Program-made: the position numbers and the translations under genes | Origin: Candidatus Zixiibacteriota bacterium | Lineage (GTDB): Bacteria; Zixibacteria; MSB-5A5; DG-27 | Direction of reading: 5' to 3' | Assembly: GCA_030605835.1 (NCBI GenBank) | Contig: JAUWHO010000048.1 | Span: forward strand, 107,984-171,983 | Length of the DNA stretch: 64,000 nt | Notes under the pieces: model-generated | What the model was told of the DNA's origin: nothing | Databases searched by the model: none | The model's input: only the letters and a program-made list of their open reading frames with translations | Part shown: positions 1 to 64,000 of the stretch, piece after piece | Layout of the letters: the number at the start of each line of letters is the position of its first letter | Numbering within the stretch: the first letter of the stretch is position 1

Positions 1-1
1 C

Positions 2-1018
2 ACCCCGGCACGAATGTACTACAAGGGAGAATTCTTCAGCCCCACCGGAAGCCACAAGGTGAATACCGCTATTGCTCAATCCTTTTACGCCAGGGAGGAG
101 GGTTACGAGAGGGTAACCACCGAGACCGGCGCCGGTCAGTGGGGGACGGCTTTAGCGTACGGAGCCAGCTTGGCGGGACTGAAGTGCACCGTCTTCTGGG
201 TGCGGGCGGTTTATAACTGGAAAGCCGACCGCCGTGCTCTCATGGAGATGTATGGGGCCGAGGTCTACGCCTCCCCGAGCAACAAAACTGATGTGGGTCG
301 TCCCCTTTTCGAGAAGAATCCCAACCATAACGGCTCCCTGGGAATCGCAATCTCGGAGGGGATGGAGGATGCCAAGAAGAACAAGAATGCTATATATTGC
401 TTGGGCTCGGTTCTGAACCATGTCCTGATGCACCAGACCATCATCGGTCTGGAGTCCAAAAAGCAGTTCGAGATCTTCGACGATTATCCCGATCTGGTCA
501 TTTCCTGTCTGGGAGGAGGCAGCAACTTCGGCGGTTTCGCCATCCCCTTCATGCACGATGTCTTGAAAGAGGGGAAGAAGACGAAATTCATCGCCGCTCA
601 GAGTCAGGTGTCGCCGAACCTGCAGGGGGAATACCGTTACGACTTCGCCGATTACGCTGAGCAAACTCCGCTTCTGAAAATGTATACTTTGGGACACAAA
701 ATCGAGATGGGTCCTATCAAGGGGGATGGCTTGAGATATCACGGTTGCTCCCCGATTCTGAGCCTTCTGAGAAACAAGGGCTACATCGACACCATCGCCT
801 ATCCTCAGGATGAGAAGAAGGTCTTCGATCTGGCGAAGATTTTCCTTCAGACGGAAGGTTATCTGCCCGCCCCGGAATCGGCTTACAGTATCGCTTGCGC
901 CATTGAAGAGGCGTTAAAATGCAAAGAGACCGGCGAGGAGAAGGTGATTGCCTTCAACGTCAGTGGGCATGGCTTTCTGGACATGCCGGGCTTTAGAGAA
1001 GTTATGGGATTAGCGTAG
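2..1018 (+). CDS. trpB2: TrpB-like PLP enzyme (tryptophan synthase beta 2 family), 5' part outside window
   Basis: Frame is open from position 2 (TPARMYYKGE). PLP-lysine motif SPTGSHKVNTA, ETGAGQWG, GGGSNF, PAPESAY, FNVSGHG. Confidence 0.9.
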   Translation, partial: TPARMYYKGEFFSPTGSHKVNTAIAQSFYAREEGYERVTTETGAGQWGTALAYGASLAGLKCTVFWVRAVYNWKADRRALMEMYGAEVYASPSNKTDVGRPLFEKNPNHNGSLGIAISEGMEDAKKNKNAIYCLGSVLNHVLMHQTIIGLESKKQFEIFDDYPDLVISCLGGGSNFGGFAIPFMHDVLKEGKKTKFIAAQSQVSPNLQGEYRYDFADYAEQTPLLKMYTLGHKIEMGPIKGDGLRYHGCSPILSLLRNKGYIDTIAYPQDEKKVFDLAKIFLQTEGYLPAPESAYSIACAIEEALKCKETGEEKVIAFNVSGHGFLDMPGFREVMGLA

Positions 1019-1026
1019 GCAGTTAA

Positions 1027-1412
1027 TGAGTCCCGTCAGGACTCACCCGCCGCGGCGGGTTTCGGTCCCGACAGAACTTTGGAGCTGTTGGCGAAAACCC
1101 CTGGCAGAGGCCGGGGGCTACCCATTTGTTTTCAGACGGAAGCATCGAGGGAATTCGGAAGTAGCGGAAACCTTTAGGTTTCCAGAAAAGAATCTCGCCG
1201 TTGGTCACGGATGCCCTCATCCGTGACCGCCCCGGTATCGGACGGGGCGTCCGATACCAACAGGTTGAGGTCTTTCTCAGTTGCGTCAGGACTGAAGCGG
1301 TGCGTGTGCTGATGGCGGATACCGGACTCTACTGTCGGGACTCACTACGTTTCGGTCCCGACAGAATTTCCTCGGCGTTGGACAACCCCCGGCAGAGGCC
1401 GGTGGCTACCCA
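1027..1412. repeat. Mosaic of REP-like palindromes (BIME-like)
   Basis: Hairpins at 1027-1045, 1098-1121, 1161-1183, 1203-1228, 1234-1258 and 1386-1409; perfect 16-bp palindrome 1045-1060; exact 18-nt direct repeat GTTTCGGTCCCGACAGAA at 1059-1076 and 1349-1366. Confidence 0.75.
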
Positions 1413-1563
1413 CTCATTTTGAGTCTCGTGGATTCCTTTAGAGACCAGAAGAGTTGTGAGAAGACCATCTTCACAGAGCCGTTAGAACTTGATAGGAAAC
1501 AGGACTCAAACCTTTGATTGCTTTTTCCACAATTTCTGTTGCGCTACCATCTCTTCAAAGCGC

Positions 1564-1592
1564 TTGACAGCGTTGAAATTGGAAGTTAAATT
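1564..1592 (+). promoter_or_regulatory. Putative sigma70 promoter of the polysaccharide operon
   Basis: TTGACA (1564-1569), 17 nt, TAAATT (1587-1592). Confidence 0.5.
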
Positions 1593-1727
1593 GCTACATC
1601 TGGGAGTAATTAGGGCTTTGAGAGGTCGTTCACCGATTGGTGTCCAGGCTAAATCTCTTTGCTTCCCGGTTCGATAAATAGCTGTAGAATTGTGGATTGG
1701 AAACATCGGTTCATGAAGGGAAACAAA

Positions 1728-2474
1728 ATGCCAGAACTACTGAGAAAAGCAGTTGCGATAACAATGAGCCTCTCGATGCTATTGGTGGGGTGTGCCGGTA
1801 ACGTCAGCCAGCTTAACAAGGCCATCACTCAGGCAGCGGCGACGCCTTCGAGCGAAATTGATCTCGAGCAATATCGTCTCCAACTGGGCGATGTAATCTC
1901 CGTGGTTTTCTATGGCAATCCGGAGATGGACCAGAAGGTAATTGTCAAGCCCGACGGGAATATTTCTCTCTTTCTGGTAGGAGATATTCAAGCTGATGGT
2001 CTGACGCTGACGGAGTTGGAGGCCAGGGTGGAGGAGGAATATTCAACCCAGATGAAGAGTCCGGAAATCCGTCTCACCATGGATAGGTTCTTGGGGTATA
2101 ACATCTATGTCGGAGGGGAGGTTGTCGATCCCGGGACTTACCCCCTGACCAAGGGGCTGACCTTACTGCAGGCGATATTTCTAGCTGGGGGGTTCAATGA
2201 GAATGCTAAGGCCAATAGAGTGATAATCTATAGTCGCCCCGAGGGGGGTGAGTTAGGGAGATATCAGAAAATAGTGGTCGATGTGAGCAAGATGTTGAAG
2301 GGGAAGGCCGATTTTCAGGATCCGAAGTTGAAACCCTTCGATACTATCTTCGTTTCCCGCTCCAACATCGTTAAGGTGGACCTCTTCGTGGACCAATACA
2401 TAAATCGACTGGTTCCCTTCCCGGTAGTTCAGGTGTTAAGCTTCATTTTGCTCTGGGAGAGGCTCAGGGACTGA
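1728..2474 (+). CDS. Polysaccharide export lipoprotein (Wza/Poly_export plus SLBB domains)
   Basis: Lipobox LLVGC; YRLQLGDVI, VKPDGNISLFLVG..ADGLT, VGGEVVDPG, LTLLQAIFLAGGF, LKPFDTIFV. Start moved to ATG 1728 (AAGGG upstream). Confidence 0.85.
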   Translation: MPELLRKAVAITMSLSMLLVGCAGNVSQLNKAITQAAATPSSEIDLEQYRLQLGDVISVVFYGNPEMDQKVIVKPDGNISLFLVGDIQADGLTLTELEARVEEEYSTQMKSPEIRLTMDRFLGYNIYVGGEVVDPGTYPLTKGLTLLQAIFLAGGFNENAKANRVIIYSRPEGGELGRYQKIVVDVSKMLKGKADFQDPKLKPFDTIFVSRSNIVKVDLFVDQYINRLVPFPVVQVLSFILLWERLRD

Positions 2475-2552
2475 TCCCGGATTCACCCTCCCCAAACGAT
2501 GAGGTTAGCTCCGAGTTAGTCGCTCGGAGACAAAAGCATTGCCCCAGTTAAG

Positions 2553-4286
2553 TTGTTATCTTCGGTGGAGGCTTTGAGGAAACTGAAAAAACGAGTTCTC
2601 TTGATCGGTCTGGATGCCGCCACCTTCGATGTTATGGCCCCGATGCTCGAGAGCGGAAAGCTCCCGAATCTCGAGGGCCTGATGGAGAGTGGGTCCTCGG
2701 GGATGCTGCTCTCCACCATACCGGACCTCTCCCCGGTTGCCTGGAGTACGTTTGCCACCGGCAAAAATGCCGGAAAGCACGGCATCTTCAGCTTCGTGGT
2801 CAGCAAACCCCAGAGTTACGAGATCTCCCTGGCCAACGCCGGCTTGAGGCGAGCGGAGGCATTCTGGAGAATCCTCTCCAGACGGGGCCGCAAGGTGGGG
2901 GTGGTCAACATGCCCTTCTCCTACCCTCCGGAGGAGGTGAACGGTTACTTCGTCTCCGGGATGGACGCCCCCGGCACCAGCAGCGATTACACCTATCCGA
3001 GGGAGTTGAAATCGGAGATCAAAGAGCTTCTGGATGACTATACCATCGATTACTCCTTCGTCGGCTCGCTGGAGAAGGGGAATCGGGGGGAGATACTGAG
3101 CAGGCTCTTCGAGGCCGAAAAGAAACGTTTGCAGCTTTCCCTGCACCTGATGAGGAAATTCGACTGGGACCTCTTCTTTGTGGTCTTCGTGGCCCTGGAC
3201 CGTGTCCAGCATTTCTTCTGGCACCTCATGGAGCCCAATCATCCCCTTTACAACGAAGTCGGGGGAGAGAGATTCCGGGAGGCCATCCCGGAGATGTATG
3301 TGAAAATGGATCAACTCGTAGGACGGCTGTTGGAGGCGATCGACGAGGACACCTACGTTGTAGTTATGTCCGACCATGGTGCCGGTCCCTTCGACAACAG
3401 CGTCCCTCACCTCAATTTGAACGATTTCTTCATAGAGAAGGGCTATCTCTCCCTGACATCCAGAGGCGCTACCGGAGGAATAGCCTCTCTGCTCCGGGGG
3501 TCGCGCTCGCTTCTGCGCAGGTATCTCTCCCCCAAGATGAAGGAGAGATTGAAAGCCCTTTTGCCCGGTGCCCGCGAGTGGACACAGTCGTTCACCTATT
3601 TTTCCGGGATCGATTGGGAAAAGACTAAAGCGTATGCAACCTACGATGAGATTATGTCTCGAGGAATTAGGTTGAACCTCAAGGGGCGGGAGCCTCAGGG
3701 AATCGTCAACCCCGGAGAGGAGTATGAGAGCTTTCGGGAGGAGTTAGTGCAAACTCTGAGCCAGTTGCGGCACCCGTTGACCAATCTCCCGATAGTGGAT
3801 AGGGTTTATCGCCGGGAGGAGCTTTACCATGGGGAATGCTTTGAGCAGGCGCCAGACCTTTTCGTCTTCTGGAATGACCATGCCTATTTCTGCGGGAATG
3901 CCCTGACCGACAAGAGCAAATACCGGGAGGTCGAAAGGCCGGGCAGACAGTTCAAGCTTACCCAAATTCAGCGCTCCGGAGACCACCGCCGCAACGGCAT
4001 CTTGATCGTTAAGGGGGCAGGTGTTAAAAGTGAATTTGACTTCGAGTCCGCCGATATTATGGATGTCATTCCCACCGTGTTTTACCTGTTGGGGGAGCCG
4101 GTTCCGGAGGACATGGACGGCAAGGTTTTAACCAACATCATCGCCGGAGATTATCTCTCGGGGCACCCGGTGAACTTCTCAACTGAGAAAGGGGTGGATA
4201 GATCCCCTCCCGCGGAGCAAGTCTACACTGAGGACGAAGCTGAGCTGGTCGAGGAGCGTTTGCGAAACTTAGGGTATATCGAGTGA
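2553..4286 (+). CDS. Alkaline phosphatase superfamily protein (nucleotide pyrophosphatase/phosphodiesterase type)
   Basis: LIGLDAA, STIPDLSPVAWSTFATGKNAGKHG, LDRVQHFFW, MSDHG, SGDHRRNG, C-terminal LRNLGY. Start uncertain. Confidence 0.85.
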   Translation: MLSSVEALRKLKKRVLLIGLDAATFDVMAPMLESGKLPNLEGLMESGSSGMLLSTIPDLSPVAWSTFATGKNAGKHGIFSFVVSKPQSYEISLANAGLRRAEAFWRILSRRGRKVGVVNMPFSYPPEEVNGYFVSGMDAPGTSSDYTYPRELKSEIKELLDDYTIDYSFVGSLEKGNRGEILSRLFEAEKKRLQLSLHLMRKFDWDLFFVVFVALDRVQHFFWHLMEPNHPLYNEVGGERFREAIPEMYVKMDQLVGRLLEAIDEDTYVVVMSDHGAGPFDNSVPHLNLNDFFIEKGYLSLTSRGATGGIASLLRGSRSLLRRYLSPKMKERLKALLPGAREWTQSFTYFSGIDWEKTKAYATYDEIMSRGIRLNLKGREPQGIVNPGEEYESFREELVQTLSQLRHPLTNLPIVDRVYRREELYHGECFEQAPDLFVFWNDHAYFCGNALTDKSKYREVERPGRQFKLTQIQRSGDHRRNGILIVKGAGVKSEFDFESADIMDVIPTVFYLLGEPVPEDMDGKVLTNIIAGDYLSGHPVNFSTEKGVDRSPPAEQVYTEDEAELVEERLRNLGYIE

Positions 4287-4436
4287 GAATATTGATGTCC
4301 AAGATGGCAATAGATAGTGGAGGCTCTCAGCGCTCTTTTCTCCCGGACTACATTTCTGGGACTCCTCTCGATTCCGGGGGCAGTATCCTTGAGAAAGATC
4401 GATGAGATTAACCTCCAGGTTCTAGCTTGTGATGAT

Positions 4437-5666
4437 ATGAAGGTTCTGTCTGTAAATCAATTCTACGGCATCAACGGTGGTTCCGACCGCTGCTTCCACG
4501 ACTGGAATCGTGTCTTGGTTGAACATGGTCACCAGTTCGTCCCCTTTGCGATGCGAGCCGACAACGATTTCCCCAGCGAATACTCCGATTTCTTCGTCAG
4601 CAACGTGAAATTCTTCGACGGCAAGAAAAGCCTCTGGGATTCGCTGAAGATCGCCTCTAGAATTATCTACTTCGTGGAGGCGAGAGATAGGATCACCAAA
4701 CTGATGGGGCTGACCAAGCCGGATATAGCTCACCTGCACATCATCTACCATCAGCTTTCGCCCTCCATCCTGCCGGCCATAAAGAGCTTCGGGATTCCGA
4801 TCGTCCAGACCCTCCACGACTACAAGAGGATTTGCCCCACCTATCACCTGTCGGCACACGATCAGATTTGCGAGAGGTGTAAGAAGCACAAGTATTACCA
4901 GGCGGTCTTGCGGCGCTGCAATCGGGGTTCCTTTACTGCCAGTTTGCTCAACTGCATAGAGATGTATGTCCACAAGTTCCTCAAGATCTATGAGAAAAAT
5001 GTAGACCTCTTCATCTCCCCCAGCCACTTCCTCAAAAACAAGATGTTAGAGTTCGGCTTCAAGCCCAAGAGATTCGAGGTGGTGCCCAACTTCATAGTCT
5101 TGGACGGTTATGAGCCGAAATATGAGGCAGACGACTATTTCGTCCACTTCGGGCGATTGGTTCGGGTCAAGGGACTCATGACCTTGATGGAGGCGATGTC
5201 CCGATTGAAATCCAAAAACCTCCAGCTTTACATCATCGGGCAGGGATACATGCGCTCGGAGATGGAGGCTTACTGTTCCCAAAAGGGTTTGGACAATGTC
5301 AAGTTCCTGGGCTGGAAATCGGGAGATGAATTGAAGGAGCTGATCCGCAACTCCCTTTTCACGATAATGCCCTCGGAGTGGTATGAAAACTACCCCCTCT
5401 CGGTCCTGGAGTCTTTGGCTATGGGCAAACCGGTCATCGCCTCCGATATCGGGGGGATGCCGGAGATGATCGTCGACGGTGTTGACGGGCTCGTCTGCAA
5501 GCCCGGCGACCCCGAAGATATAGCCGAAAAGATAGATCACCTTTTCGCCAACCGCCACCGTCTGCCCGAGATGGGAAGGGCCGCCCGATTGAAGATAGAG
5601 AAGGAGTACACCCCTGAAAATTACTACAGTCGGGTGATGAAGCTCTATCAGTCACTCCTATCCTAG
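4437..5666 (+). CDS. Glycosyltransferase family 4
   Basis: MKVL start, DIAHLH, TLHDY, HFGRLVRVKG, PSEWYENYPLSVLESLAMGKPVIASDIGG. Confidence 0.9.
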   Translation: MKVLSVNQFYGINGGSDRCFHDWNRVLVEHGHQFVPFAMRADNDFPSEYSDFFVSNVKFFDGKKSLWDSLKIASRIIYFVEARDRITKLMGLTKPDIAHLHIIYHQLSPSILPAIKSFGIPIVQTLHDYKRICPTYHLSAHDQICERCKKHKYYQAVLRRCNRGSFTASLLNCIEMYVHKFLKIYEKNVDLFISPSHFLKNKMLEFGFKPKRFEVVPNFIVLDGYEPKYEADDYFVHFGRLVRVKGLMTLMEAMSRLKSKNLQLYIIGQGYMRSEMEAYCSQKGLDNVKFLGWKSGDELKELIRNSLFTIMPSEWYENYPLSVLESLAMGKPVIASDIGGMPEMIVDGVDGLVCKPGDPEDIAEKIDHLFANRHRLPEMGRAARLKIEKEYTPENYYSRVMKLYQSLLS

Positions 5667-5675
5667 AAGGAAGTA

Positions 5676-7343
5676 GTGTCTCCCAGGAAAATATTGCTCC
5701 TCGGAATCGATGGTTCCACCTTTGACCTCCTCTCTCCCTGGATAGAGGCCGGCAAATTGCCTGTCTTTGAAAGGATTTTAAGGACTGGAAGCCACGGGGT
5801 CTTGACCAGCACCATCCCGGCCCAGACCTGTCCGGCGCTCCCCTCCCTGTACACCGGAAAAAACCCCGGCAACACCGGGCTTTTCGGCTTCGTCAAAGCC
5901 GGCGGGGGCATTAGTTCCTCCTTCGATGTGGAAGCCAAACCGGTCTGGCAGTTGCTCTCGGAGAAGGGGCTTAAAAGCGGGATTTTCAATCTCCGCACCA
6001 CATACCCCGCCCGATCGTTTAAGGGGATGATGTTTGCCAGCATCCAAAACCCCAGGGTGCAACCCAACTACGCACATCCCAGAGAGGCCAAAGCTAGACT
6101 GGAGGGGTTCATCACCACCTGGGCGGAGACTCGTAAGGTTCACTCGATTTGCCTCCAGGGGAGACGGGAGGGAGTTGAGAAACTCTTGGAGGTCACCAGG
6201 GGACGTTACCGACTGGCCAAAAGACTGCTTCAGGAGGAGAACTTCGATTTCCTCCTCCTGTGGATAGAGAATACCGATGCGGTGCAGCATACCTGTTGGA
6301 GTCACCCGGAGCTGATTTTGTCCTTCTTTCAAGGTTTGGAGGAGATCCTCTCCGATCTGCTCGAAAGCTATCCCAACGAGAATATTCTCATCTGCTCCGA
6401 CCATGGCTTCGGAGGTTATCGCACCAAAGACCTCTACATCAACAACTGGCTGAGGGAGCAGGGGTTCATCAGGGTTAAGGGCAATAGATTCTTTCCCGAA
6501 CTGGTCTCTTGGGGATACACGGTGGCGGATAAGCTCTTCAACCGGGTCTTCAAGGGGGTGCCGGCCATTGTCGCCAGAGCGGTGATCCGATGGTTGTTGC
6601 ACCAGCTCCGCAGGTTGTTAGGTCTGGCCCTCTATTTGAAGGGCAGAAAACCTCAGCGGGTCAAACCTGAGAAGAAAGCTGTCCGGCAGGTGCTTTTCAG
6701 GAGAAAGCCTTTTGTCCCGGGCGCGGACTGGAAAAGCTCGGTTGCATACGCCAACAACAGCTGGGGAGTGTATGTCAATCGAGAGGTAGTGCCTCCGGAT
6801 GAATATCTCCAGACCGTGGAGAGAATCATTCGGGAGCTGAAATCTTTGAGAGACTGGGAGGGGAAGCCGGTCATAAAGGAGGCCTGGGAGAAGGGAGAGA
6901 TTTACTCCGGCAAATATCTGGATCAGATCCCCGACATAGTGATTCTGGGTTCCGACGAATATTTCGTACGCACTCGACCCTCCACGAAGATCCTCTCGAA
7001 GACGGCGACGCCTCTGGAGGTGGCCTCTCACCGCACCGCCAGAAACGGTCTTTTCATGGCGGTCGGGCCGGACATAAAGAAGGATTACAAAATGGAGGGC
7101 GCCAATATCGAGGATGTCACTCCGACGGTCCTGCATCTTCTCGGTTTGGAGATTCCCGAAGATATTGATGGTGAAGTGTTGAAGGAGATCTTCAGGGAGG
7201 GGTCAAATCCCGCCGTGCGAGAGGTCAAATTCACCAAGCCCGCTGAGTATGAGTTGGAAGAGGCGAAAATCTCCAAAGAGGAAGAGGCCGCCATGAAGGG
7301 GATGCTCAGGGGCCTCGGTTACCTCGATGAGGAGACGGGTTGA
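5676..7343 (+). CDS. Second alkaline phosphatase superfamily protein (paralogue of 2553-4286)
   Basis: LLGIDGS, STIPAQTCPALPSLYTGKNPG, DAVQH, CSDHGFG, ASHRTARNG, C-terminal LRGLGY. GTG start. Confidence 0.85.
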   Translation: MSPRKILLLGIDGSTFDLLSPWIEAGKLPVFERILRTGSHGVLTSTIPAQTCPALPSLYTGKNPGNTGLFGFVKAGGGISSSFDVEAKPVWQLLSEKGLKSGIFNLRTTYPARSFKGMMFASIQNPRVQPNYAHPREAKARLEGFITTWAETRKVHSICLQGRREGVEKLLEVTRGRYRLAKRLLQEENFDFLLLWIENTDAVQHTCWSHPELILSFFQGLEEILSDLLESYPNENILICSDHGFGGYRTKDLYINNWLREQGFIRVKGNRFFPELVSWGYTVADKLFNRVFKGVPAIVARAVIRWLLHQLRRLLGLALYLKGRKPQRVKPEKKAVRQVLFRRKPFVPGADWKSSVAYANNSWGVYVNREVVPPDEYLQTVERIIRELKSLRDWEGKPVIKEAWEKGEIYSGKYLDQIPDIVILGSDEYFVRTRPSTKILSKTATPLEVASHRTARNGLFMAVGPDIKKDYKMEGANIEDVTPTVLHLLGLEIPEDIDGEVLKEIFREGSNPAVREVKFTKPAEYELEEAKISKEEEAAMKGMLRGLGYLDEETG

Positions 7344-7447
7344 TTCATCCCTGAGATTGAGTTTCCAATATTTGCACAAACCAAGTTTGTAAACCCAAAG
7401 GCCATACGCTCGTATGAGTTTCCGCTAAAATCCCTATCATTTCAATT

Positions 7448-7890
7448 CCCAGTGGCGGAGGCCACCGGGCTACCCTCGGTTGGTTCACGGTTGACGGTTC
7501 ACAGTCAACAGAAACGGCGGTGATAAATTCGCCGCCCTACAGGTTTGAGCAAGCCACAAAAGAGAATCCGTAGGGGTCGGAATTTATCCGACCCTGTGGA
7601 CGGTGGGTGGCAACCCCATACGGTTCATATGATCCCCTGCTCTACGGTTTTGCGTGGCAGTCAATTCTGGAAACCTGAAGGTTTCCGCTACAATGTTGGT
7701 TCACGGTTGACGGTTCACGGTCAACAGAAAGGGCGGCGATGAATTCACCCCCGTGGTTTCAGGGGACTTCATACTTTACAGATAACTGGTTACCTATTCC
7801 GGTTTCCTGTCTGCTGTTTGCTATCTTTAGAAACCTGAAGGTTTTTCCTCTACATAATATTCAACCGAGTGGCAGAGGCCACTCGACTAC
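7448..7890. repeat. Second REP-like mosaic between convergent genes
   Basis: GTAG-footed hairpins at 7448-7473, 7516-7540, 7570-7594, 7669-7691, 7830-7853 and 7866-7890; direct repeat of about 50 nt at 7479-7530 and 7695-7746; 7-mer run 7786-7827. Confidence 0.75.
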
Positions 7891-7900
7891 CCTGTGGGGG

Positions 7901-8317
7901 TCACTCTGAGGCCAGGGCAATCTCCTCTTCGAGGTGGTCTTCAGCAAATCTCATAATAGTGCGGGCGCAGCCGTGAAGCTCTTCAATGGTTTCAGGACTA
8001 CAAGTGCTTTGTAGTTGGTCCCCTTCCCCCTTAGGATGTCGAAAACGGAGATAGAAGCGATCAAGCTTCTGGGCCTTCTGCTTCACCCCCTCGGGGATTT
8101 CGAAGTCGTCGCATCTCTCCAAGAAATGCATTATCCCCAGAAGGCTGTGGTCGGGGGGAACCTGCCCCCTTCTGGCCACCAGGGCATTGAAAGCCTTCTC
8201 CGCCATCTGCTGGCAGTGAAAGGCGGCTTTGGTAAACTCTCCCTTTTTCACCAGAATCCGAACCGCGTGGTCGTCCTCGTTGGCAGTGGCCAAATACCAG
8301 ATCACTTGTTGCCTCAT
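7901..8317 (-). CDS. HEPN domain protein (stand-alone)
   Basis: AFHCQQMAEKAFNA resembles the HEPN F.AQQAAEKALKA motif; DHSL; FYLRFRHP corresponds to Y..RYP. RBS AGGAG 8 nt before ATG 8317. Confidence 0.75.
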   Translation of the reverse strand: MRQQVIWYLATANEDDHAVRILVKKGEFTKAAFHCQQMAEKAFNALVARRGQVPPDHSLLGIMHFLERCDDFEIPEGVKQKAQKLDRFYLRFRHPKGEGDQLQSTCSPETIEELHGCARTIMRFAEDHLEEEIALASE

Positions 8318-8397
8318 TGTCAAATCTCCTTTTTGACTCCATCGGGCTTTTGGGGTTCCTCCCTGGACTTAATAACGTTTCAAAGGCAGATTCGGAA

Positions 8398-9138
8398 TCA
8401 ACCCCTTGCAGTTTTCATCGCCGTCACGATTCTGGGAAGCACCTCTCCCGACTTCCCTAAGAGAGCTTCGTCCAGAATAGATGTTATCTCGGTCCTTTCA
8501 ATGTTCACCTCCACCACGTAGGCGCCCGACTCCTTCGCCACCAGGGGGAGTGAAGCCGCCGGCTGAACGACCGCGGAGGTGCCGATGCTGAAAAAGAGCT
8601 CACAGCTTCTGCAAAGCTGGAAGGCTGTCTCCAAAGCCTTTGGGGGGAGCATCTCCCCGAACCAGACCACATCGGGGCGGATGTAACCACCACATTCGCA
8701 CGTGGGGACTTTCTTTGTCTCGGTGATCTCCACCTCCTGGTAATAGCGATTACATTTTATACATCGGCTCCTCTGGATGTTGCCATGAAGCTCGATCACG
8801 TTTTCGGAGCCAGCCTTGTGGTGTAGTCCGTCGATATTCTGGGTGATCAGGGAGAACTCCGGAAAGACTCCCTGCATCTCCGCTAAGGCGTAATGCCCGG
8901 GATTTGGTTCTATTTTGCTCATCAGTTCCCGGCGATAGGAATACCACTCCCAGACCAATTCCGGGTTTCTCATGAAAGCATCGATGGTCGCCAACTCCTC
9001 TGGCCGGAACTTCTTCCAGAGTCCGTCCTCCCCCCGGAAGGTGGGCACCCCGCTCTCGGCGGACATTCCCGCGCCGGTCAAAACCGCCACCCTCTTAGCG
9101 GTGGTGAGCTTCTCTCTCAATGCCTCGGAAATCTGCAT
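8398..9138 (-). CDS. cobB: NAD-dependent protein deacylase (class III sirtuin)
   Basis: GAGMSAESGVPTFRG, TQNIDGLH, ELHG, Zn ligands CIKC and CECG, RPDVVWFGE, GTSAVVQPA. Confidence 0.92.
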   Translation of the reverse strand: MQISEALREKLTTAKRVAVLTGAGMSAESGVPTFRGEDGLWKKFRPEELATIDAFMRNPELVWEWYSYRRELMSKIEPNPGHYALAEMQGVFPEFSLITQNIDGLHHKAGSENVIELHGNIQRSRCIKCNRYYQEVEITETKKVPTCECGGYIRPDVVWFGEMLPPKALETAFQLCRSCELFFSIGTSAVVQPAASLPLVAKESGAYVVEVNIERTEITSILDEALLGKSGEVLPRIVTAMKTARG

Positions 9139-9179
9139 GCCAAAAAACCTGCTTGAGTCGTGCAAGTCTATTAGGCCTG

Positions 9180-9208
9180 ATAATAGCCTCTCGACAGTGC
9201 AGGGTCAA
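9180..9208 (-). promoter_or_regulatory. Putative sigma70 promoter of cobB-HEPN
   Basis: Minus strand TTGACC, 17 nt, TATTAT. Confidence 0.45.
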
Positions 9209-9506
9209 GGCAATTTTGCCCACTGTTTACTGGTTATCCAAGTATCGTGAACAGGTGGTCTACTTATTTAGCCTCGATCTAAACTGGGGTTGTCAGTTAA
9301 GAAGCGATTGAAGATTTTTGCTGGCAGAGTTCTTCGCTACCGTTGAAGCCTTCCTGCCGCATCCAAATTTCTAAGGCCGGAGCAGAAGCTCCCGGCTTTT
9401 AACTGCAGGGAGTTTAAAACTTAAGAAGCTTCTCATTTCGTGAGGTTCACCCTCGACATATGATATCTTATTGAGAATGCAAATCAAATTTGCAGAAACA
9501 GACTGG

Positions 9507-9541
9507 GATCAGTGGTGAGTAGTGAGCGGTTAGTGGTAGAC
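9507..9541. repeat. Degenerate heptamer run (RGTGAGT type)
   Basis: gatcagt ggtgagt agtgagc ggttagt ggtagac. Confidence 0.5.
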
Positions 9542-9578
9542 AGCACCACAAAACAGCTTATCCTCCGTTCCCGGAATC

Positions 9579-9609
9579 AAAAAAGGCCGCTCCCGATGGG
9601 GGCGGCCTT
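9579..9609 (-). terminator. Intrinsic terminator of the cytochrome gene
   Basis: AAGGCCGC...GCGGCCTT stem with an A-run on plus (U-tract on minus), about 20 nt after the stop. Confidence 0.75.
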
Positions 9610-9631
9610 GAGGAAAACAGAACAGGTCCTG

Positions 9632-11077
9632 CTACGGTTCGAAGTCCTCTATCGCATCTAAGAGCAGCTTCTTGGCGTATTTGTAGTTGTGTATCCCTTT
9701 ACTGCCGTCATTTTTCACGAAGTCGTAGTTGAATCTGGCATACCAGAAATCGCCAGTGGTGTCGGTGACATCAGCATAGGCATCCAGCTCAGAATGGAGG
9801 CTGTTAAGCCAGGTGTTGATGGAATCCTGTTTAGAATCGATGTTGAAATCTGCGGCTCCGCTGTGGCAACCCACCACCGCACAGGCGGCCAACCGCGGTT
9901 GGAAGGTGTGACTGCTGGCGGTGTCATCCTCAGCTCGGTAGAAATGACAACCGAGACAGGTCTCCAACTCGAACAGGGTGGTGTGCTGTGAGCTTTCGTA
10001 GGTGGTGTCATATTCGTGTCCCCCGATAGCCGTTAACATCGAATACTGGATGTGGCGCGGGGTCTCGTAGGAGATAGTATCGGGTAGCTCGCAGTCCCTC
10101 ATATGACATTGTTCGCAGAGCCCGGTTTCTCCCACCCCCGCGGGGAGCCGGAGCTGACCACTATAGTCGGCGCGGTGAGGATGGTGGCAGGCCAAACAGA
10201 CCAGGGCTTGAGGGTCACCCGGCAAGGTGTAATCGTAATGCAGCGCCGCCAGGAAGCCCTCGGCGGTGTGACAGTCGGCGCAGCCAGGATCACTGGCCTG
10301 GCCTTTGCCGGCGGTGTCGGAATAACTGTGGGCTGAAGTCTGCCACTCGGTCAAATAGGGATGATGCTGGGTTTGGTGGCATCCGGCGCAGAATTGGGCG
10401 GTTAACGGAGACTCCAAAGGCTGCCTGAGGCTATCGGGAGCAGAGGCATGAAACGAACCGGGACCATGGCAGTTCTCACACTGCACCCCGGCGAGCCGAT
10501 CTACCATCTGCTCGTCGAAGCCACCGTTGTTGACACTCAAATTCCAACCGACGGTGTGGCAGACCAGACACTGGGGATCGTCGCCGCGGCCGCGATTCAC
10601 AAGAGCAGTATAGGCATCGGCGTGGGCGGTGGAGCCCCACCAGGTGAGTATGGAGGTGTGGCATTCCTCGTTGCAGCTCTGTGCCCCCACATAATAGAGA
10701 GTCTCAGCAGGGGTGTATTCACCCACCTGGATGCTCACCGTAGCTTCGGTGCTATCGGTGCCATCGAAGACGTTGACCCTCACATCGTAGAGACCGGCGG
10801 TGCTGGGAGCGGCCCAGAAGGCGGTATCTCTGTTGGCGTGAAAAACTCTTCCGGAATCAGAGCTCCAGATGTGAGTGGTAGAATCCCCATCCGGATCCGA
10901 ATAGCTCACAAAGAGGGTATCCAGCTCCCCAGCCCCGACCGAATCAGAGCTGGCGCTGACACTTAAAATCTCCGGGGGGCGGTTGGCGGGGCCGGTAGTA
11001 TCCTTTTTGGTGCAGCCCAAAACGAGAAGTAACGCCGCCATTAACCCCACTACTGAAGTCCGCAAAGCATATTTCAT
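9632..11077 (-). CDS. Multiheme c-type cytochrome lipoprotein with N-terminal Ig/PKD-like domain
   Basis: Lipobox LVLGC; seven CxxCH (CLVCH, CENCH, CAGCH, CADCH, CLACH, CEQCH, CLGCH) plus CNEECH and CAVVGCH; C-terminal DGSKGIHNYKYA helix. Confidence 0.88.
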   Translation of the reverse strand: MKYALRTSVVGLMAALLLVLGCTKKDTTGPANRPPEILSVSASSDSVGAGELDTLFVSYSDPDGDSTTHIWSSDSGRVFHANRDTAFWAAPSTAGLYDVRVNVFDGTDSTEATVSIQVGEYTPAETLYYVGAQSCNEECHTSILTWWGSTAHADAYTALVNRGRGDDPQCLVCHTVGWNLSVNNGGFDEQMVDRLAGVQCENCHGPGSFHASAPDSLRQPLESPLTAQFCAGCHQTQHHPYLTEWQTSAHSYSDTAGKGQASDPGCADCHTAEGFLAALHYDYTLPGDPQALVCLACHHPHRADYSGQLRLPAGVGETGLCEQCHMRDCELPDTISYETPRHIQYSMLTAIGGHEYDTTYESSQHTTLFELETCLGCHFYRAEDDTASSHTFQPRLAACAVVGCHSGAADFNIDSKQDSINTWLNSLHSELDAYADVTDTTGDFWYARFNYDFVKNDGSKGIHNYKYAKKLLLDAIEDFEP

Positions 11078-11166
11078 TTCAACACCTTACCTTTAGAGAA
11101 ATCCGTGCAAAGAAATTCTATCTCAAAGAGGCTCGTTCCTTACAGGTACTCCTGAGATTTCCCGCT

Positions 11167-11196
11167 ATTATATCAAAAAGCTTGGGGATTTGTCAA
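11167..11196 (-). promoter_or_regulatory. Near-consensus sigma70 promoter of the cytochrome gene
   Basis: Minus strand TTGACA, 18 nt, TATAAT with extended TG. Confidence 0.6.
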
Positions 11197-11265
11197 GGGA
11201 AAAGGCCTCCCCGAATAAAATCGCTCTCCGCTCCGCGAGAAAGAGAATATAGCTACCAGAAGCAG

Positions 11266-12069
11266 CTACTCCCCTTGACCGCGGGGAACCTCCCGGTATC
11301 CCTTGGGGAGCTCGAACTCGCTGTCGCTGATCTTCTTGGTCTTAAGCTTGGTCACCTCCGAGATGTATCTGGAGTGGGTCCCGGCCGCCTCGGTCTCCAT
11401 GACCATGACCATCTTCAAAGGTACCCCCTTGATTTCAGAGAGCCCTTCTGCCAGAGGTCCGCCCATGAACAGGCCTTTATAGAACTTGGAGAAGTCTATC
11501 TCAGGAGCGATCTCCTCACTGACCCACATATCCAAGGTCATGTTTGCCCAACTTACCTTGTATTGTTGGCAAGTGTATCCCAGGATCTTGTCTTTCTTGC
11601 CGGTCTTCGTCACCTTCGGTGGCTTGGCCATAGCGGCCTGAGCCTCCATCGCCTGCTGCATCTGCTTTTCTGCCATGGCTCTCTGCTCCGGAGGCAATGA
11701 TTCCATCATCTTGGTCATCTGTTCCTGGCTTTGTTTCATAGCAACCTCCTGCTGACGGTAAAGCTCATCCAGCTCCGCGAAGGTCACTTGCGAATAGGTC
11801 TTTTTGTTGTGGTCTATCTCCCAGACCAGGTCCTTGTCCAGCCTGATGATGGTGGCCTTTTTATCCGTCAAATCCTCGCTTCTCAGGCGGTCAGACTTTG
11901 CATACCCCTTTAGGTGGTCGACTTCGGTGGTCTCTCCTCCCGGGGTGGAAGAGTACTCCGTGTTGGTCGTCTCGGAGTAGAGATCCCCCCAAACCGGGGT
12001 GGTAAACAGAAAAAGGATAATTACCCCCCATGAGAGAAGATTGAACTTGGAATGCAATTTCACCTGCAT
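11266..12069 (-). CDS. Secreted DUF4412-like protein
   Basis: Signal-like N-terminus, TIIRLDKDLVWEIDHNKKTY, KTGKKDKILGYTCQQY, GVPLK, FELPKGY. Confidence 0.7.
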   Translation of the reverse strand: MQVKLHSKFNLLSWGVIILFLFTTPVWGDLYSETTNTEYSSTPGGETTEVDHLKGYAKSDRLRSEDLTDKKATIIRLDKDLVWEIDHNKKTYSQVTFAELDELYRQQEVAMKQSQEQMTKMMESLPPEQRAMAEKQMQQAMEAQAAMAKPPKVTKTGKKDKILGYTCQQYKVSWANMTLDMWVSEEIAPEIDFSKFYKGLFMGGPLAEGLSEIKGVPLKMVMVMETEAAGTHSRYISEVTKLKTKKISDSEFELPKGYREVPRGQGE

Positions 12070-12130
12070 TTTCTACCTCCGTGAATTTATGGGTTTCTGA
12101 CTTATGTTCCGCGGTCGGTTATCAGGCAAG

Positions 12131-14164
12131 TCATAATTCCAGTGATTGCGATACCAGTTCGGCAATATCGAATATCTTCAGCCTCTCTTCGGCGTCCAAG
12201 TCTTTGATCCCGTCAGAGAGCATCGTCAGGCAGAAAGGACAGGCAGAGGCCACCACTTCGGCCCCGGAATCCAGGATCTCCTGGGTGCGGATGTCGTTGA
12301 CCCTCTTGCCGACGTCCTCCTCCATAAACATCCTGCCCCCGCCAGCCCCACAGCAGAAGGATTTCCCTTTACGGCGGGGGAGTTCGGTCAACCTGCCGTT
12401 GGTCAGGGACTTCAGTATCTGCCTTGGGGATTCATATATATCATTGTAACGTCCCAGGTAACAGGAATCGTGATAGGTGATCTTTTCCTTCAGTCCCGCC
12501 TTCAATTTCACTCTACCCTCGCGGATAAGCTTTCCTATGAACTCGCTGTGATGCCAGACCTCGAAGTCCCCACCGAATTGGGGGTACTCGTACTTGTAAG
12601 TATTAAACCCGTGAGGGCAAGTTGTCAAGATTTTTCTGACTCCGTAGTTCTTCAGAATCTTAAGGTTAGTCTCCACCAGGGTCTGAAACTGGTATTCGTC
12701 GCCCATCCGGCGGGCGGGATCGCCACAGCAGTTCTCCTCCTCGCCTAAGATGCCGAAGCTCACCCCGGCGGCTTTCAATATCTTCGCAAAGGCGATGGCA
12801 ATCTTGGTGTTCCGGGCATCCAGGGAGCTGGAACAGCCGACCCAGAAAAGGTACTCCACTTCCCTATTCTCGCTTAGCAGCGGTATGTCCAGACCCTCAA
12901 TCCAGTCAGTCCTGGAGCTCTGGGGAAGTCCCCAGGGGTTTTGGCTACGTTCCAGATTGCGCAGGGTGGTGGCGGCCTCAGGTGGTGCCTTTCCCTCCGA
13001 TAGAACCAGATACCTGCGCATGTCCACTATCTTGTCAATATGTTCGATGAATACTGGGCAGTTGTAAACACAACCGTAGCAGGTGGTGCAGCTCCAGAGG
13101 GCCTCCTCCTCAACGATGGGGCCGATCAGCTGTCCTTTCTTTTCCTCACTTTCTCCTTCTTTGGCGTCGGCCTTAGATTTCAAAAGCTCCTCCCCGGAGC
13201 CCAGTAGATGATGCTGCAAGTTCAGAATGACATCCTTGGGCGAAAGCGGTTTGTCCGAAAGGTGCGCCGGGCAATTGAGGTCGCATCGTCCGCACTCGGT
13301 GCAGGTGTAAAGGTCCAAGATCCCTTTTCGAGAGAAGTCCTCAATCCTGTTGACTCCGAAAGATTCGCTCTCTTCCAGATCCATCTTTGTGAGCTGACCT
13401 CTGGGTCCCAGATTTCGGAAAAAGACGTTGAACGGCGCGGTCAGGATGTGCAGGTGTTTGGAGTAGGGGATGTAATCCAACAGGAAGAGAATCACCAATA
13501 AATGCGCCCACCAGAAGGCGAAATAGAGATTTCTGCTCACAGAGAAGCTCACTTCCCAGGAGCTGAAAAGGCCCGCCAGAGCGGAGCTAGCAAACGAGAA
13601 TCGGTCTATACCTTCCGGGGCGATGGCAATCTTGAAACCGTCACCGACGAGGTCGAAGACCATTATCGCCAAAATCGAGAAGAGAAGTATGTTAGCGCCG
13701 GAAGAATAGACCGGTCCCGGTGGTCTCCAGATCAGCCGTCGATACAGGGCCATCAGAACCGCAACTATCACCAGAAGCTGGAACAGGTCTAGTAAGGAAA
13801 GATAATACGGCTTCAGGACTCCGTCCAGAAGTGGCAGGCCGAACCCGGAGTAGAAGCCCTGTCCCACTGTGGTTATGTACCCGATTACAACGAAAATGAA
13901 CCCCCAGAAGATGAAGAAATGGGCAATCCCTGGATAGGGCACCATCAAAAGTCGCCTCTGACCGAAGACGTATTTCAAGAGGCTGGTAAGTCTTTTGCCG
14001 AAGCTGCCGAAGCTGTTCTCAGGTTGACCCAACTTCATGAGACGGATAAGCTTGACGACTCTCCGGCGGAAGATTGTGACAGAAATCACAAGGAAGAGAA
14101 GCAGAATAACCTTGCCGATTATCCCAAACTGCAGGGCCTGCAGGTTAGCTTGAGCAGTTTCCAT
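12131..14164 (-). CDS. Membrane-anchored Fe-S oxidoreductase (HdrD/FadF-like: TM domain, 2x4Fe-4S, 2 CCG domains)
   Basis: TM helices; CTECGRCDLNCP and CTTCYGCVYNCP; WVGC, ENCCG, TCPHG, YHDSCY, FCCGAGGG, SACPFC. Confidence 0.88.
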   Translation of the reverse strand: METAQANLQALQFGIIGKVILLLFLVISVTIFRRRVVKLIRLMKLGQPENSFGSFGKRLTSLLKYVFGQRRLLMVPYPGIAHFFIFWGFIFVVIGYITTVGQGFYSGFGLPLLDGVLKPYYLSLLDLFQLLVIVAVLMALYRRLIWRPPGPVYSSGANILLFSILAIMVFDLVGDGFKIAIAPEGIDRFSFASSALAGLFSSWEVSFSVSRNLYFAFWWAHLLVILFLLDYIPYSKHLHILTAPFNVFFRNLGPRGQLTKMDLEESESFGVNRIEDFSRKGILDLYTCTECGRCDLNCPAHLSDKPLSPKDVILNLQHHLLGSGEELLKSKADAKEGESEEKKGQLIGPIVEEEALWSCTTCYGCVYNCPVFIEHIDKIVDMRRYLVLSEGKAPPEAATTLRNLERSQNPWGLPQSSRTDWIEGLDIPLLSENREVEYLFWVGCSSSLDARNTKIAIAFAKILKAAGVSFGILGEEENCCGDPARRMGDEYQFQTLVETNLKILKNYGVRKILTTCPHGFNTYKYEYPQFGGDFEVWHHSEFIGKLIREGRVKLKAGLKEKITYHDSCYLGRYNDIYESPRQILKSLTNGRLTELPRRKGKSFCCGAGGGRMFMEEDVGKRVNDIRTQEILDSGAEVVASACPFCLTMLSDGIKDLDAEERLKIFDIAELVSQSLEL

Positions 14165-14311
14165 TTTTGTCCACTTCCCATAAGAGGGATTGCTCTCTAT
14201 CTGGTTTCGAATTCGATTTGAAGAGCGGGGAAAATTGATCTTCGTGAAGCACTTCGGCAGATTTTAGAGCAGACGGGTTCTGAAAGCCGAATTTCACTTC
14301 TAAATCGAAGA

Positions 14312-15088
14312 CTAGTAAAAATTCTTTCTCAGGGTGAGCTTGATCGATTTGTTCTTTCCCAGAAGGTCGGCGTTGCACCGCAGCCGCCAGTTCTTCACAG
14401 TGGCGAATTCCTGAGCCTGGTTGAAGGATCTGATGGCGATGTAGGCATCGATGGCGCTGACAATGCGGTTCACCACCGCCGCCCCTAACATAAAGATCGC
14501 CCGACGGTTGGCGCTTTTGCTGTCGTTGCGCAGCTGTCGGAAGCGCTCCCGGGACTCATCATTGTTCCACTCCCAGTTCCAGAAATCGTCTTCGGGATAG
14601 GTGTTCTCTTCGTTTCGATCATAAAGCCGGGTGATCTGGTTGTAGTAGTCGCGCGATTCATAATAGGTCATCTTCTCGTAGAAAGTATCATCCTTCGCTT
14701 GGGTGTTCACCCCGGCATGCACCGCCGCGAAATTCTTGTAATCGTTCTCCCTCCAGCGGCCGTAAGACTTGAAGCCGTAATATCCCCCCCAGATCCCACC
14801 TTCCAGTGAGAAAAAGATGAAGCCTCTGGCCTTGGCGCCGGCGTAGAGCTCTCCGGCGCCGGGAACTGCCAGGGAGAGAGCCATCGCCAGGGGGGCCGAC
14901 TTCCGTTTTCCCGCCTGGGGCTCTTCCCAATCCCAGGTCAAATCCTCGTCAACACCAGCCAGGCTGGGGAGAACTGCAAGCTGCCTCTGAAGGCTGGTCT
15001 CAATTGAGGGGCCCTTCTCATGGGTGGCGTTTGCAAGGCTACCCCACCAGAGGACGATTGCGAGCGTCAGAAGTCTCGATGCCTTCAT
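14312..15088 (-). CDS. Uncharacterised envelope protein (DUF5683/TM2-like N-terminal motif)
   Basis: Signal peptide, SLAVPGAGELYAG motif, hydrophobic helix near C-terminus, ends KLTLRKNFY. Confidence 0.6.
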   Translation of the reverse strand: MKASRLLTLAIVLWWGSLANATHEKGPSIETSLQRQLAVLPSLAGVDEDLTWDWEEPQAGKRKSAPLAMALSLAVPGAGELYAGAKARGFIFFSLEGGIWGGYYGFKSYGRWRENDYKNFAAVHAGVNTQAKDDTFYEKMTYYESRDYYNQITRLYDRNEENTYPEDDFWNWEWNNDESRERFRQLRNDSKSANRRAIFMLGAAVVNRIVSAIDAYIAIRSFNQAQEFATVKNWRLRCNADLLGKNKSIKLTLRKNFY

Positions 15089-15102
15089 AGGATCAGTCTA
15101 AC

Positions 15103-15987
15103 TTAATAGAAACTCTTGGTCAATGTCAACTGGGGAATGCTCTCATTTTGATACTCTCGCATCTTCATCTTCAAATGGAGACCGGCAAACCTCTCCTGTT
15201 TTTTGTTATAGGAACGGGCCGTCAAGGCGGCATCGAAACCGGAGAGGACGTGGTTGACCAAAACACAGACGGTGAAAGTGCGGGCGCGAGAGAACATCCG
15301 ATTGGATTCATCGCGCGTGTCTAAGTAAGTGTTGCGGTATGCACTGGGCGGGGGGTTTCGTGGATCAAACTGCTCAGGACTAACCCCAGCGTCCTCCCAA
15401 CCGACGCTGAACTGGTCATACTTCCCAACGTTCTCGTAGTACTCGAGGTTCTTGATCACGTTACCCTGTTCGTCGACGGGGAGGTCGTGCGAGAACTCCT
15501 TTTTTTCGGTAGTGTCGAGGGTGTTCCACCAAGTGAAGTACCGATCAGGGTCGTAGTTCTGGTCCGCGAAGAGCCTGTATTCGTCCTCCTTGTCGTTCCC
15601 CTTCCCGTCGTAGACGAAATATCCGGCCCAGAGAGAAGCCTCCAGCCCCAGAAAGAGAAGAGGCTTTATCTTCGAGCCGGCGTAGAATTCACCGGCACCG
15701 GGTATCAGCATGGAGTAGAAAAAGGCTAACCTGGTGTTCTTTGGCTTGAAGGCGTAGATGTCCTCCTCTAACTGTCCCGGCTTTTCGCTTAAGTATTTCG
15801 CCTCCGCCCAGGAGGGAGAGACCTCCTCAATCTCGAGATAGGAATCGAAGGGGCGATTCAAAGAGGCGAAATAAGAACCGACCAGCTCTTTATTTGCAGT
15901 GGCCTCGGACTGCGAAGCCCAGACCGACCCGCAAACAACTAAGATCGAGGCTGCAAATGCCCAGAGGGCGAATCTTTTCAATTTCAT
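15103..15987 (-). CDS. Uncharacterised envelope protein, paralogue of 14312-15088
   Basis: Signal peptide, SMLIPGAGEFYAG, VLVNHVLSGFDA, ends QLTLTKSFY. Confidence 0.6.
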   Translation of the reverse strand: MKLKRFALWAFAASILVVCGSVWASQSEATANKELVGSYFASLNRPFDSYLEIEEVSPSWAEAKYLSEKPGQLEEDIYAFKPKNTRLAFFYSMLIPGAGEFYAGSKIKPLLFLGLEASLWAGYFVYDGKGNDKEDEYRLFADQNYDPDRYFTWWNTLDTTEKKEFSHDLPVDEQGNVIKNLEYYENVGKYDQFSVGWEDAGVSPEQFDPRNPPPSAYRNTYLDTRDESNRMFSRARTFTVCVLVNHVLSGFDAALTARSYNKKQERFAGLHLKMKMREYQNESIPQLTLTKSFY

Positions 15988-16066
15988 CTTATCTTCTCCT
16001 GTCTACTGAAGCTCAAACGTTTACGTTCACGGCCTATACTTGGTATCGATCTCCAACGAGTCAATA

Positions 16067-19000
16067 TCACCTCACTATCGCCATCTTGAAGATGGCGTGT
16101 TCTTTCAGAGAGCCACTTTGTGCCCCCACCCGGCAGAGATAGACTCCGGGAGCGAATTTAGAGCAGTCCAAAAGATAGTCGTTATCGGACACTTGACCTT
16201 GTTCCGCATGCTCGAAGATTAGCTCTCCGGTGAGGTCGAAAATCTTTATGTTCACCTCCGCGGGCTGATTGAGGTAATACCTGATCTTGGTCTCCTCCCC
16301 GGCGGGATTGGGATAATTATAAACCGAGCCTGGGGGAAGAAACTCGCCCACCACAATCGGAGAGAGAAGCGAGCTGGGGAAAAGAAAACTGTTCTGGGGG
16401 TTTTGACCGAAAGTTGACCACGATAGGTCTTCCTCCGTGAAAAGAGCGGCCAGATCCCAGAAGGTGATGAAGCCGTCGGCGTAGGAGCGGACGCAGACCT
16501 CCAGATCTCCGTCATTGTCCAGATCGACCACCGTTGGGGAGTCGTAAATTGGGAAGCCAGAGGGGAGGGGGAAGCCGTTCACCGGGTTGCCGTCGTAGCG
16601 ATAGGCATACAGGTTCCCCTGGGGACCGCCCAAGATTATGTCCAGTTGGCCGTCACCGTCCAAGTCTCCCAGAACCGGGGTCGAGAGTATGAGGCCCATG
16701 TTTGTTGAGCGGCTCAATCTCACCGGGAAATTGGAGACCAGACTTCCGGTATAGTTGTAAGCGTATATCTCATCCTCGCCGGCAAGGATTATCTCCAAGA
16801 AACCATCTCCATCTATATCTCCGAGAATTGGGGGGCCGCTGAGGATTTCAGCGACCTGCCGGGGCCAGCCGGACTCCATCTCCCCATTGAGATTCCAGAC
16901 GTAAAGGTAACCTCCGGCGGTGGAGGCGATAATCTCCTCCCCTCCGTCGTGGTCGATGTCTCCTATCACCGGATTGAAGAGGGAATCGGCGACAATAACC
17001 TCTTCCCAGTTCTCATAACTGATAAAGGAGGAATCGTTACCATAGGAGGTCAAGACTACCTGAGCCTCACCGGAAATTGCCATCCCGGTCAGATGATGTT
17101 CACTATCTTGAGTAGAGATGATATCACCTCCTGAGTTGAAGAGGAGAAGTTTGTTGCCGGCGGCAATGGCTATTCTCAAACTACCGCTGTAGGAGAAAAC
17201 CGCCGGTGAGGTGCTCGCAGGAGAACCCAAGTCAACGGGAAAGCCGGGCATGAGGTCTGCGCCCCCGTCTGGCTCTGAATCCCTTGGTTTCCAGGCGTAA
17301 AGCTTGCCATCGAGAGAGCCCAAAATCACCTCTAAAGTATCGTCTTCGTCTAAGTCCCCGAAGGCGGGAGTGCCCACGAAATCTGAATCGGCGAGAGAGA
17401 AACTCGATAGCGGGTACTTCTTCACAGAACCGTCGAACTGGATAATCCCAATGCTGTCGACATTGTTCATGATCTTGCTGCCGTCATATCTCCAGCCCAG
17501 AAGAACCTTCCCCCAGACCTGGAAGACCTCCTGGAGGGAATCGCCATCAACGTCCACGACCGTGGGCTGGCAGTCGCTCAGCCCGGGAACAGAGGTCTGG
17601 GGCCAGCCGGCTTGAGAGATCTCCCGACTCAGATTGAAGGTCATAACGGTATCAGCCCGACTTATTTCGGTGACGTAGATCTGGCTGTTGGCTCCGAGGT
17701 TGCTTTCGGTCGCCGGATTGGTGTAAGGGGTGAAGTTGCTGTTGTTGCCCCTTCTCCACATGTCGGCGGCAGAGCCGTATCCGGCGTGGTAGTTCCCCCC
17801 GAGATCGATTACCCCGTCGGCCTCCATCAGAGTTACGAAACGGCGATCAGGATCCCACTGTAAGGCGTTATTGAAGAAATTGTTAAAGCCGTTCCCTACA
17901 TAATCTAAGTAACAGACGACCTCGTCCACCCGCCAGATGAGGATGCCGTTGCCGGGCAAGAGGCGGTCGTATTCGTCATTTAAGACCTTGACCGTATCGG
18001 CACCGGGGAAATATGCATAACCCGGTCCTAAAATGACGCCGGTCTCTTTGTCTCCAATCAGGATATCGGAATAATCACCGACATCGACAAAATCAACCTC
18101 CCATCGGCGATTTTCCAGAAGAAAATATTCGTTGGCGTCGATGGGGACTTTCACCACCTCGACACCATTTCTGACCATCTCGGCGGCGATGACCTCGACA
18201 CTGTCCTCATTAGAGATCTCTTTTGGGACTGAGAATCCCAAATAGGCTCGGCTCCAGGCCTCGGGGTAAACCGGCAGGGTCCCGAAAACTGCCGGACCAA
18301 TATCAGGGAAATCGGCTCCAACGCTCTCGCCGTTGTTGTCCATCAGGGAGAAATCACCTATCTGGGTGAAGAAATCGTAAGTTCGATAGAGGTCAACCAG
18401 CCCTAACTGATGCCCGAACTCGTGAGCCAGGCCTGAATTCAAGGCTCCAATCCGATTGTCCTGACTAACGGTTTCCGGTATTATGAGACCGTCTTGGATT
18501 TCAACCATCCCGAAATCGACCGGAAAAGGGTCTGTAAGAATTAGAAAACCCGAGAAAAAATCATCAGGGGTATCTTCGACGAAGTCGAGGTTGCCCTGCT
18601 GGTCGGCGCCGGCGTGAAAGAGGATTATGGACTGATACCGGGAAAAGTCAATCTCGGGCGAGAGGGAATCGGCGAGTCCCACGGCGTCCATGAGGAAATG
18701 CGCCATCCGCTCTGCAACGTACGGCCCGTGAGGTCCATCCTCACCGTAATGTCCCATCATCACCGGCAGACGGTAGCTCCCTTCGTCCTCCTGGGGCCAG
18801 ACATCGTAGGTGAGCACCAGCTGATGATTGGAGACGCTGTACCAGTAGTGGTGCAATGCCTGGAGGTGGGTCTCGAAATATTTCTTGTTGTGGGGGGTAG
18901 GGTCGATGTAGTGTCCCTCCTCCTCTTCAAACTCTTCGTAGCTGCGAAGGTCGAACTGGCCGCGGCCGGTGGTGTGGGGGTCATCGGGCTCTTCGTACTC

Positions 19001-19297
19001 GAAATCGACCCGCAGGGCGCATATCCTCAAGGTGTCCACTTGGAAGACGTCCAGGGGGAGCCCCTTTTTCAGGGTCGGCAGAGCTCCGGGGAAGGGTCTC
19101 TCCAACCCCAACAGGTTCCTGCGACAAACCGCGGAACGAAACCCCTGTTTCTCGACAGCATATTGTCTGTCCGGTTTCACTGAAGGACGAACAAACCGCC
19201 GGGGAACCAGCAGTTCCTTAGCCTCGGCGGCGGACCAGGAGGACGCCAGGACGCCGACTGTGATGATCAGAGTCAGAAGGGGGTGAGTTTTGGTCAT
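16067..19297 (-). CDS. M6 (immune inhibitor A-like) metalloprotease with FG-GAP/VCBS repeats and T9SS-type CTD
   Basis: HEFGHQLGLVDLY zinc motif, FSLMD Met-turn, repeated GDxDGDG..E motifs, C-terminal YNYPNP...IKIFDLTG...GVYLCRV. Confidence 0.85.
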   Translation of the reverse strand: MTKTHPLLTLIITVGVLASSWSAAEAKELLVPRRFVRPSVKPDRQYAVEKQGFRSAVCRRNLLGLERPFPGALPTLKKGLPLDVFQVDTLRICALRVDFEYEEPDDPHTTGRGQFDLRSYEEFEEEEGHYIDPTPHNKKYFETHLQALHHYWYSVSNHQLVLTYDVWPQEDEGSYRLPVMMGHYGEDGPHGPYVAERMAHFLMDAVGLADSLSPEIDFSRYQSIILFHAGADQQGNLDFVEDTPDDFFSGFLILTDPFPVDFGMVEIQDGLIIPETVSQDNRIGALNSGLAHEFGHQLGLVDLYRTYDFFTQIGDFSLMDNNGESVGADFPDIGPAVFGTLPVYPEAWSRAYLGFSVPKEISNEDSVEVIAAEMVRNGVEVVKVPIDANEYFLLENRRWEVDFVDVGDYSDILIGDKETGVILGPGYAYFPGADTVKVLNDEYDRLLPGNGILIWRVDEVVCYLDYVGNGFNNFFNNALQWDPDRRFVTLMEADGVIDLGGNYHAGYGSAADMWRRGNNSNFTPYTNPATESNLGANSQIYVTEISRADTVMTFNLSREISQAGWPQTSVPGLSDCQPTVVDVDGDSLQEVFQVWGKVLLGWRYDGSKIMNNVDSIGIIQFDGSVKKYPLSSFSLADSDFVGTPAFGDLDEDDTLEVILGSLDGKLYAWKPRDSEPDGGADLMPGFPVDLGSPASTSPAVFSYSGSLRIAIAAGNKLLLFNSGGDIISTQDSEHHLTGMAISGEAQVVLTSYGNDSSFISYENWEEVIVADSLFNPVIGDIDHDGGEEIIASTAGGYLYVWNLNGEMESGWPRQVAEILSGPPILGDIDGDGFLEIILAGEDEIYAYNYTGSLVSNFPVRLSRSTNMGLILSTPVLGDLDGDGQLDIILGGPQGNLYAYRYDGNPVNGFPLPSGFPIYDSPTVVDLDNDGDLEVCVRSYADGFITFWDLAALFTEEDLSWSTFGQNPQNSFLFPSSLLSPIVVGEFLPPGSVYNYPNPAGEETKIRYYLNQPAEVNIKIFDLTGELIFEHAEQGQVSDNDYLLDCSKFAPGVYLCRVGAQSGSLKEHAIFKMAIVR

Positions 19298-19367
19298 GAG
19301 AATCGCTTTTCTATAGAGCCCAGCTTGGGACAAGCTGGGCTACCTTTCCTGTCACCTGTTCCCTGTT

Positions 19368-21947
19368 TTAGAATCTCCCGGTCATCGAGAATCTCATCTC
19401 GTTACCACGGTTGTTCTCTTTGGAGCTGGGGAGGTAGGAGAAGTCGAAGGCGTAGTTCATGTACTGGAGTCCCACCCCCACGGTGGCGAACTGCAGGGCG
19501 CCGATCTGATCATACAGGTAACCGGCCCTCAAAGCCACGAAGTTGCCATACCAGTACTCCATTCCGCCGTGGACGATGACCTCCTCGATCTCGGTATCGA
19601 AGCGGTCGTTTAAGTCCACCAGGAGTTTGGTGAACTCCGCAATAAAGGTCAGGCGATTGAAGGGGCTGTCCACCAGACGGTAAGCCCCGGAGGCCACGAA
19701 ATTCCGAGGCAGGGGGTCTGACTGGTCGGCGTCAATGTAAGCGACGTTGGGGCCGATGTTGGTCACCACCGCCGCCAGCGCCAAACGTCTGAATGGGTTG
19801 TAGAGCAAACCGCCGTCGATGGCAAAGGAGGTCGCGATCCCCTCGCCTCTTTCCGCTCCCGCTCCGGCCTCGGCGAGATGGCTGTAAATGTACTTGGTGG
19901 TGAGCCCCATGGCGAGGTTCTCGGTTATGCTGGTGCCGTAAGACAGCCCCAGGGCGTATTCGAAGGACTCGAAAGTCCCGAGGTAGTTCCCGACCTCGTC
20001 GGTGCGTTGTTGGCTTCCGTAAGAGACGAAGGTGAGGCTGGCACCCAGGGTGCCGATGTTCTTGAAGTTCTGGACATAGGAGAGATACTCGTAATAGACA
20101 TCGCTTGCCAGCGCCGGAACCAGATTGGTGTGCATCAGGGTGAGCTCCCTTCTGGCGTGTGCCAGAACCACTACCCTCTTTTCGGTGGCAAACCAGATCT
20201 CCCCGTCCTTTTCGATGATCGATCTGGTGGGGGTGCGCTCTAAGTTCTGGTGATAGTAACGTCCCCACCTTTTGCCGTCGTGTTTGATGGTCCCGTACTC
20301 GGTCCCCACCAGAATCTCCCCGCCGACCCTCTCGAGGTCGTAAACTTGAGCTCCGGCGGTATTGGCATAAACGTAGAGCTGCTCTCCAGTCTGGAGAGGG
20401 TTGTCGTCGATTTTGTTATAGGAGGCGATCAGACCTGCCAACCTTAGGGCCCGCTCCGGCTTCTTAGTGCCGACGAATTTTTGGGCCACCTCCAGGAGAC
20501 TTTCTCCTCCCTCGGCGGTGTATAGTCTGTAACCGTGCCGTCTCCAACTGCTCTTGTGGAAACTCCAGACGCCTGAGTCGGTGCCGATCCAGAGATTCTC
20601 CTTCTTGTCCAAAGCCAGGGAGGTCACCTCCCCGGAGAAGGCGATACTGTATGGGATCTTTATCTGCATCCCGGGATAGAGGGAATCTGAATCGGCCAGT
20701 TCGTTATATTCGGAAATTAAGGCCGCAGCTGCCGCTATCTCGGCACCGTGCTTCGAACCCAAGAGACGGGAGGCGATCTTCTCGAAGTCGTCCCCCACCC
20801 GCACCGGATAGTTGAGGTGAGCCTTAATCTCCCTGCCGTCGAAATAGGCAATGCCGGCCTTGGTCCCGATCCACAGAGCCCTTTTCTTATGAAGTCTGAG
20901 CGCGGTGATGTAGTTATCCGGCAGCTCTTCTTCGGTGGTGTAGAAGGTCCACTTGCTTCCGTCAAATCGGGCCAGACCGGAATCGGTCCCCAGCCAGAGC
21001 GACTTTTTCTCCCCGGCGACGATGGCGGTAACATTGTTGGAGGGAAGACTGTCGCTCTCCACCGTAAAGGTCTTCCACCTTCTGCGGTCGTATCTGAAAA
21101 GCCCCTCGGGGGTGCCGAGGTAGAGGTAGTCTTTGAAATCGGAGGCCAGGCAATTGATCCGGGGGGGCAAGACCAGGTTGAAGGGGATTTTTACCTCCTC
21201 CGGCATCTGGGTGGTGACCGGCTTGTCGACTCCGAAGGCCAACTTGTCCAGCTCTAGGCTGCTGAGGGAATCGTCGGCGAGGTAATCCTCCACCGATCTT
21301 TTGAGAAGTTGAAGCTCATCGGCATCCAAGGTCAGCTCTCCCCAGGACCTCTTGAGGCTCTCCAGCCCCATCTTTATCTCTTCTAAATAGTAGTAGTTCT
21401 CCGGCACCTTCTCTAAAATCCTCTGTTCTAGAAGCTCCAGGTCCTCGAAGGGGATGGTGGTGTTCGCCTCCGCGATCTTTTTCGCCATATTCTGACGGGC
21501 CTCGCGGTCGTCGGTGCGGGTGAAGCGCTCGGCGATGTCCTCCAGCGATTCTCCGCTCCTGACCGCGTAGTCCTCCCCGAAAAGCCACCTCTCCCCGTTC
21601 CAGCGAGCCAGGCGCTCTCCGACCAAAGCCCAGATATCATATCTGAGGTAGTTATTCTCGGGGAGATTGTTCTTCAAGATAGCGATCTGGCGGATCTCTC
21701 CTTCAGCTTCCAGCTTGAACTCCAAGAAGGCTGGGGACAAAGGATAGCGGCCCAGACCGGCGGGGTTCCAGTGGGTGGCAGTGGCGTCGTCGGAGATGGC
21801 GGCGAAGCACTCCCCCATGCCTCCAGCCCTGGCCCCGGGAGCGATCATAAGGAAAATCACCCCGGTCTGGCTCACCTGACATAGCCCCCCCGGCGATAAG
21901 CCGACTAAAAAGAGCAGAGCCAACGTCGATATGATTGTTGCTTTCAT
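19368..21947 (-). CDS. PorV-family barrel interrupted by a beta-propeller with three LysM-like domains
   Basis: PorV N-terminus FLMIAPGARAGGMG...HWNPAGL; Reg_prop-type blades (LPSNNVTAI..LWLGT..GLARFDG); LysM-like YAVRSGESL, YPVRVGDDF..LYPGMQIKIP, YTAEGGESL..LQTGEQL; barrel resumes at ELTLMH and ends MRFSMTGRF. Confidence 0.8.
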   Translation of the reverse strand: MKATIISTLALLFLVGLSPGGLCQVSQTGVIFLMIAPGARAGGMGECFAAISDDATATHWNPAGLGRYPLSPAFLEFKLEAEGEIRQIAILKNNLPENNYLRYDIWALVGERLARWNGERWLFGEDYAVRSGESLEDIAERFTRTDDREARQNMAKKIAEANTTIPFEDLELLEQRILEKVPENYYYLEEIKMGLESLKRSWGELTLDADELQLLKRSVEDYLADDSLSSLELDKLAFGVDKPVTTQMPEEVKIPFNLVLPPRINCLASDFKDYLYLGTPEGLFRYDRRRWKTFTVESDSLPSNNVTAIVAGEKKSLWLGTDSGLARFDGSKWTFYTTEEELPDNYITALRLHKKRALWIGTKAGIAYFDGREIKAHLNYPVRVGDDFEKIASRLLGSKHGAEIAAAAALISEYNELADSDSLYPGMQIKIPYSIAFSGEVTSLALDKKENLWIGTDSGVWSFHKSSWRRHGYRLYTAEGGESLLEVAQKFVGTKKPERALRLAGLIASYNKIDDNPLQTGEQLYVYANTAGAQVYDLERVGGEILVGTEYGTIKHDGKRWGRYYHQNLERTPTRSIIEKDGEIWFATEKRVVVLAHARRELTLMHTNLVPALASDVYYEYLSYVQNFKNIGTLGASLTFVSYGSQQRTDEVGNYLGTFESFEYALGLSYGTSITENLAMGLTTKYIYSHLAEAGAGAERGEGIATSFAIDGGLLYNPFRRLALAAVVTNIGPNVAYIDADQSDPLPRNFVASGAYRLVDSPFNRLTFIAEFTKLLVDLNDRFDTEIEEVIVHGGMEYWYGNFVALRAGYLYDQIGALQFATVGVGLQYMNYAFDFSYLPSSKENNRGNEMRFSMTGRF

Positions 21948-22160
21948 CTTAGACCTCCAAATTGGAAAAGAACCTCTTTTACCAAAACCCTGTTTCTCTG
22001 AACTTAAACGCCCTTTTCAGCGAAGGTGGGCTACGTCCCCGACCTTAGCTGTCTTCCAACATCCCGTTCACGCTGTAACTCTTATATTCACCTCTGATCA
22101 AACTGTTTCAAGATCCGTTTTTATCGAAATTATCGGTCAAGTTTCCAGGGATTCAAGAGA

Positions 22161-25100
22161 TCACTTCATCTTGACTGCCTTTTGGAATTGTTCGACAACC
22201 TTCTTTCCGGAACCACCGCCACTCGATTGATTAACCTCGACGGTAATTTTGTATATGTAAACCCCGTTGGCGATTTGGTCTCCCTCCTGATCGCTGCCGT
22301 TCCACTCTCGGAAATTGTAGCCGAAGCTGGTGGGTAGATTCTGAAAACTCTTTATTCTCCGACCCGCGAGGGTGAAGATCTCTAAGCTCACCCGGTCGAC
22401 CTCGTAGCTGTTCAACCGGTACTGAAAGACGGTGGAGGTCTTGAAGGGGTTGGGGTAGTTCATGACCTCCTCCAGACGGAACTCCTCCGCGGAGATGACG
22501 CTCAAAAGGGCAGTTGCGACCGAGGAGTTATTAAAATTGTCCCAGGCTTTGAGGCTGACCTCATACTCTCCCGGAAAAACCTCCGGCAGCTGATATTCCA
22601 CCCTCCCCCTGCGGAAGCTTCCCACCTCGTATTGGAACTGGTCGGTCAAATCCAACTCAAAAGAGACTTCCCCCTCCAGAGTCAAGGCCAGATGGTGTCC
22701 CAGCTGGCCGGTGATATTCACCCCGCTGGTGTCGTAGATCACCGCCTGCAGGGTGAACTGAGGCGGCACCACCTGTCGTCCACCGCTTCCCTCCTCTCCC
22801 TGAAAGTAAAGACTTATCCCCGGCCCGGTGGAATCGACCACCTCAGGGGTGGTGGCTCCCAGGAATAACCCCTCCCGGTAACCGTGACCATCTATGGAGC
22901 CGTCCTCGACATAGGCGATAATCTTGGCGGTGGAGTCCCCGTAGGTTATGTCTTTGGGGACGATGAATTTGGCTACGAACTCACCGCTCATAACCTCCAC
23001 CGGGCCCCGAAAGATGTTGGAGCCGGGGAGGTAGTAATAATAGTTGTTGGCGGCGCCGTAAGCGCGGGGCTTCTTGGCGTCGTAAACCGTTATCCAGGCG
23101 GTGCCGTTGAAGTCTGAGACCAACTGGTCGTCGAGATCGTGGACTTCCCCCTCGACCGAGATTACGCTCAAAGCCTCCAGGGTGTCCGGTGATACCGAGG
23201 TGATATGAACCTTCAAGTGTGGTTGCAACAGCCTCAGGGCGGGGTCACCGAAGAGGACGTATTTGCGGTCGTTGGAGGAGGGGGCCCGCAGCAGTTTGGC
23301 AGTGCAGAGGGCGGCGGTTATCGAGAGGGTGTCGGCGCCGAAGAGTTGGTCGAATACCTCGTAGTTAAGATAGGCGTTGCCCGGAGCCGACACCAGCCGG
23401 GTGGCGGCGATAGTGGCGATGGCGCCGTTTTCTGGCATCCTGACAAAGTCCTCGGCCATCCCCTCTCCCCCGGGCTCATCCCACTTGGCGATGCTGCAGG
23501 AGGCCCCGTAAACCAACGGGAGATGTCCCCGGGTCTCCAGAATCGGGAGATCCTGGGTTCTCCGGAGAACGTGCTCGTGTGCCCAGACCTCCTGGCTGCC
23601 GTGGCCGATGTAGTCGATGAGCAAGGTACCGGAGTTGAAGCTGTTTATGACCGCCTCCCGAGCTTGTGGTTTCTCCCCGCCCTCGCCGAAGGGATATTCC
23701 ATAAGGTAGATCTTGGAGACGTAGAAGCCTTTGGGGGTGTATATTTCTGCCAGGTCCTCGGCCTGGGAGGTGTGAAACCACTCTGAGGAGCTTCTGGCGC
23801 TGTGCTGGTCATCGGCGACAACCGTGATGGTATTGCGCCAGTCCCCCGGAGGGGAGTTGGTCTCGTAATCGATGATCTTGTCGATGACATGCCCCAGCGC
23901 CTGCGAGCTCTGTACCGGAATGCGGGAGATGAACATGTCCACGGTGCCGTTGGAGTCTGCATCCGGCTTACCGTAATCTCCGAAATAGATGTAGTTCTCA
24001 TCGGCGGCGCTGTTGTCGGCTATGAACGGGGGGAGGTAGTTTCTGGCATTTGTCCCCTCGCTGTTCCGATAATCGTAAGTGCCATCCCCCACGAGACAGG
24101 CGTAAGCCGGAGATGGCTTGCTCCAGTTCTGAAAAGTGTATTTCAGGAAGTGACGGATCGCCAGGGGGTCGAAGACTCCCCAGGAGAACTGATTGTACAC
24201 CTCGGAGATCTTGACGAGTCTCACCGCCAAGCTCGAGAACTGCTGCCTGTGATTGGCCAACCTTTGAGCTTCCTGGTAGAAATCGTCGTAAACGATCAAG
24301 AGCATATCGTAACGATTGGTGGTGGCGCGCAGGTTATCCGGGAGGTAGGAGGTGATGGAGATCGGCTTTTTGTGGGCGGCGGCCTCCCCCAGGAAATAGA
24401 GCTTAGGTCTTTCAGAGTCACCCCGGTCTTGAAAGATGAGGCCGGAACCGTCGATCTCCACACCGGAGATGACCGAGCAGTTCAAGGGGTCGGTCACTTC
24501 TAAGAGGACGAAATCACTGCCCGAATATCCTCCGATACGATACTCGAAGTTCTCGGAGCCGATCGGAGCCTGGAAGAGAAACTGGTTCTCGTAAAGCGAG
24601 AGCAGACGGGAGTATTCAACCTCGTAGTAATTTAGATAAACCTCCTTGGAGAATGAAAAATCGAACTGGTTCATTCCCTCCAGGAGGTCGTTGGTCTCCG
24701 CGGTGGTTTTGTTGTAGCTCTGCGAGATGACCGAAGCCCAACTGCCATTCACTCTGATGTCGCAGCTTCCACTTTTGGTCACCACCTTCACCAATCCCGT
24801 TTCGCTGGTGAGAACTCCATTCAAGGTGGAATACTGGCTGAAATCCTCCCCCTTCAACCAATACCAGTTGAAATAATCTCCCCCGCCGCCGAGAGTCTTA
24901 TCGTTCTCAACGTGCAGCCGGGAGATGGTTTTGGTCCTCACCACCGGATTAGGATCTGTGGGTGCCCCCGAGATTGTAGCCATCCTCTTTGGGGGAGAAG
25001 CGAACTGGGTCGTCCCGAAGGTCAACCAGTAAGAGTTGGTGTCGCTGTAATGATGGCGGTAATATGTGAACTCTTGGCCCTGCTGGTCGTATTCCCATCC

Positions 25101-26168
25101 CTCGGTGCCGATCCCATAAAAGAGGAGATAATCGCCGGAGTCGAATGAGCCGTCCTCTTCACCGACAACGTGTATCGGTATCTCCTTGAGTTCGGGAGCC
25201 GCAATTGAATTGTCAGTCGGCAGCTCTCTCCCGCCTGCGGTGAAAACTCTGAAGCTCCTGGGATCAAGGCTGTTAGTGTTAACCCCCGCTTGCGACAGGG
25301 TGAGGTTGTCAATTTTATATGTTGCTTGGTCCTTCAACTTCATCCGATACCACACCCCGGCGGAGTCGAAGGCGCTGCCGAGACTCATTTGAGCTTTCTG
25401 CAGCTCTCCGCCAAGCCTTTTCCAGTTCCTGGCCTCCGGATAGTTTATGATCGTCTGCCTGTAAAGGTGCCGAAATAGATCCCTTTCCGGGGGCAGCGTA
25501 AAACCTCCCTTTGGAGCTTTACCGACGAAGGAGACGAAGACGGTGATTTCTCGATAGAATCTTACCTTCCCGCTGATCGGATTGTACCTCACCGGCGAAA
25601 GCACCAGTTCCAAGACTCTGAAATCGCGGATATGTTCCCTCGGACCCTTGCGAGCGATTCTCTTCGGTAGAAATTCGTCCTTTGAGTATCGGGGCGACAA
25701 CTTCAGAGGTGCCGCAGGCGGTATCTCCTCCACGAACAGTTTTTGCGGGAAGGGAGCAATGTTAAAGGGGCCGTATTCCGAGAAGGTGCCGGTTTTCACT
25801 TCGAATCGGGCCGTCTTTCCCGGAGGGACGGCAATGAAGATGTTTTTTCTGGGCAATCGGGGAGCGCCCAGATCTCTGCCGAGATAGCTGTTCTCTATCC
25901 CCAGAAGGTCGAACTCTAGTCCTCCATCGCTCGTTTTTCGATGCTTGAGCTCTCCCGGTTTGTAGAGGAGGGTGAGGCCCTCTTCGTCGGAGCTGAGTAT
26001 GTGGACATCCCCGTCAAACAGCCGGACGGTGGCGTGAAGGCCGGGGCAGGAGATAACCGCCAGAAAAAGAAACGAGGCTATTGCCGCTCCCGCCGAAGTC
26101 CTGCTGTCCAAAAACAACTGGATTGGCCTTCGGCTGTTGGGGAGATGTCGCAGATTGCTAAAGGGCAT
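22161..26168 (-). CDS. porU: T9SS sortase PorU (gingipain C25 family) with propeptide and FlgD-type CTD
   Basis: YLLFYG, YACLVGDGTYDY, ISRIPV, catalytic DYIGHG and ASCS, YVLFGDPAL, KAWDNFNNS, C-terminal NYPNPF..WNG.DQEG..ANGVYIY; directly upstream of porV. Confidence 0.85.
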   Translation of the reverse strand: MPFSNLRHLPNSRRPIQLFLDSRTSAGAAIASFLFLAVISCPGLHATVRLFDGDVHILSSDEEGLTLLYKPGELKHRKTSDGGLEFDLLGIENSYLGRDLGAPRLPRKNIFIAVPPGKTARFEVKTGTFSEYGPFNIAPFPQKLFVEEIPPAAPLKLSPRYSKDEFLPKRIARKGPREHIRDFRVLELVLSPVRYNPISGKVRFYREITVFVSFVGKAPKGGFTLPPERDLFRHLYRQTIINYPEARNWKRLGGELQKAQMSLGSAFDSAGVWYRMKLKDQATYKIDNLTLSQAGVNTNSLDPRSFRVFTAGGRELPTDNSIAAPELKEIPIHVVGEEDGSFDSGDYLLFYGIGTEGWEYDQQGQEFTYYRHHYSDTNSYWLTFGTTQFASPPKRMATISGAPTDPNPVVRTKTISRLHVENDKTLGGGGDYFNWYWLKGEDFSQYSTLNGVLTSETGLVKVVTKSGSCDIRVNGSWASVISQSYNKTTAETNDLLEGMNQFDFSFSKEVYLNYYEVEYSRLLSLYENQFLFQAPIGSENFEYRIGGYSGSDFVLLEVTDPLNCSVISGVEIDGSGLIFQDRGDSERPKLYFLGEAAAHKKPISITSYLPDNLRATTNRYDMLLIVYDDFYQEAQRLANHRQQFSSLAVRLVKISEVYNQFSWGVFDPLAIRHFLKYTFQNWSKPSPAYACLVGDGTYDYRNSEGTNARNYLPPFIADNSAADENYIYFGDYGKPDADSNGTVDMFISRIPVQSSQALGHVIDKIIDYETNSPPGDWRNTITVVADDQHSARSSSEWFHTSQAEDLAEIYTPKGFYVSKIYLMEYPFGEGGEKPQAREAVINSFNSGTLLIDYIGHGSQEVWAHEHVLRRTQDLPILETRGHLPLVYGASCSIAKWDEPGGEGMAEDFVRMPENGAIATIAATRLVSAPGNAYLNYEVFDQLFGADTLSITAALCTAKLLRAPSSNDRKYVLFGDPALRLLQPHLKVHITSVSPDTLEALSVISVEGEVHDLDDQLVSDFNGTAWITVYDAKKPRAYGAANNYYYYLPGSNIFRGPVEVMSGEFVAKFIVPKDITYGDSTAKIIAYVEDGSIDGHGYREGLFLGATTPEVVDSTGPGISLYFQGEEGSGGRQVVPPQFTLQAVIYDTSGVNITGQLGHHLALTLEGEVSFELDLTDQFQYEVGSFRRGRVEYQLPEVFPGEYEVSLKAWDNFNNSSVATALLSVISAEEFRLEEVMNYPNPFKTSTVFQYRLNSYEVDRVSLEIFTLAGRRIKSFQNLPTSFGYNFREWNGSDQEGDQIANGVYIYKITVEVNQSSGGGSGKKVVEQFQKAVKMK

Positions 26169-26335
26169 CGCCAGAACCAAAACCTACTTTATCGAATCCT
26201 GTTCCCGCCTGATGAGGTCCTCTGACCTCGGCGGCTTCAAAACCCTTTAGCTTTCGGCGATAAGCAACACCTCGAGAAAATTGTCTCCAGGCCTTTCTTC
26301 GTCTACTTTTCAACCCAGAGCAGAATTCAGGGAAC

Positions 26336-26363
26336 AATTTAGGGGCAAAGCCGAATTTGTCAA
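26336..26363 (-). promoter_or_regulatory. Putative promoter of the porU operon
   Basis: Minus strand TTGACA, 16 nt, TAAATT. Confidence 0.4.
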
Positions 26364-26704
26364 GGATTTTTTCTGCGCATCTCCACATTTTAACGTTCCT
26401 GTTCAATGTAAGTTCCGCCTCAGATGACTTTGGAGGGTGAGTAGAAAAGTTGATCAGTCAGAAGTGAGGTCGAAGAGGCCGAGGTTTGCCTGAATCTCCA
26501 CCTCGTGGTGGTCGATGTGGCAGAAGGATTTATTTGTTGAGGTTCGTACGGATTCTCGAGAACACCCTCAGTAACTCCGTTGTCGCGGAGTCCGGCGCTA
26601 TTCTGCAACCCAATTCGTGAACTCGGAAAAAAGTATTGCGAATGCTCAAAGAAGATGTTTAATTAGGTTTCATCCGAGGTGGACCAACTTCATCTGTTGC
26701 TGTA

Positions 26705-27559
26705 ATGTTAAAGGTCAAATTCTCGAAGATAGAGTCTGTAGGTAACGATTACCTTTACATCGATGATCTCCGTCAAGACTTAAAGGGGAAAGAGCTGCCG
26801 AGATTGGCGATGGAGATGTGCGACCGCCAGCGGGGCGTCGGCGCCGACGGTCTTATTCTCTTCAAGATTGTGGGCCGGGGCAACTATTCTGTCAGGATTT
26901 TCAACCCCGACGGAAGCGAGACCGGAATGTGCGGGAACGGCATCCGGGGAGCAGTCGCCTTCGCTTACAATGTCGGTTACACCAAAAGGAAATCGGTCCG
27001 GGTGGACACCAAAAACGTTACCACCCTATCCGAGATTCTGGAGGTGGGGGGGGATGGCAAGCCTTACACCATCAGGACTGATTTGGGATCGCCAGACCTT
27101 AAGAAGAAGTCGCTTCCGATGACGGGCGAGGGGGAGACCCACATCGGCAAAGCGGTGACGATTGGTGGGAGAGAAGTGGAGCTCTCGGCCCTCTCCATCG
27201 GTAACCCTCATGCGGTCCTCTTCGTGGATGATTTTGACTTCGACTGGCGGAAGTTAGGGCACGAGATTCAAGATAGTGGCCATTTTCCCGAAGGGGTCAA
27301 CGTCAGTTTCGCTCTGGTCAAAAACAGAGGCCGATTGGCCCTGAAGGTCTTGGAGCGAGGCGCCGGGGCCACCCTGGCCTGCGCCAGCGGGGCGGCGGCG
27401 GCGGTGACCAGTGGGGCGATGCAGGAGAAGACCTCGCGCCGGGTTGTGGTTGAGCTTCCCGGGGGGGAGCTTGCGGTCGACTGGGAGAACTCCGACGGCC
27501 ATATTCAGATAACAGGTCAATCGCGGCCGGTTTGCCGCGGTGAGTTCTTCTCCACCTGA
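26705..27559 (+). CDS. dapF: Diaminopimelate epimerase
   Basis: GNDY, GVGADG, NPDGSE..MCGNG, GNPHAV, GVNV, ERGAGATLACASG with both catalytic Cys. Confidence 0.9.
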   Translation: MLKVKFSKIESVGNDYLYIDDLRQDLKGKELPRLAMEMCDRQRGVGADGLILFKIVGRGNYSVRIFNPDGSETGMCGNGIRGAVAFAYNVGYTKRKSVRVDTKNVTTLSEILEVGGDGKPYTIRTDLGSPDLKKKSLPMTGEGETHIGKAVTIGGREVELSALSIGNPHAVLFVDDFDFDWRKLGHEIQDSGHFPEGVNVSFALVKNRGRLALKVLERGAGATLACASGAAAAVTSGAMQEKTSRRVVVELPGGELAVDWENSDGHIQITGQSRPVCRGEFFST

Positions 27560-27598
27560 GGCAAACAGAACCGTGATCAGTTGTGGATTGAACCGCGG

Positions 27599-29296
27599 AT
27601 GAGTTCCTTCAAAAAGGAAGTGGTTTCTCTTCTTTCCGAGACCACCGAAGTCCCACCGGAGGAGATCGCCTCCAGACTGGAGTATCCTCCCGACGGGAGC
27701 TTCGGGGATTTGGCCTTCCCCTGCCATCTGCTCAGTAAGAGGTTGAAAAAACCCCCTCAGGCGATCGCCTCCGAACTGGCGGAGAGATTGTCACCTCGAG
27801 CCTCAATTGACAGGATAGCTGCTACCGGACCCTATCTCAATTTCTTCGCAGACCCGGCCATATTAGCAACTGAGGTCGTCAGCTCGATAATCTCTCAAAG
27901 AGAGGATTTCGGGTTCTCCGATGAAGGCCGGGGGAAAACCATCGTGATCGATTTCTCCTCCCCTAATATCGCCAAACCTTTCGGGGTCGGACATCTGCGC
28001 ACCACGGTTTTAGGGAACGGCCTCTATCACATCTTCTCCAAGCTCGGCTATAAGCTGGTTCGGGTCAACCATCTGGGGGATTGGGGGACGCAGTTCGGGA
28101 AGCTCATCACCGCCTTCAAGCTCTGGGGAGATGAGGCTCGTTTGGAGAAAGATCCCATCGGGGAGCTTTTCGATCTCTACGTTGAGTTTCACCGCCGGGC
28201 CGAGACCGACTCCAGCCTGGAGGAAAAAGCTCGCGAGGAGTTCAGGAAATTGGAGAAGGGGGAGACCGAGACCTCCGAGTTCTGGAGAAGGTTCAAAGAC
28301 TTGAGCCTGCAGGATTTCGACCGCATCTACCGCCTCCTGGGGATCGAATTCGATTCCTACGCCGGCGAGAGCTTCTACAACCCTTACATAGAGAAGACTA
28401 TTGAGGCTTTGAAGTCTGCGGGCCTGACCAGGGTGAGCGAGGATGCCCTGATCGTCGATCTGGAGAAATACGGAATGCCACCCTGCCTCTTGAAGAAAAG
28501 GGATGAGGCCACTCTTTACGCCACCAGAGACATCGCCGCCGCCATCTACCGCTACGAGACCTATAAATTTCACAAAAACCTCTACGTCGTGGGCTCAGCC
28601 CAGAGGCTTCATTTCCAGCAGGTGTTCAAGGTGTTGGAACTTATGGGCTATCCCTGGAGTAAAGATTGTCACCACATAGAGTTGGGGTGGATAAAGTTCG
28701 AGAAAGGGGCGATGTCCACCAGAAAGGGGAACATCGTCTTCTTGGAGGATGTTCTCAGTAAAAGCGTGGAGTTGGTGAAAAGCATTATCGAGGAGAAAAA
28801 TCCAACGCTTGAGGATCAGGACCGGGTTGCCAGGCAGGTTGGAGTCGGAGCGGTCGTCTTCTGGGATCTGTCTGCTCGCCGCAATAAGGACATAAATTTC
28901 TCCTGGGAGGAGGCCTTGAACTTCGAGGGTCAGACCGGCCCCTATCTGCAATATACCCACGCCCGTCTGGCCTCGGTTATGAGGCGTTATGGCGAACCTC
29001 TACCTCCCCATCCGGATCTATCCTTGTTGTCGGGAGCCCAGGAGCAGAAGGTGATAAAGCTCCTCTCCCGTTTTCCCGAACATCTCCAGAGGGCAGCTTT
29101 CGATTACGAACCGTATCATCTGGTCTCCTATCTTCTGGAGTTAGCCTCTGCTTTCAACAGTTTTTACCAGTCGCAGAGGATCCTGTGCGAGGACTTAAAT
29201 CTGCGGTCGGCGCGGGTATCTTTGGCCGAAGCCACCAGGACAGTCCTGAAAGAGGGACTGAGATTGCTGGGGATGGAATCTCCGGAGAGCATGTGA
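27599..29296 (+). CDS. argS: Arginine--tRNA ligase
   Basis: FGDLA, TGPYLNF, DFSSPNIAKPFGVGHLR, NHLGDWGTQFG, MSTRKG, GPYLQYTHAR, ends PESM. Confidence 0.95.
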   Translation: MSSFKKEVVSLLSETTEVPPEEIASRLEYPPDGSFGDLAFPCHLLSKRLKKPPQAIASELAERLSPRASIDRIAATGPYLNFFADPAILATEVVSSIISQREDFGFSDEGRGKTIVIDFSSPNIAKPFGVGHLRTTVLGNGLYHIFSKLGYKLVRVNHLGDWGTQFGKLITAFKLWGDEARLEKDPIGELFDLYVEFHRRAETDSSLEEKAREEFRKLEKGETETSEFWRRFKDLSLQDFDRIYRLLGIEFDSYAGESFYNPYIEKTIEALKSAGLTRVSEDALIVDLEKYGMPPCLLKKRDEATLYATRDIAAAIYRYETYKFHKNLYVVGSAQRLHFQQVFKVLELMGYPWSKDCHHIELGWIKFEKGAMSTRKGNIVFLEDVLSKSVELVKSIIEEKNPTLEDQDRVARQVGVGAVVFWDLSARRNKDINFSWEEALNFEGQTGPYLQYTHARLASVMRRYGEPLPPHPDLSLLSGAQEQKVIKLLSRFPEHLQRAAFDYEPYHLVSYLLELASAFNSFYQSQRILCEDLNLRSARVSLAEATRTVLKEGLRLLGMESPESM

Positions 29297-29440
29297 ATCT
29301 GAGTATCCTAAGATGATAGTCTCATTTTTCCGACAGATTCTTGTAGACCTTCGCATCGGAAATGGATATATTCTCGGAGGTGAACTTCTCGTAACATCGT
29401 GAGTCATTAATTCGTAGTCTTTTTTGGAACCACAAAAAGC

Positions 29441-30811
29441 ATGGACAAGATTGTAAAGAGGAGCCGAAGACTAAAAGGGGAGGTGGTGCTGCCCGGGGAT
29501 CGCTCCATCTCGCATCAGGCGGCAATTCTGGCTGCAATTTCGGAGGGTGAGAGTCTTATCCGCAATTTCTCGGATAGTCTGGAATGTAGAAAGACCCTGG
29601 ATTGCCTCCAGCTTCTGGGAGTCCCTTGCGAGCTTGAGGGAAGGGATCTGAAAATAGCTGGTGTCGGTCGCGACGGTTTGACCGCACCATCACAGCCCCT
29701 GGATGCCGGCAACTCCGACACCACCATGTATCTGTTGGCGGCGATTCTGGCCCCTCAACCTTTTAGCTGCGAGATTGAGGGGGGATCCTATCTCCAGCGG
29801 CGCTCCCCGGAGGAGGTCATAGACCCCTTGATTCAGATGGGAGCGAACATCGTCCACCCCGAGGGCGCCGGGGCTCCCCTGAATATCACCGGGGGACCTC
29901 TCATCGGAATCCACTATTCTCTTCCCTTTCCCTCGGCACTCACCAAGTCGGCGATCCTGCTTGCGGGTCTCTACGCCGAGGGAGAGACCACGGTGATGGA
30001 GAAGATCCCCACCAGAGACCATACCGAGCGACTGCTGAAGTGTTTCGGGGTGGAGCTGGGAACGGTCTCGCTGGATCAGCGGGATAAAAGGGCCGAAAGC
30101 CGCGACGATTTGAGCTACCGCCTGCGCAAGGCTCAGTCCATAAATGAGACTGAGTTTAAGGGGATGAACATCGTCATCAGTAAGCCGGATGTTTTAAGCG
30201 GGCGGGAGATCCAAATTCCCAACGACTTTTCTGTTGCCGCCCCCTTCATTGCCGCCGCCACGGTGTTGAAGAATTCCAACGTCAATTTTCCGAATCTCAG
30301 CCTGAACCCTTCCAGGGCCGGCTTTCTGGAACTGCTCAAGCGCATGGGCGGCAACGTTACCATTCGGGAGCGCCGGGAGGTATGTGAGGAGCCGTTGGCT
30401 CATGTCTCCATCCGAACCGCGGGACTGAAATCGCGGCGGGTTGGCGGAAGTCTGATTGCGAACCTCTTAGACGAGATTCCGGTTCTGGCGGTGATGGCAA
30501 CCCAGGCGGAGGGAACCACCGTCATCCGCGGTGCTCAGGGATTGAGGACCAAAGAGACCGACCGCATCAAGGCCATATATGTCAACCTGCGTAAGATGGG
30601 TGCCAGGGTTGGTGAGCTGGAAGATGGGCTGGTGATTGAGGGCAAGGCGAGCCTGGAGGGAGCTGAGATTGATACCGCCGGAGATCACCTGATTGCCATG
30701 GCCTTCGCCATTGCGGGTTTGGTGGCCCAGGGGGAGACCGTGATACGCGATGCCGAGTGCGTCGAAAAATCCTTCCCCGGATTCTGGGATAATCTTGAAA
30801 ACCTGATCTGA
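29441..30811 (+). CDS. aroA-like: AroA (EPSP synthase)-like protein with degenerate active site
   Basis: Class II AroA scaffold (PGD.SISH, RDHTE, DEIP, KETDRI, DH.IAM, KSFP), but reads PGDRSISHQ, GNSDTTMY, SALTKS and DHLIAM at conserved positions. Confidence 0.85.
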   Translation: MDKIVKRSRRLKGEVVLPGDRSISHQAAILAAISEGESLIRNFSDSLECRKTLDCLQLLGVPCELEGRDLKIAGVGRDGLTAPSQPLDAGNSDTTMYLLAAILAPQPFSCEIEGGSYLQRRSPEEVIDPLIQMGANIVHPEGAGAPLNITGGPLIGIHYSLPFPSALTKSAILLAGLYAEGETTVMEKIPTRDHTERLLKCFGVELGTVSLDQRDKRAESRDDLSYRLRKAQSINETEFKGMNIVISKPDVLSGREIQIPNDFSVAAPFIAAATVLKNSNVNFPNLSLNPSRAGFLELLKRMGGNVTIRERREVCEEPLAHVSIRTAGLKSRRVGGSLIANLLDEIPVLAVMATQAEGTTVIRGAQGLRTKETDRIKAIYVNLRKMGARVGELEDGLVIEGKASLEGAEIDTAGDHLIAMAFAIAGLVAQGETVIRDAECVEKSFPGFWDNLENLI

Positions 30812-30838
30812 GAAAATCTCCCCCCCCGACGAGGAGTA

Positions 30839-31219
30839 TTGTTGCCGAAATCGAAAGTTGAAAAGGGGAGAAAGGGAGAGCTTATCGCTTCTCGCTTTCT
30901 GTCATCCAAAGGATTCGAAATCATCGCCCGCAACTTCAGAATCGATCACAAGGAAGTCGACATAATCGCCCGGGAGGGGGAGTTCCTGGTATTTGTCGAG
31001 GTGAAATTCGGGAGGGTTGGCTCCTTCGGGGAGCCGGTGGAGTGGGTAGGTCCCAGGAAGAAGAAAAACCTCATCGAAGCCGCGAAACTCTACCTCTCGA
31101 AAAACGAGCTTCACGATCTCCCGGTGCGCTTCGATGTAGTGGCCATCTCTCAAAGGGGTGGAAAGACCGAGATCGCCCACTTCCCGGGAGCCTTCGTGGA
31201 GGAGTGGACCCTTTCTTGA
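30839..31219 (+). CDS. yraN: YraN (UPF0102) family protein
   Basis: G..GE.IA..FL..KGF.II.RNF, EVDII, LVFVEVK, RFDVVAI. Confidence 0.88.
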   Translation: MLPKSKVEKGRKGELIASRFLSSKGFEIIARNFRIDHKEVDIIAREGEFLVFVEVKFGRVGSFGEPVEWVGPRKKKNLIEAAKLYLSKNELHDLPVRFDVVAISQRGGKTEIAHFPGAFVEEWTLS

Positions 31220-31222
31220 AAG

Positions 31223-31618
31223 TTACGGTGGGACTGTTCTCTCCTTGAGAGGTGGTTTTTTAGCTCTCGCTGGCTTTTTTCCTCTTTCCTCCTTCAGCTG
31301 TTCCAGTCTCTTGACGACCTCCTGCCAGACCTTCACCCATCTTTCTGGCTCTTCTCTGTAAGCCTCCTCTAAGGCCGAAAAATCCTCCAGGCTGAACTCG
31401 TTTCTGCTCAAAATCTCGTTCCTGGCGGAGTCATACTCCTGTGGTAGCTGCTCGAACATCTTCTGAGCGACCGAGAGCTCCACAAAGGTGGATATGAACC
31501 TCTTCTCTGTTCTCTGGGTAGCTCTGTTTTCCAGGCGAGAATAGATAAGAGCGACGGCCGCAAGGAGGACTAATAGTAAAACCAAATACCAGAAGATTTT
31601 CGTTCGGAAGAACTTCAT
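31223..31618 (-). CDS. Membrane-anchored helical protein (DUF4296-like)
   Basis: N-terminal TM helix, then EILSRNEFS.EDF...Y..EPE.W; probable start MKFF at 31618. Confidence 0.55.
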   Translation of the reverse strand: MKFFRTKIFWYLVLLLVLLAAVALIYSRLENRATQRTEKRFISTFVELSVAQKMFEQLPQEYDSARNEILSRNEFSLEDFSALEEAYREEPERWVKVWQEVVKRLEQLKEERGKKPARAKKPPLKERTVPP

Positions 31619-31668
31619 CAGTATCAGATCAAAGAACGGGAAAATCAAATCGCCTGTCAACTCAAATC

Positions 31669-31745
31669 AAGACAGGAAACAGGAAACAGGGAACAGGGAA
31701 CAGGGAATAGGGAATAGGAGATAGGAGGTAGTAGATAGCAGGTAG
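31669..31745 (+). repeat. Drifting heptamer tandem array, 11 units
   Basis: aagacag gaaacag gaaacag ggaacag ggaacag ggaatag ggaatag gagatag gaggtag tagatag caggtag. Confidence 0.85.
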
Positions 31746-31761
31746 GGAAAAATACAAAACC

Positions 31762-31786
31762 GTAGGGGGCGGAATTTATCCGCCCC
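31762..31786 (+). repeat. REP-like hairpin (ATTTA-loop family)
   Basis: GTAG + GGGGCGGA-ATTTA-TCCGCCCC; same family as 7570-7594 and 7516-7540. Confidence 0.75.
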
Positions 31787-31813
31787 AATCGCCTCAGGCC
31801 GCAGTGTGTAAAT

Positions 31814-31843
31814 AAAAAAGCGCCCGAGATAAACCCGAGCGCT
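31814..31843 (-). terminator. Intrinsic terminator of the fibre/adaptor operon
   Basis: Minus strand AGCGCTCGGG-TTTAT-CTCGGGCGCT (10 bp, 2 GU) followed by a T-tract, about 20 nt after the stop at 31866. Confidence 0.7.
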
Positions 31844-31865
31844 ATTAGTTTTTTTCGAGTGTAGA

Positions 31866-32384
31866 TTACTTAATTAACATCATCCTCTTTGTCTGAGTGA
31901 AATCTCCGGCGGTTAGCTTGTAAAAATAGATGCCGGAAGCCTTATCAGGTGCGTACCAGAGGAATGAATAGTAACCCGGCTGCTGAAACCCATCGACGCA
32001 GGTCTCCACCTTTTGTCCGAGGATATTGTGGACATCAAGCGTTACTCGAGACGATACGGGTAGAGCGTACTCGATGACAGTCGTCGAGTTGAAGGGATTG
32101 GGATAGTTCTGACTCAACTCGAACCGCAATGGCAGAAGCTCCCCTTCACCAGCGAATTTCAGAAGTGGATTGAACACCTGCATAAATCCGGCTTTATGGG
32201 TATATTTGCCATCCGAAGCATTTACCACTGCCACATGAGTCATAACTGCGTAAGTACTAACTCCGTCAGCAGACGCCGCTCCGCCGCTGGCTCCGATCAT
32301 CACCCACTTGTGTTGATAGGTTTGGGCATTTGATACGCAGGCTAAAATTAAGAACAGGGCAACGGTAATTGAGTTTCTTTTCAT
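31866..32384 (-). CDS. Small T9SS type-A CTD protein (mature part about 60 aa plus CTD)
   Basis: Signal peptide, short IGASGG...HKAGF segment, then FELSQNYPNPFN...SGIYFYKLTAGDFTQTKRMMLIK. Confidence 0.8.
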   Translation of the reverse strand: MKRNSITVALFLILACVSNAQTYQHKWVMIGASGGAASADGVSTYAVMTHVAVVNASDGKYTHKAGFMQVFNPLLKFAGEGELLPLRFELSQNYPNPFNSTTVIEYALPVSSRVTLDVHNILGQKVETCVDGFQQPGYYSFLWYAPDKASGIYFYKLTAGDFTQTKRMMLIK

Positions 32385-32476
32385 GTTACTTCCCTTAGTT
32401 TTTTTCAAAGTTTTTTTGAATTAACTTCGATCCGTGACAGTACCATTGGCATCGTTAAAGTGAAGATTTTTGATAA

Positions 32477-34942
32477 CTATTGTTTGCCAAAGCCCGAACT
32501 TGTATACGGATCTGTGTGACGTATATTGGCCAGAGGCAGTCTAGCGTTCTCATAACCTTTGCGTTTAGCCACAACTCGGTAGTCGAACGCTGCATTGCTC
32601 GTACCTCCCTGCAATTCGGTCACATCAAAACCGGTTTTGCTCCGTTTAACAAAAACGCCGCGGCAGTCATCATTAAGCTGCACGAAGACTTTCATCGGGT
32701 GCTGATCATTGATGGTGACGGTTTCGAGAAACAGAGGGTCTAACTCGATGCGGGTTCTGCCATTTATTAGTTGGCCTTCACCGAAATCCTCGAACCATAC
32801 CTCTGGGCTCTCTATCACACTTAAAAGCGCTTCTCCCTCAGAAGTGGTAACTACCGCATATTTTCCTCCGGAGCCGCAAAAATCGCCGTCGGCGTAAATA
32901 GCGCAAGCACCTGAGAGATTTCTACCATAGATCGTGGGCCACGACCCTGGGCCTGAGTAAGAGCTGTTATTCAGTGCAAAAATTGTGTTCGTGCCGTGCG
33001 AATTATCGTTTTGCCCCCACATTGTTGGAAAGCCCGGACCCGCGCTATTATTCCTTGCGCTAATTGTGTTTGTGTTGCCATCCGCTCTTGCCCAAATAGT
33101 CGGATGGTTGGAGGAAGTGTTGATCACATACAACCCGTTTCCGTTGCTTATACCATCAACCGCCACAATAGCTGACGTTGGAGGGTTTTGTAGCCACACC
33201 GATGCGCCGTTGTATTTTGAGCCAAAGTTGTTGAACACCTTGCTGCCACTGATAGTCTGACTGGACGAAAGATCAACAAACGAATTTGCATCTTGCCCAT
33301 CGAGTAGGTCAGCGTTAAGACTCGCGTTTAGATTCCCGTTACTGACAGGGACTTGGCCTGATGCGTTGCCAGCGTGGTATCCCTCCAGCATGTCAGCGTC
33401 CAGCCCGTTGCCAGAGCCAGTATATAGCCGACTATTAGGAATTTTCGTGTTTCCGTCAAGAGGGTACAAGTAATTTGGTGTTGGTACATTGCTGGCGTGG
33501 TACCCATCTACTTCATCAGCGTCGGGATATAGGTCTCCCCAATTATGTCCATCCAAGCTATCCGCATTCCAGGCGAATTTTGCAGTGTCAGCCACTCCGC
33601 CAGTCACGGCTGTTGTCTGGATAGATCCATCAGGAAATTTGAAACCGCCGGAGTCTGAGTAGATAATGCCTGCTACTTCAAGGGGTTCGGTTGGGCTCGC
33701 GGTCCCAATACCGACATTGCCGGGCACTCCTGAATACATATTGTCACCGGAGATTACCCAATCACTATCGGCTTGACCGTAAGTCCATCCCAGCTGGCCA
33801 TTCCCGTCGGTCGCCATCACTTGACCGTCGGCGCCATCAGTGGCAGGAAATTCATAGCCATCTACCTCATCTCCAAAACGGATATGGGGCATATCCACCA
33901 TAAAGGTGGAGTCCTGCGTTAGATTGCTGCCTATACCGAAAAGGTAAGAGTAATCTGCCGTTTCTGTAATCGTATTACCTTTCCCACCAAGAATTGCGGA
34001 GTAGTCTCCCTTAACAACATTGCTCGAGCCGCCCCCAATTACTGGCCCCTTCCCGGAGGCGGTGTTAAGCCCCCCTCCACCGATGGTGGCCCCGCGACCC
34101 TTCGCCTTATTGTCTCCTCCACCAGCGACAGTTGAATAGTCGTGCGCTGCAACGTTGCGAAAACCTCCGCTTACCGTAGCGTAGTACCTGTTGTATCCCT
34201 CGTGACCTGTCCTACTGTCTGTTCCTAGATTGTTCATTGTGTGGGTGCCGTCACCATATAGAACGTTACTAGCTCCACCGCGGGCTATTCCCCAGTCGCC
34301 AGATGTGTAGAGGACATCACCAACGAGAGTCCACTCACCCTCCAGAGCGTCATCGACCACGTCATCCGTGGTAGTACCATCCAGCAGTTCCCCGGTTGCA
34401 AAACCCTTAGTCGTGGCACTGCCAGACGACCGACCCCTTTGGGTCAAATCAGTGCTTACAGCGGTATGATCGGGAAGGACGCTAGCGGGTAATTTCCCAT
34501 CAGGCCCCAATGGTATAAGCTTGCCGGCCTCTGGTGTACCACTCACCTCATATCCATCCAATCTCTTGGCATTTGCTGCCATAATTGAATAGAGGACCGA
34601 GGCTAACCGGTAGCGCGGCTTCATCTCAGATTGACCGGCGATCTGTAGTGCGAACCAGAGGTCATCCTCGATGGCCATGTCTATGGGATTCTTTTGCCCC
34701 AGGGTGATTGAATAAAGTCCCTTCTCTACCACAATGGTGTCAGTTTCAGACCAGAGAACCTTTCCCCCAGTGGAATTGTCATAGATTCTAAAGGTGACTC
34801 CATACTCCCCGGTCAATGGAGTATCCTGGTCGTCAACAAGATAACCTTGAAAGTTTACCAGACGCGGAATGTCGGCCGCAGCTATTCCCACCAACAGCAA
34901 GGAAATAACAACCGTCAGTGCAAACAAGAAAAATGTGCGCAT
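32477..34942 (-). CDS. Secreted trimeric fibre-like protein (tail fibre/YadA-like repeats)
   Basis: Signal peptide, IPRLVNFQG N-domain, five 15-aa GG..N.A.G repeats, GNVGIGT..P, FKFPDGSIQTTA, five (D/N)AD.LDG-like motifs, C-terminal ESPEVWFEDFG...YRVVAKRKGYE domain; no CTD. Confidence 0.75.
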   Translation of the reverse strand: MRTFFLFALTVVISLLLVGIAAADIPRLVNFQGYLVDDQDTPLTGEYGVTFRIYDNSTGGKVLWSETDTIVVEKGLYSITLGQKNPIDMAIEDDLWFALQIAGQSEMKPRYRLASVLYSIMAANAKRLDGYEVSGTPEAGKLIPLGPDGKLPASVLPDHTAVSTDLTQRGRSSGSATTKGFATGELLDGTTTDDVVDDALEGEWTLVGDVLYTSGDWGIARGGASNVLYGDGTHTMNNLGTDSRTGHEGYNRYYATVSGGFRNVAAHDYSTVAGGGDNKAKGRGATIGGGGLNTASGKGPVIGGGSSNVVKGDYSAILGGKGNTITETADYSYLFGIGSNLTQDSTFMVDMPHIRFGDEVDGYEFPATDGADGQVMATDGNGQLGWTYGQADSDWVISGDNMYSGVPGNVGIGTASPTEPLEVAGIIYSDSGGFKFPDGSIQTTAVTGGVADTAKFAWNADSLDGHNWGDLYPDADEVDGYHASNVPTPNYLYPLDGNTKIPNSRLYTGSGNGLDADMLEGYHAGNASGQVPVSNGNLNASLNADLLDGQDANSFVDLSSSQTISGSKVFNNFGSKYNGASVWLQNPPTSAIVAVDGISNGNGLYVINTSSNHPTIWARADGNTNTISARNNSAGPGFPTMWGQNDNSHGTNTIFALNNSSYSGPGSWPTIYGRNLSGACAIYADGDFCGSGGKYAVVTTSEGEALLSVIESPEVWFEDFGEGQLINGRTRIELDPLFLETVTINDQHPMKVFVQLNDDCRGVFVKRSKTGFDVTELQGGTSNAAFDYRVVAKRKGYENARLPLANIRHTDPYTSSGFGKQ

Positions 34943-34991
34943 GGCCTTCCTCCTTAATTTAGAGGGTTATTGGAATGCTAAAACCATTGAA

Positions 34992-35020
34992 ATAATATTG
35001 CGCAATCCTGAAAAAGTCAA
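34992..35020 (-). promoter_or_regulatory. Putative promoter of the fibre operon
   Basis: Minus strand TTGACT, 17 nt, TATTAT. Confidence 0.5.
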
Positions 35021-35164
35021 TAGGAAAAGTCAAAAAATATGGGAAAGCCAAAAACCCCCGACTTCGCGGTCTTGAGGGCTAGTCCCACAGAAGGGAAAAC
35101 ATCCTTGGAATATGATTTAACTCACTTCTTTTTTTAGGTGATGATTTGTCCTAAGTCCCTATAG

Positions 35165-35230
35165 ATTAACGAACTAGCAATTATTTACCATTTACTATGC
35201 ACTATCCAGCACTGACCACTAACCACAACC
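35165..35230. repeat. Degenerate 7-nt periodic run
   Basis: ...tactatg cactatc cagcact gaccact aaccaca; reverse complement resembles the GGTTAGT/AGTGG family. Confidence 0.4.
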
Positions 35231-35236
35231 AGAGTA

Positions 35237-35265
35237 TTGACAATCCTTGTGGCTTCGGGTAGCTT
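35237..35265 (+). promoter_or_regulatory. Putative promoter of ispG
   Basis: TTGACA, 17 nt, TAGCTT. Confidence 0.45.
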
Positions 35266-35274
35266 GGCGGAGCT

Positions 35275-36333
35275 ATGAGGCGCAAAAGAAAACGAGTGGT
35301 CAGAATCGGCGGGATAAAAATCGGTGGGAATCACCCCGTAGCGGTGCAGTCGATGACCACCACTGATACCAGAGATATAACTGCCACCTTACGACAGATA
35401 CGCCGACTCCGAAAAGCCGGTTGCGAGATTGTCCGCCTGGCAGTTCCCGACCGCCAAGCGGCGGTCTCTTTAGGAGAGATAAAGAAGAGGACCTCTTTGC
35501 CGGTTGTTGCCGATATCCACTTCGACTATAGGCTGGCGCTGGAGTCGTTAAAGGCGGGGGTTGACAAGCTTCGGATCAATCCCGGCAACATCGGAGCGAC
35601 CTGGAAGGTGAAGGAGGTGGTGAAGGCGGCTGCCGATCGGGAAGTTCCTATAAGGATTGGAGCCAACAGCGGATCGCTCCCCAAAGACCTCTTGAAGAAG
35701 TACAAGCACGCTACTGCGGAAGCTCTGGTGGAGGCCACTTTCAGGCAGGTGGAGCTATTAGACTCCCTGAACTTCAACGCCATCGTTCTATCTTTGAAAT
35801 CCTCTTCCGTCCCGGTGACAATTGAGGCTTACCGTCTGATCTCCAGGAAAACCGACTATCCCTTACATCTGGGAATCACCGAAGCCGGGCCCCTTCTGAC
35901 GGGAAGCGTGAGATCCGCAGTTGGCCTGGGTGCCCTTCTGGTGGAGGGAATTGGCGACACCTTGAGGGTCTCTCTGACCGGAGACCCGGTAGAGGAGGTG
36001 AAAGTCGGCTTTGAGATTTTGAAGTCCCTGGATCTGAGACAAAAGGGACCGATTCTGATTTCCTGCCCGATCTGCGGGCGTTGTGAGATAAATTTAGAGA
36101 GACTGGTCAGAAGAGTGGAGAAAAAGATTGCTAAGATAGAGACACCGTTGAAGATTGCGGTGATGGGTTGTGTGGTCAACGGTCCGGGAGAGGCCCGAGA
36201 AGCTGACGTCGGCATCGCCGCTGGCAAGGGGGTTGGCCTTCTCTTCAGAAAGGGGAGAGTTGTCAGAAAACTAAAGGAGGCGGAACTGGAGAGTGCCCTA
36301 TTGCAGGAAATTCACAAAATGACAATGAACTGA
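35275..36333 (+). CDS. ispG: HMBPP synthase (MEP pathway)
   Basis: VQSMT, ADIHFD, RINPGNIG, RIGANSGSL, HLGITEAG, GIGDTLRVSLT, SCPICGRC, MGCVVNGPGE. Confidence 0.95.
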   Translation: MRRKRKRVVRIGGIKIGGNHPVAVQSMTTTDTRDITATLRQIRRLRKAGCEIVRLAVPDRQAAVSLGEIKKRTSLPVVADIHFDYRLALESLKAGVDKLRINPGNIGATWKVKEVVKAAADREVPIRIGANSGSLPKDLLKKYKHATAEALVEATFRQVELLDSLNFNAIVLSLKSSSVPVTIEAYRLISRKTDYPLHLGITEAGPLLTGSVRSAVGLGALLVEGIGDTLRVSLTGDPVEEVKVGFEILKSLDLRQKGPILISCPICGRCEINLERLVRRVEKKIAKIETPLKIAVMGCVVNGPGEAREADVGIAAGKGVGLLFRKGRVVRKLKEAELESALLQEIHKMTMN

Positions 36334-36344
36334 TCCAAGAGCCG

Positions 36345-37169
36345 TCAAGCCGACCGGACTGAATTCTCAATCTTTTTGACATCGATTATCAATTGCTCTA
36401 ACCGGTCCAAAGGGAGCATACTGTCTTTATCACATAAGGCCCTCTCAACATCCGGATGGGTCTCCACAAACAGGGCATCTACTCCACAGGCCACTGCTGC
36501 CCTCGACATCGGAATCACAAACTGGGGTTGACCTGCGGAGCTGGCTTCTCCACCGCCCGGTAGCTGCAGACTATGGGTGGCGTCGAAGACCACCGGGTAG
36601 CCTAAAGACCGCATTATCAAAAGGGAGCGCATGTCGACGACTAAGTTGTGGTAACCGAAGGTTGTGCCCCTTTCCGTCAGAAGGATGTTTTTGCTTCCGA
36701 AGGACTCGGCCTTTTCGGCAATGAATTTCATATCCTCCGGCGCCAGGAATTGACCTTTCTTGAGGTTTAAGGGTAACCCGGTCTCGGCGGCGGCTTTGAT
36801 CAGATCGGTCTGTCTGCAGAGAAAAGCGGGTATCTGGAGAGCGTCAACCACCTCCGCGGCGGCACCTACCTCCCCGGGAGTGTGGACGTCAGTCAGCACC
36901 GGAAGCTCAAATTCCCTCTTAACCTTTGATAGGATTTCCAGACCCTTCTTTAGTCCGGGCCCGCTGTAGGAATTGACGCTCAAACGGTTGGCCTTAAGAT
37001 AGGAGGACTTGAAAATGACGGGAAGATTGTGAGTCTCCCCGAGTTTCTTTACCATCTCTGCAGTCCTTAAGGTAATCTCCTCAGTCTCGATCACGCAGGG
37101 ACCGGCTATCAAAACCAGCGGGTTGCCGCCGCCAATTCTTACATCACCGATTTGTACGACTCTTGTCAA
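36345..37169 (-). CDS. kdsA: KDO8P synthase
   Basis: IAGPCVIE, KSSY.KANR, QIPAFLCRQTDL, KKGQFLAP, ERG..FGY, FDATHS, ETHP, D..SMLPL. Confidence 0.95.
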   Translation of the reverse strand: MTRVVQIGDVRIGGGNPLVLIAGPCVIETEEITLRTAEMVKKLGETHNLPVIFKSSYLKANRLSVNSYSGPGLKKGLEILSKVKREFELPVLTDVHTPGEVGAAAEVVDALQIPAFLCRQTDLIKAAAETGLPLNLKKGQFLAPEDMKFIAEKAESFGSKNILLTERGTTFGYHNLVVDMRSLLIMRSLGYPVVFDATHSLQLPGGGEASSAGQPQFVIPMSRAAVACGVDALFVETHPDVERALCDKDSMLPLDRLEQLIIDVKKIENSVRSA

Positions 37170-37234
37170 ATCTTCTTCAACTTAGTGAGAAGAGGCCGGA
37201 GCTCTTCGGTTCGTTTTTCTTGGCAGGCAGGATT

Positions 37235-38923
37235 TCAAACGGTGTCCTTGGAGCCGGAGGTATGAGAGACGTATACCTCCCCGGCCTCCGTCGGTTCCGT
37301 TCGAGACTGTCTGTATTTCAGGGCAGCTTTTACGAATTCGCGGAAGAGGGGATGAGCTCTGGCTGGACGGGATTTCAACTCCGGGTGAAACTGACTGGCG
37401 ATGAAGAAGGGATGGTCTTTCAGTTCCACAATCTCGACCAACAACCTGTCGGGAGACAGGCCGGAGAGTATCAGTCCCTTCTCTACGAGGTTTTCCCGAT
37501 AATCGTTGTTCAATTCGTAGCGATGGCGGTGTCTCTCCGAGATTTGAGTGTTTCCGTAGATCCGATGAGCCAGACTTCCCTTTTCGATGATGCAAGGATA
37601 AGCACCCAAGCGCATGGTGCCGCCCATCTCGGTGACCTTCTTCTGCTCATCCATTAAGTGTATTACGGGATGAGCGGTTTCGCGATCGAACTCGAAGCTA
37701 TGAGCTTTCTTTAAGCCGCAAACGTTGCGGGCAAACTCAACAGTGGCACACTGCATCCCCAGGCAGATTCCAAGGAACGGGATCTTGTTCTCGCGGAGGT
37801 GACGAACAGCCTCGATTTTCCCTTCAATGCCCCTTTCTCCAAAGCCACCCGGAACCAGGACTCCATCGACGTCGTCAAAGAGCACTGCTGCTCCCTCGGT
37901 TTTGACCTGCTCCGAGGAGATCCACTTTATCTCCACCCTGGTGTCGTTTTCCCCACCGGCGTGAATGAAGGATTCGATGATGCTCTTATATGCATCTTTT
38001 AGATCAACGTATTTGCCGCAAATCGCGATTTTCACATAGTGCTTGGGGTTTTTGATCCGGTTCACGATCTTGCGCCAGAAGCTCAAGTCTAAGTCTTTGC
38101 AGAGAAGCTCTAGATAATGCACCACCAGATTGTCGAGCAGCTCCCCGTGAAAGAGGATAGGCACCTCATAGATGGTCTCGGCGTCGAGGTCCTGGATGAC
38201 CGCCTCGGGAGGCACATTGCAGAACAGAGCTATCTTGTCCTTGGCCGCTTTGGTCAGGGGCCTCCCGGTCCGGCAGACGAGTATATTTGGGGAGATGCCG
38301 ATTTCGCGGAGCTCCTTGACGGAGTGTTGAGTCGGCTTGGTTTTCAGCTCCCCGGCGGATTCGATATAGGGCACCAGAGTCAGGTGGATGTACAGAGTGT
38401 CGTTATCCGCACGTTCCAGGCCCATCTGGCGGATGGCCTCCAGGAAGGGGAGGGATTCGATGTCCCCCACGGTGCCGCCGATCTCGGTTATGACCACGTC
38501 GATCTGGTTATCATTTTCGGCAGCCTTGCGAATACGATTCTTGATCTCATCGGTGATGTGGGGAATGACCTGCACCGTCGCTCCAAGATAATCCCCCCGC
38601 CTCTCACGAGAGATAACGGCTTCGTACACTTGCCCGCTTGTCACGTTGGCGTTCTGATTCAAGTTGACGTCGATGAAACGCTCGTAATGCCCCAAATCGA
38701 GGTCGGTCTCGGCGCCGTCATCCAGAACGAAGACTTCCCCATGTTGAAAGGGGTTCATGGTTCCGGGATCGACATTTATGTAAGGATCGAGCTTCTGCAG
38801 GGTCACCTTGAGACCGCGGCACTTCAAGAGCAAACCCAAGGAGGCGGCCGCAATCCCTTTCCCTAACGAGGAGACGACCCCTCCGGTGATGAAAATATAC
38901 TTTGTATTTCTCTTCGACATCAT
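37235..38923 (-). CDS. pyrG: CTP synthase
   Basis: [59 protein letters not shown]. Confidence 0.97.
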
Positions 38924-39684
38924 AGGCCGGCTCTCAGCATCTCGGCAACCTTGGGAATATCCTCCGGCAAATTGACCGCCACCGGATGATAGTCGCAGAC
39001 TATCACCCTTATTTTTTCGCCGTTTTCCAGGGCTCGCAGTTGTTCCAAATGCTCCTGATTCTCCAGCGGAGTTTGGGGGAGCTTGGAGAATCTCAGCAGG
39101 AAATCCTTTCGGTAGGCGTAAACGCCGATATGCTTAAGAGGTCGGCAGGAGTTGGTGGAAAAGATCCTGCTCATGTCTCCACTCAGGTTATTGAGGGAAT
39201 AGGGGATAGGAGCCCTGGAGAAATAGAGAGCAAAACCGGAATTGTCGGTCACCACCTTGACGATATTGAGGTCTTTCAGTTCCTCTACGGATTCAATCGA
39301 GCAGGCAGCGGTGGAGATGTTCAATTGCTGATCTGTGGAGAGGGCTCGAACCAGGCTGTCGACCACTCCGGGCTTCAACAGCGGTTCATCGCCCTGGATG
39401 TTGACCACTATCTCGCAATCCAGGTTAGAAGCGACCTCAGCGATACGGTCGGTCCCGGTGGGATGTTCGGAGGAGGTCATGAGGGCGTTCCCCCCGAAGG
39501 AGCGCACGCAGTCGTAGATTCTCTCATCATCGGTGGCAACAACCAGATAATCGAGGGATTTCGCCCCCGACGCTCTCTCGTAGATGTGTTGAATGATCGG
39601 CTTGCCCAGAAGGTTCGCCAGCGCTTTCCCCGGAAACCTCTTGGAGGTATATCTCGCTGGGATTACCCCGATAGCCTTACGCAT
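38920..39684 (-). CDS. kdsB: CMP-KDO synthetase
   Basis: [53 protein letters not shown]. Confidence 0.95.
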
Positions 39685-39689
39685 ATTTT

Positions 39690-39718
39690 ATTTTAAGGAT
39701 CGAGGGAGAGGATGTCAA
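39690..39718 (-). promoter_or_regulatory. Promoter predicting a leaderless kdsB mRNA
   Basis: Minus strand TTGACA, 17 nt, TAAAAT; the -10 ends 5 nt before the ATG and there is no SD. Confidence 0.55.
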
Positions 39719-39846
39719 CCGATTTTTGAAAAAGCTTTGGGAGCGGGTCGACGGCGGACGAATCTCCCCTTTCGCCGTGTTTTTGATGACGGCTTTCTTT
39801 GAATTGGTTTCGGATAGGCGAGATAACTCAATTTGGGAGCGCGGCC

Positions 39847-40419
39847 TTAACGGCCGTAGCGTCCCATCAGCTGGGCCTCTCCGAGGAGGTGTCCCTCCAT
39901 GGCTTTCAAGAGGTCTTTTTTGCTTTTGCCGGGCTCAAGCTCTAGCTCTGAATCGAGGGCATACAGTTTGAAATAATAGCGATGAGCCGGACCCGGTGGA
40001 GGGCAGGGGCCACCGTAACCGACTCTTTTGAAGTCGGTTATTCCCTGTCTGGCACCGCTCTCAAGAGTCTTATCCTTTGCCACCCCCTCTGGCAATTCAG
40101 AAGTCTCCCCAGGGATATTATAAATGACCCAGTGAACCCAGGTTCCCACAGGGGCATCGGGGTCGTCGCAGATGAGGGCGAAGGATCTGGTTCCCTCTGG
40201 AGCTTCGGTCCACTTGAGAGCTGGCGAAATATCCGGTCCGTCGCAGGTGAATTGTGTCGGTATGGTCGCCCCCTCTTGGAAGGCGGAGCTTGTGATTTGA
40301 AATGCCATAATCTTCTCTCCTTCAGGCAACTCCTGTTCTTGCTTCTCCTTTTGACAGCCGCAGGGTGCAGCTATCACGAGGCACAACGTCAATACAACTA
40401 ACCGCAGATACCTTTTCAC
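39847..40419 (-). CDS. YbhB/YbcL (PEBP/RKIP-like) protein with export signal
   Basis: FTCDG..ISP.L.W, DDPDAP..TWVHW, YGGPCPP, HRY.F.LYALD; GTG start at 40419 restores a signal/lipoprotein peptide. Confidence 0.88.
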   Translation of the reverse strand: MKRYLRLVVLTLCLVIAAPCGCQKEKQEQELPEGEKIMAFQITSSAFQEGATIPTQFTCDGPDISPALKWTEAPEGTRSFALICDDPDAPVGTWVHWVIYNIPGETSELPEGVAKDKTLESGARQGITDFKRVGYGGPCPPPGPAHRYYFKLYALDSELELEPGKSKKDLLKAMEGHLLGEAQLMGRYGR

Positions 40420-40466
40420 AACAGCCTCCTTCTGTGAATTCTTTTCAGTGCTCGGGGAGCGGTTAC

Positions 40467-40703
40467 TTACTCTTTGGCCCAGGCGGGCATAGCCTGCATA
40501 TACAATTCCGCCCTTGCCTTGGCCTGGTCCTCGGTGATGGCCGGCTGCCAGGACTGCAGCCACTTGGTAATGCCGCCCAAGATGGCTTCCCGGGGCTGAA
40601 GGTTGCCCTTCTCGTCAGTGCAGTACTTACAATACTGCTCCGATGGGCCTTTGAAATCCGGATTCGCCAAAGGCGCCGCGCAGGATTCACAGAACTTGTC
40701 CAT
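40467..40703 (-). CDS. Small zinc-ribbon protein
   Basis: FCESCAAPL and YCKYC pairs, C-terminal MPAW; RBS GAGAGG. Confidence 0.7.
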   Translation of the reverse strand: MDKFCESCAAPLANPDFKGPSEQYCKYCTDEKGNLQPREAILGGITKWLQSWQPAITEDQAKARAELYMQAMPAWAKE

Positions 40704-40843
40704 GTTTTACCTCCTCTCGTCAGTTGTTGTTCACGAGCAATCAGAACCGCAGTGCTGTGGAGCGCAAAGCCAGCAAAGCTTACTTACTGCGGCCATATCT
40801 TCTTCCAGATTGGCGAAAACAGAGCCGAAGTGGGTGCTCCCTG

Positions 40844-40996
40844 TTATCTAGTGGGGATGTTGTCCTTCTGCCTTCGGAGCTTGCCGTACTTCTCCTTAAG
40901 CTCTCTGAGAAATGCCTCCCGATTGGAAGTATACTTCTTGCTCAAATCTTCACGGACTCTTCTTTGAAAATCAACCGCGTCAAATTTCTTTTTCAT
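40844..40996 (-). CDS. 50-aa basic protein missing from the ORF track; probable partner of the PIN protein
   Basis: Translated by hand: MKKKFDAVDFQRRVREDLSKKYTSNREAFLRELKEKYGKLRRQKDNIPTR; RBS GGAGGT; overlaps the PIN stop. Confidence 0.65.
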   Translation of the reverse strand: MKKKFDAVDFQRRVREDLSKKYTSNREAFLRELKEKYGKLRRQKDNIPTR

Positions 40997-41444
40997 AAAG
41001 AACCTCCCTTGGGCTCCTAATTTCCAAAACGGGGTAGCCCAACTTCAGATTGACAGCGTTGAATCCTCGAATACGATTGAGGTTTACAATCTGCTGGAAG
41101 TTCCAGCTGACTAAAACATCGACACGTTCCACTGAAGCAATGGCGATGTGTTGAGCATCGAGGACATGTTTTGTGGTTACGACTCTATCCTGGATATAGT
41201 TCTGCGCCAGAGCCTCGGCCTCCTCGGTCAGAAAGACATCCTCTAAACTCCCGTGGGGGATTGCCGGCAATACCTCTTTGACTTCCTCCGGGGCGGTTTC
41301 AAGCTCACGTCGAGTGAGATGGGAGATAACAGCAATTCGCAAACCCCGCTGAAATTCATGGAAGAGCTGTTTAGACCACTTGGAGAACTCAGAGTCTTCG
41401 CATCCGCCAATAACTGAGGTATCGATGTAGATTCGCTGTTTCAT
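40980..41444 (-). CDS. PIN domain protein (VapC-like)
   Basis: IYIDTSV, ..RELE.., DAQHIAIA, LVSWNF. Confidence 0.8.
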   Translation of the reverse strand: MKQRIYIDTSVIGGCEDSEFSKWSKQLFHEFQRGLRIAVISHLTRRELETAPEEVKEVLPAIPHGSLEDVFLTEEAEALAQNYIQDRVVTTKHVLDAQHIAIASVERVDVLVSWNFQQIVNLNRIRGFNAVNLKLGYPVLEIRSPREVLYEKEI

Positions 41445-41511
41445 CTTGTCCAAAGCATCTTCTAGGACAAGCCCTTTAGTTCATTATAGCTTGGGGTCAC
41501 ACGGTTGTCAA
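41445..41511 (-). promoter_or_regulatory. Consensus promoter plus inverted repeat upstream of the PIN gene
   Basis: Minus strand TTGACA (41511-41506), 17 nt, TATAAT (41488-41483); inverted repeat CTTGTCC-N13-GGACAAG at 41445-41471. Confidence 0.65.
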
Positions 41512-41534
41512 TTGCAAAAGTGAGGTTGGTGAGG

Positions 41535-41558
41535 TGAAAGGCTGAAGCTTTCCCCTAC
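41535..41558 (-). repeat. Degenerate REP-like hairpin (TTCA-loop family)
   Basis: Minus strand GTAGGGGAAAGC-TTCA-GCCTTTC. Confidence 0.45.
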
Positions 41559-41576
41559 ATCTTTTTCTATTCCGAA

Positions 41577-41939
41577 TCAGCTTGGTGACTTCACTGTTCC
41601 TTTCAATTCATCCCAGGACTGGAGCGCTCTTCTCAGATGTGGTATAGTAATTGAACCGCCGACCACAAGGCCTATGGCGAGTGCCTCCTCAAGTTCCTCG
41701 TCGCTCACATTGTCTTTGTGGCACTGGATGATATGATAGCTAATGCAATCATCGCACCTCAAGACCAGCGAGGCCACCAGACCCAACAGCTCCTTGGTCT
41801 TCGCCGGAAGAGCACCGTCTTGATAGACTTGAGCATCAATGCTGTAGAACCTCTTGATCTCCCGGCCGGCGTATTTCATCACTGTTTCGTTGAGCTTCTC
41901 TCTTTCGGCTCTGAATCTGTCAATGCCGCTTGCAGCCAT
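41577..41939 (-). CDS. Carboxymuconolactone decarboxylase/AhpD-like protein
   Basis: GALPAKTKELLGL, LRCDDCISYH, GGSITIPHLR. Confidence 0.85.
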   Translation of the reverse strand: MAASGIDRFRAEREKLNETVMKYAGREIKRFYSIDAQVYQDGALPAKTKELLGLVASLVLRCDDCISYHIIQCHKDNVSDEELEEALAIGLVVGGSITIPHLRRALQSWDELKGTVKSPS

Positions 41940-41952
41940 ATTTACACCTCAT

Positions 41953-42519
41953 TCAGTATTTATAGCCTTGCACCTCTTCCGGGGTGGCCTCCACTCCCAG
42001 TCCGGTCGCGATTCGGTTAACAAAGTTGAAATAGCTGACTATCAGGTTTATGCTTAATATATCCTCGTCCGAAAGGCCGTGTTCGCGCAGAGTCTCAACG
42101 TCGGCCTGCTCCATTTCACCCGGAGTCAGTGTCAATTTGACCGCATACTCGAGGACTCTCCGGGTTCTATCAGGCAGTTCAACAGACTCGAAGTTTTGTG
42201 CCAGCCTCTGCAGTTTCTCGCGGTCCTTCCAGTAGTAGTTCAAAGCTTCCCCATGATGATTTACACAGTATTCGCAGCGGTTTGCTGCGGAGACAACGAC
42301 AGCTATCAGCTCTCTTTCGGGACGAGTCAAGCCCGATTTCCCGAACATCAGCGAGTAGTAAAGGTCCATGTGTGCCTTCATAGCCCGGGGATTCAAGCTC
42401 TGAACCTTGATGATGTTTGCAACCTTGCCACGTTTCCCCCTTATCTGGTCGTAGACCTCCTTTAACTGCCCGGTAGCTTCGGCATCATCCACGATTCTAA
42501 TCCATGTCATAGGCGACAA
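41953..42519 (-). CDS. Uncharacterised peroxidase-related (AhpD-like) enzyme
   Basis: ERELIAVVVSAANRCEYCVNHH, KLT..P, FNFVNR...GLG. Confidence 0.85.
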   Translation of the reverse strand: MSPMTWIRIVDDAEATGQLKEVYDQIRGKRGKVANIIKVQSLNPRAMKAHMDLYYSLMFGKSGLTRPERELIAVVVSAANRCEYCVNHHGEALNYYWKDREKLQRLAQNFESVELPDRTRRVLEYAVKLTLTPGEMEQADVETLREHGLSDEDILSINLIVSYFNFVNRIATGLGVEATPEEVQGYKY

Positions 42520-42686
42520 CCTCCCCTCAGAGCCGGCCGTTCTGCTGGCCGGTGTTTGATCTTTCCACTTCTCCTCTTTCGAATCCTCTTAAATACCAGG
42601 ATTGTTGAATACTGTCAAGCCACAATTCGAGCTCTCAAGGTTATGATCTCGGTTTTCGAACCTGCTGGTTCTCCGAAACAAAAACC

Positions 42687-42714
42687 TTGACAAAAGAGTA
42701 AAAAGGGGTAAATT
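42687..42714 (+). promoter_or_regulatory. Putative promoter of the 42.8-47.8 kb operon
   Basis: TTGACA, 16 nt, TAAATT. Confidence 0.4.
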
Positions 42715-42806
42715 GCGTAGAAATTGTTTTGACTCTGGAGGTGAGACTATACGATTCGATAGAGATTTTTTGAAACCGTTGACTTTTGGAAGCTGAAGAT
42801 CTCTAT

Positions 42807-44294
42807 ATGAAGAAACGTAGCTCACCACGGGCGTCGCCCTCTTTTACGGTGCCCGCCTTTTTGTTTCTGTCAATCTCGATATTAATCTTTATGCACTGCA
42901 GCAAGTCCACCCAGAATAACGCCCCGGTGATCTCGGAGGTGGTCGTCCCGGATTCGCTGATTGCAGGTTATAGTGGCGGTTTTTTCTCCGTGAAAGTCTC
43001 AGACCCGCAAGGGTCGGGAGACATAGCCTGGGTTTTCCTCGAGATAGGCGCTCCGAACTCCAACTGGAATCCGGGGGTAATCTACCTCCGGGATGATGGC
43101 ACCGGCGGCGATTTCACCGCCAGCGACGGCACATACAGCCTTCTTCTCTCATCACCGCCGGACAGCACCAATCCCGGGGAATATGATTTCGCCTTCAAGG
43201 CTAAAGACAAAGATGGAGCGGAGAGCAACCAGATTGTCGAGAAGGTGAGGATTGCTGGCAACGAGCCTCCGCAACTTTCAAACCTGGTCGCCCCGGATTC
43301 GCTGGAGGCCGGGAAGGACAGCGCCTTCTTCTCGGTTATGGTCACCGACCCCGAAGGCCTGGTCGATATCGCCGCCGTGTATCTGGACATTGAGCATCCC
43401 ACCTCTCCCTGGAATCCCGATACAATGAGCCTCTTCGACGACGGCACTCACGGTGACACTGTCGCTGACGATGGCATATACAGTGTACTCTTGGACCCGC
43501 CGCCGGAATATGCGTTGAACGGTGATTATCAATACATCTTCAGAGCCAAGGATATAAAGGGGAAGACTTCAGAGGCTTTGATCAAAGTGATCAAGGTCAT
43601 CGGCAATCGGGCGCCGATCCTGTCGCATATCGTAGCTCCGGATTCGCTGGTTTCGGGCGGGGACAGCGCCTTTTTCTCGGTGGAGGTTTACGATCCCGAT
43701 GGCGGCACTATTGAGGTGGTCTTCATTGACATAGATAATCCCCTGTCGATCTGGTCGCCGGATTCGGTTCCGCTTTACGATGACGGCACCCACGGTGATG
43801 TCGCCTCTGACGATGGGACCTTCAGCCTGTTGATGTCACCTCCCCCGGATTCGGCTCTTACCGGGTTATACAGTTTCAACTTCAAGGCGGTTGACGATCT
43901 GCAGGCAGTCGGGGAGCTTGCCACCGAGATAGAAATCATCGGCAACTACCCTCCAACCCTTTCAGACCTCTCGGCTCCTGATACTCTTCAGAGGACTAAC
44001 GATACCACCGACACCTGGTTTGCCTCCGTTCTGGTCGAAGATGATCAGGGGCTTTCGGGGATAGACAAGGCGTGGTTCTATGTGATCAAACCGGACGGTT
44101 CTCCGGGGAGCAGTTTTGACCTTTACGATGACGGCACACACGGCGATTCGACAGCAGCAGATGGACGTTACAGTCTGGAGATGCAGAAGCCTAATCTCAG
44201 TAACCAGACCGGTGACTATCGTTTCATCTTCAAAGCCAGAGATATTTATGAGGCAGTTTCTGACAGCCTTTTGTATTATATTCATGTTGAGTAG
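42807..44294 (+). CDS. Lipoprotein with four tandem Ig-like (choice-of-anchor X-type) repeats
   Basis: FMHC lipobox; four units of about 115 aa, each with L(Y/F/R)DDGT(H/G)GD..A.DG.(Y/F)S. Confidence 0.75.
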   Translation: MKKRSSPRASPSFTVPAFLFLSISILIFMHCSKSTQNNAPVISEVVVPDSLIAGYSGGFFSVKVSDPQGSGDIAWVFLEIGAPNSNWNPGVIYLRDDGTGGDFTASDGTYSLLLSSPPDSTNPGEYDFAFKAKDKDGAESNQIVEKVRIAGNEPPQLSNLVAPDSLEAGKDSAFFSVMVTDPEGLVDIAAVYLDIEHPTSPWNPDTMSLFDDGTHGDTVADDGIYSVLLDPPPEYALNGDYQYIFRAKDIKGKTSEALIKVIKVIGNRAPILSHIVAPDSLVSGGDSAFFSVEVYDPDGGTIEVVFIDIDNPLSIWSPDSVPLYDDGTHGDVASDDGTFSLLMSPPPDSALTGLYSFNFKAVDDLQAVGELATEIEIIGNYPPTLSDLSAPDTLQRTNDTTDTWFASVLVEDDQGLSGIDKAWFYVIKPDGSPGSSFDLYDDGTHGDSTAADGRYSLEMQKPNLSNQTGDYRFIFKARDIYEAVSDSLLYYIHVE

Positions 44295-44311
44295 GTTTAC
44301 AGGAGTTGAAG

Positions 44312-45790
44312 GTGAATAGAAAATTCATTTCCATACTGTTGGTTTCGTTTCTCTTTTTGTCAATCTCCCCGGGCTGGGGATACATGAATTACACCTTAGA
44401 AAACGGGGTGCCCCGGATTCCCTCCAACAGCATCATCGAGGTGAAATACGACGGGGAAAACGTCTGGATAGGGACCGGAGAGGGTCTGGCCAAATCGAGC
44501 GACGACGGAGAAACCTGGGTCAAATACGACAGCAGTAATGGCTTAAACGCCACCTCGGTGTCGGCGGCGGTGGCGGCTCCAGGTCTGGTGTGGGTGACAA
44601 CTTCCGGTTACGAGATCGCCGACGGCGATCTCATACCGATCGGGGAGGGACTGAATAAGGGAATCATTTCCCCCGATACCGTCGTCTGGTCGAGCCACAA
44701 TCCGGAGCAGGCCACCTGGTACGGAAAGATCACTTATGATCTGGCTCTTCTGGATACCGTTATCTACGCTGCCTGCTTTTACGGAGGCTTGATCCGCTCC
44801 ACCGACGGTGGTGCCACCTTTGAAAACATCTTCCCGGATTCTGCTGCCGAGTACGACTACGTCAACGATATTTACCAGGATGAAAACAACCGCTTCTTCT
44901 CGGTGATGATCGATACCTTGAGCCCCGATACCGTCATCGTCTATGGTGGCACCGCCGAGGGGATCAATAAGTTCATCTATCACACCTCCATGGCTGAACC
45001 CGATACCGTCTATCACTACTATCGCGGCGACACCCTGACGCAGATAGATGTTCAGTTGCCCGGCAACTTCGTGGTGGCGCTGGGAGTTCAGAATTTCAAG
45101 GGCCAGAAGATCCTCTGGGCCGGCTGCAGGCCCGCGTTGGCAGGTGGAGCGTACGCTATCGCTAAATCTGCCGATGGCGGTGCAAGCTGGATGAACATCT
45201 TTCCCGACCAGGAGTGCTGGAATTTCTCCTTCCAACAAGACAGCATCATCTGGGCCGCCACCGGCGACGGGCTTCACCGTTCGTTCGATTTGGGAGCCAA
45301 CTGGGAAACTTTCACTTATATGCGCGACACCGAGAATCCGAATGTCTTCTTAGAGGGTAACTCCTTCTACTCGGTCGAGGTCGTGGGCGACACCGTCTGG
45401 GCTGGAGGTTCCGACGGTTTGGTCAAGACCACCGACGGCGGCGTTACCTGGAGGGTTTATCGAGCCTATATTCCCATCGGAGACCCCCGGGCTGGCGAGA
45501 GTTACGCCTATCCGGTGCCCTTTTCCACCAAGAGGGGGGACGGGATCGTGAGAGTCCACTATAAGCCGGAATCGAACACTAACGTTACCATCAAGATTTA
45601 CGATTTCGCTTTAGATTTGGTGAAGACGGTTGTTAGCGGCAAACCGGTCTCTGTGGGCGTGGAATACGACGACGATTTCTGGGATGGGAAAAACGGCGAA
45701 GGGGACGTGGTCGCCAACGGTGTCTATTTCTACAATATCGACATGGACGACGGCACCCAGCTCTGGGGAAAGATTGTGCTTCTGAAATAA
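44312..45790 (+). CDS. Secreted BNR/Asp-box beta-propeller with FlgD-type CTD (PorZ-like candidate)
   Basis: S.D.G.(T/S)W repeats; C-terminal AYPVPF..IKIYD..WDGKN.EG..VANGVYFY; GTG start after AGGAG. Confidence 0.7.
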   Translation: MNRKFISILLVSFLFLSISPGWGYMNYTLENGVPRIPSNSIIEVKYDGENVWIGTGEGLAKSSDDGETWVKYDSSNGLNATSVSAAVAAPGLVWVTTSGYEIADGDLIPIGEGLNKGIISPDTVVWSSHNPEQATWYGKITYDLALLDTVIYAACFYGGLIRSTDGGATFENIFPDSAAEYDYVNDIYQDENNRFFSVMIDTLSPDTVIVYGGTAEGINKFIYHTSMAEPDTVYHYYRGDTLTQIDVQLPGNFVVALGVQNFKGQKILWAGCRPALAGGAYAIAKSADGGASWMNIFPDQECWNFSFQQDSIIWAATGDGLHRSFDLGANWETFTYMRDTENPNVFLEGNSFYSVEVVGDTVWAGGSDGLVKTTDGGVTWRVYRAYIPIGDPRAGESYAYPVPFSTKRGDGIVRVHYKPESNTNVTIKIYDFALDLVKTVVSGKPVSVGVEYDDDFWDGKNGEGDVVANGVYFYNIDMDDGTQLWGKIVLLK

Positions 45791-45800
45791 AGGAGAGAAG

Positions 45801-46826
45801 ATGAATAGAGTTTTCATATATCCGCTGCTCATCATCGCCTTCTTCGCAGGTGCGATTTGCTTCGCCGACAGTGAAGATGGCGGATATGCGGGAGTGTTCA
45901 CGACTATGGGGATCGGGGCCCGCCCGATCGGTCTGGGCGGGGCGTTCACCGGGCTGTGCGACGATGTCAACGCCGGTTACTGGAATCCGGCGGGGATTTC
46001 CAGGATAGGAGAGTTCACCATCGGGGGGATGTATCGCCGGCTGGACTTGGACAGAAGGTACAATTTCTTCAACCTGGCAACACCCATCTTGGGCGATGCC
46101 AGTCTGGGGCTGTCGTGGATCAACGCCGGAGTGAGTGACGTCCAGGGGCGAGACTCCGACGGACTCCCGACGGAGGAAATCAAGAACCGCAAAAACACTA
46201 TATTCTTATCTTTTGCTCGCCGCCTCGTTCAAGAGAAGCCAATCGAGATGTTCTCCGTGGGGGTAAACGTCAAATATATCCAGGAGGATCTGGCCAATCT
46301 CAACGCTTACGGGGTGGGCTTCGATCTCGGAGTTTTCTTACAGATTACTGAAGAGTATGCGGTCGGTTTCGCGGTGCAGAACGTCGGCAGTCGCTATAAC
46401 TGGGACAGTGGGAGCTACTACGCACGCTATGGGTCCCAGGGTAGCACCTATAATGAGAGCTTCCCGGTCAACTTCCGTTTCGGGGCCTCCGGCCTGTTTT
46501 TAGATAAACATCTGGTGCTGGCCTCCGATATCGAGAAAAGCAACAAACAGGAAGTTAGAGTCCACTTCGGAGGTGAGTATTGGCTCTTCAAGGAGGTGTT
46601 GAAGGAGGTAGAATCTGAAGAGGGATCGGAGGAAGCCACTGTGAGACTCCTGGTTGAGGACAGGTGGGTCGGCATTCGAGCCGGCTACGATGACGGTCGT
46701 CTCACCTTCGGTGGCTCGTTGTGGCAAGCGGTCAAGTGGTTTGACCTGGGAATCGGGTATGCTTTCGTCACCGCCAAGGTGAACGAGGATCCCGAACATG
46801 TCATATCGATAGAGTTGCAGTTTTAA
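45801..46826 (+). CDS. PorV/PorQ-family outer membrane barrel
   Basis: GIGARPIGLGGAF..DDVNAGYWNPAGI, GFDLG, VQNVG, FPVNFRFG, ends IELQF. Confidence 0.85.
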   Translation: MNRVFIYPLLIIAFFAGAICFADSEDGGYAGVFTTMGIGARPIGLGGAFTGLCDDVNAGYWNPAGISRIGEFTIGGMYRRLDLDRRYNFFNLATPILGDASLGLSWINAGVSDVQGRDSDGLPTEEIKNRKNTIFLSFARRLVQEKPIEMFSVGVNVKYIQEDLANLNAYGVGFDLGVFLQITEEYAVGFAVQNVGSRYNWDSGSYYARYGSQGSTYNESFPVNFRFGASGLFLDKHLVLASDIEKSNKQEVRVHFGGEYWLFKEVLKEVESEEGSEEATVRLLVEDRWVGIRAGYDDGRLTFGGSLWQAVKWFDLGIGYAFVTAKVNEDPEHVISIELQF

Positions 46827-46844
46827 GCGATTGGGACTTGAATT

Positions 46845-47795
46845 GTGAGCATGAAGAATAATCTCAAGCTAGCTTTTATATCTCTTTTTATCTTCGGACT
46901 GGCGACTTCCGCGGTTGCGGATATCCACGACCAGGCCGGCACCTCCGGTCTGCTCTTTCTGAGATATGGAGTGGGAGCAAGGGCTTTGGGAATGGGAGAG
47001 GCCTTCACCGCCGTTGCCGACGATGCCTCCGCGCTTTATTGGAATCCCGCCGGTCTCGGTTTCTCCGATGGTGTCCAGCTTCTTTTGATGCACAACGAAT
47101 TCATACAGGACATCCGCCAGGAATATCTTGGGGGGTCTTTTCCTCTGGGTAGGCAGCGTTTCGGTCTCTCGATTAACATCGCTACGGTGGCAGACATAGA
47201 GCGGCGCGAGACCGCCGGTCCACCGTTGGGGACCTTCGACGCTCATGACTTTGCCATATCTCTGACCTGGGGGATGAGAGCTACCGAGGGCCTCTCGTTT
47301 GGCCTCTCGGGAAAGATCATATACGAGAAGATTGACATCGAAGACTTGACAACCTACGCTGCCGACTTAGGAATCTTATATCATCTGCCAATGGATTTGA
47401 GGGTGGGTGCGGTGGTTCAGAACCTCGGGGGAAAAGCGAAGCTCGTTGCGGAGGAGTTTAATCTCCCCTTGCAGTATAAGCTGGGCTTGGCATACCGCCC
47501 CGAAGAGGAGATTCTATCCGGCAAAGTTATCCTGGCAGTGGATGTGGCCAAACCCAATGATGGGGATTTGAAATTACATACTGGCTTGGAATACGGATAC
47601 GCCGACATGATCTTCCCGCGCCTCGGTTACATGTCAGGTTACAGCGATAAGGATATAACTTTCGGTGTGGGGATGAAGTTCAAGAGGGCGAACTTCCAGC
47701 TCCCCTTTGACTTTTTGAGAATCGATTACGCTTACATTCCCTTCGGCTCCGATCTGGGCACCTCCCACCGTTTCTCATTGTCAATGCACTTCTAA
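46845..47795 (+). CDS. PorV/PorQ-family outer membrane barrel
   Basis: FLRYGVGARALGMGEAF.AVADDASALYWNPAGL, QNLG, LPLQYKLG, DYAY.PFG.LG.SHRFSL..HF. Confidence 0.88.
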   Translation: MSMKNNLKLAFISLFIFGLATSAVADIHDQAGTSGLLFLRYGVGARALGMGEAFTAVADDASALYWNPAGLGFSDGVQLLLMHNEFIQDIRQEYLGGSFPLGRQRFGLSINIATVADIERRETAGPPLGTFDAHDFAISLTWGMRATEGLSFGLSGKIIYEKIDIEDLTTYAADLGILYHLPMDLRVGAVVQNLGGKAKLVAEEFNLPLQYKLGLAYRPEEEILSGKVILAVDVAKPNDGDLKLHTGLEYGYADMIFPRLGYMSGYSDKDITFGVGMKFKRANFQLPFDFLRIDYAYIPFGSDLGTSHRFSLSMHF

Positions 47796-47954
47796 GGTTT
47801 TCAACCACAGATAGCAGTCAACCCCTCTTCAAGTCATAGGATCTCAGTTTTCGTCAGGGGAACTCTCAAGGAGCAGAAAGGGAGGTTTATAAAGAACCTC
47901 CCTACAGTTACGAAAGAGTATTCGTTCGGGATCGACGCTGTCTCTTGCAGCCTG

Positions 47955-49508
47955 TTATTTCATGAGGATCGCCCTGCGGGCTTTCGAAGTCTCACCATCG
48001 AGGTTCAGGGCGATGAAATAGACTCCGGAGGTGAGCTCACCCGCGTTCCAGTTGATTCTTTTGAGTCCCGCGGATTGCTCATAGTCAAGCAGGGTTTCCA
48101 CTCTCTGGCCTAGGAGGTTGAAGACCCCAAGGTTCACGTGTCCGAAGCGCGGAAGGACATATTCAATTGTCGTCTGGCTGTTGAAAGGATTAGGATAATT
48201 CTGATTCAGCACCAATTGGTCGGGCAATGGAGTTGTCTTGACCCCCGCTACACCGGTCACATAGAAGTCGGAGACTTTTAAGGTCGGATCTCCGATCAGG
48301 GTCATCCCGTAAAACCAGGGACGACTGTTCTCCATAGTTCTCACGGCCCAGTATTCAAAGGCTTCACCGTAAGTCATCCCCCAGCCCAGAGGCTTATAGA
48401 AGTCCAGAAAATTCAACATCGAGCCGGTCTTGGTGCTTCCGATGGAGAGCAGACCGTAATCGGTCTGGAAGACATACCAGCCGCCCATGTAATTGTTTGC
48501 AGAATAACGGGAGTTGGAGCAGGCGAAGAGGTTGTAAAAGTGAGCCTGGACCACGGTGGTGTCAATCTGATGGGCGTAGAAATAGGAATAGATATGCCCG
48601 CGCTGGAACTGATGTAATAGTGGGGAAGAGTGAGCACAAACTAAGATGTGTTCGTAGCGTTTGCCTGTCGATTCCCGGATGCGGTGACGGTAGTTTGGTG
48701 CAGTGGTGGAATCCGGATCGAGGATGTCATCACAATGGGGGTAGGCGGCGGGTACCGCTGCTTGAAAGCCGCTGGTGTGCCAGTCGTCATCGATGAAGGC
48801 TAACGCTTTGTAGTCCAACCTCTGTTGCCCGGTGCGATAGAGGTGGTTCTTCTCGAAGTAGCGTTCCATCAGGCTGACCTCGTCGGCCCCGTGATAGGTC
48901 AGATTATGAGCGTGAAGTCTGCCCACCCAAATGTCGGCTTTATAGTTGTATCCGTAATGCTCATCGAAGAGGCCGTTGCTGTCCGAATCGACCCAAATGC
49001 CGTCCAGATCCATGAAGTAGAGATCGATGGGGAACTCCTCATGTCCCCAGTCCTCCATCTCAAACCAGGCAAAGGGGACATCCCCGATGAATATTACTCC
49101 CTCGATGGAGCTAGTTTCCCACTCCTCTATTATGATCTCTTTTAAGGCTACGGGGTCGTTGTTATTCAAGACCGCGTAGACCACCGGTTCGTATCCCTCC
49201 CTCTCTAGATCCTCCCTGAAGGCCTGAAAGGAGCTATCAATCTGTAAATAGAGCATATTGTTGATTACAATCATCACTGGTCCCCCCTGAGTCGCCAAAC
49301 CTCGATGGAGCAGTTGGGGATCGAGTTTTTCCGCAAAGGTGCGGCTTTTGACATACTCCTGATAGCTGGTCGGCTCGGTGGTGGGGTCAGCCCAGCGGGT
49401 GACGACGATGTCCCCGTAGTCGACTCCCTCCAGTGCGAAAAGAGACAGGGAAGAGAGAATAATCAAGAGAGCTACGAAGATGCAAACTGCATTTCTGAGA
49501 GAACTCAT
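47955..49508 (-). CDS. C25 (gingipain-like) cysteine peptidase with T9SS type-A CTD
   Basis: FIGDVP, DLYFMDLDG, IWVGRL, candidate dyad CAHSS and LFACS, LIGDPTL, LNQNYPNPFN CTD. Confidence 0.75.
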   Translation of the reverse strand: MSSLRNAVCIFVALLIILSSLSLFALEGVDYGDIVVTRWADPTTEPTSYQEYVKSRTFAEKLDPQLLHRGLATQGGPVMIVINNMLYLQIDSSFQAFREDLEREGYEPVVYAVLNNNDPVALKEIIIEEWETSSIEGVIFIGDVPFAWFEMEDWGHEEFPIDLYFMDLDGIWVDSDSNGLFDEHYGYNYKADIWVGRLHAHNLTYHGADEVSLMERYFEKNHLYRTGQQRLDYKALAFIDDDWHTSGFQAAVPAAYPHCDDILDPDSTTAPNYRHRIRESTGKRYEHILVCAHSSPLLHQFQRGHIYSYFYAHQIDTTVVQAHFYNLFACSNSRYSANNYMGGWYVFQTDYGLLSIGSTKTGSMLNFLDFYKPLGWGMTYGEAFEYWAVRTMENSRPWFYGMTLIGDPTLKVSDFYVTGVAGVKTTPLPDQLVLNQNYPNPFNSQTTIEYVLPRFGHVNLGVFNLLGQRVETLLDYEQSAGLKRINWNAGELTSGVYFIALNLDGETSKARRAILMK

Positions 49509-49662
49509 CGGAACTCCTGTTGTTGTCAGGTTAGCCTAAACTCATTACGTCAGCCTTCGGAGATCGGCGACATCACTCGATCCTAAAAGGAAGACACACA
49601 CTCTAATATAACGATTTTTCCGACCGTTTGTCGCAGTTTTTCAAAATTCGGACAGTTTTTTG

Positions 49663-49901
49663 GGTGAGTGGTTAGTGGTGAATGGTGAATAGTACATGGT
49701 GAATGGTTGAGGGATCCCAGCGGGAGAACCATACGGTAGAGAGTAGAGAGAGTGTTTCTGTCCTCTATTCAAGAGGTGGTGTCAGATGCCCACATCTGAC
49801 GTAAGGGAACCCCAGTGGCGGAGGCCACTGGTCTACACCGATTTGCGTCATCGGCCACAGTTGATTCCCTGTTTCCGGTTTCCTGTCTCCTGTTCCCTGA
49901 A
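49663..49901. repeat. Third intergenic mosaic: heptamer arrays plus REP-like hairpins
   Basis: Seven GGTGAAT-type units 49663-49711; hairpins 49781-49800 and 49812-49836; five AACAGGA-type units (minus) 49867-49901. Confidence 0.75.
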
Positions 49902-49914
49902 GAATCTCCTGGGA

Positions 49915-50286
49915 TCAAAAGCTGTATCTGACCCCTATCTGGTTGAACGGTTTTTGCAGGAAGGTGCCATCGACTCTCTGGTAGTTGAGCGAGATTTTCC
50001 TCCAGACCGGTTTTACCACGCCCAGCTCACAGTAATAATCGTCCTTTCCCTTCCAGGCCAAATCGCGGTTGAAATCGTAGGTGAACTCGATGTTAAACCA
50101 TGTGAGAATCTTTACGGAGTTGATGGAAACAATCTGAAGGGTCTGTCCGGCATCGCCTCCGTCGTCAAAGAGGTTCTGGTAAACCGAAATCTCATTGGTA
50201 ATCTGTTGAAAATCCAGCTCTCCGGCCTGAAGGCTTAAAGCCCAAAGGAGCAAGAGAGTCAGCGATATCGCCTGCAATTTGCTCAT
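49915..50286 (-). CDS. Small secreted beta-rich protein, possible mini outer membrane barrel
   Basis: Signal peptide (SLQA), alternating strands, ends IGVRYSF. Confidence 0.55.
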   Translation of the reverse strand: MSKLQAISLTLLLLWALSLQAGELDFQQITNEISVYQNLFDDGGDAGQTLQIVSINSVKILTWFNIEFTYDFNRDLAWKGKDDYYCELGVVKPVWRKISLNYQRVDGTFLQKPFNQIGVRYSF

Positions 50287-50499
50287 TTTTTCCCTCATTG
50301 AAGGTTCTCGTGAACGTGTGAAGAATGATTTCTATCTTTCAACGCCCGGAACTCCAATCCATAGATAATACTTCTATCACAAACTACTCACCACTCACCA
50401 CTACATCCTTGCTGTTTTTCCCGTGAACAGCCAATTCAGTGCAAGAACCTCTTGCCGATAAAGATAGCGTTTGCACTCCAAATCAGAGGGGGAACCAAA

Positions 50500-50931
50500 A
50501 TGTCGAAATCGAAAACAGCAATCATCGTCTTTTTCTCTCTGTTTTTCTCCCTCCCGGTTCTGGGAGGAGTCGACTCCGAGGAAGAGACTATTCCAGAGCG
50601 GTTCCGGTTTAAAGTCCAGGTGGAGGAGGTCTCCACCCGCCTGTCCAAAATCATTGTTTTTCGCACCCAGATGCCGGAGAGGATAGAGCCGGAAAGCTGG
50701 GCATTCTACATTTTCGATTCTCCGCCGCATCCTGAGAGCTTCCGACACTTCACGGGGAGAGCCCTTCGCATTTTGATGGGCCTGGGACGGGTCCCTCGCC
50801 TGATGAGCTGGGACTGCAAGACAAAGAGGGGGGTGCTGGTCCCGAGGGGCAAATACTACGTTTTGCTCTGGATAAAAGATAAAGAGGGGAAGAGGTGGAT
50901 CTCATACTGGCAATCTTTCAAGGTCAAGTGA
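50500..50931 (+). CDS. Small exported protein with FlgD-like Ig motif
   Basis: Signal peptide; SWAFYIFD...SWDCKTKRG.LVP.GKYY.LL.IKD.EG. Confidence 0.55.
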   Translation: MSKSKTAIIVFFSLFFSLPVLGGVDSEEETIPERFRFKVQVEEVSTRLSKIIVFRTQMPERIEPESWAFYIFDSPPHPESFRHFTGRALRILMGLGRVPRLMSWDCKTKRGVLVPRGKYYVLLWIKDKEGKRWISYWQSFKVK

Positions 50932-50953
50932 GCGGGGCCCCATCTCTCCACCC

Positions 50954-51742
50954 TTAGAATTTCTTGGTTATCGTTAACTTGCAGATCTTGTCGGCGTCTC
51001 GATCTTCAATTCGGAAATCTATCGCTACCTCCTCCTCTGAGAGTTTATCGAAGTTGTACAGGTGGGCATTGACATAGGCATCGAACATGGAAACGAATAC
51101 CCACGTCGCGGTTATCCATAGATAGAAATTGCGTTTGTCCTGAAACCGCTGATAGAGATCAAACTCCTTCTGCTCTTGAGGGACTTCCGGGAGTTGAAAC
51201 TGCGTGACGTGGGGTAGAATTGTCACCCCGGAGGTGTGCAAGAAGTCTCCGCGACTATACTTTTGGGCGAACTCGAATCTCTCCCGGTGCTTGTCGGTCA
51301 GGCTCCAGAAGTTGCAAATTGCCCCGATGAAGATGACCTCCCCGATCCCGTATATGGTGGCTCTGATATAGTTGCGGGTGTAAATCTGCCCCCAGCCGGG
51401 CAATGCCAGGGAGCGAAAGAGAGCACCGGTGGGGTTTTTCTCCAGAAGTTGTGTCTCCAGAGCCTGGATGACAGGGGAGCTTTTCTCTTCGCTCCTCTTC
51501 GGGTTTTCCTGGAGTTTTGTGGAGTCAGGGAGATTCCCCGCGCTGTCTCCCTCGCTGACGTAAGAGGCGAGGAAGAAGCTGGACGGTTTCGGGAATGTGT
51601 GGACGTGACCAAGGAGAACAGATTCCCCTCCGGTCGCTTGTCCTGCCGGGGCTATCTTCACAGTGCATAAAATGAGAAAGAGGGGAAGGAAGAGCCTAAT
51701 GGCGTTGAACTTCGAATTGGACCGATTCGCTTCCCTGATCAC
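50954..51742 (-). CDS. DUF5683-like envelope protein
   Basis: PTGALFRSLALPGWGQIY, SMFDAYVNAHL..FD, ends KLTITKKF. Confidence 0.7.
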   Translation of the reverse strand: MIREANRSNSKFNAIRLFLPLFLILCTVKIAPAGQATGGESVLLGHVHTFPKPSSFFLASYVSEGDSAGNLPDSTKLQENPKRSEEKSSPVIQALETQLLEKNPTGALFRSLALPGWGQIYTRNYIRATIYGIGEVIFIGAICNFWSLTDKHRERFEFAQKYSRGDFLHTSGVTILPHVTQFQLPEVPQEQKEFDLYQRFQDKRNFYLWITATWVFVSMFDAYVNAHLYNFDKLSEEEVAIDFRIEDRDADKICKLTITKKF

Positions 51743-51751
51743 TGTGGAGTC

Positions 51752-52627
51752 TTACAGTTTGGAGATCACCTTCAGTTTCTTGGGGAGGAGGTCGGCGCGG
51801 AGGTGACGTAGGTCTGTGCCCAGGATTTCCCCGTCGAGGTGAGCTGTGAATGGCGTTTCTGACTCCACCTCCACCCTGCGACCCCGGAACATCTTGACCG
51901 ATCTTAAGTGGGGAATATTCCCCTTCGAGAGCCTGGGTAGATAGTAGAACATCTTCAATTTGCTGACTTTTTCGATCAGACAGATATCCAAGAGTCCGTC
52001 ATCCGGGGAGGCGAAGGGCGTCAATTGAAAGCCGCCTCCGGTGGAGGCTCCGTTGCCGACAGCAATCAGAGTTGTTCTACCCTGCAGTTCGTAATCGTCG
52101 ATTCTCACCTTCATCTGCGGCGGATGATAAAGAGGGATGGTCTTTAAGGTTGCGTAGAGGTAGAGGGGGGATCCCCTCAAGAGGTGAGTTCTGCTTGCCC
52201 TTCTGGCGATGGTGCCATTCAGGCCAACTCCCAGAGCGTTGAAGAAGAATCTGTTGTCTCCCAGACTCCCGACATCGATTCTGCGAAATCTTCCCGCCGT
52301 TAGAGCCTTACAGCATGCCAAGAGGCTCGAATCGATTCCGGTTATTCTGAAGAAGTCGTTGCCATTGCCCGTCGGTATGACTCCCAGGGCGACCTCGGTT
52401 CCCACCAGTGAGGTGGCGACCTCGTTGACAGTGCCGTCCCCTCCGACGGCAACCACAACCCCACAGCCAAGCTTGACCGCCAGATGGGCAATCGCCTTTG
52501 CCTCTTTGGGCTTGGAGGTGATTTGGAGATCGAGGTCCCCTCCCAGTTCCCTCAAGAATCTCTCTATTTTGGGGATGGCCCGTAAACCCGCACCCCCTCC
52601 GGCAACCGGATTCACAATCAATTTCAT
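51752..52627 (-). CDS. Diacylglycerol/lipid kinase (YegS/BmrU family)
   Basis: IVNPVAGGG, VGGDGTVNEV, IPTGNGNDF, GGGF..TP.A..DDG.LD, DGE. Confidence 0.9.
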   Translation of the reverse strand: MKLIVNPVAGGGAGLRAIPKIERFLRELGGDLDLQITSKPKEAKAIAHLAVKLGCGVVVAVGGDGTVNEVATSLVGTEVALGVIPTGNGNDFFRITGIDSSLLACCKALTAGRFRRIDVGSLGDNRFFFNALGVGLNGTIARRASRTHLLRGSPLYLYATLKTIPLYHPPQMKVRIDDYELQGRTTLIAVGNGASTGGGFQLTPFASPDDGLLDICLIEKVSKLKMFYYLPRLSKGNIPHLRSVKMFRGRRVEVESETPFTAHLDGEILGTDLRHLRADLLPKKLKVISKL

Positions 52628-52985
52628 CTTTTGACGTCTGGGCAAAAAACCTCTCCGCGTAGTCAGGTATGCCTTAAGTAATATAAGTCCGCACCTTTTC
52701 ACAAGCTAAAATTGAGCTTCGCTTAGGCCCCCGGTTTCTCTGCACCCGAGGTGAACGAGAAACGTCTAGCGGTCGTGCTCTACAGCTCCCCAGGTGCGCA
52801 TTTTCAGGTCAGGTGTGAGATTGAGGTTAAGAGATCAAACCATGTGACGATAAATTTGAAGAACAGATTAAAGTTCTCTTTGTTTGAAATGGAAGTTTCC
52901 CCACAAAATCCGACGATTCATCTGACAAACTTCTCAACTTTATTCACAGAGGTGATTGTCGCCGGGCAAAGGAGGTGAAGGTTTG

Positions 52986-53189
52986 ATGCCCACGGGAAAA
53001 GTGAAATGGTTTAACGACCGCAAAGGATACGGTTTCATCGAGGGAGAGGAGGAAGACAAAGACATTTTCGTCCATTTCTCCGTAATCCAGGAAAATGGTT
53101 TCAGGACCTTGCTGCCTGGCCAGGAGGTGGAATACAGCATAACGGATGGACCCAAAGGACCGCTGGCAACCAAGGTGGTGAAACTCTAA
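52986..53189 (+). CDS. csp: Cold-shock protein
   Basis: GKVKWFN, RNP1 KGYGFI, RNP2 IFVHF; RBS AGGAGG. Confidence 0.95.
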
Positions 53190-53207
53190 GAGATAGGGTA
53201 GAGGGGG

Positions 53208-53234
53208 AGCCCCGGAAATCCCGGGGCTTTTTTT
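53208..53234 (+). terminator. Intrinsic terminator of csp
   Basis: AGCCCCGG-AAATC-CCGGGGCT followed by a T-run. Confidence 0.85.
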
Positions 53235-53523
53235 GTTTGCCCGAATCAACAAGGCAGCTCTGCCAAACGTGATCTGCGACAGAGAGCCACCTGGTCTATG
53301 AGAATACCTTTCGCCAAAGGGATGGCAGAAAAAAACCACAAGGGACACTTCCACAGCCTCAGGAAAAGTTCACAGGCATCGTTTTGGCCGCAATCTTGTT
53401 TTCTCCACGCACCTGCAGAACACTCCCTGTTTTGTCCTCTTTTTAACCAGAACTGAAGCCACAAGACTGGTTGACAAAGCCGTCTGGTATCAATCAGAAT
53501 TGAGCGCGAACAGAGATTTTTCC

Positions 53524-53551
53524 TTGACAGTACAGACTAAAGAGCTATATT
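53524..53551 (+). promoter_or_regulatory. Putative promoter of the beta-helix gene
   Basis: TTGACA, 16 nt, TATATT. Confidence 0.45.
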
Positions 53552-53621
53552 CAGAGGGAGAGGTGAGCTTTCACGGGTGGGGCTCACATTTTCAATAGCT
53601 CTAACCAGGGGAAATGCGAAG

Positions 53622-55589
53622 ATGTTAAGAAATTTTTTAATAGTAACGGTTTTGGTCACCATCGGTTTGTGCCTCCAGATCGGTGCCACCACTTATTACG
53701 TCTCTCCCGAAGGAGACAACGGCAACAGTGGGCTCTCGCCGGAGGCTGCCTGGAGAAACGTCTCCTATGCCACCCTGCAAGTCGGGAATAATCCCGCGGA
53801 CCACGACACCGTCTGGGTCTATCCAGGGCTGTACGACATAGAGGCGGGCGAGGTCTTTCCGGTGCGGGTGCGGAGTTACACCACCTTAGTCGGGCTGGAT
53901 ACCGGTGTCGTTCTCTCTGCAGCGGACACTGTCAACGTTGAGGTCATCCGCATCAAACGAGAACAACTGGTTCAGATCGAAAACTTAGAGATAATCGCTG
54001 GAGACGGAGGCATAAACGCTCAAACTTGCTCCAAGCTGATAATAAAGGATAATTATATTCACCACAACCACCGTCGCAGTCTTCTGGATAACCCCTTCGG
54101 TGCTGGCATTGCAATCCTGGAATGCGGGGAGGTTACGATTAGGGGCAATCTCATCAGTGAGAACGAGATTTCTCAGACTCAGGTGGTATATGGCGGGGGC
54201 GGGTTAGGAGTTATTCAAAGCATCCTGGTCACAATAGACAGCAACACGGTGTCCTCCAACACCGTTGAGTATGCCGGGATAGCCTGCGGTGGGGGAATGG
54301 CCCTGGCTGAATGCGATCTGGTGAATATCACCGACAACACCGTAGATAGTAACCTGGTGAAAAGCATTACTGACAAGGCCGAGTCCTCCGGCGGAGGTCT
54401 CTATCTGACGGGGTGTCGAGAGCTCTCAATCCAGGGGAACAGCATACGCCAGAATGCTCTCTATCGGTGGACGCCTCAAGATACTTGCCTCAGCCATGGT
54501 GGTGGAATCTACATCGTCGACGGTTCCGGTCAGGCTACCTTAAGCGGGAATCTGATTTCAGGCAACTACTCTATCGGCAACTGTGAGTTCGCCCGGGGCG
54601 ATGGTGGGGGAGTGAAGGTAGATAACGCCGCTGCCATCTTCATCGACAACACCATTGTCGGCAACAAGGCTGAGTATGGAACCGGGGCCGATGGTTGGGG
54701 GGGAGGCGTATGTGTGGATTCTCAATCTGTATGTTCCTTCTCTGGCAACCGTATATACGGCAACCGCGCTGGTAGTGGGGGAGGCATCGGTGTTTACTTC
54801 CCGGACAGCTTAACGGTCGGTGGTTCTCCCGGCCACGGGAATGATCTCTATGATAACGTTGCCGAGAGGGGCGATGACCTCTGGAGATACTATTACGCTC
54901 CGCCCGAGACCATCATTGCTACTTTCAACTACTTCGGGGGAGAGCCCGACGAAAACCGGGTTTATCCCTTCGAATATTGGGATGTCGGTTTCTGGCGGGA
55001 CAGCCTCATCGACGTTAACGAACCTCCACGGATAATGGACTACTTCCCCACCTTTGTGGAGACGATCCTGAACATTGGTGACACGCTCCTCTTCTGGGTG
55101 GAAGTCCTAGATTACGACGGAGACTCAACCTTGACTTCGTGGCTTCTGGACGGTGAGCAGCTTGCGGATGGTGACAGCTTCCTCTTCATAGCTGACTCTC
55201 AATATGCGGGCGACGATACCCTCCGGGCTGCGGTGACTGACTTTGAAGATACCACCAGTCATTACTGGTATATGCAGGTGGGGCCCATCTCGGTGCCATT
55301 TGGAGAGGGAGACAAAAACCTCCCTGAGCAGTTTGCCCTTTTAGACAACTACCCCAATCCGTTTAACGCCTCAACGGTCATAAGATACCAGCTTCCCCGG
55401 TCTTGTCACGTGCGCCTGGAAATATTTGACATCATGGGGCGAAAGGTCACCGCCTTGGTGGATGAGAAACAGAAAGCGGGGTATAAGATCGCCATCTGGA
55501 ATGCGAACACAGCCGCTACAGGATTCTACTTCTATAAACTAACTGCTGGAGATTTCTCTGATACCAAGAAAATGGTGTTGTTGAAATAA
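53622..55589 (+). CDS. Secreted right-handed beta-helix protein with Ig-like domain and T9SS type-A CTD
   Basis: YYVSPEG.NGNSG..P..AW N-terminus, repeated I..N.I..N.A..GGG coils, DNYPNPFN...FYKLTAG..TKKMVLLK. Confidence 0.82.
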   Translation: MLRNFLIVTVLVTIGLCLQIGATTYYVSPEGDNGNSGLSPEAAWRNVSYATLQVGNNPADHDTVWVYPGLYDIEAGEVFPVRVRSYTTLVGLDTGVVLSAADTVNVEVIRIKREQLVQIENLEIIAGDGGINAQTCSKLIIKDNYIHHNHRRSLLDNPFGAGIAILECGEVTIRGNLISENEISQTQVVYGGGGLGVIQSILVTIDSNTVSSNTVEYAGIACGGGMALAECDLVNITDNTVDSNLVKSITDKAESSGGGLYLTGCRELSIQGNSIRQNALYRWTPQDTCLSHGGGIYIVDGSGQATLSGNLISGNYSIGNCEFARGDGGGVKVDNAAAIFIDNTIVGNKAEYGTGADGWGGGVCVDSQSVCSFSGNRIYGNRAGSGGGIGVYFPDSLTVGGSPGHGNDLYDNVAERGDDLWRYYYAPPETIIATFNYFGGEPDENRVYPFEYWDVGFWRDSLIDVNEPPRIMDYFPTFVETILNIGDTLLFWVEVLDYDGDSTLTSWLLDGEQLADGDSFLFIADSQYAGDDTLRAAVTDFEDTTSHYWYMQVGPISVPFGEGDKNLPEQFALLDNYPNPFNASTVIRYQLPRSCHVRLEIFDIMGRKVTALVDEKQKAGYKIAIWNANTAATGFYFYKLTAGDFSDTKKMVLLK

Positions 55590-55698
55590 TACTTCGGTTT
55601 GACTTCGATTCGTACGAATTGGAGATAATCAGATATCACAACCCAAACCCGACCTACGTCATTTCTCCATAGATCTGAAGATTCATTTTGGGGACCAA

Positions 55699-58629
55699 TC
55701 ATTGCCATCCCTTGGTGAAACCGATTATCCAGCGGAACTTCCAGCTATCCTCTCCAGAAGGATGACTGATCCATAGCGGGAAATCAACTCTGAAGATGAA
55801 GAATCTGAATCCTATCCCGAAATCGGATTTGACAGTCTTGATGTGAAACTTGCTCCATCCTGCATACACATTGCCTACATCAAGGAAAAGATACGCCGGC
55901 AGATAGGGGAGGTCATTCTCTAACGACATCGTCGTAATCATCTTCCCCTTCAGATGTCTTCCGAAATAGCCCCTCAAGTTTCCGTCACCCCAGATGTGCC
56001 ACCTCTGTTGGGGCGAAAGCTCCCCGGTGGATTCCCAGGTGAAACCGAGCACGCCCTCGGGAATCAATTTCCCGGAGAGAAAGAAATATTCCTGTAAGGG
56101 CATATCTCCCCAACCATAACCGCCATACAATCGCAGTTCGGTCTTGATCTTTCGTGACCAGCGGTAATAACTCTGTGATTCCAATGACCATTTCCCGAAT
56201 TGATAAATATCGTCATCGAGGTCTTTAGCGAAGGTCACGGTGGTTTTGACATTGCCGCCGTAGCGGAGGCATCGCTCTTGGAAACTGTATGCCAAATCCA
56301 CGCCGCTGTACTGGCCCAGGCTGAAATCCCGGGGGTCCTGATCCGAGATCGATTTCACCTGGCGATGCTCTAACGACACCTCGAAAGTGTGTGTTGGCCC
56401 ACGGAGGAGTTTTTCTCTTTTCTCGAAGCTCACTCCCGCATATACACGGGAATAATCCCAGGATCTAGACCAGCCCAAGGATAGTTTTGAGAAAGGTCCC
56501 CAGAAACCGAGAGGAGTTTGGTAGCTACCGCTGTGTCTCAAGGTCTTTTTCCCGGATGAGTATATCGGAGCGAAGCTCCATTGATGTTTTCCCAAGAGGG
56601 GGCCAGCCAAGATGAACTGTCGCCCCATAAGAAGACCGCCAACTTGCAACCGTGTGTTGGGGCTGTAAAATATGTAGGGCACAAAGAAAAGCTGGTAGGT
56701 ATCGAATGAGGGCTTGTCGAAGAAGAGGTCGAAAGAATACTTCCTCGGTTTGCAGTTATTCCAGCGATAGTAGTCCAGGATTTTCTTTTCAGGATCGACT
56801 GCAACGCGCTTTATTTTTTCCCAGCTGTAGAACGTTATGGTCTTCTCTGGCTCCCTTCCGTTCCAGAAGAAGCGGTATTCTCTCCCACTATCGGTATATG
56901 AAACCACCTCCACGGGCATCACAATCGGTTCATTTCTTCTGAGGGTGATTTGGTTTCGATAGTCACCCACAGGATTCTCCTCGTAGGGTGACCTTCTTAT
57001 CTTTCTGCTCTTGAGGCCTGTGACCTCATAGTCACATCGCTTCGTGGTCGTCAACCACTGCTTGAAAAACCAATCCAACTCCCGTCCGCTGACCTCTTCG
57101 CAGACCGAGATGAAGTCCTCGATCCTGGGATGTTTGAACATGTATTGCTGGTAGTAGGTCTTCATCGCGGTGTCAAAGGTGCCAGGGCCTAAAAGGTCTC
57201 TAAGCATATACAGAATCAAGGCGCCCTTGTAGCATGCCAGCTGGTGTGTATACATTCCCTCCGTGTACTCATATGCAGGCTTCGATAGAATTTCCTCACG
57301 CTGTGCAGAGGCATACATATAGTAATAAGCATTTGCGACGTAGTTGTCGTCGAACTCCGGGAAATAGGGAAGGTCAAAGGGGAGTTCGAGGAGAGAGTAA
57401 TCCTCTCCGTATTTCTCCTCTAAGTATCTAAGCTCGCAGAAGGTGGCGAAGGCTTCATCGAGCCAGGGGGAGTCGATTTCATTGTTGCCCAAAACTCCAT
57501 AGAACCACTGCTGCGCGACCAGGCGTGCCACCAGCGGTTCCGTCAGCTTGGTATATGGAGGGAGATGATTGGGAATGATTATCAAGGTTGGTGCTGCCAT
57601 GCCGCGGGTCATAAAATCGGCGCCGTCAACGATTGTCAATCTTCTGTAAGGGTAGGGCCCGAACCATTCCCGGTACAATTCCATTGCCTCCCTCGTATAT
57701 GTGCCGATCTCCTTCATCTTTTTCTCATCCTGAGGCAACAACAGAAGATCGATTTGGACGCTGTTGGTATATTCCCTCTTCAATAGATAGTCTGGGCTTG
57801 CAGTCCAGACAAAATCGTGGACGTCCTCGGCATGAAAAACCAGGGTCTTGTAACCATATTGAGATGCAGGATCGTCATAAGGATGTTTGACTTGACGGCG
57901 TTGGCGTTTGGACAGTCTTGAGTAACGGTCTAGAGAATCCAGTCTTCTGAGCTCATCAGGAGGGCCGATCAGTTCCCCGGTTGCGCCGACTATGTATTCT
58001 TGCGGCAGGGTGATAGCCACATCGAAGGTACCGAACTCTCCGTAGAAGTCGGGGATGAAGTGGTAACCATCAGGATGCCAGCCCCGCTGGTCATATGCGA
58101 CTATCTTGGGATACCAATGAGCTATCTGATAGCGATTTCCTTCATGACCGAGCCGGTCAAATAGATACGGCAATTTGAGCAAGAAATCTATCTCAAACGT
58201 GACGGTGTCACCAGGCTGAATCGGAACCGGCAGGTTCACCCTCATCTCAGTACCCGCGGCCTCAGGGATTAGAGATCGGCCGTTGCACCCCAGAGAGATT
58301 ATTTCAATATAGCCTCGGTCTTCGGGGGATGAAAAATAGAGGTCGCTCTTCCCGGCTTTGTATTGCTCCCTGGCGAATTCGGTGTCACGGTCTTTGTAGG
58401 CATTCGGATATAGGTGAAACCAGACGTAATCCAAAGTGTCAGGCGAGTTGTTAATGTAGACGACGGTCTCATTCCCCATCAGGGTGTTGATCTCGGTGTC
58501 GAGGAGGACATTTATTCGATGTGCCACCTCTTGTTGCCACGAACATGCGAGTCTCAGTGGGAGGAGCGCAGATATTATAACAGCCAGATAGCAGAGGCTA
58601 TAGTGAGGTGTAGCTGCAGAAGTCCTCAT
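55699..58629 (-). CDS. Inactive M1-aminopeptidase-like domain fused to an Omp85-type beta-barrel
   Basis: M1 fold motifs (FHLYPNAY, WYPKI..YD, FYGEFG, HDFVW, WLDEA), but GMAAP, RLVAQQW and ACYKG; C-terminal GNLRGY, FLDVGNV, SDFGIGFRF, RVDFP. Confidence 0.75.
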   Translation of the reverse strand: MRTSAATPHYSLCYLAVIISALLPLRLACSWQQEVAHRINVLLDTEINTLMGNETVVYINNSPDTLDYVWFHLYPNAYKDRDTEFAREQYKAGKSDLYFSSPEDRGYIEIISLGCNGRSLIPEAAGTEMRVNLPVPIQPGDTVTFEIDFLLKLPYLFDRLGHEGNRYQIAHWYPKIVAYDQRGWHPDGYHFIPDFYGEFGTFDVAITLPQEYIVGATGELIGPPDELRRLDSLDRYSRLSKRQRRQVKHPYDDPASQYGYKTLVFHAEDVHDFVWTASPDYLLKREYTNSVQIDLLLLPQDEKKMKEIGTYTREAMELYREWFGPYPYRRLTIVDGADFMTRGMAAPTLIIIPNHLPPYTKLTEPLVARLVAQQWFYGVLGNNEIDSPWLDEAFATFCELRYLEEKYGEDYSLLELPFDLPYFPEFDDNYVANAYYYMYASAQREEILSKPAYEYTEGMYTHQLACYKGALILYMLRDLLGPGTFDTAMKTYYQQYMFKHPRIEDFISVCEEVSGRELDWFFKQWLTTTKRCDYEVTGLKSRKIRRSPYEENPVGDYRNQITLRRNEPIVMPVEVVSYTDSGREYRFFWNGREPEKTITFYSWEKIKRVAVDPEKKILDYYRWNNCKPRKYSFDLFFDKPSFDTYQLFFVPYIFYSPNTRLQVGGLLMGRQFILAGPLLGKHQWSFAPIYSSGKKTLRHSGSYQTPLGFWGPFSKLSLGWSRSWDYSRVYAGVSFEKREKLLRGPTHTFEVSLEHRQVKSISDQDPRDFSLGQYSGVDLAYSFQERCLRYGGNVKTTVTFAKDLDDDIYQFGKWSLESQSYYRWSRKIKTELRLYGGYGWGDMPLQEYFFLSGKLIPEGVLGFTWESTGELSPQQRWHIWGDGNLRGYFGRHLKGKMITTMSLENDLPYLPAYLFLDVGNVYAGWSKFHIKTVKSDFGIGFRFFIFRVDFPLWISHPSGEDSWKFRWIIGFTKGWQ

Positions 58630-59489
58630 CTCAGCAGGGATGGTCCTCCCGAGGGCGGTTCAATCCGTCTGGCATCTTCGGGGATTCGAAGTTGAAAGAA
58701 GTTGTCAGGAATCTCTACGTTAATTTTTTCTTGACGCAGTCTTATTTTAACTCTGTACCCCTGGACCGGGCAAAGCAGCGTGATTATCTTAGGACGCCAG
58801 CGACCATCCATTCTGTGGAAATCATAGTAACTGATCCAGAGGTCATAAGATTCGTCACGATGTCGCCAGTGACATTTCGCCACCGTGAGGGTGGCGGGAT
58901 TTACCCAGAATTTCTTATCCCAGATGGTATCCGCCATCTCGTACAGATAGAAACCCTCTTGCCTGCCGACGAATCTGCTGTCATTTTGGTCGAACCCGAA
59001 TTTCCCGATAGAGAACTCAATGGTGCTCACAAGGTCAAATCTGCGATCGCCCAGTTGTATGAATCTCCCCTCCTTTAGATTTTGCTCGAAATATGAATTC
59101 CTGAATGGAGAGAAGACTCTAACGGTGTCATGGTGCAAAACCGCCTTAGCGACGTCAATGCCCAGAATCATCTCGAACGTGAAGGCGACCTCGGAAGGGT
59201 GTCGATAATATAGCTCCATGTCAAAGGAGAGTTGCAGCTCTTTGCTCTGGAACTCTACGGCTAAATCTCCCGCGTAAGTGTCGAGGTGTGCCTCTTGCCC
59301 GGCAAGGAGAGCGACCACCTCATCGGGGCTTTTGACCCTGGGAGGTGGCTTTACGATTTTCCTGGGGGCACAGGACGTGAAGATCAGCAACGACGCTAAT
59401 GCACAGGCGGTAATACAGGAAAGCCGGAGCTTTGAGCCCGACGGTGCTTTTGAAGATGAGGTTTGTGACTGGATGATAGTCGGTTCCAA
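58626..59489 (-). CDS. DUF4292-like lipoprotein
   Basis: IFTSC lipobox; beta-rich body ending F.LRIP.DA; ATGA overlap with the M1-Omp85 gene. Confidence 0.65.
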   Translation of the reverse strand: MEPTIIQSQTSSSKAPSGSKLRLSCITACALASLLIFTSCAPRKIVKPPPRVKSPDEVVALLAGQEAHLDTYAGDLAVEFQSKELQLSFDMELYYRHPSEVAFTFEMILGIDVAKAVLHHDTVRVFSPFRNSYFEQNLKEGRFIQLGDRRFDLVSTIEFSIGKFGFDQNDSRFVGRQEGFYLYEMADTIWDKKFWVNPATLTVAKCHWRHRDESYDLWISYYDFHRMDGRWRPKIITLLCPVQGYRVKIRLRQEKINVEIPDNFFQLRIPEDARRIEPPSGGPSLLR

Positions 59490-59516
59490 TGTTACAATGT
59501 CATTGAGATATGCACG

Positions 59517-60164
59517 CTACAATGGCAATCCCGTGAACAGGTAACCGAAAAGCCTCACGAAGGGGAAAAATATATACGCAAAGATATTAACTCCGAACAC
59601 ATATCCGCCCATGATTATCCCCACCAAGACTAGCGGACCATAGCGTTCCATTCGATAGTAGAATCTCTCCTCCTGTGGGGGGAGAAGTCCGAAAAGGATT
59701 TTGGATCCGTCCAGAGGGGGAATTGGAAACATATTGAATATCGCCAGAATGATATTGATCTGAACCGCGAATATCAACATCCTCAGGAACACCCCCACGA
59801 AGGGCGTCTGGAAATCCAGACCCCCGCCGGTGCCAAGATAGACGCGCAAGACGAGACCGAAGAAGAACGCAGAAAGCAGGTTGGCTGCAGGTCCGGCGAA
59901 GGATACCCAGATCATGTCCTTTTTGGGATTGCGAAGGTTGTAAGGATTGACCGGCACCGGGCGGGCCCAGCCGAAACCGACGAAGACCAACATTATCGAG
60001 CCGAGGATGTCCAGATGAACCAGGGGGTTCAACGAAAGCCGACCCATCATCTTGGCGGTGGGGTCTCCGCGACGATAAGCTATGTAGCCGTGAGAGAACT
60101 CGTGAATGGTGATGGCGAAAAGAAAGCCGGGAACCATTATGGCTATTCGCTCGAGGCCGTACAT
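59517..60164 (-). CDS. Site-2 protease (M50)
   Basis: HEFSH, GDPTA..GR..LNP..H, AGPAAN, FNMFPIPPLDG. Confidence 0.92.
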   Translation of the reverse strand: MYGLERIAIMVPGFLFAITIHEFSHGYIAYRRGDPTAKMMGRLSLNPLVHLDILGSIMLVFVGFGWARPVPVNPYNLRNPKKDMIWVSFAGPAANLLSAFFFGLVLRVYLGTGGGLDFQTPFVGVFLRMLIFAVQINIILAIFNMFPIPPLDGSKILFGLLPPQEERFYYRMERYGPLVLVGIIMGGYVFGVNIFAYIFFPFVRLFGYLFTGLPL

Positions 60165-60174
60165 CGTTAGGAAA

Positions 60175-61014
60175 CTACCCTCTCTCAGCCACGACCGTGG
60201 CCGGTAAGCTTAAGTCCAATCCCAAATGCGCCAGTGAATCGACGGCTCTTTTGATTTCGTAGCCGACCTCCTCCGGACGGTGTGCATCAGAGCCCAGGGC
60301 AACCACTTTTACGCCGAAATCCCTAACCAGTTTCAGAATCTCTGCGGAGGGATAAAGGTCTCTGAAGCCTCGCCGGAGGGAGCCGGTGTTCACCTCTATT
60401 CCCAGATCATCGGCTCTCATGAGCTCTAAAACCGGCTCGATATAGTCACGATGAGCAGTGAAGATTTTCTCTCCGTAATAGGTAAAGCCATACTTCTTGT
60501 AACCATCGAGATGGGCGACGCAATCGAAAAGATCTGATTTCACCAGCGCCGCCAGATTCTCGAAATACCTCCTGGACATCTCCCTGACGCTTTTCCTCTG
60601 GAAGCATCTTTCATATTCCCTGCGATCGGTGAAGGCAACCCCCTCCAAGCAGTGGATTGAGCCGAGAAGGAAATCGACCTTGATTCCTGATAAGGTCTGA
60701 CGCAACTGCTCTTCGAAGTGGGGAGCATAGTCGACCTCCAGGCCTAACCTCACCAGAAGTCCCATCTCCTCGTATCTTCTCTGAGTCTCCTTTACCTCCC
60801 GGAAGTATTTGGGCAGTCCTTCCTCCAGGGGCACCTGCCGACCGTCAACAATCATGAAGGGGTCGATTTTTTTTCTCAGGGGGTCGGTATCGAAATGGGT
60901 GGTGAAGCAGATCTCCTTCAATCCTTTCTTCAACGCCTCCTGACAGAACGCTTCGATGCTGCCGGTGGCGTCCAGGGAGTATCCGGGATGAATATGGTAA
61001 TCGATCAAATCCAC
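60175..61014 (-). CDS. PHP-family histidinol-phosphatase (HisJ-like)
   Basis: DYHIH, THFD, GLEVDY, GSIH, AHLD, GSDAH. Confidence 0.85.
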   Translation of the reverse strand: MDLIDYHIHPGYSLDATGSIEAFCQEALKKGLKEICFTTHFDTDPLRKKIDPFMIVDGRQVPLEEGLPKYFREVKETQRRYEEMGLLVRLGLEVDYAPHFEEQLRQTLSGIKVDFLLGSIHCLEGVAFTDRREYERCFQRKSVREMSRRYFENLAALVKSDLFDCVAHLDGYKKYGFTYYGEKIFTAHRDYIEPVLELMRADDLGIEVNTGSLRRGFRDLYPSAEILKLVRDFGVKVVALGSDAHRPEEVGYEIKRAVDSLAHLGLDLSLPATVVAERG

Positions 61015-61016
61015 AG

Positions 61017-61652
61017 CTACGACCTCAGAGCCTCCAGCACAAAGGGGTTGAATCTTCTCTCCTGCCCGATGGTCGATTTGGGTCCGTGTCCGGGATAGAT
61101 TGTGGTGTCATCGGGAAGGTTCATGAGTTTCTCGCGAATCGACCTCATAAGGGTTTCATAATCGCTTCCGGGGAAGTCGGTGCGACCGATGGAGCCGGCG
61201 AAGAGGGTGTCGCCAGTGAAGACAATCTTGTCCGATATAAGACAGATTCCCCCCGGGGAATGCCCCGGAGTGTGAAGGATTTGAAACCTTAGTTTGCCGA
61301 CTGAGATCACCTCTCCATCCTCGAGCAATCCGTCGGCCTCCGGGGCTTTGATGTTCTCACCGCTGAAGGCGGAGAGATTCTCTCGGGGGTCTGTCAGCAT
61401 CCGAGCATCTTCGCGGTGAATCAGGAGCTCGGCGCCGGTCTTTGACTTCAACTCCCCCACCGCTCCGATGTGATCCAGATGCCCGTGAGTGAGAACGATC
61501 TTTTCGATTCTTAAGTTTAGAGACCGGATTCCCGACCAGATGGTCTTAGCCTCGAAGCCGGGGTCGAGGATCATTCCGACTTCGGTCTCTTCATCTCCAA
61601 CTAAGTAACAGTTCGACAGGTAGGGTCCGACCTCGAAGACTTTTATCAGCAT
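61017..61652 (-). CDS. MBL-fold metallo-hydrolase (glyoxalase II-like)
   Basis: THGHLDHIG, HTPGHSPG, FTGDTLF.GSIGRTD, YPGHG. Confidence 0.9.
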   Translation of the reverse strand: MLIKVFEVGPYLSNCYLVGDEETEVGMILDPGFEAKTIWSGIRSLNLRIEKIVLTHGHLDHIGAVGELKSKTGAELLIHREDARMLTDPRENLSAFSGENIKAPEADGLLEDGEVISVGKLRFQILHTPGHSPGGICLISDKIVFTGDTLFAGSIGRTDFPGSDYETLMRSIREKLMNLPDDTTIYPGHGPKSTIGQERRFNPFVLEALRS

Positions 61653-63473
61653 CTACTCACCTTCCGGATGAAAATGGCCGTAGATCGTTCCCGCCACCTT
61701 GGCGGGGATGCCTGGCGTTTCCAGGAGTTCCGAAAGCTTCGCTTTTCTTATCCTCTCAACCGAACCGAACTTCGCCAATAGATCCAGCTTCCTCTTTTCG
61801 GCGACTCCCCTTATCGCCTCCAGCTCCGATTTGAAGCTCTCCTTTTTTCTCAACTTCCGGTGGTAGGTTATTGCGAAACGATGGGCCTCATCCCGGATCA
61901 TCTGAAGAAGCTTAATGGAGGAGGAGGTCTTGGGAATCATCAAGGGTTCTTTTCTGCCGGGCAGGAAGACCTCGTCTAATCTTTTGGCCAAGGCGAGAAT
62001 GTTGACATTTGCGATCTTGAGATTCCTCAAAACTTGCCGGGCGGCGTTTAGCTGTCCCTTTCCCCCGTCGATCAGAGTCAGATCTGGAAACTCCCTTTTC
62101 TCCTCGATCAACCGACGGAAGTATCGCTCCACAACCTCCGCTATCATGGCGTAGTCGTTTTGACCCTCCACGGTCCTTATTTTGAAATGGCGATACTCCC
62201 CCTTTCGCGGTTTACCGTCAACGAAGAACACCAGAGAACCGACGGCCCCGTTGGAACCTAAATTGGAGATGTCGAAGGCGGCGAGCTTGCGGGGAGGATT
62301 CTTCAGGTATAAGTCCCTCTTCAAGGAATGAATTGAGCGCGGCAGACTTCTCTTCATCTCACTTTTCTGGGCAAGTAGCTCCTTCAAGAGCAAGTTCGCA
62401 TTCTGAGAGGCCAGATCCAGGAGGCGCGCCTTTTGACCCCTTCGAGGTACCGTGAGTTCCACCTTAGATTCTGCCCTCCGAGAGAGATACCTGCCCACCA
62501 GGGGCTCGTCTTTGGGCTTAGAGGGGAGCAGGATTTGCGGAGGGATGGCCTCGGCGGTGTTGTAGAAACGCATCAGGAAGGTTTTTAGCAGCTCCCCATC
62601 CTCGGAGGTTTTGGAAGCCACCAGGTAAAAGTGCTGCCTGCCGATTAGGACCCCCTCTCGCACCTGCATGGTCACACAGCAAGCATCGACACCCTCCCGG
62701 CTGAAGGCGATGAGGTCGCGGTCGGCCATGTCGGGATTCAACACTTTCTGGCGAGCGATGAGTCCCTCTAAGTTCTGCAGTTGGTCCCGAACTCTGGCGG
62801 CGGTCTCATACTCCTCCGCCTCCGCCAGGCTCTTCATTCGGGAGCGGAGTTCTTTCAAGAGCTCCACCTTACGACCGGCGAGAAACCGCCCGACTCCATC
62901 GGCAATTTGACCGTATTCCTCTTCGGAGATGCGGTTCTCGCAGGGACCGAAACAACGTCCGATGTGGTAGTTCAGACAGACCCGATTTTTCCTTCTGGAG
63001 GGGAGCTTGAGGCCGCAGGTACGCAAGGGAAAGATCTGCCGGATCAACCTCAGGGTCTGGCGCATCAGTTTCACCTCGGTGTAAGGCCCGAAATACCCGC
63101 CGCCATCCTTCTTCAAGACCCTGGTCACTAAAAGTCGAGGAAAAGCCTCACCCGTGATTTTCAGATAGGGATATCTTTTATCATCTTTCAGGTTGACGTT
63201 GTAGCGGGGACGGTGCTCCTTGATGAGGTTGTTCTCCAAGATCAAGGCCTCCATCTCGCTGTCGGTGACTAAGACCTCGAAATCGGAGATCTTTGACAAA
63301 AGGACGTCAGTTTTCAAATCCCGCCGAGGTGTTTCGTGGAAATACGACCTCACCCGGTTTTTCAGTATCTTGGCCTTGCCGATGTATAGAATCCTCCCAC
63401 CGGAGTCTTTCATCAGATAGACCCCGGGGCCCCGGGGGAGGTTCGTCAACTTCGTCTGCAACTTCTCTTTCAT
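61653..63473 (-). CDS. uvrC: Excinuclease ABC subunit C
   Basis: GIY-YIG (PGVY..YIGKAK.L..RV.SYF), EALILE, UVR domain, FDISN, LIDGGKGQ, RDEAHRFA, HhH tail. Confidence 0.97.
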   Translation of the reverse strand: MKEKLQTKLTNLPRGPGVYLMKDSGGRILYIGKAKILKNRVRSYFHETPRRDLKTDVLLSKISDFEVLVTDSEMEALILENNLIKEHRPRYNVNLKDDKRYPYLKITGEAFPRLLVTRVLKKDGGGYFGPYTEVKLMRQTLRLIRQIFPLRTCGLKLPSRRKNRVCLNYHIGRCFGPCENRISEEEYGQIADGVGRFLAGRKVELLKELRSRMKSLAEAEEYETAARVRDQLQNLEGLIARQKVLNPDMADRDLIAFSREGVDACCVTMQVREGVLIGRQHFYLVASKTSEDGELLKTFLMRFYNTAEAIPPQILLPSKPKDEPLVGRYLSRRAESKVELTVPRRGQKARLLDLASQNANLLLKELLAQKSEMKRSLPRSIHSLKRDLYLKNPPRKLAAFDISNLGSNGAVGSLVFFVDGKPRKGEYRHFKIRTVEGQNDYAMIAEVVERYFRRLIEEKREFPDLTLIDGGKGQLNAARQVLRNLKIANVNILALAKRLDEVFLPGRKEPLMIPKTSSSIKLLQMIRDEAHRFAITYHRKLRKKESFKSELEAIRGVAEKRKLDLLAKFGSVERIRKAKLSELLETPGIPAKVAGTIYGHFHPEGE

Positions 63474-63513
63474 ATCTTAAGGGGTTAAACGGCGAGGCCT
63501 GGGGAAAGTTTCC

Positions 63514-63999
63514 TCAATCGAGGAGCCTCCTTCCCCCCTTATATCTTCTGCGGTAATAATCCTCACTCAGATCGGAGATGATGGTGCCACGGGATTTGGA
63601 GACGTGCACGAACTCTCCGGAACCGAGATAGATCCCGACGTGACTCACTCTAAAACCGGAGGTGGCAAAGAAGACCAGATCTCCGTATGAGAGGTCGCCT
63701 CTACCCGTTGGCTTCCCGATCCGATAGAGCTTTTCGGAGCTGCCGGGGAGCTTGACTCCGAAGCTTCTCTGGTAAACCAGACAGACCAACCCGGAACAAT
63801 CAAGTCCTTCCGGAGTGCTACCACCCCACTCATACGGAGTTCCCATGAGTCTATCAATCTCGGAGGACATCTTCATGAAACCGAGCTTCTTGCCCTGGCT
63901 TCCTAAGCGGATGGTGCCCTGATTTTGCCAGTCGTCTATGTTAGGTTTGCGGGAGCTGCAGCTCCAGAAGGGTAGCGTCAGCGCGACCGCGACGATTAC
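63514..63999 (-). CDS. NlpC/P60 (C40) peptidase lipoprotein, 5' end outside window
   Basis: GTPY.WGG, DCSG, HVG, FVH. The frame stays open upstream of the track ATG and reads VIVAVALTLPFWSC (lipobox). Confidence 0.88.
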   Translation of the reverse strand, partial: VIVAVALTLPFWSCSSRKPNIDDWQNQGTIRLGSQGKKLGFMKMSSEIDRLMGTPYEWGGSTPEGLDCSGLVCLVYQRSFGVKLPGSSEKLYRIGKPTGRGDLSYGDLVFFATSGFRVSHVGIYLGSGEFVHVSKSRGTIISDLSEDYYRRRYKGGRRLLD

Positions 64000-64000
64000 A

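What the first reader, a model, noticed from the sequence alone, without database searches (positions are those of the whole stretch)
19368..21947. PorV barrel split by a beta-propeller carrying three nested LysM-like domains
Seen: the PorV N-terminal motif (..ARAGGMG..WNPAGL, about aa 30-65) is separated from the first barrel strand (ELTLMH, about aa 605) by roughly 530 aa, whereas the two other PorV paralogues in this window (about 316-341 aa) have no insert. The insert has Reg_prop-type blades with three LysM-like units spliced between them; the first is itself split by a helical segment of about 90 aa. Known: PorV shuttles CTD cargo and binds PorU; LysM binds peptidoglycan or GlcNAc polymers; Bacteroidota PorE uses a propeller plus an OmpA-like domain to tether T9SS parts to peptidoglycan. 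Inference: a fused PorV and cell-wall anchor, a convergent PorE substitute that would make the shuttle stationary and imply a different T9SS mechanism. If the insert faces outward, it is a glycan-binding surface module instead.
Basis: partly seen in the sequence, partly recalled or inferred. Interest (0 to 1): 0.85.

Follow-up and report, generated by a model that had tools for sequence, protein, structure and literature searches.

The report
PorV with periplasmic propeller-LysM insert
In this Zixibacteria genome, PorV (the outer-membrane cargo carrier of the type IX secretion system) carries a conserved 530-residue insert, a seven-bladed propeller bearing three cell-wall-binding-type LysM domains, which should hang into the periplasm and probably ties this normally mobile carrier to the cell wall.

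Summary
ORF 19368-21947 (-) encodes an 859-aa protein. Its PorV N-terminal plug motif (aa 27-67) and 14-stranded PorV barrel (aa 599-859) are separated by a 531-aa insert. With a 53-sequence alignment, AlphaFold gives pLDDT 90 and pTM 0.86. The insert is a 7-bladed Reg_prop-type propeller with three beta-alpha-alpha-beta LysM units between blades. The first unit is itself split by an 80-aa four-helix segment. With the insert removed, the sequence matches the PorV/PorQ model end to end and F. johnsoniae PorV at E=3e-26. The gene follows the PorU sortase gene.

It is not an assembly chimera: ten full-length near-identical copies exist in independent assemblies. At least 50 clusters at 50% identity share the architecture, and every named one is Zixibacteria. 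Fibrobacterota relatives have one LysM plus a propeller. Edwardsbacteria have a different insert at the same site.

The loop/turn pattern puts barrel strand 1 at the periplasmic rim, so the insert is periplasmic. Peptidoglycan binding, PorE replacement and an immobile shuttle remain untested. I found no paper describing this architecture. Verdict: a new variant of a known kind, of real interest to type IX secretion specialists.

The parts
19368..21947 (-). Whole gene: 859-aa PorV orthologue with a 531-aa insert (stop codon 19368-19370)
21879..21947 (-). Signal peptide, about aa 1-23
   Evidence: Hydrophobic N-terminal helix aa 2-16 followed by a low-confidence linker aa 17-26. The cleavage site was not predicted with a dedicated tool.
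21744..21878 (-). PorV/FadL-type N-terminal plug (hatch) motif, aa 24-68 (..APGARAGGMG..DDATATHWNPAGLG)
   Evidence: PF19572 positions 8-46. Aligns to F. johnsoniae PorV residues 24-63. L33, R40, G45, D54, N61, P62, G64 and L65 are invariant in 53 homologues.
20154..21743 (-). The insert as a whole, aa 69-598 (propeller plus three LysM units plus helical segment)
21564..21737 (-). Closing strand (aa 73-78, predicted to pair with the last blade) and propeller blade 1 (strands at aa 85-128)
   Evidence: Secondary structure of the AlphaFold model. W106, L113 and W121 are conserved.
21450..21578 (-). LysM unit 1, N-terminal part (beta1, alpha1, alpha2), aa 124-166
   Evidence: Partial Pfam LysM match, 16-18 bits. 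hhalign to unit 2 gives 97.5%. N162 is nearly invariant.
21210..21449 (-). Four-helix segment nested inside LysM unit 1, aa 167-246
   Evidence: Helices at aa 167-180, 188-203, 209-222 and 230-239. About 80 aa in 44 of 53 homologues and absent (4-8 aa) in 7. No family match.
21171..21209 (-). LysM unit 1, C-terminal strand (..EEVKIPF..), aa 247-259
   Evidence: Strand at aa 251-255. Aligns to the IKIPY strand of unit 2. P255 is nearly invariant.
20805..21161 (-). Propeller blades 2-4, aa 263-381
   Evidence: Reg_prop matches. Twelve strands in three groups of four.
20646..20816 (-). LysM unit 2, aa 378-434
   Evidence: Pfam LysM 25.3 bits against a cut-off of 20.9. Beta-alpha-alpha-beta fold.
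20535..20639 (-). Propeller blade 5, aa 437-471
   Evidence: Reg_prop 21.9 bits. Four strands.
20361..20534 (-). LysM unit 3, aa 472-529
   Evidence: No Pfam hit on its own. The family profile hits solved LysM domains at 1.7e-6 to 8e-5. hhalign to unit 2 gives 98.6%. Beta-alpha-alpha-beta fold.
20154..20357 (-). Propeller blades 6-7, aa 531-598; blade 7 has three strands and is completed by strand aa 73-78
   Evidence: weak Reg_prop match
19371..20153 (-). 14-stranded PorV barrel, aa 599-859, ending ...MTGRF
   Evidence: PF19572 and NF033709. Fourteen strands. Foldseek top hits are PorV 8gl6_F (3.5e-18) and 6h3i_F (4.6e-15), target TM-score 0.61-0.63.
22161..26180 (-). Upstream gene: PorU, the T9SS sortase (1339 aa)
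   Evidence: NF033707 at 731.9 bits against a cut-off of 420; Peptidase_C25
16067..19333 (-). Downstream gene: M6-like metallopeptidase with FG-GAP repeats and a T9SS C-terminal sorting domain (1088 aa)
   Evidence: The same gene follows the insert-bearing PorV in L038, L039, L040 and L041.
14312..15987 (-). Two small paralogous proteins (294 and 258 aa, shared ..PGAGE(F/L)YAG.. motif), conserved in length and position downstream of the cluster
   Evidence: Weak DUF5683 match. Genes of similar size sit at the same position in L038, L039 and L040.

Best explanation
This is the Zixibacteria orthologue of PorV, the outer-membrane carrier that receives C-terminal-domain cargo at the type IX translocon and presents it to the PorU sortase.

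A 531-residue module has been inserted exactly between its N-terminal plug and barrel strand 1, and it hangs into the periplasm. The module is a seven-bladed Reg_prop-type propeller. Both of its chain ends lie in one blade, next to the barrel rim. Three LysM domains are spliced into blade-to-blade connections. By standard propeller topology these connections lie on the face opposite the barrel, so the LysM domains point towards the cell wall.

Proposed mechanism: the extracellular loops work as in canonical PorV, binding cargo and PorU. The three LysM domains bind peptidoglycan glycan strands multivalently. This tethers the PorU-PorV sorting station to the wall, holds it at a fixed depth, and restricts its lateral movement. 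The propeller acts as a rigid spacer and possibly as a docking surface.

Shown: the gene, its domain composition, the fold prediction, family conservation, PorU linkage and barrel orientation.

Inferred: the periplasmic location (from barrel topology rules), the face on which the LysM domains sit, peptidoglycan binding, and any effect on mobility.
For: PorV identity:
- NF033709 scores 237.6 bits, and 255.6 bits in a single stretch once the insert is excised.
- F. johnsoniae PorV 6h3i_F matches at E=3.3e-26 from residue 24 to the C-terminus.
- The Foldseek top hits are PorV.
- The gene lies directly downstream of PorU. The same is true in L038, L039 and L040.
- The FjPorV residues whose carbonyls bind the conserved cargo lysine (N87, F115; PMC10994853) align to the conserved ..ASD616.. 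and ..SYG644.. loops.

Fold: pLDDT 90, pTM 0.86, 7 blades, 3 beta-alpha-alpha-beta units and 14 strands. The propeller resembles the periplasmic Reg_prop sensor domains BT4673, BT3049 and BT4663.

LysM identity.

Orientation: the connections after odd-numbered strands are 9, 5, 10, 17, 15, 4 and 10 aa. Those after even-numbered strands are 3, 4, 2, 3, 3 and 2 aa. There is a C-terminal Phe, and only 4 residues separate the last blade strand from strand 1. FadL-family barrels carry an N-terminal plug of about 40 residues in the lumen (bioRxiv 10.1101/2020.05.11.088534).

Selection: module lengths are nearly constant over 53 clusters at 28-46% identity, and the LysM Asn and Pro and the blade Trp and Gly positions are conserved.

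Precedent: T9SS already uses a periplasmic propeller plus a peptidoglycan-binding domain in PorE (PMC7192894, PMC12773672).
Against: - No binding experiment was done, and no model coordinates were available. The face carrying the LysM domains and their distance from the membrane are deduced from strand order, not measured.
- Units 1 and 3 fall below Pfam's LysM cut-off on their own. All three units carry about 10 extra residues between the two helices, so ligand specificity could differ from classical LysM.
- Individual family members have lost unit 1 (P0034), unit 2 (P0011) or unit 3 (P0021), and Fibrobacterota relatives keep only one unit. No single LysM unit is indispensable.
- Edwardsbacteria carry a non-LysM, non-propeller insert at the same site in the same gene cluster. 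Whatever function is common to these inserts may therefore not be wall binding.
- Current Bacteroidota models require the carrier to leave the translocon (PMC10994853, PMC12365241). A firm wall tether sits awkwardly with that.
Confidence: 0.55

Rival explanations
1. Periplasmic coupling handle. The propeller, with its helical segment, is mainly a docking platform. Through it the periplasmic T9SS machinery (counterparts of PorK/N, PorW/SprE, Skp or PorG) would grip the carrier and pull or push it away from the translocon. The LysM units would only position or stabilise it.
For: [quoted passage not shown] A periplasmic Skp helix already touches the base of PorV (PMC10994853).
- Other carriers (SprF) and PorG are coupled to the periplasmic track through periplasmic tails (PMC12635249).
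- Attachment complexes sit on PorKN rings (PMC12365241).
- The propeller is the most constant part of the insert. It persists in Fibrobacterota relatives with only one LysM unit.
- Edwardsbacteria have another large insert at the same site.
Against: - No partner has been identified, and no PorK/L/M/N or SprA genes were seen in the window.
- Three conserved LysM units are hard to explain as mere stabilisers.
- This reading and the wall-tether reading are not mutually exclusive.
Confidence: 0.25
2. Surface-exposed glycan-binding module, a PorZ-like fusion. The insert faces outward and binds a surface glycan, or delivers a lipopolysaccharide anchor to PorU.
For: The propeller gives weak matches to PorZ: NF052228 at 40.9 bits and Foldseek 5m11 at 7.6e-7. 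LysM domains bind GlcNAc-containing glycans in general.
Against: - The insert lies between the lumenal plug and strand 1, and its last strand is 4 residues from strand 1.
- The alternation of loops and turns, the even strand number and the C-terminal Phe place that end in the periplasm.
- The PorZ score is far below its cut-off of 260, and there is no C-terminal sorting domain.
- The PorZ resemblance is the generic Reg_prop fold. The periplasmic sensor domains of hybrid two-component systems match it better.
Confidence: 0.04
3. Assembly chimera or frame artefact that joins a PorV gene to an unrelated propeller/LysM gene.
For: In one MAG (K_1_bin.48) the gene is broken over two contigs at aa 560-564.
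Against: - Those two contigs cover both junctions, at 97-99% identity.
- The 90% identity cluster holds ten full-length 859-aa copies from NCBI, ENA, JGI and Logan assemblies.
- More than 50 divergent clusters share the same architecture.
- The fold model is confident across both junctions.
Confidence: 0.01

Closest known systems
PorV of Bacteroidota (F. johnsoniae PorV, PDB 6H3I/8GL6; P. gingivalis PorV/LptO)
   Same: - N-terminal plug motif and a 14-stranded FadL-type barrel.
- Conserved L1 and L2 loop positions that contact the cargo CTD.
- Gene next to porU.
- Sequence match E=3e-26 and best structural match.
   Different: - A 531-aa periplasmic insert between the plug and strand 1, whereas canonical PorV has a few residues there.
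- It scores below NCBI's PorV equivalog cut-off (188 against 250). Insert-free PorVs from outside Bacteroidota also score below it.
PorE (PG1058) of P. gingivalis
   Same: A periplasmic, outer-membrane-attached T9SS component that combines a beta-propeller with a peptidoglycan-binding domain. It is proposed to anchor T9SS parts to the wall (PMC7192894, PMC12773672).
   Different: - PorE is a lipoprotein with TPR, WD40-like, CRD and OmpA_C-like domains.
- Here the module is inserted into a barrel protein, the propeller is Reg_prop-type, and the wall-binding candidate is LysM x3.
- There is no sequence relationship. This is an analogy only.
Periplasmic Reg_prop sensor domains of Bacteroides hybrid two-component systems (BT4673, BT3049, BT4663) and the PorZ propellers
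   Same: Same blade type (PF07494). These are the best structural matches for the propeller part.
   Different: Those proteins have two uninterrupted propellers, and they bind glycans or A-LPS. Here there is a single propeller with LysM domains spliced between its blades, and no sensor or CTD context.
Periplasmic LysM domains of outer-membrane proteins (inverse autotransporters intimin/invasin) and of wall enzymes such as MltD and NlpD (from my own knowledge, not tested here)
   Same: A LysM domain located in a diderm periplasm and attached to an outer-membrane barrel, used for peptidoglycan binding.
   Different: In those proteins the LysM domain is terminal and single or tandem. Here there are three, nested in a propeller that is itself nested in the barrel protein. 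One LysM unit is further split by a helical segment.
SprF/PorP-type T9SS carriers and PorG
   Same: Outer-membrane barrels of the T9SS whose periplasmic parts couple them to periplasmic machinery (PMC12635249).
   Different: - Those use short C-terminal tails with cysteine motifs that are disulfide-bonded to GldK.
- Here the periplasmic part is a large folded domain with no such motif.
- The barrel family also differs: PorV/FadL-like, 14 strands.

Membership tests
PorV/PorQ family (NCBIfam NF033709; Pfam PF19572) | Whole-protein score above the curated cut-off | tested here: met
   NF033709 scores 237.6 bits against 90, and 255.6 bits in one stretch after excising the insert. PF19572 scores 78.4 against 27.
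PorV/PorQ family (NCBIfam NF033709; Pfam PF19572) | 14-stranded FadL-like barrel with an N-terminal plug motif | tested here: met
   Fourteen strands at aa 601-858 and plug helices at aa 31-66 at pLDDT 87-96. Foldseek hits are PorV first, then FadL/TodX.
PorV proper (NCBIfam equivalog NF033710) | Score above the equivalog cut-off (250 bits) | tested here: not met
   172.8 bits for the whole protein and 188.2 bits with the insert excised. PorQ scores much lower (81-99 bits). Canonical non-Bacteroidota PorVs also fail the cut-off (186 and 141 bits).
PorV proper (functional orthologue) | Genomic linkage to the PorU sortase | tested here: met
   PorU (731.9 bits) lies immediately upstream. The same order is seen in L038, L039 and L040.
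PorV proper (functional orthologue) | Binds CTD cargo and PorU, and associates with the SprA/Sov translocon | not testable with these tools
   Indirect only: the loop positions that contact the CTD in FjPorV are conserved.
LysM domain (PF01476) | Sequence match above the gathering score | tested here: met
   Met for the protein (34.3 bits against 20.9) and for unit 2 alone (25.3 bits). Unit 1 alone scores 16-18 bits and unit 3 has no hit. Units 1 and 3 are linked to unit 2 by hhalign at 97.5% and 98.6%, and unit 3 is linked to solved LysM domains.
LysM domain (PF01476) | Beta-alpha-alpha-beta fold | tested here: met
   All three units show this order of elements in the model. Unit 1 does so only after discounting the nested four-helix segment.
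LysM domain (PF01476) | Binds GlcNAc-containing glycans (peptidoglycan or chitin) | not testable with these tools
The conserved Asn at the end of helix 2 and the Pro in strand 2 are retained.
Reg_prop beta-propeller (PF07494) | Repeat matches above cut-off and a closed multi-blade propeller | tested here: met
   58 bits against 20.4. Seven four-stranded blades, with the N-terminal strand predicted to complete the last blade. Foldseek matches BT4673, BT3049 and BT4663 at 3e-12 to 1e-10.
PorE | Lipoprotein with TPR, WD40-like propeller, CRD and OmpA_C-like domains | tested here: not met
   No TPR, CRD or OmpA_C match. The protein is a barrel protein. The resemblance is functional analogy only.
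PorZ (NF052228) | Two propellers plus a C-terminal sorting domain, with a score above 260 | tested here: not met
   40.9 bits, one propeller, no CTD.

The most novel reading that the evidence does not exclude
In Zixibacteria, and in simpler form in Fibrobacterota and Edwardsbacteria, the type IX carrier PorV would not be a free shuttle. It would be a wall-referenced, essentially fixed station. Its periplasmic propeller-LysM module would replace PorE-type anchoring and perhaps the PorG/track-driven ejection step. Cargo hand-over from translocon to sortase would then happen without carrier migration. That would be a mechanistically distinct, possibly ancestral, form of type IX sorting outside Bacteroidota.
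Probability: 0.2. Interest if true: 0.8.

Novelty: new variant of a known kind. Interest (0 to 1): 0.62.

Why it matters
Nearly all mechanistic work on type IX secretion comes from two Bacteroidota species. There, PorV is a small barrel that must be pulled off the translocon and moved to the sortase.

A phylum-wide PorV with a large, conserved periplasmic domain carrying wall-binding-type modules shows that the carrier can be built very differently elsewhere in the FCB group. It offers a natural test of whether carrier mobility is essential, and of how the outer-membrane parts are positioned relative to the cell wall.

It is also an unusually deep example of nested domain insertion: helices inside a LysM, inside a propeller, inside an outer-membrane barrel protein. 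The plug-to-strand-1 junction appears to be a recurrent site for acquiring periplasmic domains.

Tried and rejected
- The search for homologous proteins timed out twice on the full protein. I used the representative-library search instead.
- Single-sequence AlphaFold was useless (pLDDT 36). The alignment-based run replaced it.
- The genome-collection scan with the single protein found only the near-identical MAG plus unrelated Reg_prop proteins.
- A profile of the seven contiguous unit-1 sequences found no significant solved LysM (best 0.78). Unit 1 rests on hhalign to unit 2 and on the fold.
- The helical segment matches no Pfam family.
- Promoter and terminator scans were no better than shuffled sequence.
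- Literature searches found no paper linking Zixibacteria and T9SS, and none describing a PorV with LysM or propeller domains.
- Rejected readings: assembly chimera, outward-facing PorZ-like module (topology), and membership of PorE or PorZ.
Three-dimensional statements are limited to what strand order implies.
Full report
**1. The observation**

The minus-strand ORF 19368..21947 is intact and encodes 859 aa. Its matches are:
- NCBIfam PorV/PorQ family NF033709, 237.6 bits against a cut-off of 90, split into an N-terminal stretch and aa 599-856.
- Pfam Reg_prop, 58 bits against 20.4.
- Pfam LysM, 34.3 bits against 20.9.

Scanning pieces separately gave these results:
- The PorV N-terminal motif lies at aa 25-63.
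- LysM unit 2 (aa 378-434) scores 25.3 bits, above the cut-off.
- Unit 1 gives a partial LysM match of 16-18 bits.
- Unit 3 gives no hit on its own.

Comparison with an insert-free homologue fixes the insertion point. P0115 reads ...WNPAGLGFLKGKELVLMH, and the window protein reads ...WNPAGLGR-[531 aa]-RELTLMH. When the insert is removed:
- The remainder matches NF033709 in one uninterrupted stretch, positions 1-323 of 326, at 255.6 bits.
- It matches F. johnsoniae PorV (6h3i_F) from residue 24 to the C-terminus at E=3.3e-26.

The two short paralogues at 45801-46826 and 46845-47795 (341 and 316 aa) match the family in a single stretch without an insert.

**2. Fold**

A single-sequence prediction failed (pLDDT 36). 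With an alignment of 53 homologues (A1), AlphaFold gave mean pLDDT 90 and pTM 0.86. The secondary structure, in chain order, is:
- plug helices, aa 31-66;
- a strand, aa 73-78;
- blade 1, strands at aa 85-128;
- LysM unit 1, with a strand ending at aa 128 and helices at aa 135-143 and 148-162;
- four helices, aa 167-239;
- the closing strand of unit 1, aa 251-255;
- blades 2-4, aa 266-381;
- LysM unit 2, to aa 432;
- blade 5, aa 441-471;
- LysM unit 3, aa 473-527;
- blades 6-7, aa 535-596;
- fourteen barrel strands, aa 601-858.

The last blade has three strands. The N-terminal strand aa 73-78 presumably completes it, so the propeller enters and leaves through one blade, as expected of an inserted domain.

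In Foldseek against the PDB, the hits were:
- PorV first: 8gl6_F at 3.5e-18 and 6h3i_F at 4.6e-15, with target TM-scores of 0.61-0.63.
- Then the periplasmic Reg_prop sensor domains of Bacteroides hybrid two-component systems BT4673, BT3049 and BT4663.
- Then PorZ, and FadL/TodX.

**3. The three LysM units**

Sub-alignments of the three units, cut from A1, are mutually homologous by hhalign:
- unit 1 against unit 2: 97.5%;
- unit 1 against unit 3: 95.2%;
- unit 2 against unit 3: 98.6%;
- unit 2 against the helical segment (control): 0.4%.

A profile of unit 3 finds the solved LysM domains of LytE (1.7e-6), the Thermus NlpC/P60 protein 4uz2 (2e-5) and AtlA (8e-5).

Unit 1 is interrupted by the 80-aa helical segment in 44 of 53 homologues. 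It is contiguous in seven: P0008, P0036, P0040, P0041, P0051, P0054 and P0056. This confirms that the helices are an insertion into a LysM. A profile of those seven sequences was too weak to find solved LysM domains.

Compared with classical LysM, all three units carry roughly ten extra residues between the two helices (alignments).

**4. Not an artefact, and not rare**

The 90%-identity cluster of the window protein holds ten full-length 859-aa copies from NCBI, ENA, JGI and Logan assemblies. A Zixibacteria MAG carries the gene at 97-99% identity on two contigs that together cover both junctions.

The exhaustive search of 1.84 billion representatives returned several dozen clusters at 50% identity aligned over the whole length, at 28-46% identity and 734-1052 aa. 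Module lengths across 53 of them are almost constant. Informative exceptions are:
- loss of unit 1 (P0034), unit 2 (P0011) or unit 3 (P0021);
- duplication of unit 1 together with its helices (P0005-P0007);
- extra material inside unit 2 in many members.

All members that carry an organism name are Zixibacteria or unclassified "bacterium". NCBI labels them only as "PorV/PorQ family protein".

More distant relatives:
- Proteins named as Chitinispirillaceae/Fibrobacterota (P0078), and related unnamed proteins (P0077, P0085, P0136, P0060), have one unit-1-like LysM and then an uninterrupted Reg_prop propeller.
- Candidatus Edwardsbacteria (P0105) has a different insert of about 500 aa at the same site, with no Reg_prop or LysM match.

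**5. Context**

The gene lies 213 bp downstream of PorU (NF033707, 731.9 bits). It lies 34 bp upstream of a 1088-aa M6-like metallopeptidase with FG-GAP repeats and a T9SS sorting domain. Two small paralogous proteins follow.

The order PorU, insert-bearing PorV, M6-like/FG-GAP/CTD protein, then two small genes of about 255-325 aa recurs in:
- divergent Zixibacteria-type loci L038 and L039;
- Edwardsbacteria locus L040.

In L041, which encodes one of the single-LysM relatives, the FG-GAP/CTD gene follows PorV but PorU is not adjacent.

No GldK/L/M/N, SprA or PorE genes were recognised in the 64-kb window. That says nothing about the rest of the genome.

**6. Orientation**

The barrel has an even number of strands and ends in ...GRF. 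The connections after odd-numbered strands are 9, 5, 10, 17, 15, 4 and 10 residues long. Those after even-numbered strands are 3, 4, 2, 3, 3 and 2. This is the usual pattern of long extracellular loops and short periplasmic turns, so strand 1 starts at the periplasmic rim.

The last propeller strand ends four residues before strand 1. The N-terminal segment is the FadL-type plug, which occupies the barrel lumen in this family. The insert is therefore periplasmic.

The propeller is joined to PorV between the third and fourth strands of one blade. The LysM units sit in connections from the fourth strand of one blade to the first strand of the next. Standard propeller geometry then puts the LysM units on the face opposite the barrel (inference, from my own knowledge of propeller topology).

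**7. Mechanism**

The residues of F. johnsoniae PorV whose backbone binds the conserved lysine of the cargo signal are N87 and F115 (PMC10994853). They align to the conserved ..ASD616.. and ..SYG644.. positions. The carrier function on the outside is therefore probably retained.

In the periplasm, three LysM domains most simply imply multivalent binding of peptidoglycan glycan strands. The propeller would serve as a rigid spacer and a possible docking surface.

This parallels PorE, which combines a propeller with an OmpA_C-like peptidoglycan-binding domain (PMC7192894, PMC12773672). The parallel is only an analogy, because none of PorE's defining domains is present.

The main rival is that the insert is a handle for periplasmic machinery. 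Three findings from Bacteroidota support it:
- Other outer-membrane T9SS proteins are coupled to a periplasmic track (PMC12635249).
- Attachment complexes sit on PorKN rings (PMC12365241).

The Edwardsbacteria insert, which lacks LysM, argues that wall binding may not be the whole story. The two readings can coexist.

**8. Novelty and score**

The proteins are in public databases under a generic name. I found no paper that links Zixibacteria to type IX secretion, and none that describes a PorV with LysM or propeller domains. The literature library held here is incomplete, so absence of a paper is not proof.

I class this as a new variant of a known kind. The components are all familiar. The novelty lies in their arrangement and in the implied tethering of a carrier that is treated as mobile in Bacteroidota.

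I score interest at 0.62.

Noticed in passing
window 14312-26180 (-); L038, L039, L040: A conserved five-gene cluster: PorU, insert-bearing PorV, an M6-like/FG-GAP protein of about 1070-1110 aa with a T9SS sorting domain, and two small proteins. The order recurs in divergent Zixibacteria-type loci and in Edwardsbacteria. The propeller-plus-CTD protein might play a PorZ-like role; that is speculation.
   Followed up: partly
window 16067-19333 (-): The M6-like protein best matches NCBIfam 'T9SS-dependent M6-like inactivated metalloprotease' (388 bits, below the cut-off of 600). However, it keeps an intact HEFGH zinc motif (..GLAHEFGHQLG..), so this copy may be an active peptidase.
   Followed up: no
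window 15103-15987 (-), 14312-15088 (-), 50954-51742 (-): Three DUF5683-like proteins. The first two share a ..PGAGE(F/L)YAG.. motif and a C-terminal ..(S/N)FY. The third matches DUF5683 clearly (53.9 bits). Their function is unknown, and two of them belong to the conserved PorU-PorV cluster.
   Followed up: partly
P0105 / L040 8001-10475 (Candidatus Edwardsbacteria): This PorV orthologue, in the same gene cluster, has a different insert of about 500 aa at the same plug-to-strand-1 junction. It has no Reg_prop or LysM match. The junction looks like a recurrent site for gaining periplasmic domains.
   Followed up: partly
P0077, P0078, P0085, P0136, P0060; L041 8001-10190: PorV relatives of 690-813 aa carry one LysM-like unit (with or without the helical segment) followed by an uninterrupted Reg_prop propeller. 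The only organism names (P0078's cluster) are Chitinispirillaceae/Fibrobacterota. This is a simpler form of the same insert.
   Followed up: partly
P0005-P0007; P0058/P0210: Variants within the family. In P0005-P0007 (about 1050 aa), LysM unit 1 and its helices are duplicated. P0058 has a long stretch of further propeller-like repeats where unit 3 would be; it is a partial sequence, and its cluster-mate P0210 is 1147 aa.
   Followed up: no
window 42786-47795 (+): Two tandem PorV/PorQ-family paralogues (341 and 316 aa) follow a choice-of-anchor-X/Big_9 protein and a BNR-repeat protein with a CTD-like tail. This may be a second sorting or anchoring module (PorQ- or PorV2-like).
   Followed up: partly
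window 47955-49508 (-), 53577-55589 (+): Further predicted T9SS cargo carrying the Por_Secre_tail domain: a C25-like protein and a right-handed beta-helix protein.
   Followed up: no
window 9632-11077 (-): A multihaem c-type cytochrome with an N-terminal PKD domain (weak DmsE/MtrC-like matches), next to a DUF4412 protein and an Hdr/TfrB-like iron-sulfur protein.
   Followed up: no
L001 and L002 (MAG K_1_bin.48): In this Zixibacteria MAG the same gene is broken across two short contigs at aa 560-564, so it is annotated there only as a partial PorV/PorQ protein.
   Followed up: yes

Follow-up and report, generated by a model that had tools for sequence, protein, structure and literature searches.

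The Zixibacteria genome analyzed here encodes the outer-membrane parts of a type IX secretion system (T9SS), including the SprA translocon and the PorU sortase, with no GldLM motor or GldKN ring detectable by profile, and its single true PorV is enlarged by an insertion of some 530 residues whose predicted location is the periplasm. In current models, the GldLM motor and GldKN ring are essential because ejection of the PorV-cargo complex from SprA needs energy (PMC10994853, PMC12365241). A phylum with SprA, PorU and more than 100 cargo genes but without a detectable chain raises two questions: what drives release, and whether the chain or the rest of the system is older. The large periplasmic domain on PorV, of which no description was found in the literature, suggests a different way of completing export.

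The window, i.e., the whole analyzed stretch of 64,000 nucleotides, comes from a genome outside Bacteroidota, as anticipated in the original prediction: a protein 97–99% identical is found in a Ca. Zixiibacteriota genome, and every organism-named close homologue belongs to Zixibacteria. The T9SS-related genes that this prediction had joined into one locus (19368–47795) are all present (Table 1), but they form two separate loci about 16 kb apart, with mostly housekeeping genes in between (26705–42519). The latter include kdsA (36345–37169) and kdsB (38920–39684), both over their NCBIfam cut-offs and in a housekeeping run with pyrG; the KDO genes are thus present as predicted, while their supposed part in the T9SS was dropped, as kdsA and kdsB indicate only ordinary LPS synthesis. 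A profile scan of 49 window proteins revealed no match to the GldK/L/M/N or SprA families, in agreement with the expected lack of porK/L/M/N and sprA in the window.

Table 1. T9SS-related features of the window, with positions counted from its first letter.
Feature	Position	Strand	Details
Operon gene 5, paralogue of the DUF5683-like gene 4	14312..15088	-	33/33 loci with data
Operon gene 4, DUF5683-like envelope protein	15103..15987	-	33/33 loci with data
M6-family metalloprotease with FG-GAP repeats and CTD	16067..19333	-	NF052323 388 bits; TIGR03296 75 bits
True PorV orthologue	19368..21947	-	859 aa; NF033709 238 bits; adjoins porU
PorV insertion, residues about 67–598 (~530)	20154..21749	-	Seven-bladed beta-propeller and three LysM-like modules
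PorU sortase	22161..26180	-	1339 aa; NF033707 732 bits; first gene of conserved five-gene operon
Small CTD-bearing protein, cargo	31866..32408	-	180 aa; TIGR04183 41 bits
Probable lipoprotein with four choice-of-anchor X repeats	42786..44294	+	NF041940; optional first gene of second cassette
Propeller+CTD protein, separate conserved family	44306..45790	+	No NF052228 match
PorV/PorQ-family barrel paralogue	45801..46826	+	NF033709 97 bits; outside PorV clade
Second PorV/PorQ-family barrel paralogue of cassette	46845..47795	+	NF033709 181 bits
C25-like peptidase with CTD, cargo	47955..49508	-	Pfam C25, Por_Secre_tail; outside 19368–47795
Beta-helix protein with CTD, cargo	53577..55589	+	Pfam Beta_helix, Por_Secre_tail; outside 19368–47795

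The first locus is the porU operon. PorU exceeds the NF033707 cut-off of 420 bits, comprises a gingipain-type propeptide, a C25 domain and a CTD, and matches P. gingivalis PorU (PDB 6za2) with an E-value of 9e-61. His860 and Cys895 of its C25 domain align with the His/Cys pair of 6za2 that we take to be catalytic and are kept in 40/40 homologues, bearing out the prediction of a PorU with this pair intact; a phylum-wide profile search placed PorU over the cut-off in 69/69 genomes. The M6 protease gene, which falls below the NF052323 cut-off (600 bits), always stands immediately after porV in the porU operon loci, and its HExxH zinc motif is intact here and in 33/33 Zixibacteria relatives vs. 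0/4 Ignavibacteria. The protein of operon gene 4 has no Pfam or NCBIfam match, and DUF5683 is annotated in 21–25% of its Atlas neighbour members; the families of genes 4 and 5 share about 25% identity. No motor-like gene recurs in this operon across 34 loci.

The protein encoded next to porU is composed of a signal peptide, a hatch (about residues 25–66), the large insertion that accounts for its length, and a 14-strand barrel (601–858). It is the best match in the genome to three canonical PorVs, matches PDB 6h3i/8gl6 both by sequence and by fold, and is the only member of the true-PorV clade (support 0.99) in the study genome; its NF033710 match is split and for this reason reaches 173 bits, short of the cut-off (250). 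The original prediction had correctly assigned this barrel to the PorV/PorQ family and had overlooked the insertion, which is present in 34/34 Zixibacteria loci. The alignment-based model of the protein reached a pLDDT of 90 and a pTM of 0.87 (single-sequence folding, only a pLDDT of 36). Pfam LysM and Reg_prop are matched in the insertion, and its three LysM-like modules match one another with HH probabilities of 96.5–98.6%, the first of them carrying a four-helix insert in the secondary structure of the model. The LysM profile PF01476 hits module 2 with an E-value of 2e-8, and the model contains the beta-alpha-alpha-beta fold of LysM; judging from this fold, the modules may bind peptidoglycan. 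Two observations weaken this: only 13 of the 41 alignment rows match Pfam LysM, and conservation in the LysM-like modules (0.40–0.52) does not exceed that in the propeller blades (0.49–0.54), compared with 0.69 in the barrel. Extracellular loop 1 is conserved around the CTD-contacting Asn87. By alignment and model, the insertion is located after the NPA motif of the hatch and before strand 1. The turn between strands 6 and 7 aligns with residues 193–199 of F. johnsoniae PorV, named a periplasmic loop (PMC10994853); from this, the barrel topology of the model places both strand 1 and the insertion at the periplasmic face.

The insertion might, of course, be unrelated to energy, serving to fasten the attachment complex or the outer membrane to the wall, or to sense periplasmic glycan, while plain paralogues shuttle. 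The nearest solved relatives of its propeller are indeed sugar-sensing domains of hybrid two-component systems, the same PorV site holds unrelated inserts in other lineages (e.g., a helical one in Edwardsbacteria), and six further PorV-family barrels over the cut-off are available in the study genome. Moreover, PorV is plain in Ignavibacteria (4/4 loci) and KSB1 (41/41 genomes), and GldM and GldN were also undetected in the six Ignavibacteria/KSB1 genomes tested, so that a motorless system can do without the insertion, which also speaks against the reading preferred below. We nevertheless consider this explanation quite unlikely, as the extended protein is the sole representative of the true-PorV clade in the study genome, 5/6 of the other barrels are either PorQ-like or encoded next to a CTD partner of their own, and the insertion is kept in all Zixibacteria loci and occurs in Fibrobacterota too. 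Its relatives in Fibrobacterota and others led us to drop the notion that it is unique to Zixibacteria; the homologue in Fibrobacteraceae PorV is shorter, a propeller with one LysM-like module.

The remaining outer-membrane parts are encoded outside the window. SprA (1972 aa) is located on another contig and scores 737 bits with TIGR04189 (cut-off 200); it is matched in 121/121 genomes of the phylum, 120 of them over the cut-off, which does not agree with the idea that the translocon might be divergent or absent. In 20/20 loci sprA is accompanied by murB, along with other housekeeping genes, and no motor-like gene recurs next to it in these 20 loci. A SprE-like gene is matched once per genome in 21/22 genomes, always below the cut-off (59–105 bits vs. 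250); its product carries a lipoprotein motif and, among solved chains, matches SprE (8gl8) alone over the long TPR span (E 9e-13), making it a probable divergent SprE/PorW orthologue. With this single-copy gene found by the profile search, an earlier notion that SprE is absent and the insertion substitutes for the SprE dish was dropped. A TonB_C domain ends this lipoprotein in 13/13 Zixibacteria, 9 of which exceed the Pfam cut-off, and in 0/5 other genomes; a complex prediction of this domain with the PorV insertion gave a score of 0.00, speaking neither for nor against binding. A candidate PorZ-family gene is split between two contigs, C26 and C12, with one piece at an end of each (64 and 126 bits), and the best PorQ candidate, on contig C52, scores 188 bits vs. 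a cut-off of 220. Contrary to what had been proposed, the attachment complex is not complete within the window; genome-wide, PorU and PorV are joined by these PorZ and PorQ candidates.

The second locus is a cassette in which the propeller+CTD gene is followed by a barrel gene in 20/20 loci; the second barrel is likewise found in 20/20 (one just a 184-aa piece), and the choice-of-anchor X lipoprotein gene in 7/20 related loci. The propeller+CTD protein had been foreseen correctly as such; its assignment as PorZ was rejected, as it has no match to the PorZ family (NF052228) and belongs to a family found in 36/38 Zixibacteria, 6/6 Ignavibacteria/KSB1 and 0/2 Bacteroidetes genomes. The barrel following it is probably its dedicated carrier. 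All three barrels predicted for the window were recovered, each exceeding the NF033709 cut-off of 90 bits. All six predicted CTD proteins are likewise in the window (starting at 16067, 22161, 31866, 44306, 47955 and 53577), only three of them inside the span originally given. TIGR04183 is matched on window proteins (type A CTD), and a self-built profile revealed 135 CTD-ended ORFs in 2.68 Mb, 127 of them of at least 200 aa.

The motor, predicted to be divergent or absent, is indeed undetectable phylum-wide. In profile searches, GldM and GldN were found in 0/69 genomes and GldL in 0/38 over the cut-off (one 24-bit match), with 5/5 Bacteroidetes controls recovered in each case. GldK was over the cut-off in 0/38 genomes, again against 5/5 controls, with four FGE-like matches of 82–91 bits vs. 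350, and the GldK-like match in the study genome was rejected as a 257-aa FGE-family lipoprotein. Among accessory parts, Plug was found in 0/22 genomes, PorP in 0/2, and DUF6089 and DUF4835 (presumably PorG and PorD) in 0/2 each; PorE had no full-length match in 22 genomes, in which up to 27 candidates each were scored and a single match, confined to the OmpA domain, emerged. These profiles were trained on Bacteroidetes and can miss divergent parts; the SprE, PorZ and PorQ homologues, all below Bacteroidetes cut-offs, imply a limited sensitivity. The same observation favours a dedicated motor that is present, diverged past recognition or of another fold, with the extended PorV as its contact point, as do the short or fast-evolving nature of GldL and GldN and the two conserved DUF5683-like genes of the porU operon. 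This possibility appears improbable to us: the FGE fold of GldK is easy to find, yet at E 1e-20 nothing matches in 34/38 genomes, and in many there is no candidate (the five single-contig genomes among the 38 lack any GldK/FGE-like candidate), and all four Gld genes are missing jointly in Zixibacteria, Ignavibacteria and KSB1, where SprA and PorU are far over their cut-offs.

Energy could also be delivered by a Ton/Tol motor, with ExbBD-TonB or TolQRA pulling PorV-cargo from SprA and, as the handle, either the TonB-C-bearing SprE-like protein or PorV through its periplasmic domain. At least one ExbB/TolQ/MotA-family gene is present in 38/38 Zixibacteria, so proton-driven pulling is available; the study genome has an exbB-exbD-exbD-tonB operon, TolA pulls on the propeller protein TolB, and the TonB_C end of the SprE-like lipoprotein sets Zixibacteria apart from the other genomes. 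We regard this explanation as unlikely, although less so than the two preceding ones, for three reasons. The single Ton operon of the study genome is explained by its TonB-dependent receptors, and an outer-membrane lipoprotein is not linked to the inner membrane simply by carrying a TonB-C domain. The ExbB-like gene found near the second cassette in relatives was rejected as a motor, being part of an ordinary tolQ-R-A-B-pal-cpoB operon, which is missing at that site in the study genome despite its whole T9SS set.

Our preferred reading, which we hold at somewhat below an even chance and which is based on genome sequences, is that Zixibacteria would accomplish type IX export and surface attachment from outer-membrane parts alone (SprA, the SprE-like lipoprotein, PorV, PorU, PorZ, PorQ and several private PorV-family carriers), without a profile-detectable GldLM motor, GldKN ring, PorE or Plug, by means of a tethered, non-shuttling PorV and sortase-driven release. 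Cargo would cross the inner membrane via Sec, enter SprA and bind the loops of PorV; substrate loading in F. johnsoniae requires no energy (PMC10994853). Instead of being ejected by a motor and shuttling, PorV would be held by its periplasmic propeller-LysM domain, anchored, much as PorE is, to peptidoglycan, to the translocon on its periplasmic face, or to both. PorU might act at the pore or beside it, where CTD cleavage and covalent transfer to a surface glycolipid could serve as a ratchet making transport one-way, and the M6 protease of the operon would, as a guess, most likely clear cut CTDs or stalled cargo. Such a ratchet would have to overcome tight binding, since cargo is trapped in the pore of F. 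johnsoniae lacking the motor (PMC10994853). The extended PorV provides a concrete, deletable part for testing.

Compared with the T9SS of P. gingivalis and F. johnsoniae, the Zixibacteria system shares SprA, the PorU catalytic pair, porU-porV adjacency, the PorV fold and loop 1, PorZ-like, PorQ-like and SprE-like genes and type A CTD cargo. It differs by undetected GldK/L/M/N, PorE, Plug and PorP, by the ~530-aa periplasmic insertion of PorV and the TonB-C end of the SprE-like protein, by the M6 protease, its HExxH intact, and the pair of DUF5683-like genes in the operon, and by the second conserved cassette of a propeller-CTD protein with two barrels. PorE, a lipoprotein of the periplasm that combines TPR, a propeller and an OmpA-type domain for peptidoglycan binding, offers a likeness of architecture: in both T9SS settings, a propeller in the periplasm is coupled to a domain of a wall-binding type. 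The Zixibacteria domain is LysM-like rather than OmpA-like and lies inside the PorV barrel protein.

Motorless T9SS-like sets are already in print for Ignavibacterium, and the extended PorV is the newly described part. Ignavibacterium and Melioribacter were described as having PorV, SprA and Plug and no other T9SS protein (PMC11705866); contrary to this wording, we found PorU in 5/5 Ignavibacteria-class genomes tested. They resemble Zixibacteria in SprA and PorV without a motor, in the porU-porV-M6 order and in the second cassette, and differ in a plain PorV of 385–387 aa, an M6 protein without HExxH, a SprE-like protein without TonB-C, and the presence of Plug and DUF4835 matches. It is conceivable, although we find it rather doubtful, that a SprA-SprE-PorV-PorU-PorZ module without the rotary chain represents the ancestral, FCB-wide T9SS, in which the PorV of Zixibacteria and Fibrobacterota would be a wall-anchored non-shuttling gate, with its propeller-LysM part (plus the TonB-C of SprE in Zixibacteria) replacing motor-driven ejection. 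If true, Bacteroidetes would have gained the gliding motor afterwards, whereas the published inference runs the other way and derives the T9SS from gliding machinery (PMC12635249). For Fibrobacter succinogenes, whose surface proteins in their mature form lack the CTD peptides, a putative T9SS was proposed in a paper in which PorV, SprA and PorU have no occurrence (PMC6851124). Fibrobacter shares with Zixibacteria the CTD-tagged surface proteins outside Bacteroidota, and Fibrobacteraceae differ in having porV apart from porU in two loci; their PorV carries the homologous propeller, which may bear on the enzyme export route of the cultivated cellulose degraders in this family.

A functional outer-membrane T9SS (type IX secretion system) module working without the canonical motor very probably exists in Zixibacteria. 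All genes listed in the original prediction are present in the window, including PorU with its intact His/Cys (NF033707, 732 bits; alignment puts His860 and Cys895 in register with the catalytic region of the P. gingivalis protein, and both residues are kept in 40/40 homologues), three PorV/PorQ barrels exceeding the family cut-off, and the KDO genes (kdsA and kdsB on either side of pyrG, in housekeeping surroundings). Six proteins with a C-terminal sorting domain (CTD) were likewise recovered in the window, just three of them within the predicted span, which joins two separate loci. The source genome (2.68 Mb, 53 contigs, completeness 96.4%, contamination 0.7%) appears, as expected, not to be a typical Bacteroidota member, judging by protein identity: its 859-aa PorV shares 97-99% identity with a protein from a Ca. 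Zixiibacteriota genome (loci L024 and L025), and close homologues with a named organism are Zixibacteria without exception.

Table. Positions of the features discussed (no prefix, window; G000, source genome GCA_030605835.1, with contig; L, single locus in its own coordinates)
Feature	Position	Strand	Remark
porU-porV-M6-DUF5683-like pair	14312-26180	minus	intergenic gaps 213, 34, 79, 14 bases
porU	22161-26180	minus	
Extended porV	19368-21947	minus	
M6 metalloprotease gene	16067-19333	minus	
Four-gene cassette	42786-47795	plus	second locus of span
Propeller+CTD gene	44306-45790	plus	
Fibre-like protein gene	32477-34942	minus	821 aa
Short CTD protein gene	31866-32408	minus	180 aa; after fibre-like gene
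Respiratory genes	9632-14164	minus	
SprE/PorW-like TPR lipoprotein + TonB C-terminal domain	L180:1861-4041 = G000:C7:11360-13543		
PorQ-like gene	L175:40-891 = G000:C52:35939-36790		
Receptor-barrel modules	G000:C45:15070-23882 (L007); G000:C51:118389-127721 (L006)		
Site of Tol-Pal in relatives	G000:C51:29242-31825		Tol-Pal not at this site
Regions read for CTD classes	16067-26180; 44306-45790; G000:C12:3-875		

Elsewhere in the window, the fibre-like protein, which lacks a CTD and weakly matches the Bdellovibrio MAT N-terminal profile, and its neighbor, which extends hardly beyond a signal peptide and CTD, are possibly a piggy-back export pair. The respiratory genes are ordinary ones, encoding a PKD-containing multiheme cytochrome lipoprotein and an iron-sulfur protein resembling HdrD.

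The translocon, suspected to be divergent or absent, was found: SprA (1972 aa, contig C46) is matched in 121/121 genomes of the phylum, 120 of them above cut-off. PorU exceeds its cut-off in 69/69 Zixibacteria as well as in 6/6 Ignavibacteria-class and KSB1 genomes. Contrary to what had been proposed, the attachment complex is not complete within the window, the PorZ-family gene (split across the ends of contigs C26 and C12) and the best PorQ candidate (C52) lying on other contigs, both scoring below the Bacteroidetes cut-offs. The PorQ-like gene carries a short insert after the hatch and overlaps the start of a downstream gene for a 283-aa exported protein. Using a self-built profile, 135 CTD-ended ORFs were counted among 6541 mechanical ORFs; by eye, CTDs apparently fall into two classes, carrier-associated (ending like G-K-I-A-V-I-R) and bulk cargo (like T-x-x-M-x-L-V-K). 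Two further modules comprise a TonB-dependent receptor, a large partner protein, a PorV-family barrel and a lipoprotein, with no SusD-type gene in their ORF lists.

The lack of recognizable porK/L/M/N, first noted for the window, holds across the Zixibacteria genomes searched: GldM (motor) and GldN (ring) profiles matched 0/69 Zixibacteria and 0/6 Ignavibacteria-class and KSB1 genomes (Bacteroidetes controls 5/5), and GldL and GldK gave nothing above cut-off in 38 Zixibacteria (controls 5/5; leftovers of a single 24-bit GldL match and four FGE-like GldK matches), with profiles that are Bacteroidetes-trained and genomes that are related and thus non-independent, several single-contig genomes being among the negatives. 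That these searches passed over an unrecognized motor strikes us as very unlikely. Plug was detected in 0/22 genomes; PorE yielded one match in 22 genomes, to the OmpA part only, and long matches in five controls, its cut-off being reached by no genome, controls included. PorP, DUF6089 and DUF4835 (the latter two presumably PorG and PorD) were each found in neither of two genomes searched (0/2).

The gene after porU encodes the true PorV. Three PorVs, two from Ignavibacteria and one from Flavobacteriales, all have it as their top match in this genome by a wide margin; it clusters with canonical PorVs apart from paralogues (support 0.99; FastTree, 37 barrels), and matches PorV 6h3i/8gl6 in both sequence and fold. 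Immediately after the hatch NPA motif it carries an insertion of ~530 residues. The model (126 sequences, pLDDT 90, pTM 0.87), read via secondary structure and fold matches, predicts a propeller of seven blades, with three LysM-like modules set between blades and a four-helix insert in the first module, and then a 14-strand barrel; the three modules are homologous to one another. The short strand 6-7 turn corresponds in the alignment to residues 193-199 of F. johnsoniae PorV, termed the periplasmic loop in PMC10994853; strand 1 thus begins in the periplasm, placing the preceding insertion there. Every one of the 34 Zixibacteria loci fetched encodes a long PorV (778-1060 aa); in the 33 that no contig end interrupts, the M6 gene comes next and then the two DUF5683-like genes. 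Plain PorVs are found in four Ignavibacteria (385-387 aa), one Flavobacteriales (403 aa) and 41/41 KSB1 genomes (frames 296-429 aa). Related long PorVs (690-820 aa) turned up among 50%-identity representatives; those with a named carrier, in Fibrobacteria, Fibromonadales, Chitinispirillaceae and Fibrobacteraceae, share the propeller by homology but have a single LysM-like module. The Edwardsbacteria PorV has an unrelated insert at the identical site. Large inserts of other kinds at this hatch-to-strand-1 junction are seen in the PorV orthologues P0248, P0267 and P0243 (helical in Edwardsbacteria, acidic repeats in P0243), which marks the site as an insertion hot spot.

The M6 family is labelled inactivated by NCBIfam; HExxH is intact in the window copy and 33/33 Zixibacteria relatives, and in 0/4 Ignavibacteria proteins. 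The Ignavibacteria operon (loci L122, L123, L125 and L127) reads porU, porV, inactive M6, a 1030-aa protein with a TolB-like propeller, and a DUF5683-like gene. The propeller+CTD protein constitutes a family of its own (36/38 Zixibacteria, 6/6 Ignavibacteria-class and KSB1, 0/2 Bacteroidetes), followed by two barrels in 20/20 loci, as selected by the propeller gene; the PorZ-PorQ pair suggests, by analogy, that the protein probably stays at the surface as a component with its own carrier.

In F. johnsoniae, according to the portions available, SprA-PorV is loaded with cargo energy-free and energy is needed for release (PMC10994853), PorG on the moving ring being proposed to push PorV out (PMC12635249; PMC12365241). 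No part of this energy chain was seen in Zixibacteria. We tentatively favor, at somewhat under even chances, a static arrangement, in which PorV would be tethered via its periplasmic domain, with Plug absent and PorU nearby, and CTD cleavage and covalent anchoring would act as a ratchet. Ton/Tol-driven release is a rather unlikely alternative. It touches on a single-copy SprE/PorW-like lipoprotein found in 21/22 Zixibacteria (scores below cut-off; its profile matches SprE of 8gl8 as the solved chain over a long TPR span), which ends in a TonB-C domain in 13/13 Zixibacteria (nine above the Pfam cut-off, four at E 6e-4 to 0.03) and, over the last 200 residues, in 0/5 other genomes. The source genome has one ExbB-family gene vs. 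two to five in 37 relatives, and TolR, TolA and most Pal proteins of relatives have no match anywhere in its assembly, possibly through loss of Tol-Pal; tolQ-R-A-B-pal-cpoB adjoins ligA in seven related loci. As for the tethering PorV of the static arrangement, the main counterpoint to a special role of the insertion is that motor and insertion are both missing in Ignavibacteria and KSB1. An add-on role of the insertion, another alternative, seems distinctly unlikely.

Work by McBride and Zhu (2013) and by Veith (2013/2017) may touch on sprA, or on how CTDs are processed, in organisms other than Bacteroidetes. Judged by title, no literature on a Zixibacteria T9SS was found; searches on T9SS outside Bacteroidetes, and on PorV together with LysM or a propeller, turned up no description either (coverage: main texts, mostly open-access). 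In the parts available, PMC11285876 suggests T9SS in other FCB phyla, Zixibacteria not being on its list, PMC6851124 proposes T9SS for F. succinogenes on a CTD basis with machinery unnamed, and PMC11205867, PMC5445135, PMC8542988 and PMC5317091 add nothing further; a term search of PMC10515386 gave no match. The accessible text of PMC11705866 reports PorV, SprA and Plug, and no other T9SS proteins, in Melioribacter and Ignavibacterium. Since the set falls short of the Bacteroidota T9SS definition on motor and ring, we file it as a T9SS-like outer-membrane module. The Zixibacteria set is real and a variant of a known system; motorlessness by itself has already been mentioned in passing, and the present analysis adds the PorV with its extension, the fusion of SprE to TonB-C, and counts across the whole phylum.

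What the first reader, a model, noticed from the sequence alone, without database searches (positions are those of the whole stretch)
29441..30811. AroA homologue with a systematically rewritten active site
Seen in the translation, with the first two motifs also read from the DNA: PGDRSISHQA (canonical PGDKSISHRA), GNSDTTMY (GNSGTTMR), SALTKS (SAQVKS), DHLIAM (DHRIAM), RRSP (RRPM). Known, E. coli numbering: K22, R27, G96, R100, Q171 and R386 are near-invariant; R27 binds the shikimate-3-phosphate carboxylate; K22 and R386 bind PEP; even G96A crowds the PEP/glyphosate site. D313, K340, E341, R344, H385, K411 and RDHTE are retained and the ORF is full length. Inference: concentrated change at ligand contacts on an intact scaffold points to a new substrate or a ligand-sensing pseudo-enzyme rather than decay. 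It sits in a dapF-argS-aroA-yraN run with no other aro gene.
Basis: partly seen in the sequence, partly recalled or inferred. Interest (0 to 1): 0.85.

Follow-up and report, generated by a model that had tools for sequence, protein, structure and literature searches.

The report
Dead-site AroA relic kept by selection
This Zixibacteria gene is the only survivor of a deleted aromatic-amino-acid (shikimate) operon: it keeps the full EPSP synthase fold under strong purifying selection but has lost most substrate-binding residues, so it is most likely a repurposed pseudo-enzyme that annotation pipelines still call a working AroA.

Summary
ORF 29441-30811 (+) encodes a full-length class II EPSP synthase homologue of 456 aa. 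It passes the Pfam and TIGR01356 cut-offs, and its AF2 model has pLDDT 94.9 and TM 0.90 to Coxiella AroA.

It carries K22R, R27Q, G96D, R100Y, Q171L and R386L (E. coli numbering), and also D49E. Of 79 columns that are at least 90% conserved in 245 canonical relatives, it deviates at 14; the canonical mean is 2.2 and the maximum 9.

Four further assemblies of Ca. Zixiibacteriota (97-99% identical) carry the same changes. dN/dS is 0.09-0.20, the same as the neighbouring argS and dapF, so the gene is neither an artefact nor decaying.

Canonical relatives that share its ~30-aa insertion sit in argS-(aroF)-aroA-aroE-aroK-aroB-aroQ operons, one of them preceded by dapF. In the window, and in two deeply diverged sister lineages, argS is followed by the altered aroA alone.

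The altered proteins form a clade (79% NJ bootstrap), but each lineage carries different active-site substitutions. That pattern is erosion of the site, not a shared rewritten site.

Best reading: a non-EPSPS relic kept for a non-catalytic or new role. Whether the genome lacks the rest of the pathway was not testable here.

The parts
29441..30811 (+). aroA* : full-length class II EPSP-synthase homologue (456 aa) with an eroded ligand site
   Evidence: AF2 model. dN/dS 0.09-0.20.
29501..29518 (+). Codons R21-Q26 (E. coli K22R ... R27Q) in the PGDRSISHQA motif
   Evidence: DNA read. Canonical K in 143/151 and R in 146/151.
29582..29584 (+). Codon E48 (E. coli D49 equivalent). Canonical D is 100% conserved. 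E is shared by all four lineages of the altered clade.
29711..29731 (+). GNSDTTMY loop: D93 (G96D) and Y97 (R100Y). The close relative L030 has GDSETTMY.
29801..29815 (+). R121-S122-P123-E124-E125. R124 (E. coli) is kept. The canonical RPMxR motif has become RSPEE.
29933..29950 (+). SALTKS motif: L167 (Q171L)
30059..30160 (+). ~31-34-aa charged insertion (aa 207-240, helix 223-233, pLDDT 59-74). It is shared with a clade of canonical-site AroA found in argS-linked aro operons.
30683..30700 (+). GDHLIAM motif: H416 kept, L417 (R386L)
27581..29296 (+). argS (arginyl-tRNA synthetase). It is the conserved upstream neighbour of both canonical aro operons and the orphan aroA*.
26705..27559 (+). dapF (diaminopimelate epimerase). 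It is also upstream of argS in the canonical locus L111.
30839..31219 (+). yraN-like UPF0102 gene. It occupies the place where aroE-aroK-aroB-aroQ lie in canonical relatives.

Best explanation
aroA* is the positional orthologue of a true EPSP synthase gene and the only survivor of an ancestral Zixibacteria-type operon. That operon ran argS-(tyrA)-aroF-aroA-aroE-(Gate-Gate)-aroK-aroB-aroQ.

**Shown.** In this lineage the other aro genes have been removed from the locus. The protein keeps the complete two-domain EPSPS fold and evolves under purifying selection as strong as its housekeeping neighbours.

**Shown.** It has lost three of the arginines of the substrate cleft (R27, R100, R386) and Q171. 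It has placed an acidic side chain (D, or E in a close relative) where the PEP phosphate sits, at G96.

**Inferred.**
- The cleft goes from strongly cationic to roughly neutral.
- It therefore cannot hold S3P and PEP together, and the protein no longer makes EPSP.
- It is retained as a pseudo-enzyme, doing a non-catalytic job such as binding, scaffolding or regulation that does not need the PEP site.
- The half of the cleft formed by K169, T191/H194, D344-E345, K371-E372 and R375 (query numbering) stays conserved in the query. A residual ability to bind one phosphorylated or carboxylated ligand is therefore possible.
For: **Descent.**
- Pfam EPSP_synthase E = 1.4e-95. TIGR01356 scores 335 bits against a cut-off of 287, while MurA models score only about 70 bits.
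- The best solved relatives are class II EPSPS.
- The fold is intact.

**Positional orthology and operon loss.**
- L031 is argS-tyrA-aroF-aroA-aroE-aroK-aroB-aroQ.
- L111 is aminotransferase-dapF-MFS-argS-aroA-aroE-aroK-aroB-aroQ.
- L112 and L113 are trp genes-argS-aroF-aroA-aroE-Gate-Gate-aroK-aroB-aroQ.
- The altered proteins sit as dapF-argS-aroA*-yraN (window), aminotransferase-argS-aroA* (L001) and argS-aroA*-Gate-Gate (L003).
- tblastn of the L031 Aro and TyrA proteins against the window hits only aroA* and kdsA.

**Site erosion.**
- The query deviates at 14 of 79 conserved columns.
- Substitutions are lineage-specific within a clade that has 79% bootstrap support.
- In L030, 8 of 11 amino-acid differences fall in aa 88-128, the G96 and R124 loops, with no matching excess of synonymous changes.

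**Selection.**
- dN/dS for aroA* is 0.13, 0.20 and 0.09, against 0.10 and 0.11 for argS and 0.18 and 0.08 for dapF.
- The AroA/ArgRS identity ratio is close to that of canonical pairs.
- Among close relatives, AroA* is 97.8% identical and ArgRS 96.8%.

**Residue roles.** These come from established structures (E. coli EPSPS with S3P and glyphosate, PDB 1G6S, Schoenbrunn et al. 2001, from my own knowledge) and from the contact lists quoted in PMC10305266.
Against: - No activity was measured.
- I could not scan the rest of the genome. A complete shikimate pathway elsewhere, with or without a second aroA, is not excluded.
- K22R is conservative, and I recall (not checked here) that it is tolerated in plant EPSPS.
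- R124, D313, K340, E341, R344 and H385 are all kept in the query, so a residual or altered catalytic activity is possible.
- The query and L001 share R100Y, P125S and Q171L across a deep split. This could mean a constrained new pocket rather than drift, although 4 shared states among about 25 deviating columns is no more than the 46% background identity predicts.
- No partner or ligand for a non-catalytic role has been identified.
- The tree is neighbour-joining only, and deeper nodes are unresolved (12-20% support).
Confidence: 0.5

Rival explanations
1. Neofunctionalised enzyme. The cleft was remodelled to act on a different, less anionic substrate, for example as a hydrolase or as a transferase that does not use PEP. 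It would use the retained D313, E341, K340, R344 and H385.
For: - The catalytic acid/base pair and half of the cleft are retained in the query and in L001.
- The query and L001 share R100Y, P125S and Q171L.
- An acidic residue at position 96 is kept as D or E among close relatives.
- Purifying selection is strong.
- From memory, not verified here (one search found nothing): a G96S variant of E. coli EPSPS was reported to lose synthase activity and gain EPSP hydrolase activity. L003 and L032 carry Ser at this position.
Against: - Sister lineages do not share a common new site. L003 has K22T, S23P, R124L, K340Q and E341K. L004 has 26 deviations, including K340G, E341R and H385P.
- No conserved new motif appears in the clade.
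- No partner enzymes or transporters are conserved next to it. Only the ancestral argS linkage is conserved.
- The former PEP-site loops are the fastest-changing part of the protein among close relatives.
Confidence: 0.22
2. Still the organism's working EPSP synthase. It would have an unusual, compensated active site, with the other shikimate genes moved elsewhere in the genome.
For: - It scores above the TIGR01356 equivalog cut-off.
- Selection is as strong as on housekeeping genes.
- R124, D313, K340, E341, R344 and H385 are retained.
- The mildest clade member, L032, keeps all charged ligand residues and changes only G96S, T97A, S169T and A170S, so the clade may have started as active variants.
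Against: - The residues changed (R27, G96, R100, Q171, R386) are at least 96% conserved among the 150 best class II representatives and among 245 canonical relatives.
- G96D puts a carboxylate into the PEP-phosphate site. Even G96A lowers PEP affinity (established knowledge, PDB 1MI4, listed).
- The whole aro operon was deleted around the gene in three lineages.
- No aro gene lies in the 64 kb window.
Confidence: 0.13
3. A non-functional leftover (young pseudogene), or an assembly or binning artefact.
For: The loss of invariant residues and the loss of the surrounding operon would fit a gene on its way out.
Against: - The frame is intact at 456 aa in the window, L002 and L005, and in deep relatives L001, L003 and L032 whose ArgRS is only about 55% identical where it could be measured (L001).
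- dN/dS is 0.09-0.20.
- The same sequence turns up in five independent assemblies.
Confidence: 0.04

Closest known systems
Class II EPSP synthase (AroA), e.g. Coxiella burnetii AroA (PDB 3SLH/3ROI) and Bacillus halodurans AroA (3RMT)
   Same: - About 40-45% identity over the full length.
- Same two-domain fold (TM 0.90).
- Same motifs: RDHTE, LDE(I/L)P, KETDR, GDH.
- R124, D313, K340, E341, R344 and H385 are retained.
   Different: - K22R, R27Q, D49E, G96D, R100Y, Q171L and R386L, and RPMxR has become RSPEE.
- A ~31-aa insertion at aa 207-240.
- No shikimate genes nearby.
Canonical-site AroA of the same insertion-bearing clade, in argS-linked aro operons (L031, L111/P0006, L112/P0054, L029/P0003, L028/P0004)
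   Same: - They share the insertion.
- 41-49% identity.
- In L031, L111 and L112/L113 the same upstream argS (and dapF or the aminotransferase in L111); L028 and L029 are instead linked to aroE (L029 also to aroF).
- Gate-Gate genes are shared between L029/L112 and the altered L003/L032 loci.
   Different: These proteins keep every canonical ligand residue and are followed by aroE, aroK, aroB and aroQ. The window's gene has lost both.
Sister altered AroA* lineages (L001/P0002, L003/P0005, L032, and perhaps L004/P0025)
   Same: - They form a clade with the query (79% bootstrap).
- MDK N-terminus, the insertion, D48E, non-Gly at G96 and loss of D115.
- Orphan position after argS in L001 and L003.
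   Different: - Each has its own set of active-site substitutions: 10, 8, 4 and 14 of the 21 key positions.
- L032 is mild.
- The placement of L004 is unresolved, and its upstream gene is a cyclophilin.
MurA (UDP-GlcNAc enolpyruvyl transferase), the other main branch of the enolpyruvyl-transferase fold; NikO was not tested for lack of a model
   Same: Same superfamily fold. Weak matches of about 70 bits and TM 0.73.
   Different: The scores are far below the MurA cut-offs (70 against 393 bits), and the protein groups inside class II AroA.
Enzyme-derived pseudo-enzymes kept for regulation, e.g. HisZ, a catalytically dead HisRS paralogue that regulates HisG (conceptual analogue, from my own knowledge)
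   Same: Intact fold of an active enzyme family, loss of catalytic or ligand residues, and maintained purifying selection.
   Different: HisZ has a known partner and arose by duplication alongside an active copy. Here no partner is known, and the gene is the positional orthologue left after its pathway was deleted.

Membership tests
EPSP synthase family by descent (PF00275 / TIGR01356 aroA) | Sequence match above the curated cut-offs | tested here: met
   PF00275 scores 320.9 bits (cut-off 22.8). TIGR01356 scores 335.5 bits (cut-off 287.25).
EPSP synthase family by descent (PF00275 / TIGR01356 aroA) | Two-domain inside-out alpha/beta barrel fold | tested here: met
   The AF2 model has pLDDT 94.9 and pTM 0.92. 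Foldseek gives TM 0.90 and rmsd 2.0 to 3SLH.
Functional EPSP synthase (EC 2.5.1.19) | S3P and PEP contact residues K22, R27, G96 (or A), Q171 and R386, plus the second-shell R100 | tested here: not met
   The query has R, Q, D, L, L and Y at these positions. Canonical residues are at least 94% conserved in the 150 representatives and at least 90% in 245 relatives.
Functional EPSP synthase (EC 2.5.1.19) | Catalytic and binding residues R124, D313, K340, E341, R344 and H385 | tested here: met
   All are retained in the query. They are not all retained in sisters L003 and L004.
Functional EPSP synthase (EC 2.5.1.19) | [quoted passage not shown] | tested here: inconclusive
   None is present in the 64 kb window or at the ancestral operon position. 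The rest of the genome could not be searched.
Functional EPSP synthase (EC 2.5.1.19) | EPSP formation from S3P and PEP; complementation of an aroA mutant | not testable with these tools
   Needs an enzyme assay or a genetics experiment.
MurA (UDP-GlcNAc 1-carboxyvinyltransferase) | Match to the MurA equivalog models | tested here: not met
   TIGR01072 scores 69.7 bits against a cut-off of 392.7. NF006873 scores 73.5 against 297.
Pseudo-enzyme (operational definition) | Homologue of an active enzyme that lacks residues required for catalysis or substrate binding | tested here: met
Pseudo-enzyme (operational definition) | Maintained by purifying selection (not a pseudogene) | tested here: met
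   dN/dS is 0.09-0.20, equal to argS and dapF. The reading frame is intact across lineages whose ArgRS is about 55% identical.
Pseudo-enzyme (operational definition) | Demonstrated lack of the ancestral activity, and a defined non-catalytic role | not testable with these tools
   Needs biochemistry and partner or ligand identification.

The most novel reading that the evidence does not exclude
A clade of EPSP-synthase-derived pseudo-enzymes. After Zixibacteria lineages deleted their argS-linked shikimate operon, the AroA scaffold alone was kept for hundreds of millions of years of divergence, because it carries a second, non-catalytic function that does not need the PEP site. That function could be ligand sensing or a protein partnership. 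As far as I could find, this would be the first described pseudo-enzyme of the enolpyruvyl-transferase fold.
Probability: 0.45. Interest if true: 0.72.

Novelty: new variant of a known kind. Interest (0 to 1): 0.6.

Why it matters
1. **Annotation.** Pipelines name this protein 3-phosphoshikimate 1-carboxyvinyltransferase; NCBI already does so for P0151. Metabolic reconstructions and glyphosate-sensitivity surveys would then count a shikimate step that probably does not exist. The EPSPS class schemes have only an 'unclassified' bin for such proteins.

2. **Evolution.** This is a clean natural experiment. A whole operon was deleted with one gene spared, and that gene's active site erodes differently in each lineage while the scaffold stays under housekeeping-level constraint. 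It implies that AroA had, or acquired, a second function worth keeping, which can be tested directly.

3. **Ecology.** If the pathway is really gone, these Zixibacteria are aromatic-amino-acid auxotrophs. That fits the secreted T9SS peptidases in the same window.

Tried and rejected
- **Full-length search for homologous proteins.** It timed out three times. A middle fragment found nothing. The N-terminal fragment gave one more Zixibacteria copy and five canonical partial sequences.
- **Exact look-up of the window protein.** It found no contig. Relatives were reached through cluster representatives instead.
- **First ML-style tree attempt.** I replaced it with Kimura-corrected neighbour-joining and 300 bootstraps. 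Deep nodes are unresolved, and the placement of L004/P0025 is unreliable.
- **First count of the insertion.** It was an alignment artefact: canonical clade members were scored as lacking the insertion. This was corrected.
- **Regulatory RNA or a clear promoter or terminator around the gene.** No Rfam hit was found. The promoter scan found only weak consensus matches, no more than in shuffled sequence.
- **Literature.** I found no paper on EPSPS pseudo-enzymes, on the Zixibacteria shikimate pathway or auxotrophy, on the source MAGs, or on 'EPSP hydrolase'.
- **MurA/NikO-type identity.** MurA-type identity was rejected on scores; no NikO model was available.
- **DAHP synthase in the window.** Rejected: the ORF is KdsA, next to pyrG and kdsB.
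- **A shared new motif in the altered clade.** None was found beyond D48E, T97A (3 of 4 lineages), P277K and W449.
Full report
**1. The observation**

ORF 29441..30811 on the + strand is a 456-aa protein with an ATG start. It matches Pfam EPSP_synthase (E = 1.4e-95). It also matches the NCBIfam aroA equivalog TIGR01356 at 335.5 bits, above the cut-off of 287.25. MurA models reach only about 70 bits.

The best solved relatives are class II EPSP synthases: B. halodurans 3RMT, Coxiella 3ROI/3SLH, S. pneumoniae 1RF4 and CP4. Each alignment is split in two by an insertion at query residues 207-240.

The first motif is also readable in the DNA.

In E. coli numbering the changes are K22R, R27Q, G96D, R100Y, Q171L and R386L, and RPM has become RSP. 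R124, D313, E314, K340, E341, R344 and H385 are kept.

Among the 150 best cluster representatives, each canonical residue is present in 141-148 sequences. I then took 245 canonical class II relatives and the 79 columns that are at least 90% conserved in them. The query deviates at 14 of these columns. Canonical sequences deviate at a mean of 2.2 and a maximum of 9.

The extra deviations, in query numbering, are D48E, G101A, D115G, R125E, I343L and E367G. D48 is 100% D in the canonical set.

'K411 retained' carries no weight. That column is I, V or T in about 90% of class II proteins.

**2. The sequence is real and under selection**

The window belongs to Candidatus Zixiibacteriota. Four other assemblies carry the same gene:
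- L005, from MAG K_1_bin.48 (JBHIBM010000052.1), 98% identical.
- L002, from GCA_030601945.1, 99% identical.
- L030, a JGI metagenome contig, 97% identical and cut at aa 380.
- P0151, an NCBI partial sequence, 99% identical.

All of them keep the substitutions.

| Gene | dN/dS against these relatives (Nei-Gojobori) |
|---|---|
| aroA* | 0.13, 0.20, 0.09 |
| argS | 0.10, 0.11 |
| dapF | 0.18, 0.08 |

Between the window and L005, the protein is 97.8% identical and ArgRS is 96.8%.

Over deep divergence, the AroA/ArgRS identity ratio is 0.78-0.87 for pairs that involve the altered proteins. It is 0.83-0.95 for canonical pairs. The scaffold is therefore only slightly accelerated.

An AlphaFold2 model built on a 72-sequence alignment has mean pLDDT 94.9. 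It superposes on liganded Coxiella AroA with TM 0.90. Only the insertion has lower confidence, with pLDDT 59-74 and a helix at 223-233.

**3. Relatives and context**

A search of 1.84 billion cluster representatives and a metagenome scan found a group of class II AroA proteins that share the insertion.

Most members keep every canonical residue and lie in shikimate operons:
- L031: argS-tyrA-aroF-aroA-aroE-aroK-aroB-aroQ.
- L111: aminotransferase-dapF-MFS-argS-aroA-aroE-aroK-aroB-aroQ.
- L112 and L113: trpD/C/F/B/A-argS-aroF-aroA-aroE-Gate-Gate-aroK-aroB-aroQ.
- L029: aroF-aroA-aroE-Gate-Gate-aroK.
- L028 and L110: aroA-aroE.

The altered proteins sit differently:
- Window: dapF-argS-aroA*-yraN.
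- L001 (P0002): aminotransferase-argS-aroA*.
- L003 (P0005): argS-aroA*-Gate-Gate.
- L032: aroA(mild)-Gate.

The gaps between argS and aroA* are 144, 16 and 51 bp, which leaves no room for gene remnants.

tblastn of the L031 TyrA, AroF, AroE, AroK, AroB and AroQ proteins, and of the L029 Gate proteins, against the whole window hits only aroA* and kdsA. Pfam and NCBIfam annotation of the other large ORFs shows no aro gene.

aroA* is therefore the positional orthologue and the sole survivor of an argS-linked aro operon.

**4. Pattern of change**

In a neighbour-joining tree with Kimura distances and 300 bootstraps:
- The query group, L001, L003 and L032 form a clade with 79% support.
- The query plus L001 has 92% support.
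- L003 plus L032 has 100% support.

Within this clade the active-site changes differ by lineage:

| Lineage | Changes (E. coli numbering) |
|---|---|
| L001 | K22N, N94S, G96P, T97A, R100Y, Q171L, H385D |
| L003 | K22T, S23P, G96S, T97A, R124L, K340Q, E341K |
| L032 | Only G96S, T97A, S169T and A170S; keeps all charged ligand residues |

The derived state all four share at a canonical-conserved column is D48E; one search lists a few other shared residues at less conserved columns. A non-Gly residue at G96 and loss of D115 are also common to all four, though with different residues. No new conserved motif appears.

The query and L001 share R100Y, P125S and Q171L. That is about 4 agreements among roughly 25 deviating columns, which is no more than the 46% background identity predicts.

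In L030, 8 of the 11 amino-acid differences from the window fall in residues 88-128, the G96 and R124 loops. They include N94D and D96E. Binomial p is about 2e-6. Only 4 of 20 synonymous differences lie in the same region. I chose this region after seeing the data, so the p-value is indicative only.

Together this is the signature of relaxed constraint on a former active site inside a protein that is otherwise tightly constrained.

**5. Mechanism**

*Shown:*
- Descent from aroA.
- Deletion of the surrounding operon.
- An intact fold.
- Purifying selection.
- Loss of R27, R100, Q171 and R386.
- Gain of an acidic residue at the G96 position.

*Inferred, from the known E. coli EPSPS-S3P-glyphosate complex (1G6S, my own knowledge) and the contact lists quoted in PMC10305266:*
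- The cleft loses three arginines and gains two acidic residues (D93 and E125). It goes from strongly cationic to about neutral.
- It cannot hold S3P and PEP together, so EPSP synthesis is very unlikely.

I estimate about 0.8 that the protein is not a working EPSPS.

The most likely reading, at about 0.5, is a pseudo-enzyme kept for a non-catalytic role. The rivals are:
- A repurposed enzyme, about 0.2.
- A compensated, still-working EPSPS with the pathway genes elsewhere, about 0.13.
- A dying gene or an artefact, about 0.04, which is contradicted.

**6. Comparison with what is known**

By descent and fold the protein is a class II AroA. It fails the ligand-residue test for a functional EPSPS. 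MurA membership is excluded on scores.

The EPSPS class I-IV scheme has only an 'unclassified' bin for such proteins. I found no report of an EPSPS-derived pseudo-enzyme, but the library does not hold every journal.

I rate it a new variant of a known kind.

**7. Limits**
- I could not search the rest of the genome for shikimate or aromatic-amino-acid genes or for a second aroA. This is the decisive missing test.
- The altered clade rests on only five lineages.
- The tree is distance-based.
- The model coordinates could not be inspected for pocket geometry.

Noticed in passing
window 30059-30160 (aa 207-240); also L028, L029, L031, L111, L112: A ~30-aa charged insertion with a conserved D..L..R(R/K)(L/M)(K/R)K-like helix marks a whole clade of class II AroA, including fully canonical enzymes. 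No solved EPSPS has it. Its role is unknown.
   Followed up: partly
L030 5398-6537 compared with window 29441-30580: Eight of the 11 amino-acid differences between two 97%-identical copies cluster in aa 88-128, the former PEP-site loops. GNSDTTMY becomes GDSETTMY and RRSP becomes RRSA. Synonymous changes show no matching cluster. This points to local relaxation or diversifying selection.
   Followed up: partly
L029 3077-4041; L112 10366-11208; L003 1756-2492; L032 1533-1988: A pair of small membrane proteins with the PF07670 'Gate' (nucleoside recognition) domain sits inside the aro operon, between aroE and aroK, in this lineage. The pair survives next to the altered aroA* in L003 and L032. 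Its function in an aro operon is unexplained.
   Followed up: no
window 14-1018 (+): A TrpB2-type 'TrpB-like PLP enzyme' (NF009057, 470 bits) is cut by the window start. No other trp gene lies nearby. In the canonical relative L112, a full trp operon lies directly upstream of argS.
   Followed up: partly
window 36345-39684 (-): A kdsA-pyrG-kdsB cluster. The DAHP_synth_1-family ORF is KDO8P synthase (NF003543, 382 bits), not an aro gene. ispG/gcpE lies at 35275-36333. A gcpE gene also lies near the canonical aroA in L028.
   Followed up: yes
window 16067-26180 (-), 31866-32408 (-), 47955-49508 (-), 53577-55589 (+): Several type IX secretion cargo proteins carry Por_Secre_tail domains. They include a 1338-aa C25 (gingipain-family) peptidase and an 858-aa protein with a PorV-like domain plus LysM and propeller repeats. 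An M1-like aminopeptidase lies at 55699-58629. This suggests a proteolytic, amino-acid-scavenging lifestyle.
   Followed up: no
window 2553-7343 (+): Two paralogous type I phosphodiesterase / nucleotide pyrophosphatase genes (577 and 555 aa) flank a GT4 glycosyltransferase, downstream of a Wza-like polysaccharide export gene (1659-2474).
   Followed up: no
window 9632-14164 (-): A multihaem cytochrome with a PKD domain (480 aa), a DUF4412 protein, and a 676-aa HdrD-like protein with CCG domains and 4Fe-4S clusters lie together. This may be an extracellular or membrane electron-transfer module.
   Followed up: no
L004 283-1677 (P0025): This is the most eroded AroA-like protein found, with 26 of 79 conserved columns changed, including K340G, E341R, H385P and R386Q. 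It has the insertion and is full length. It lies downstream of a cyclophilin rather than argS. Its placement in the tree is unresolved, so it may be an independent case.
   Followed up: partly
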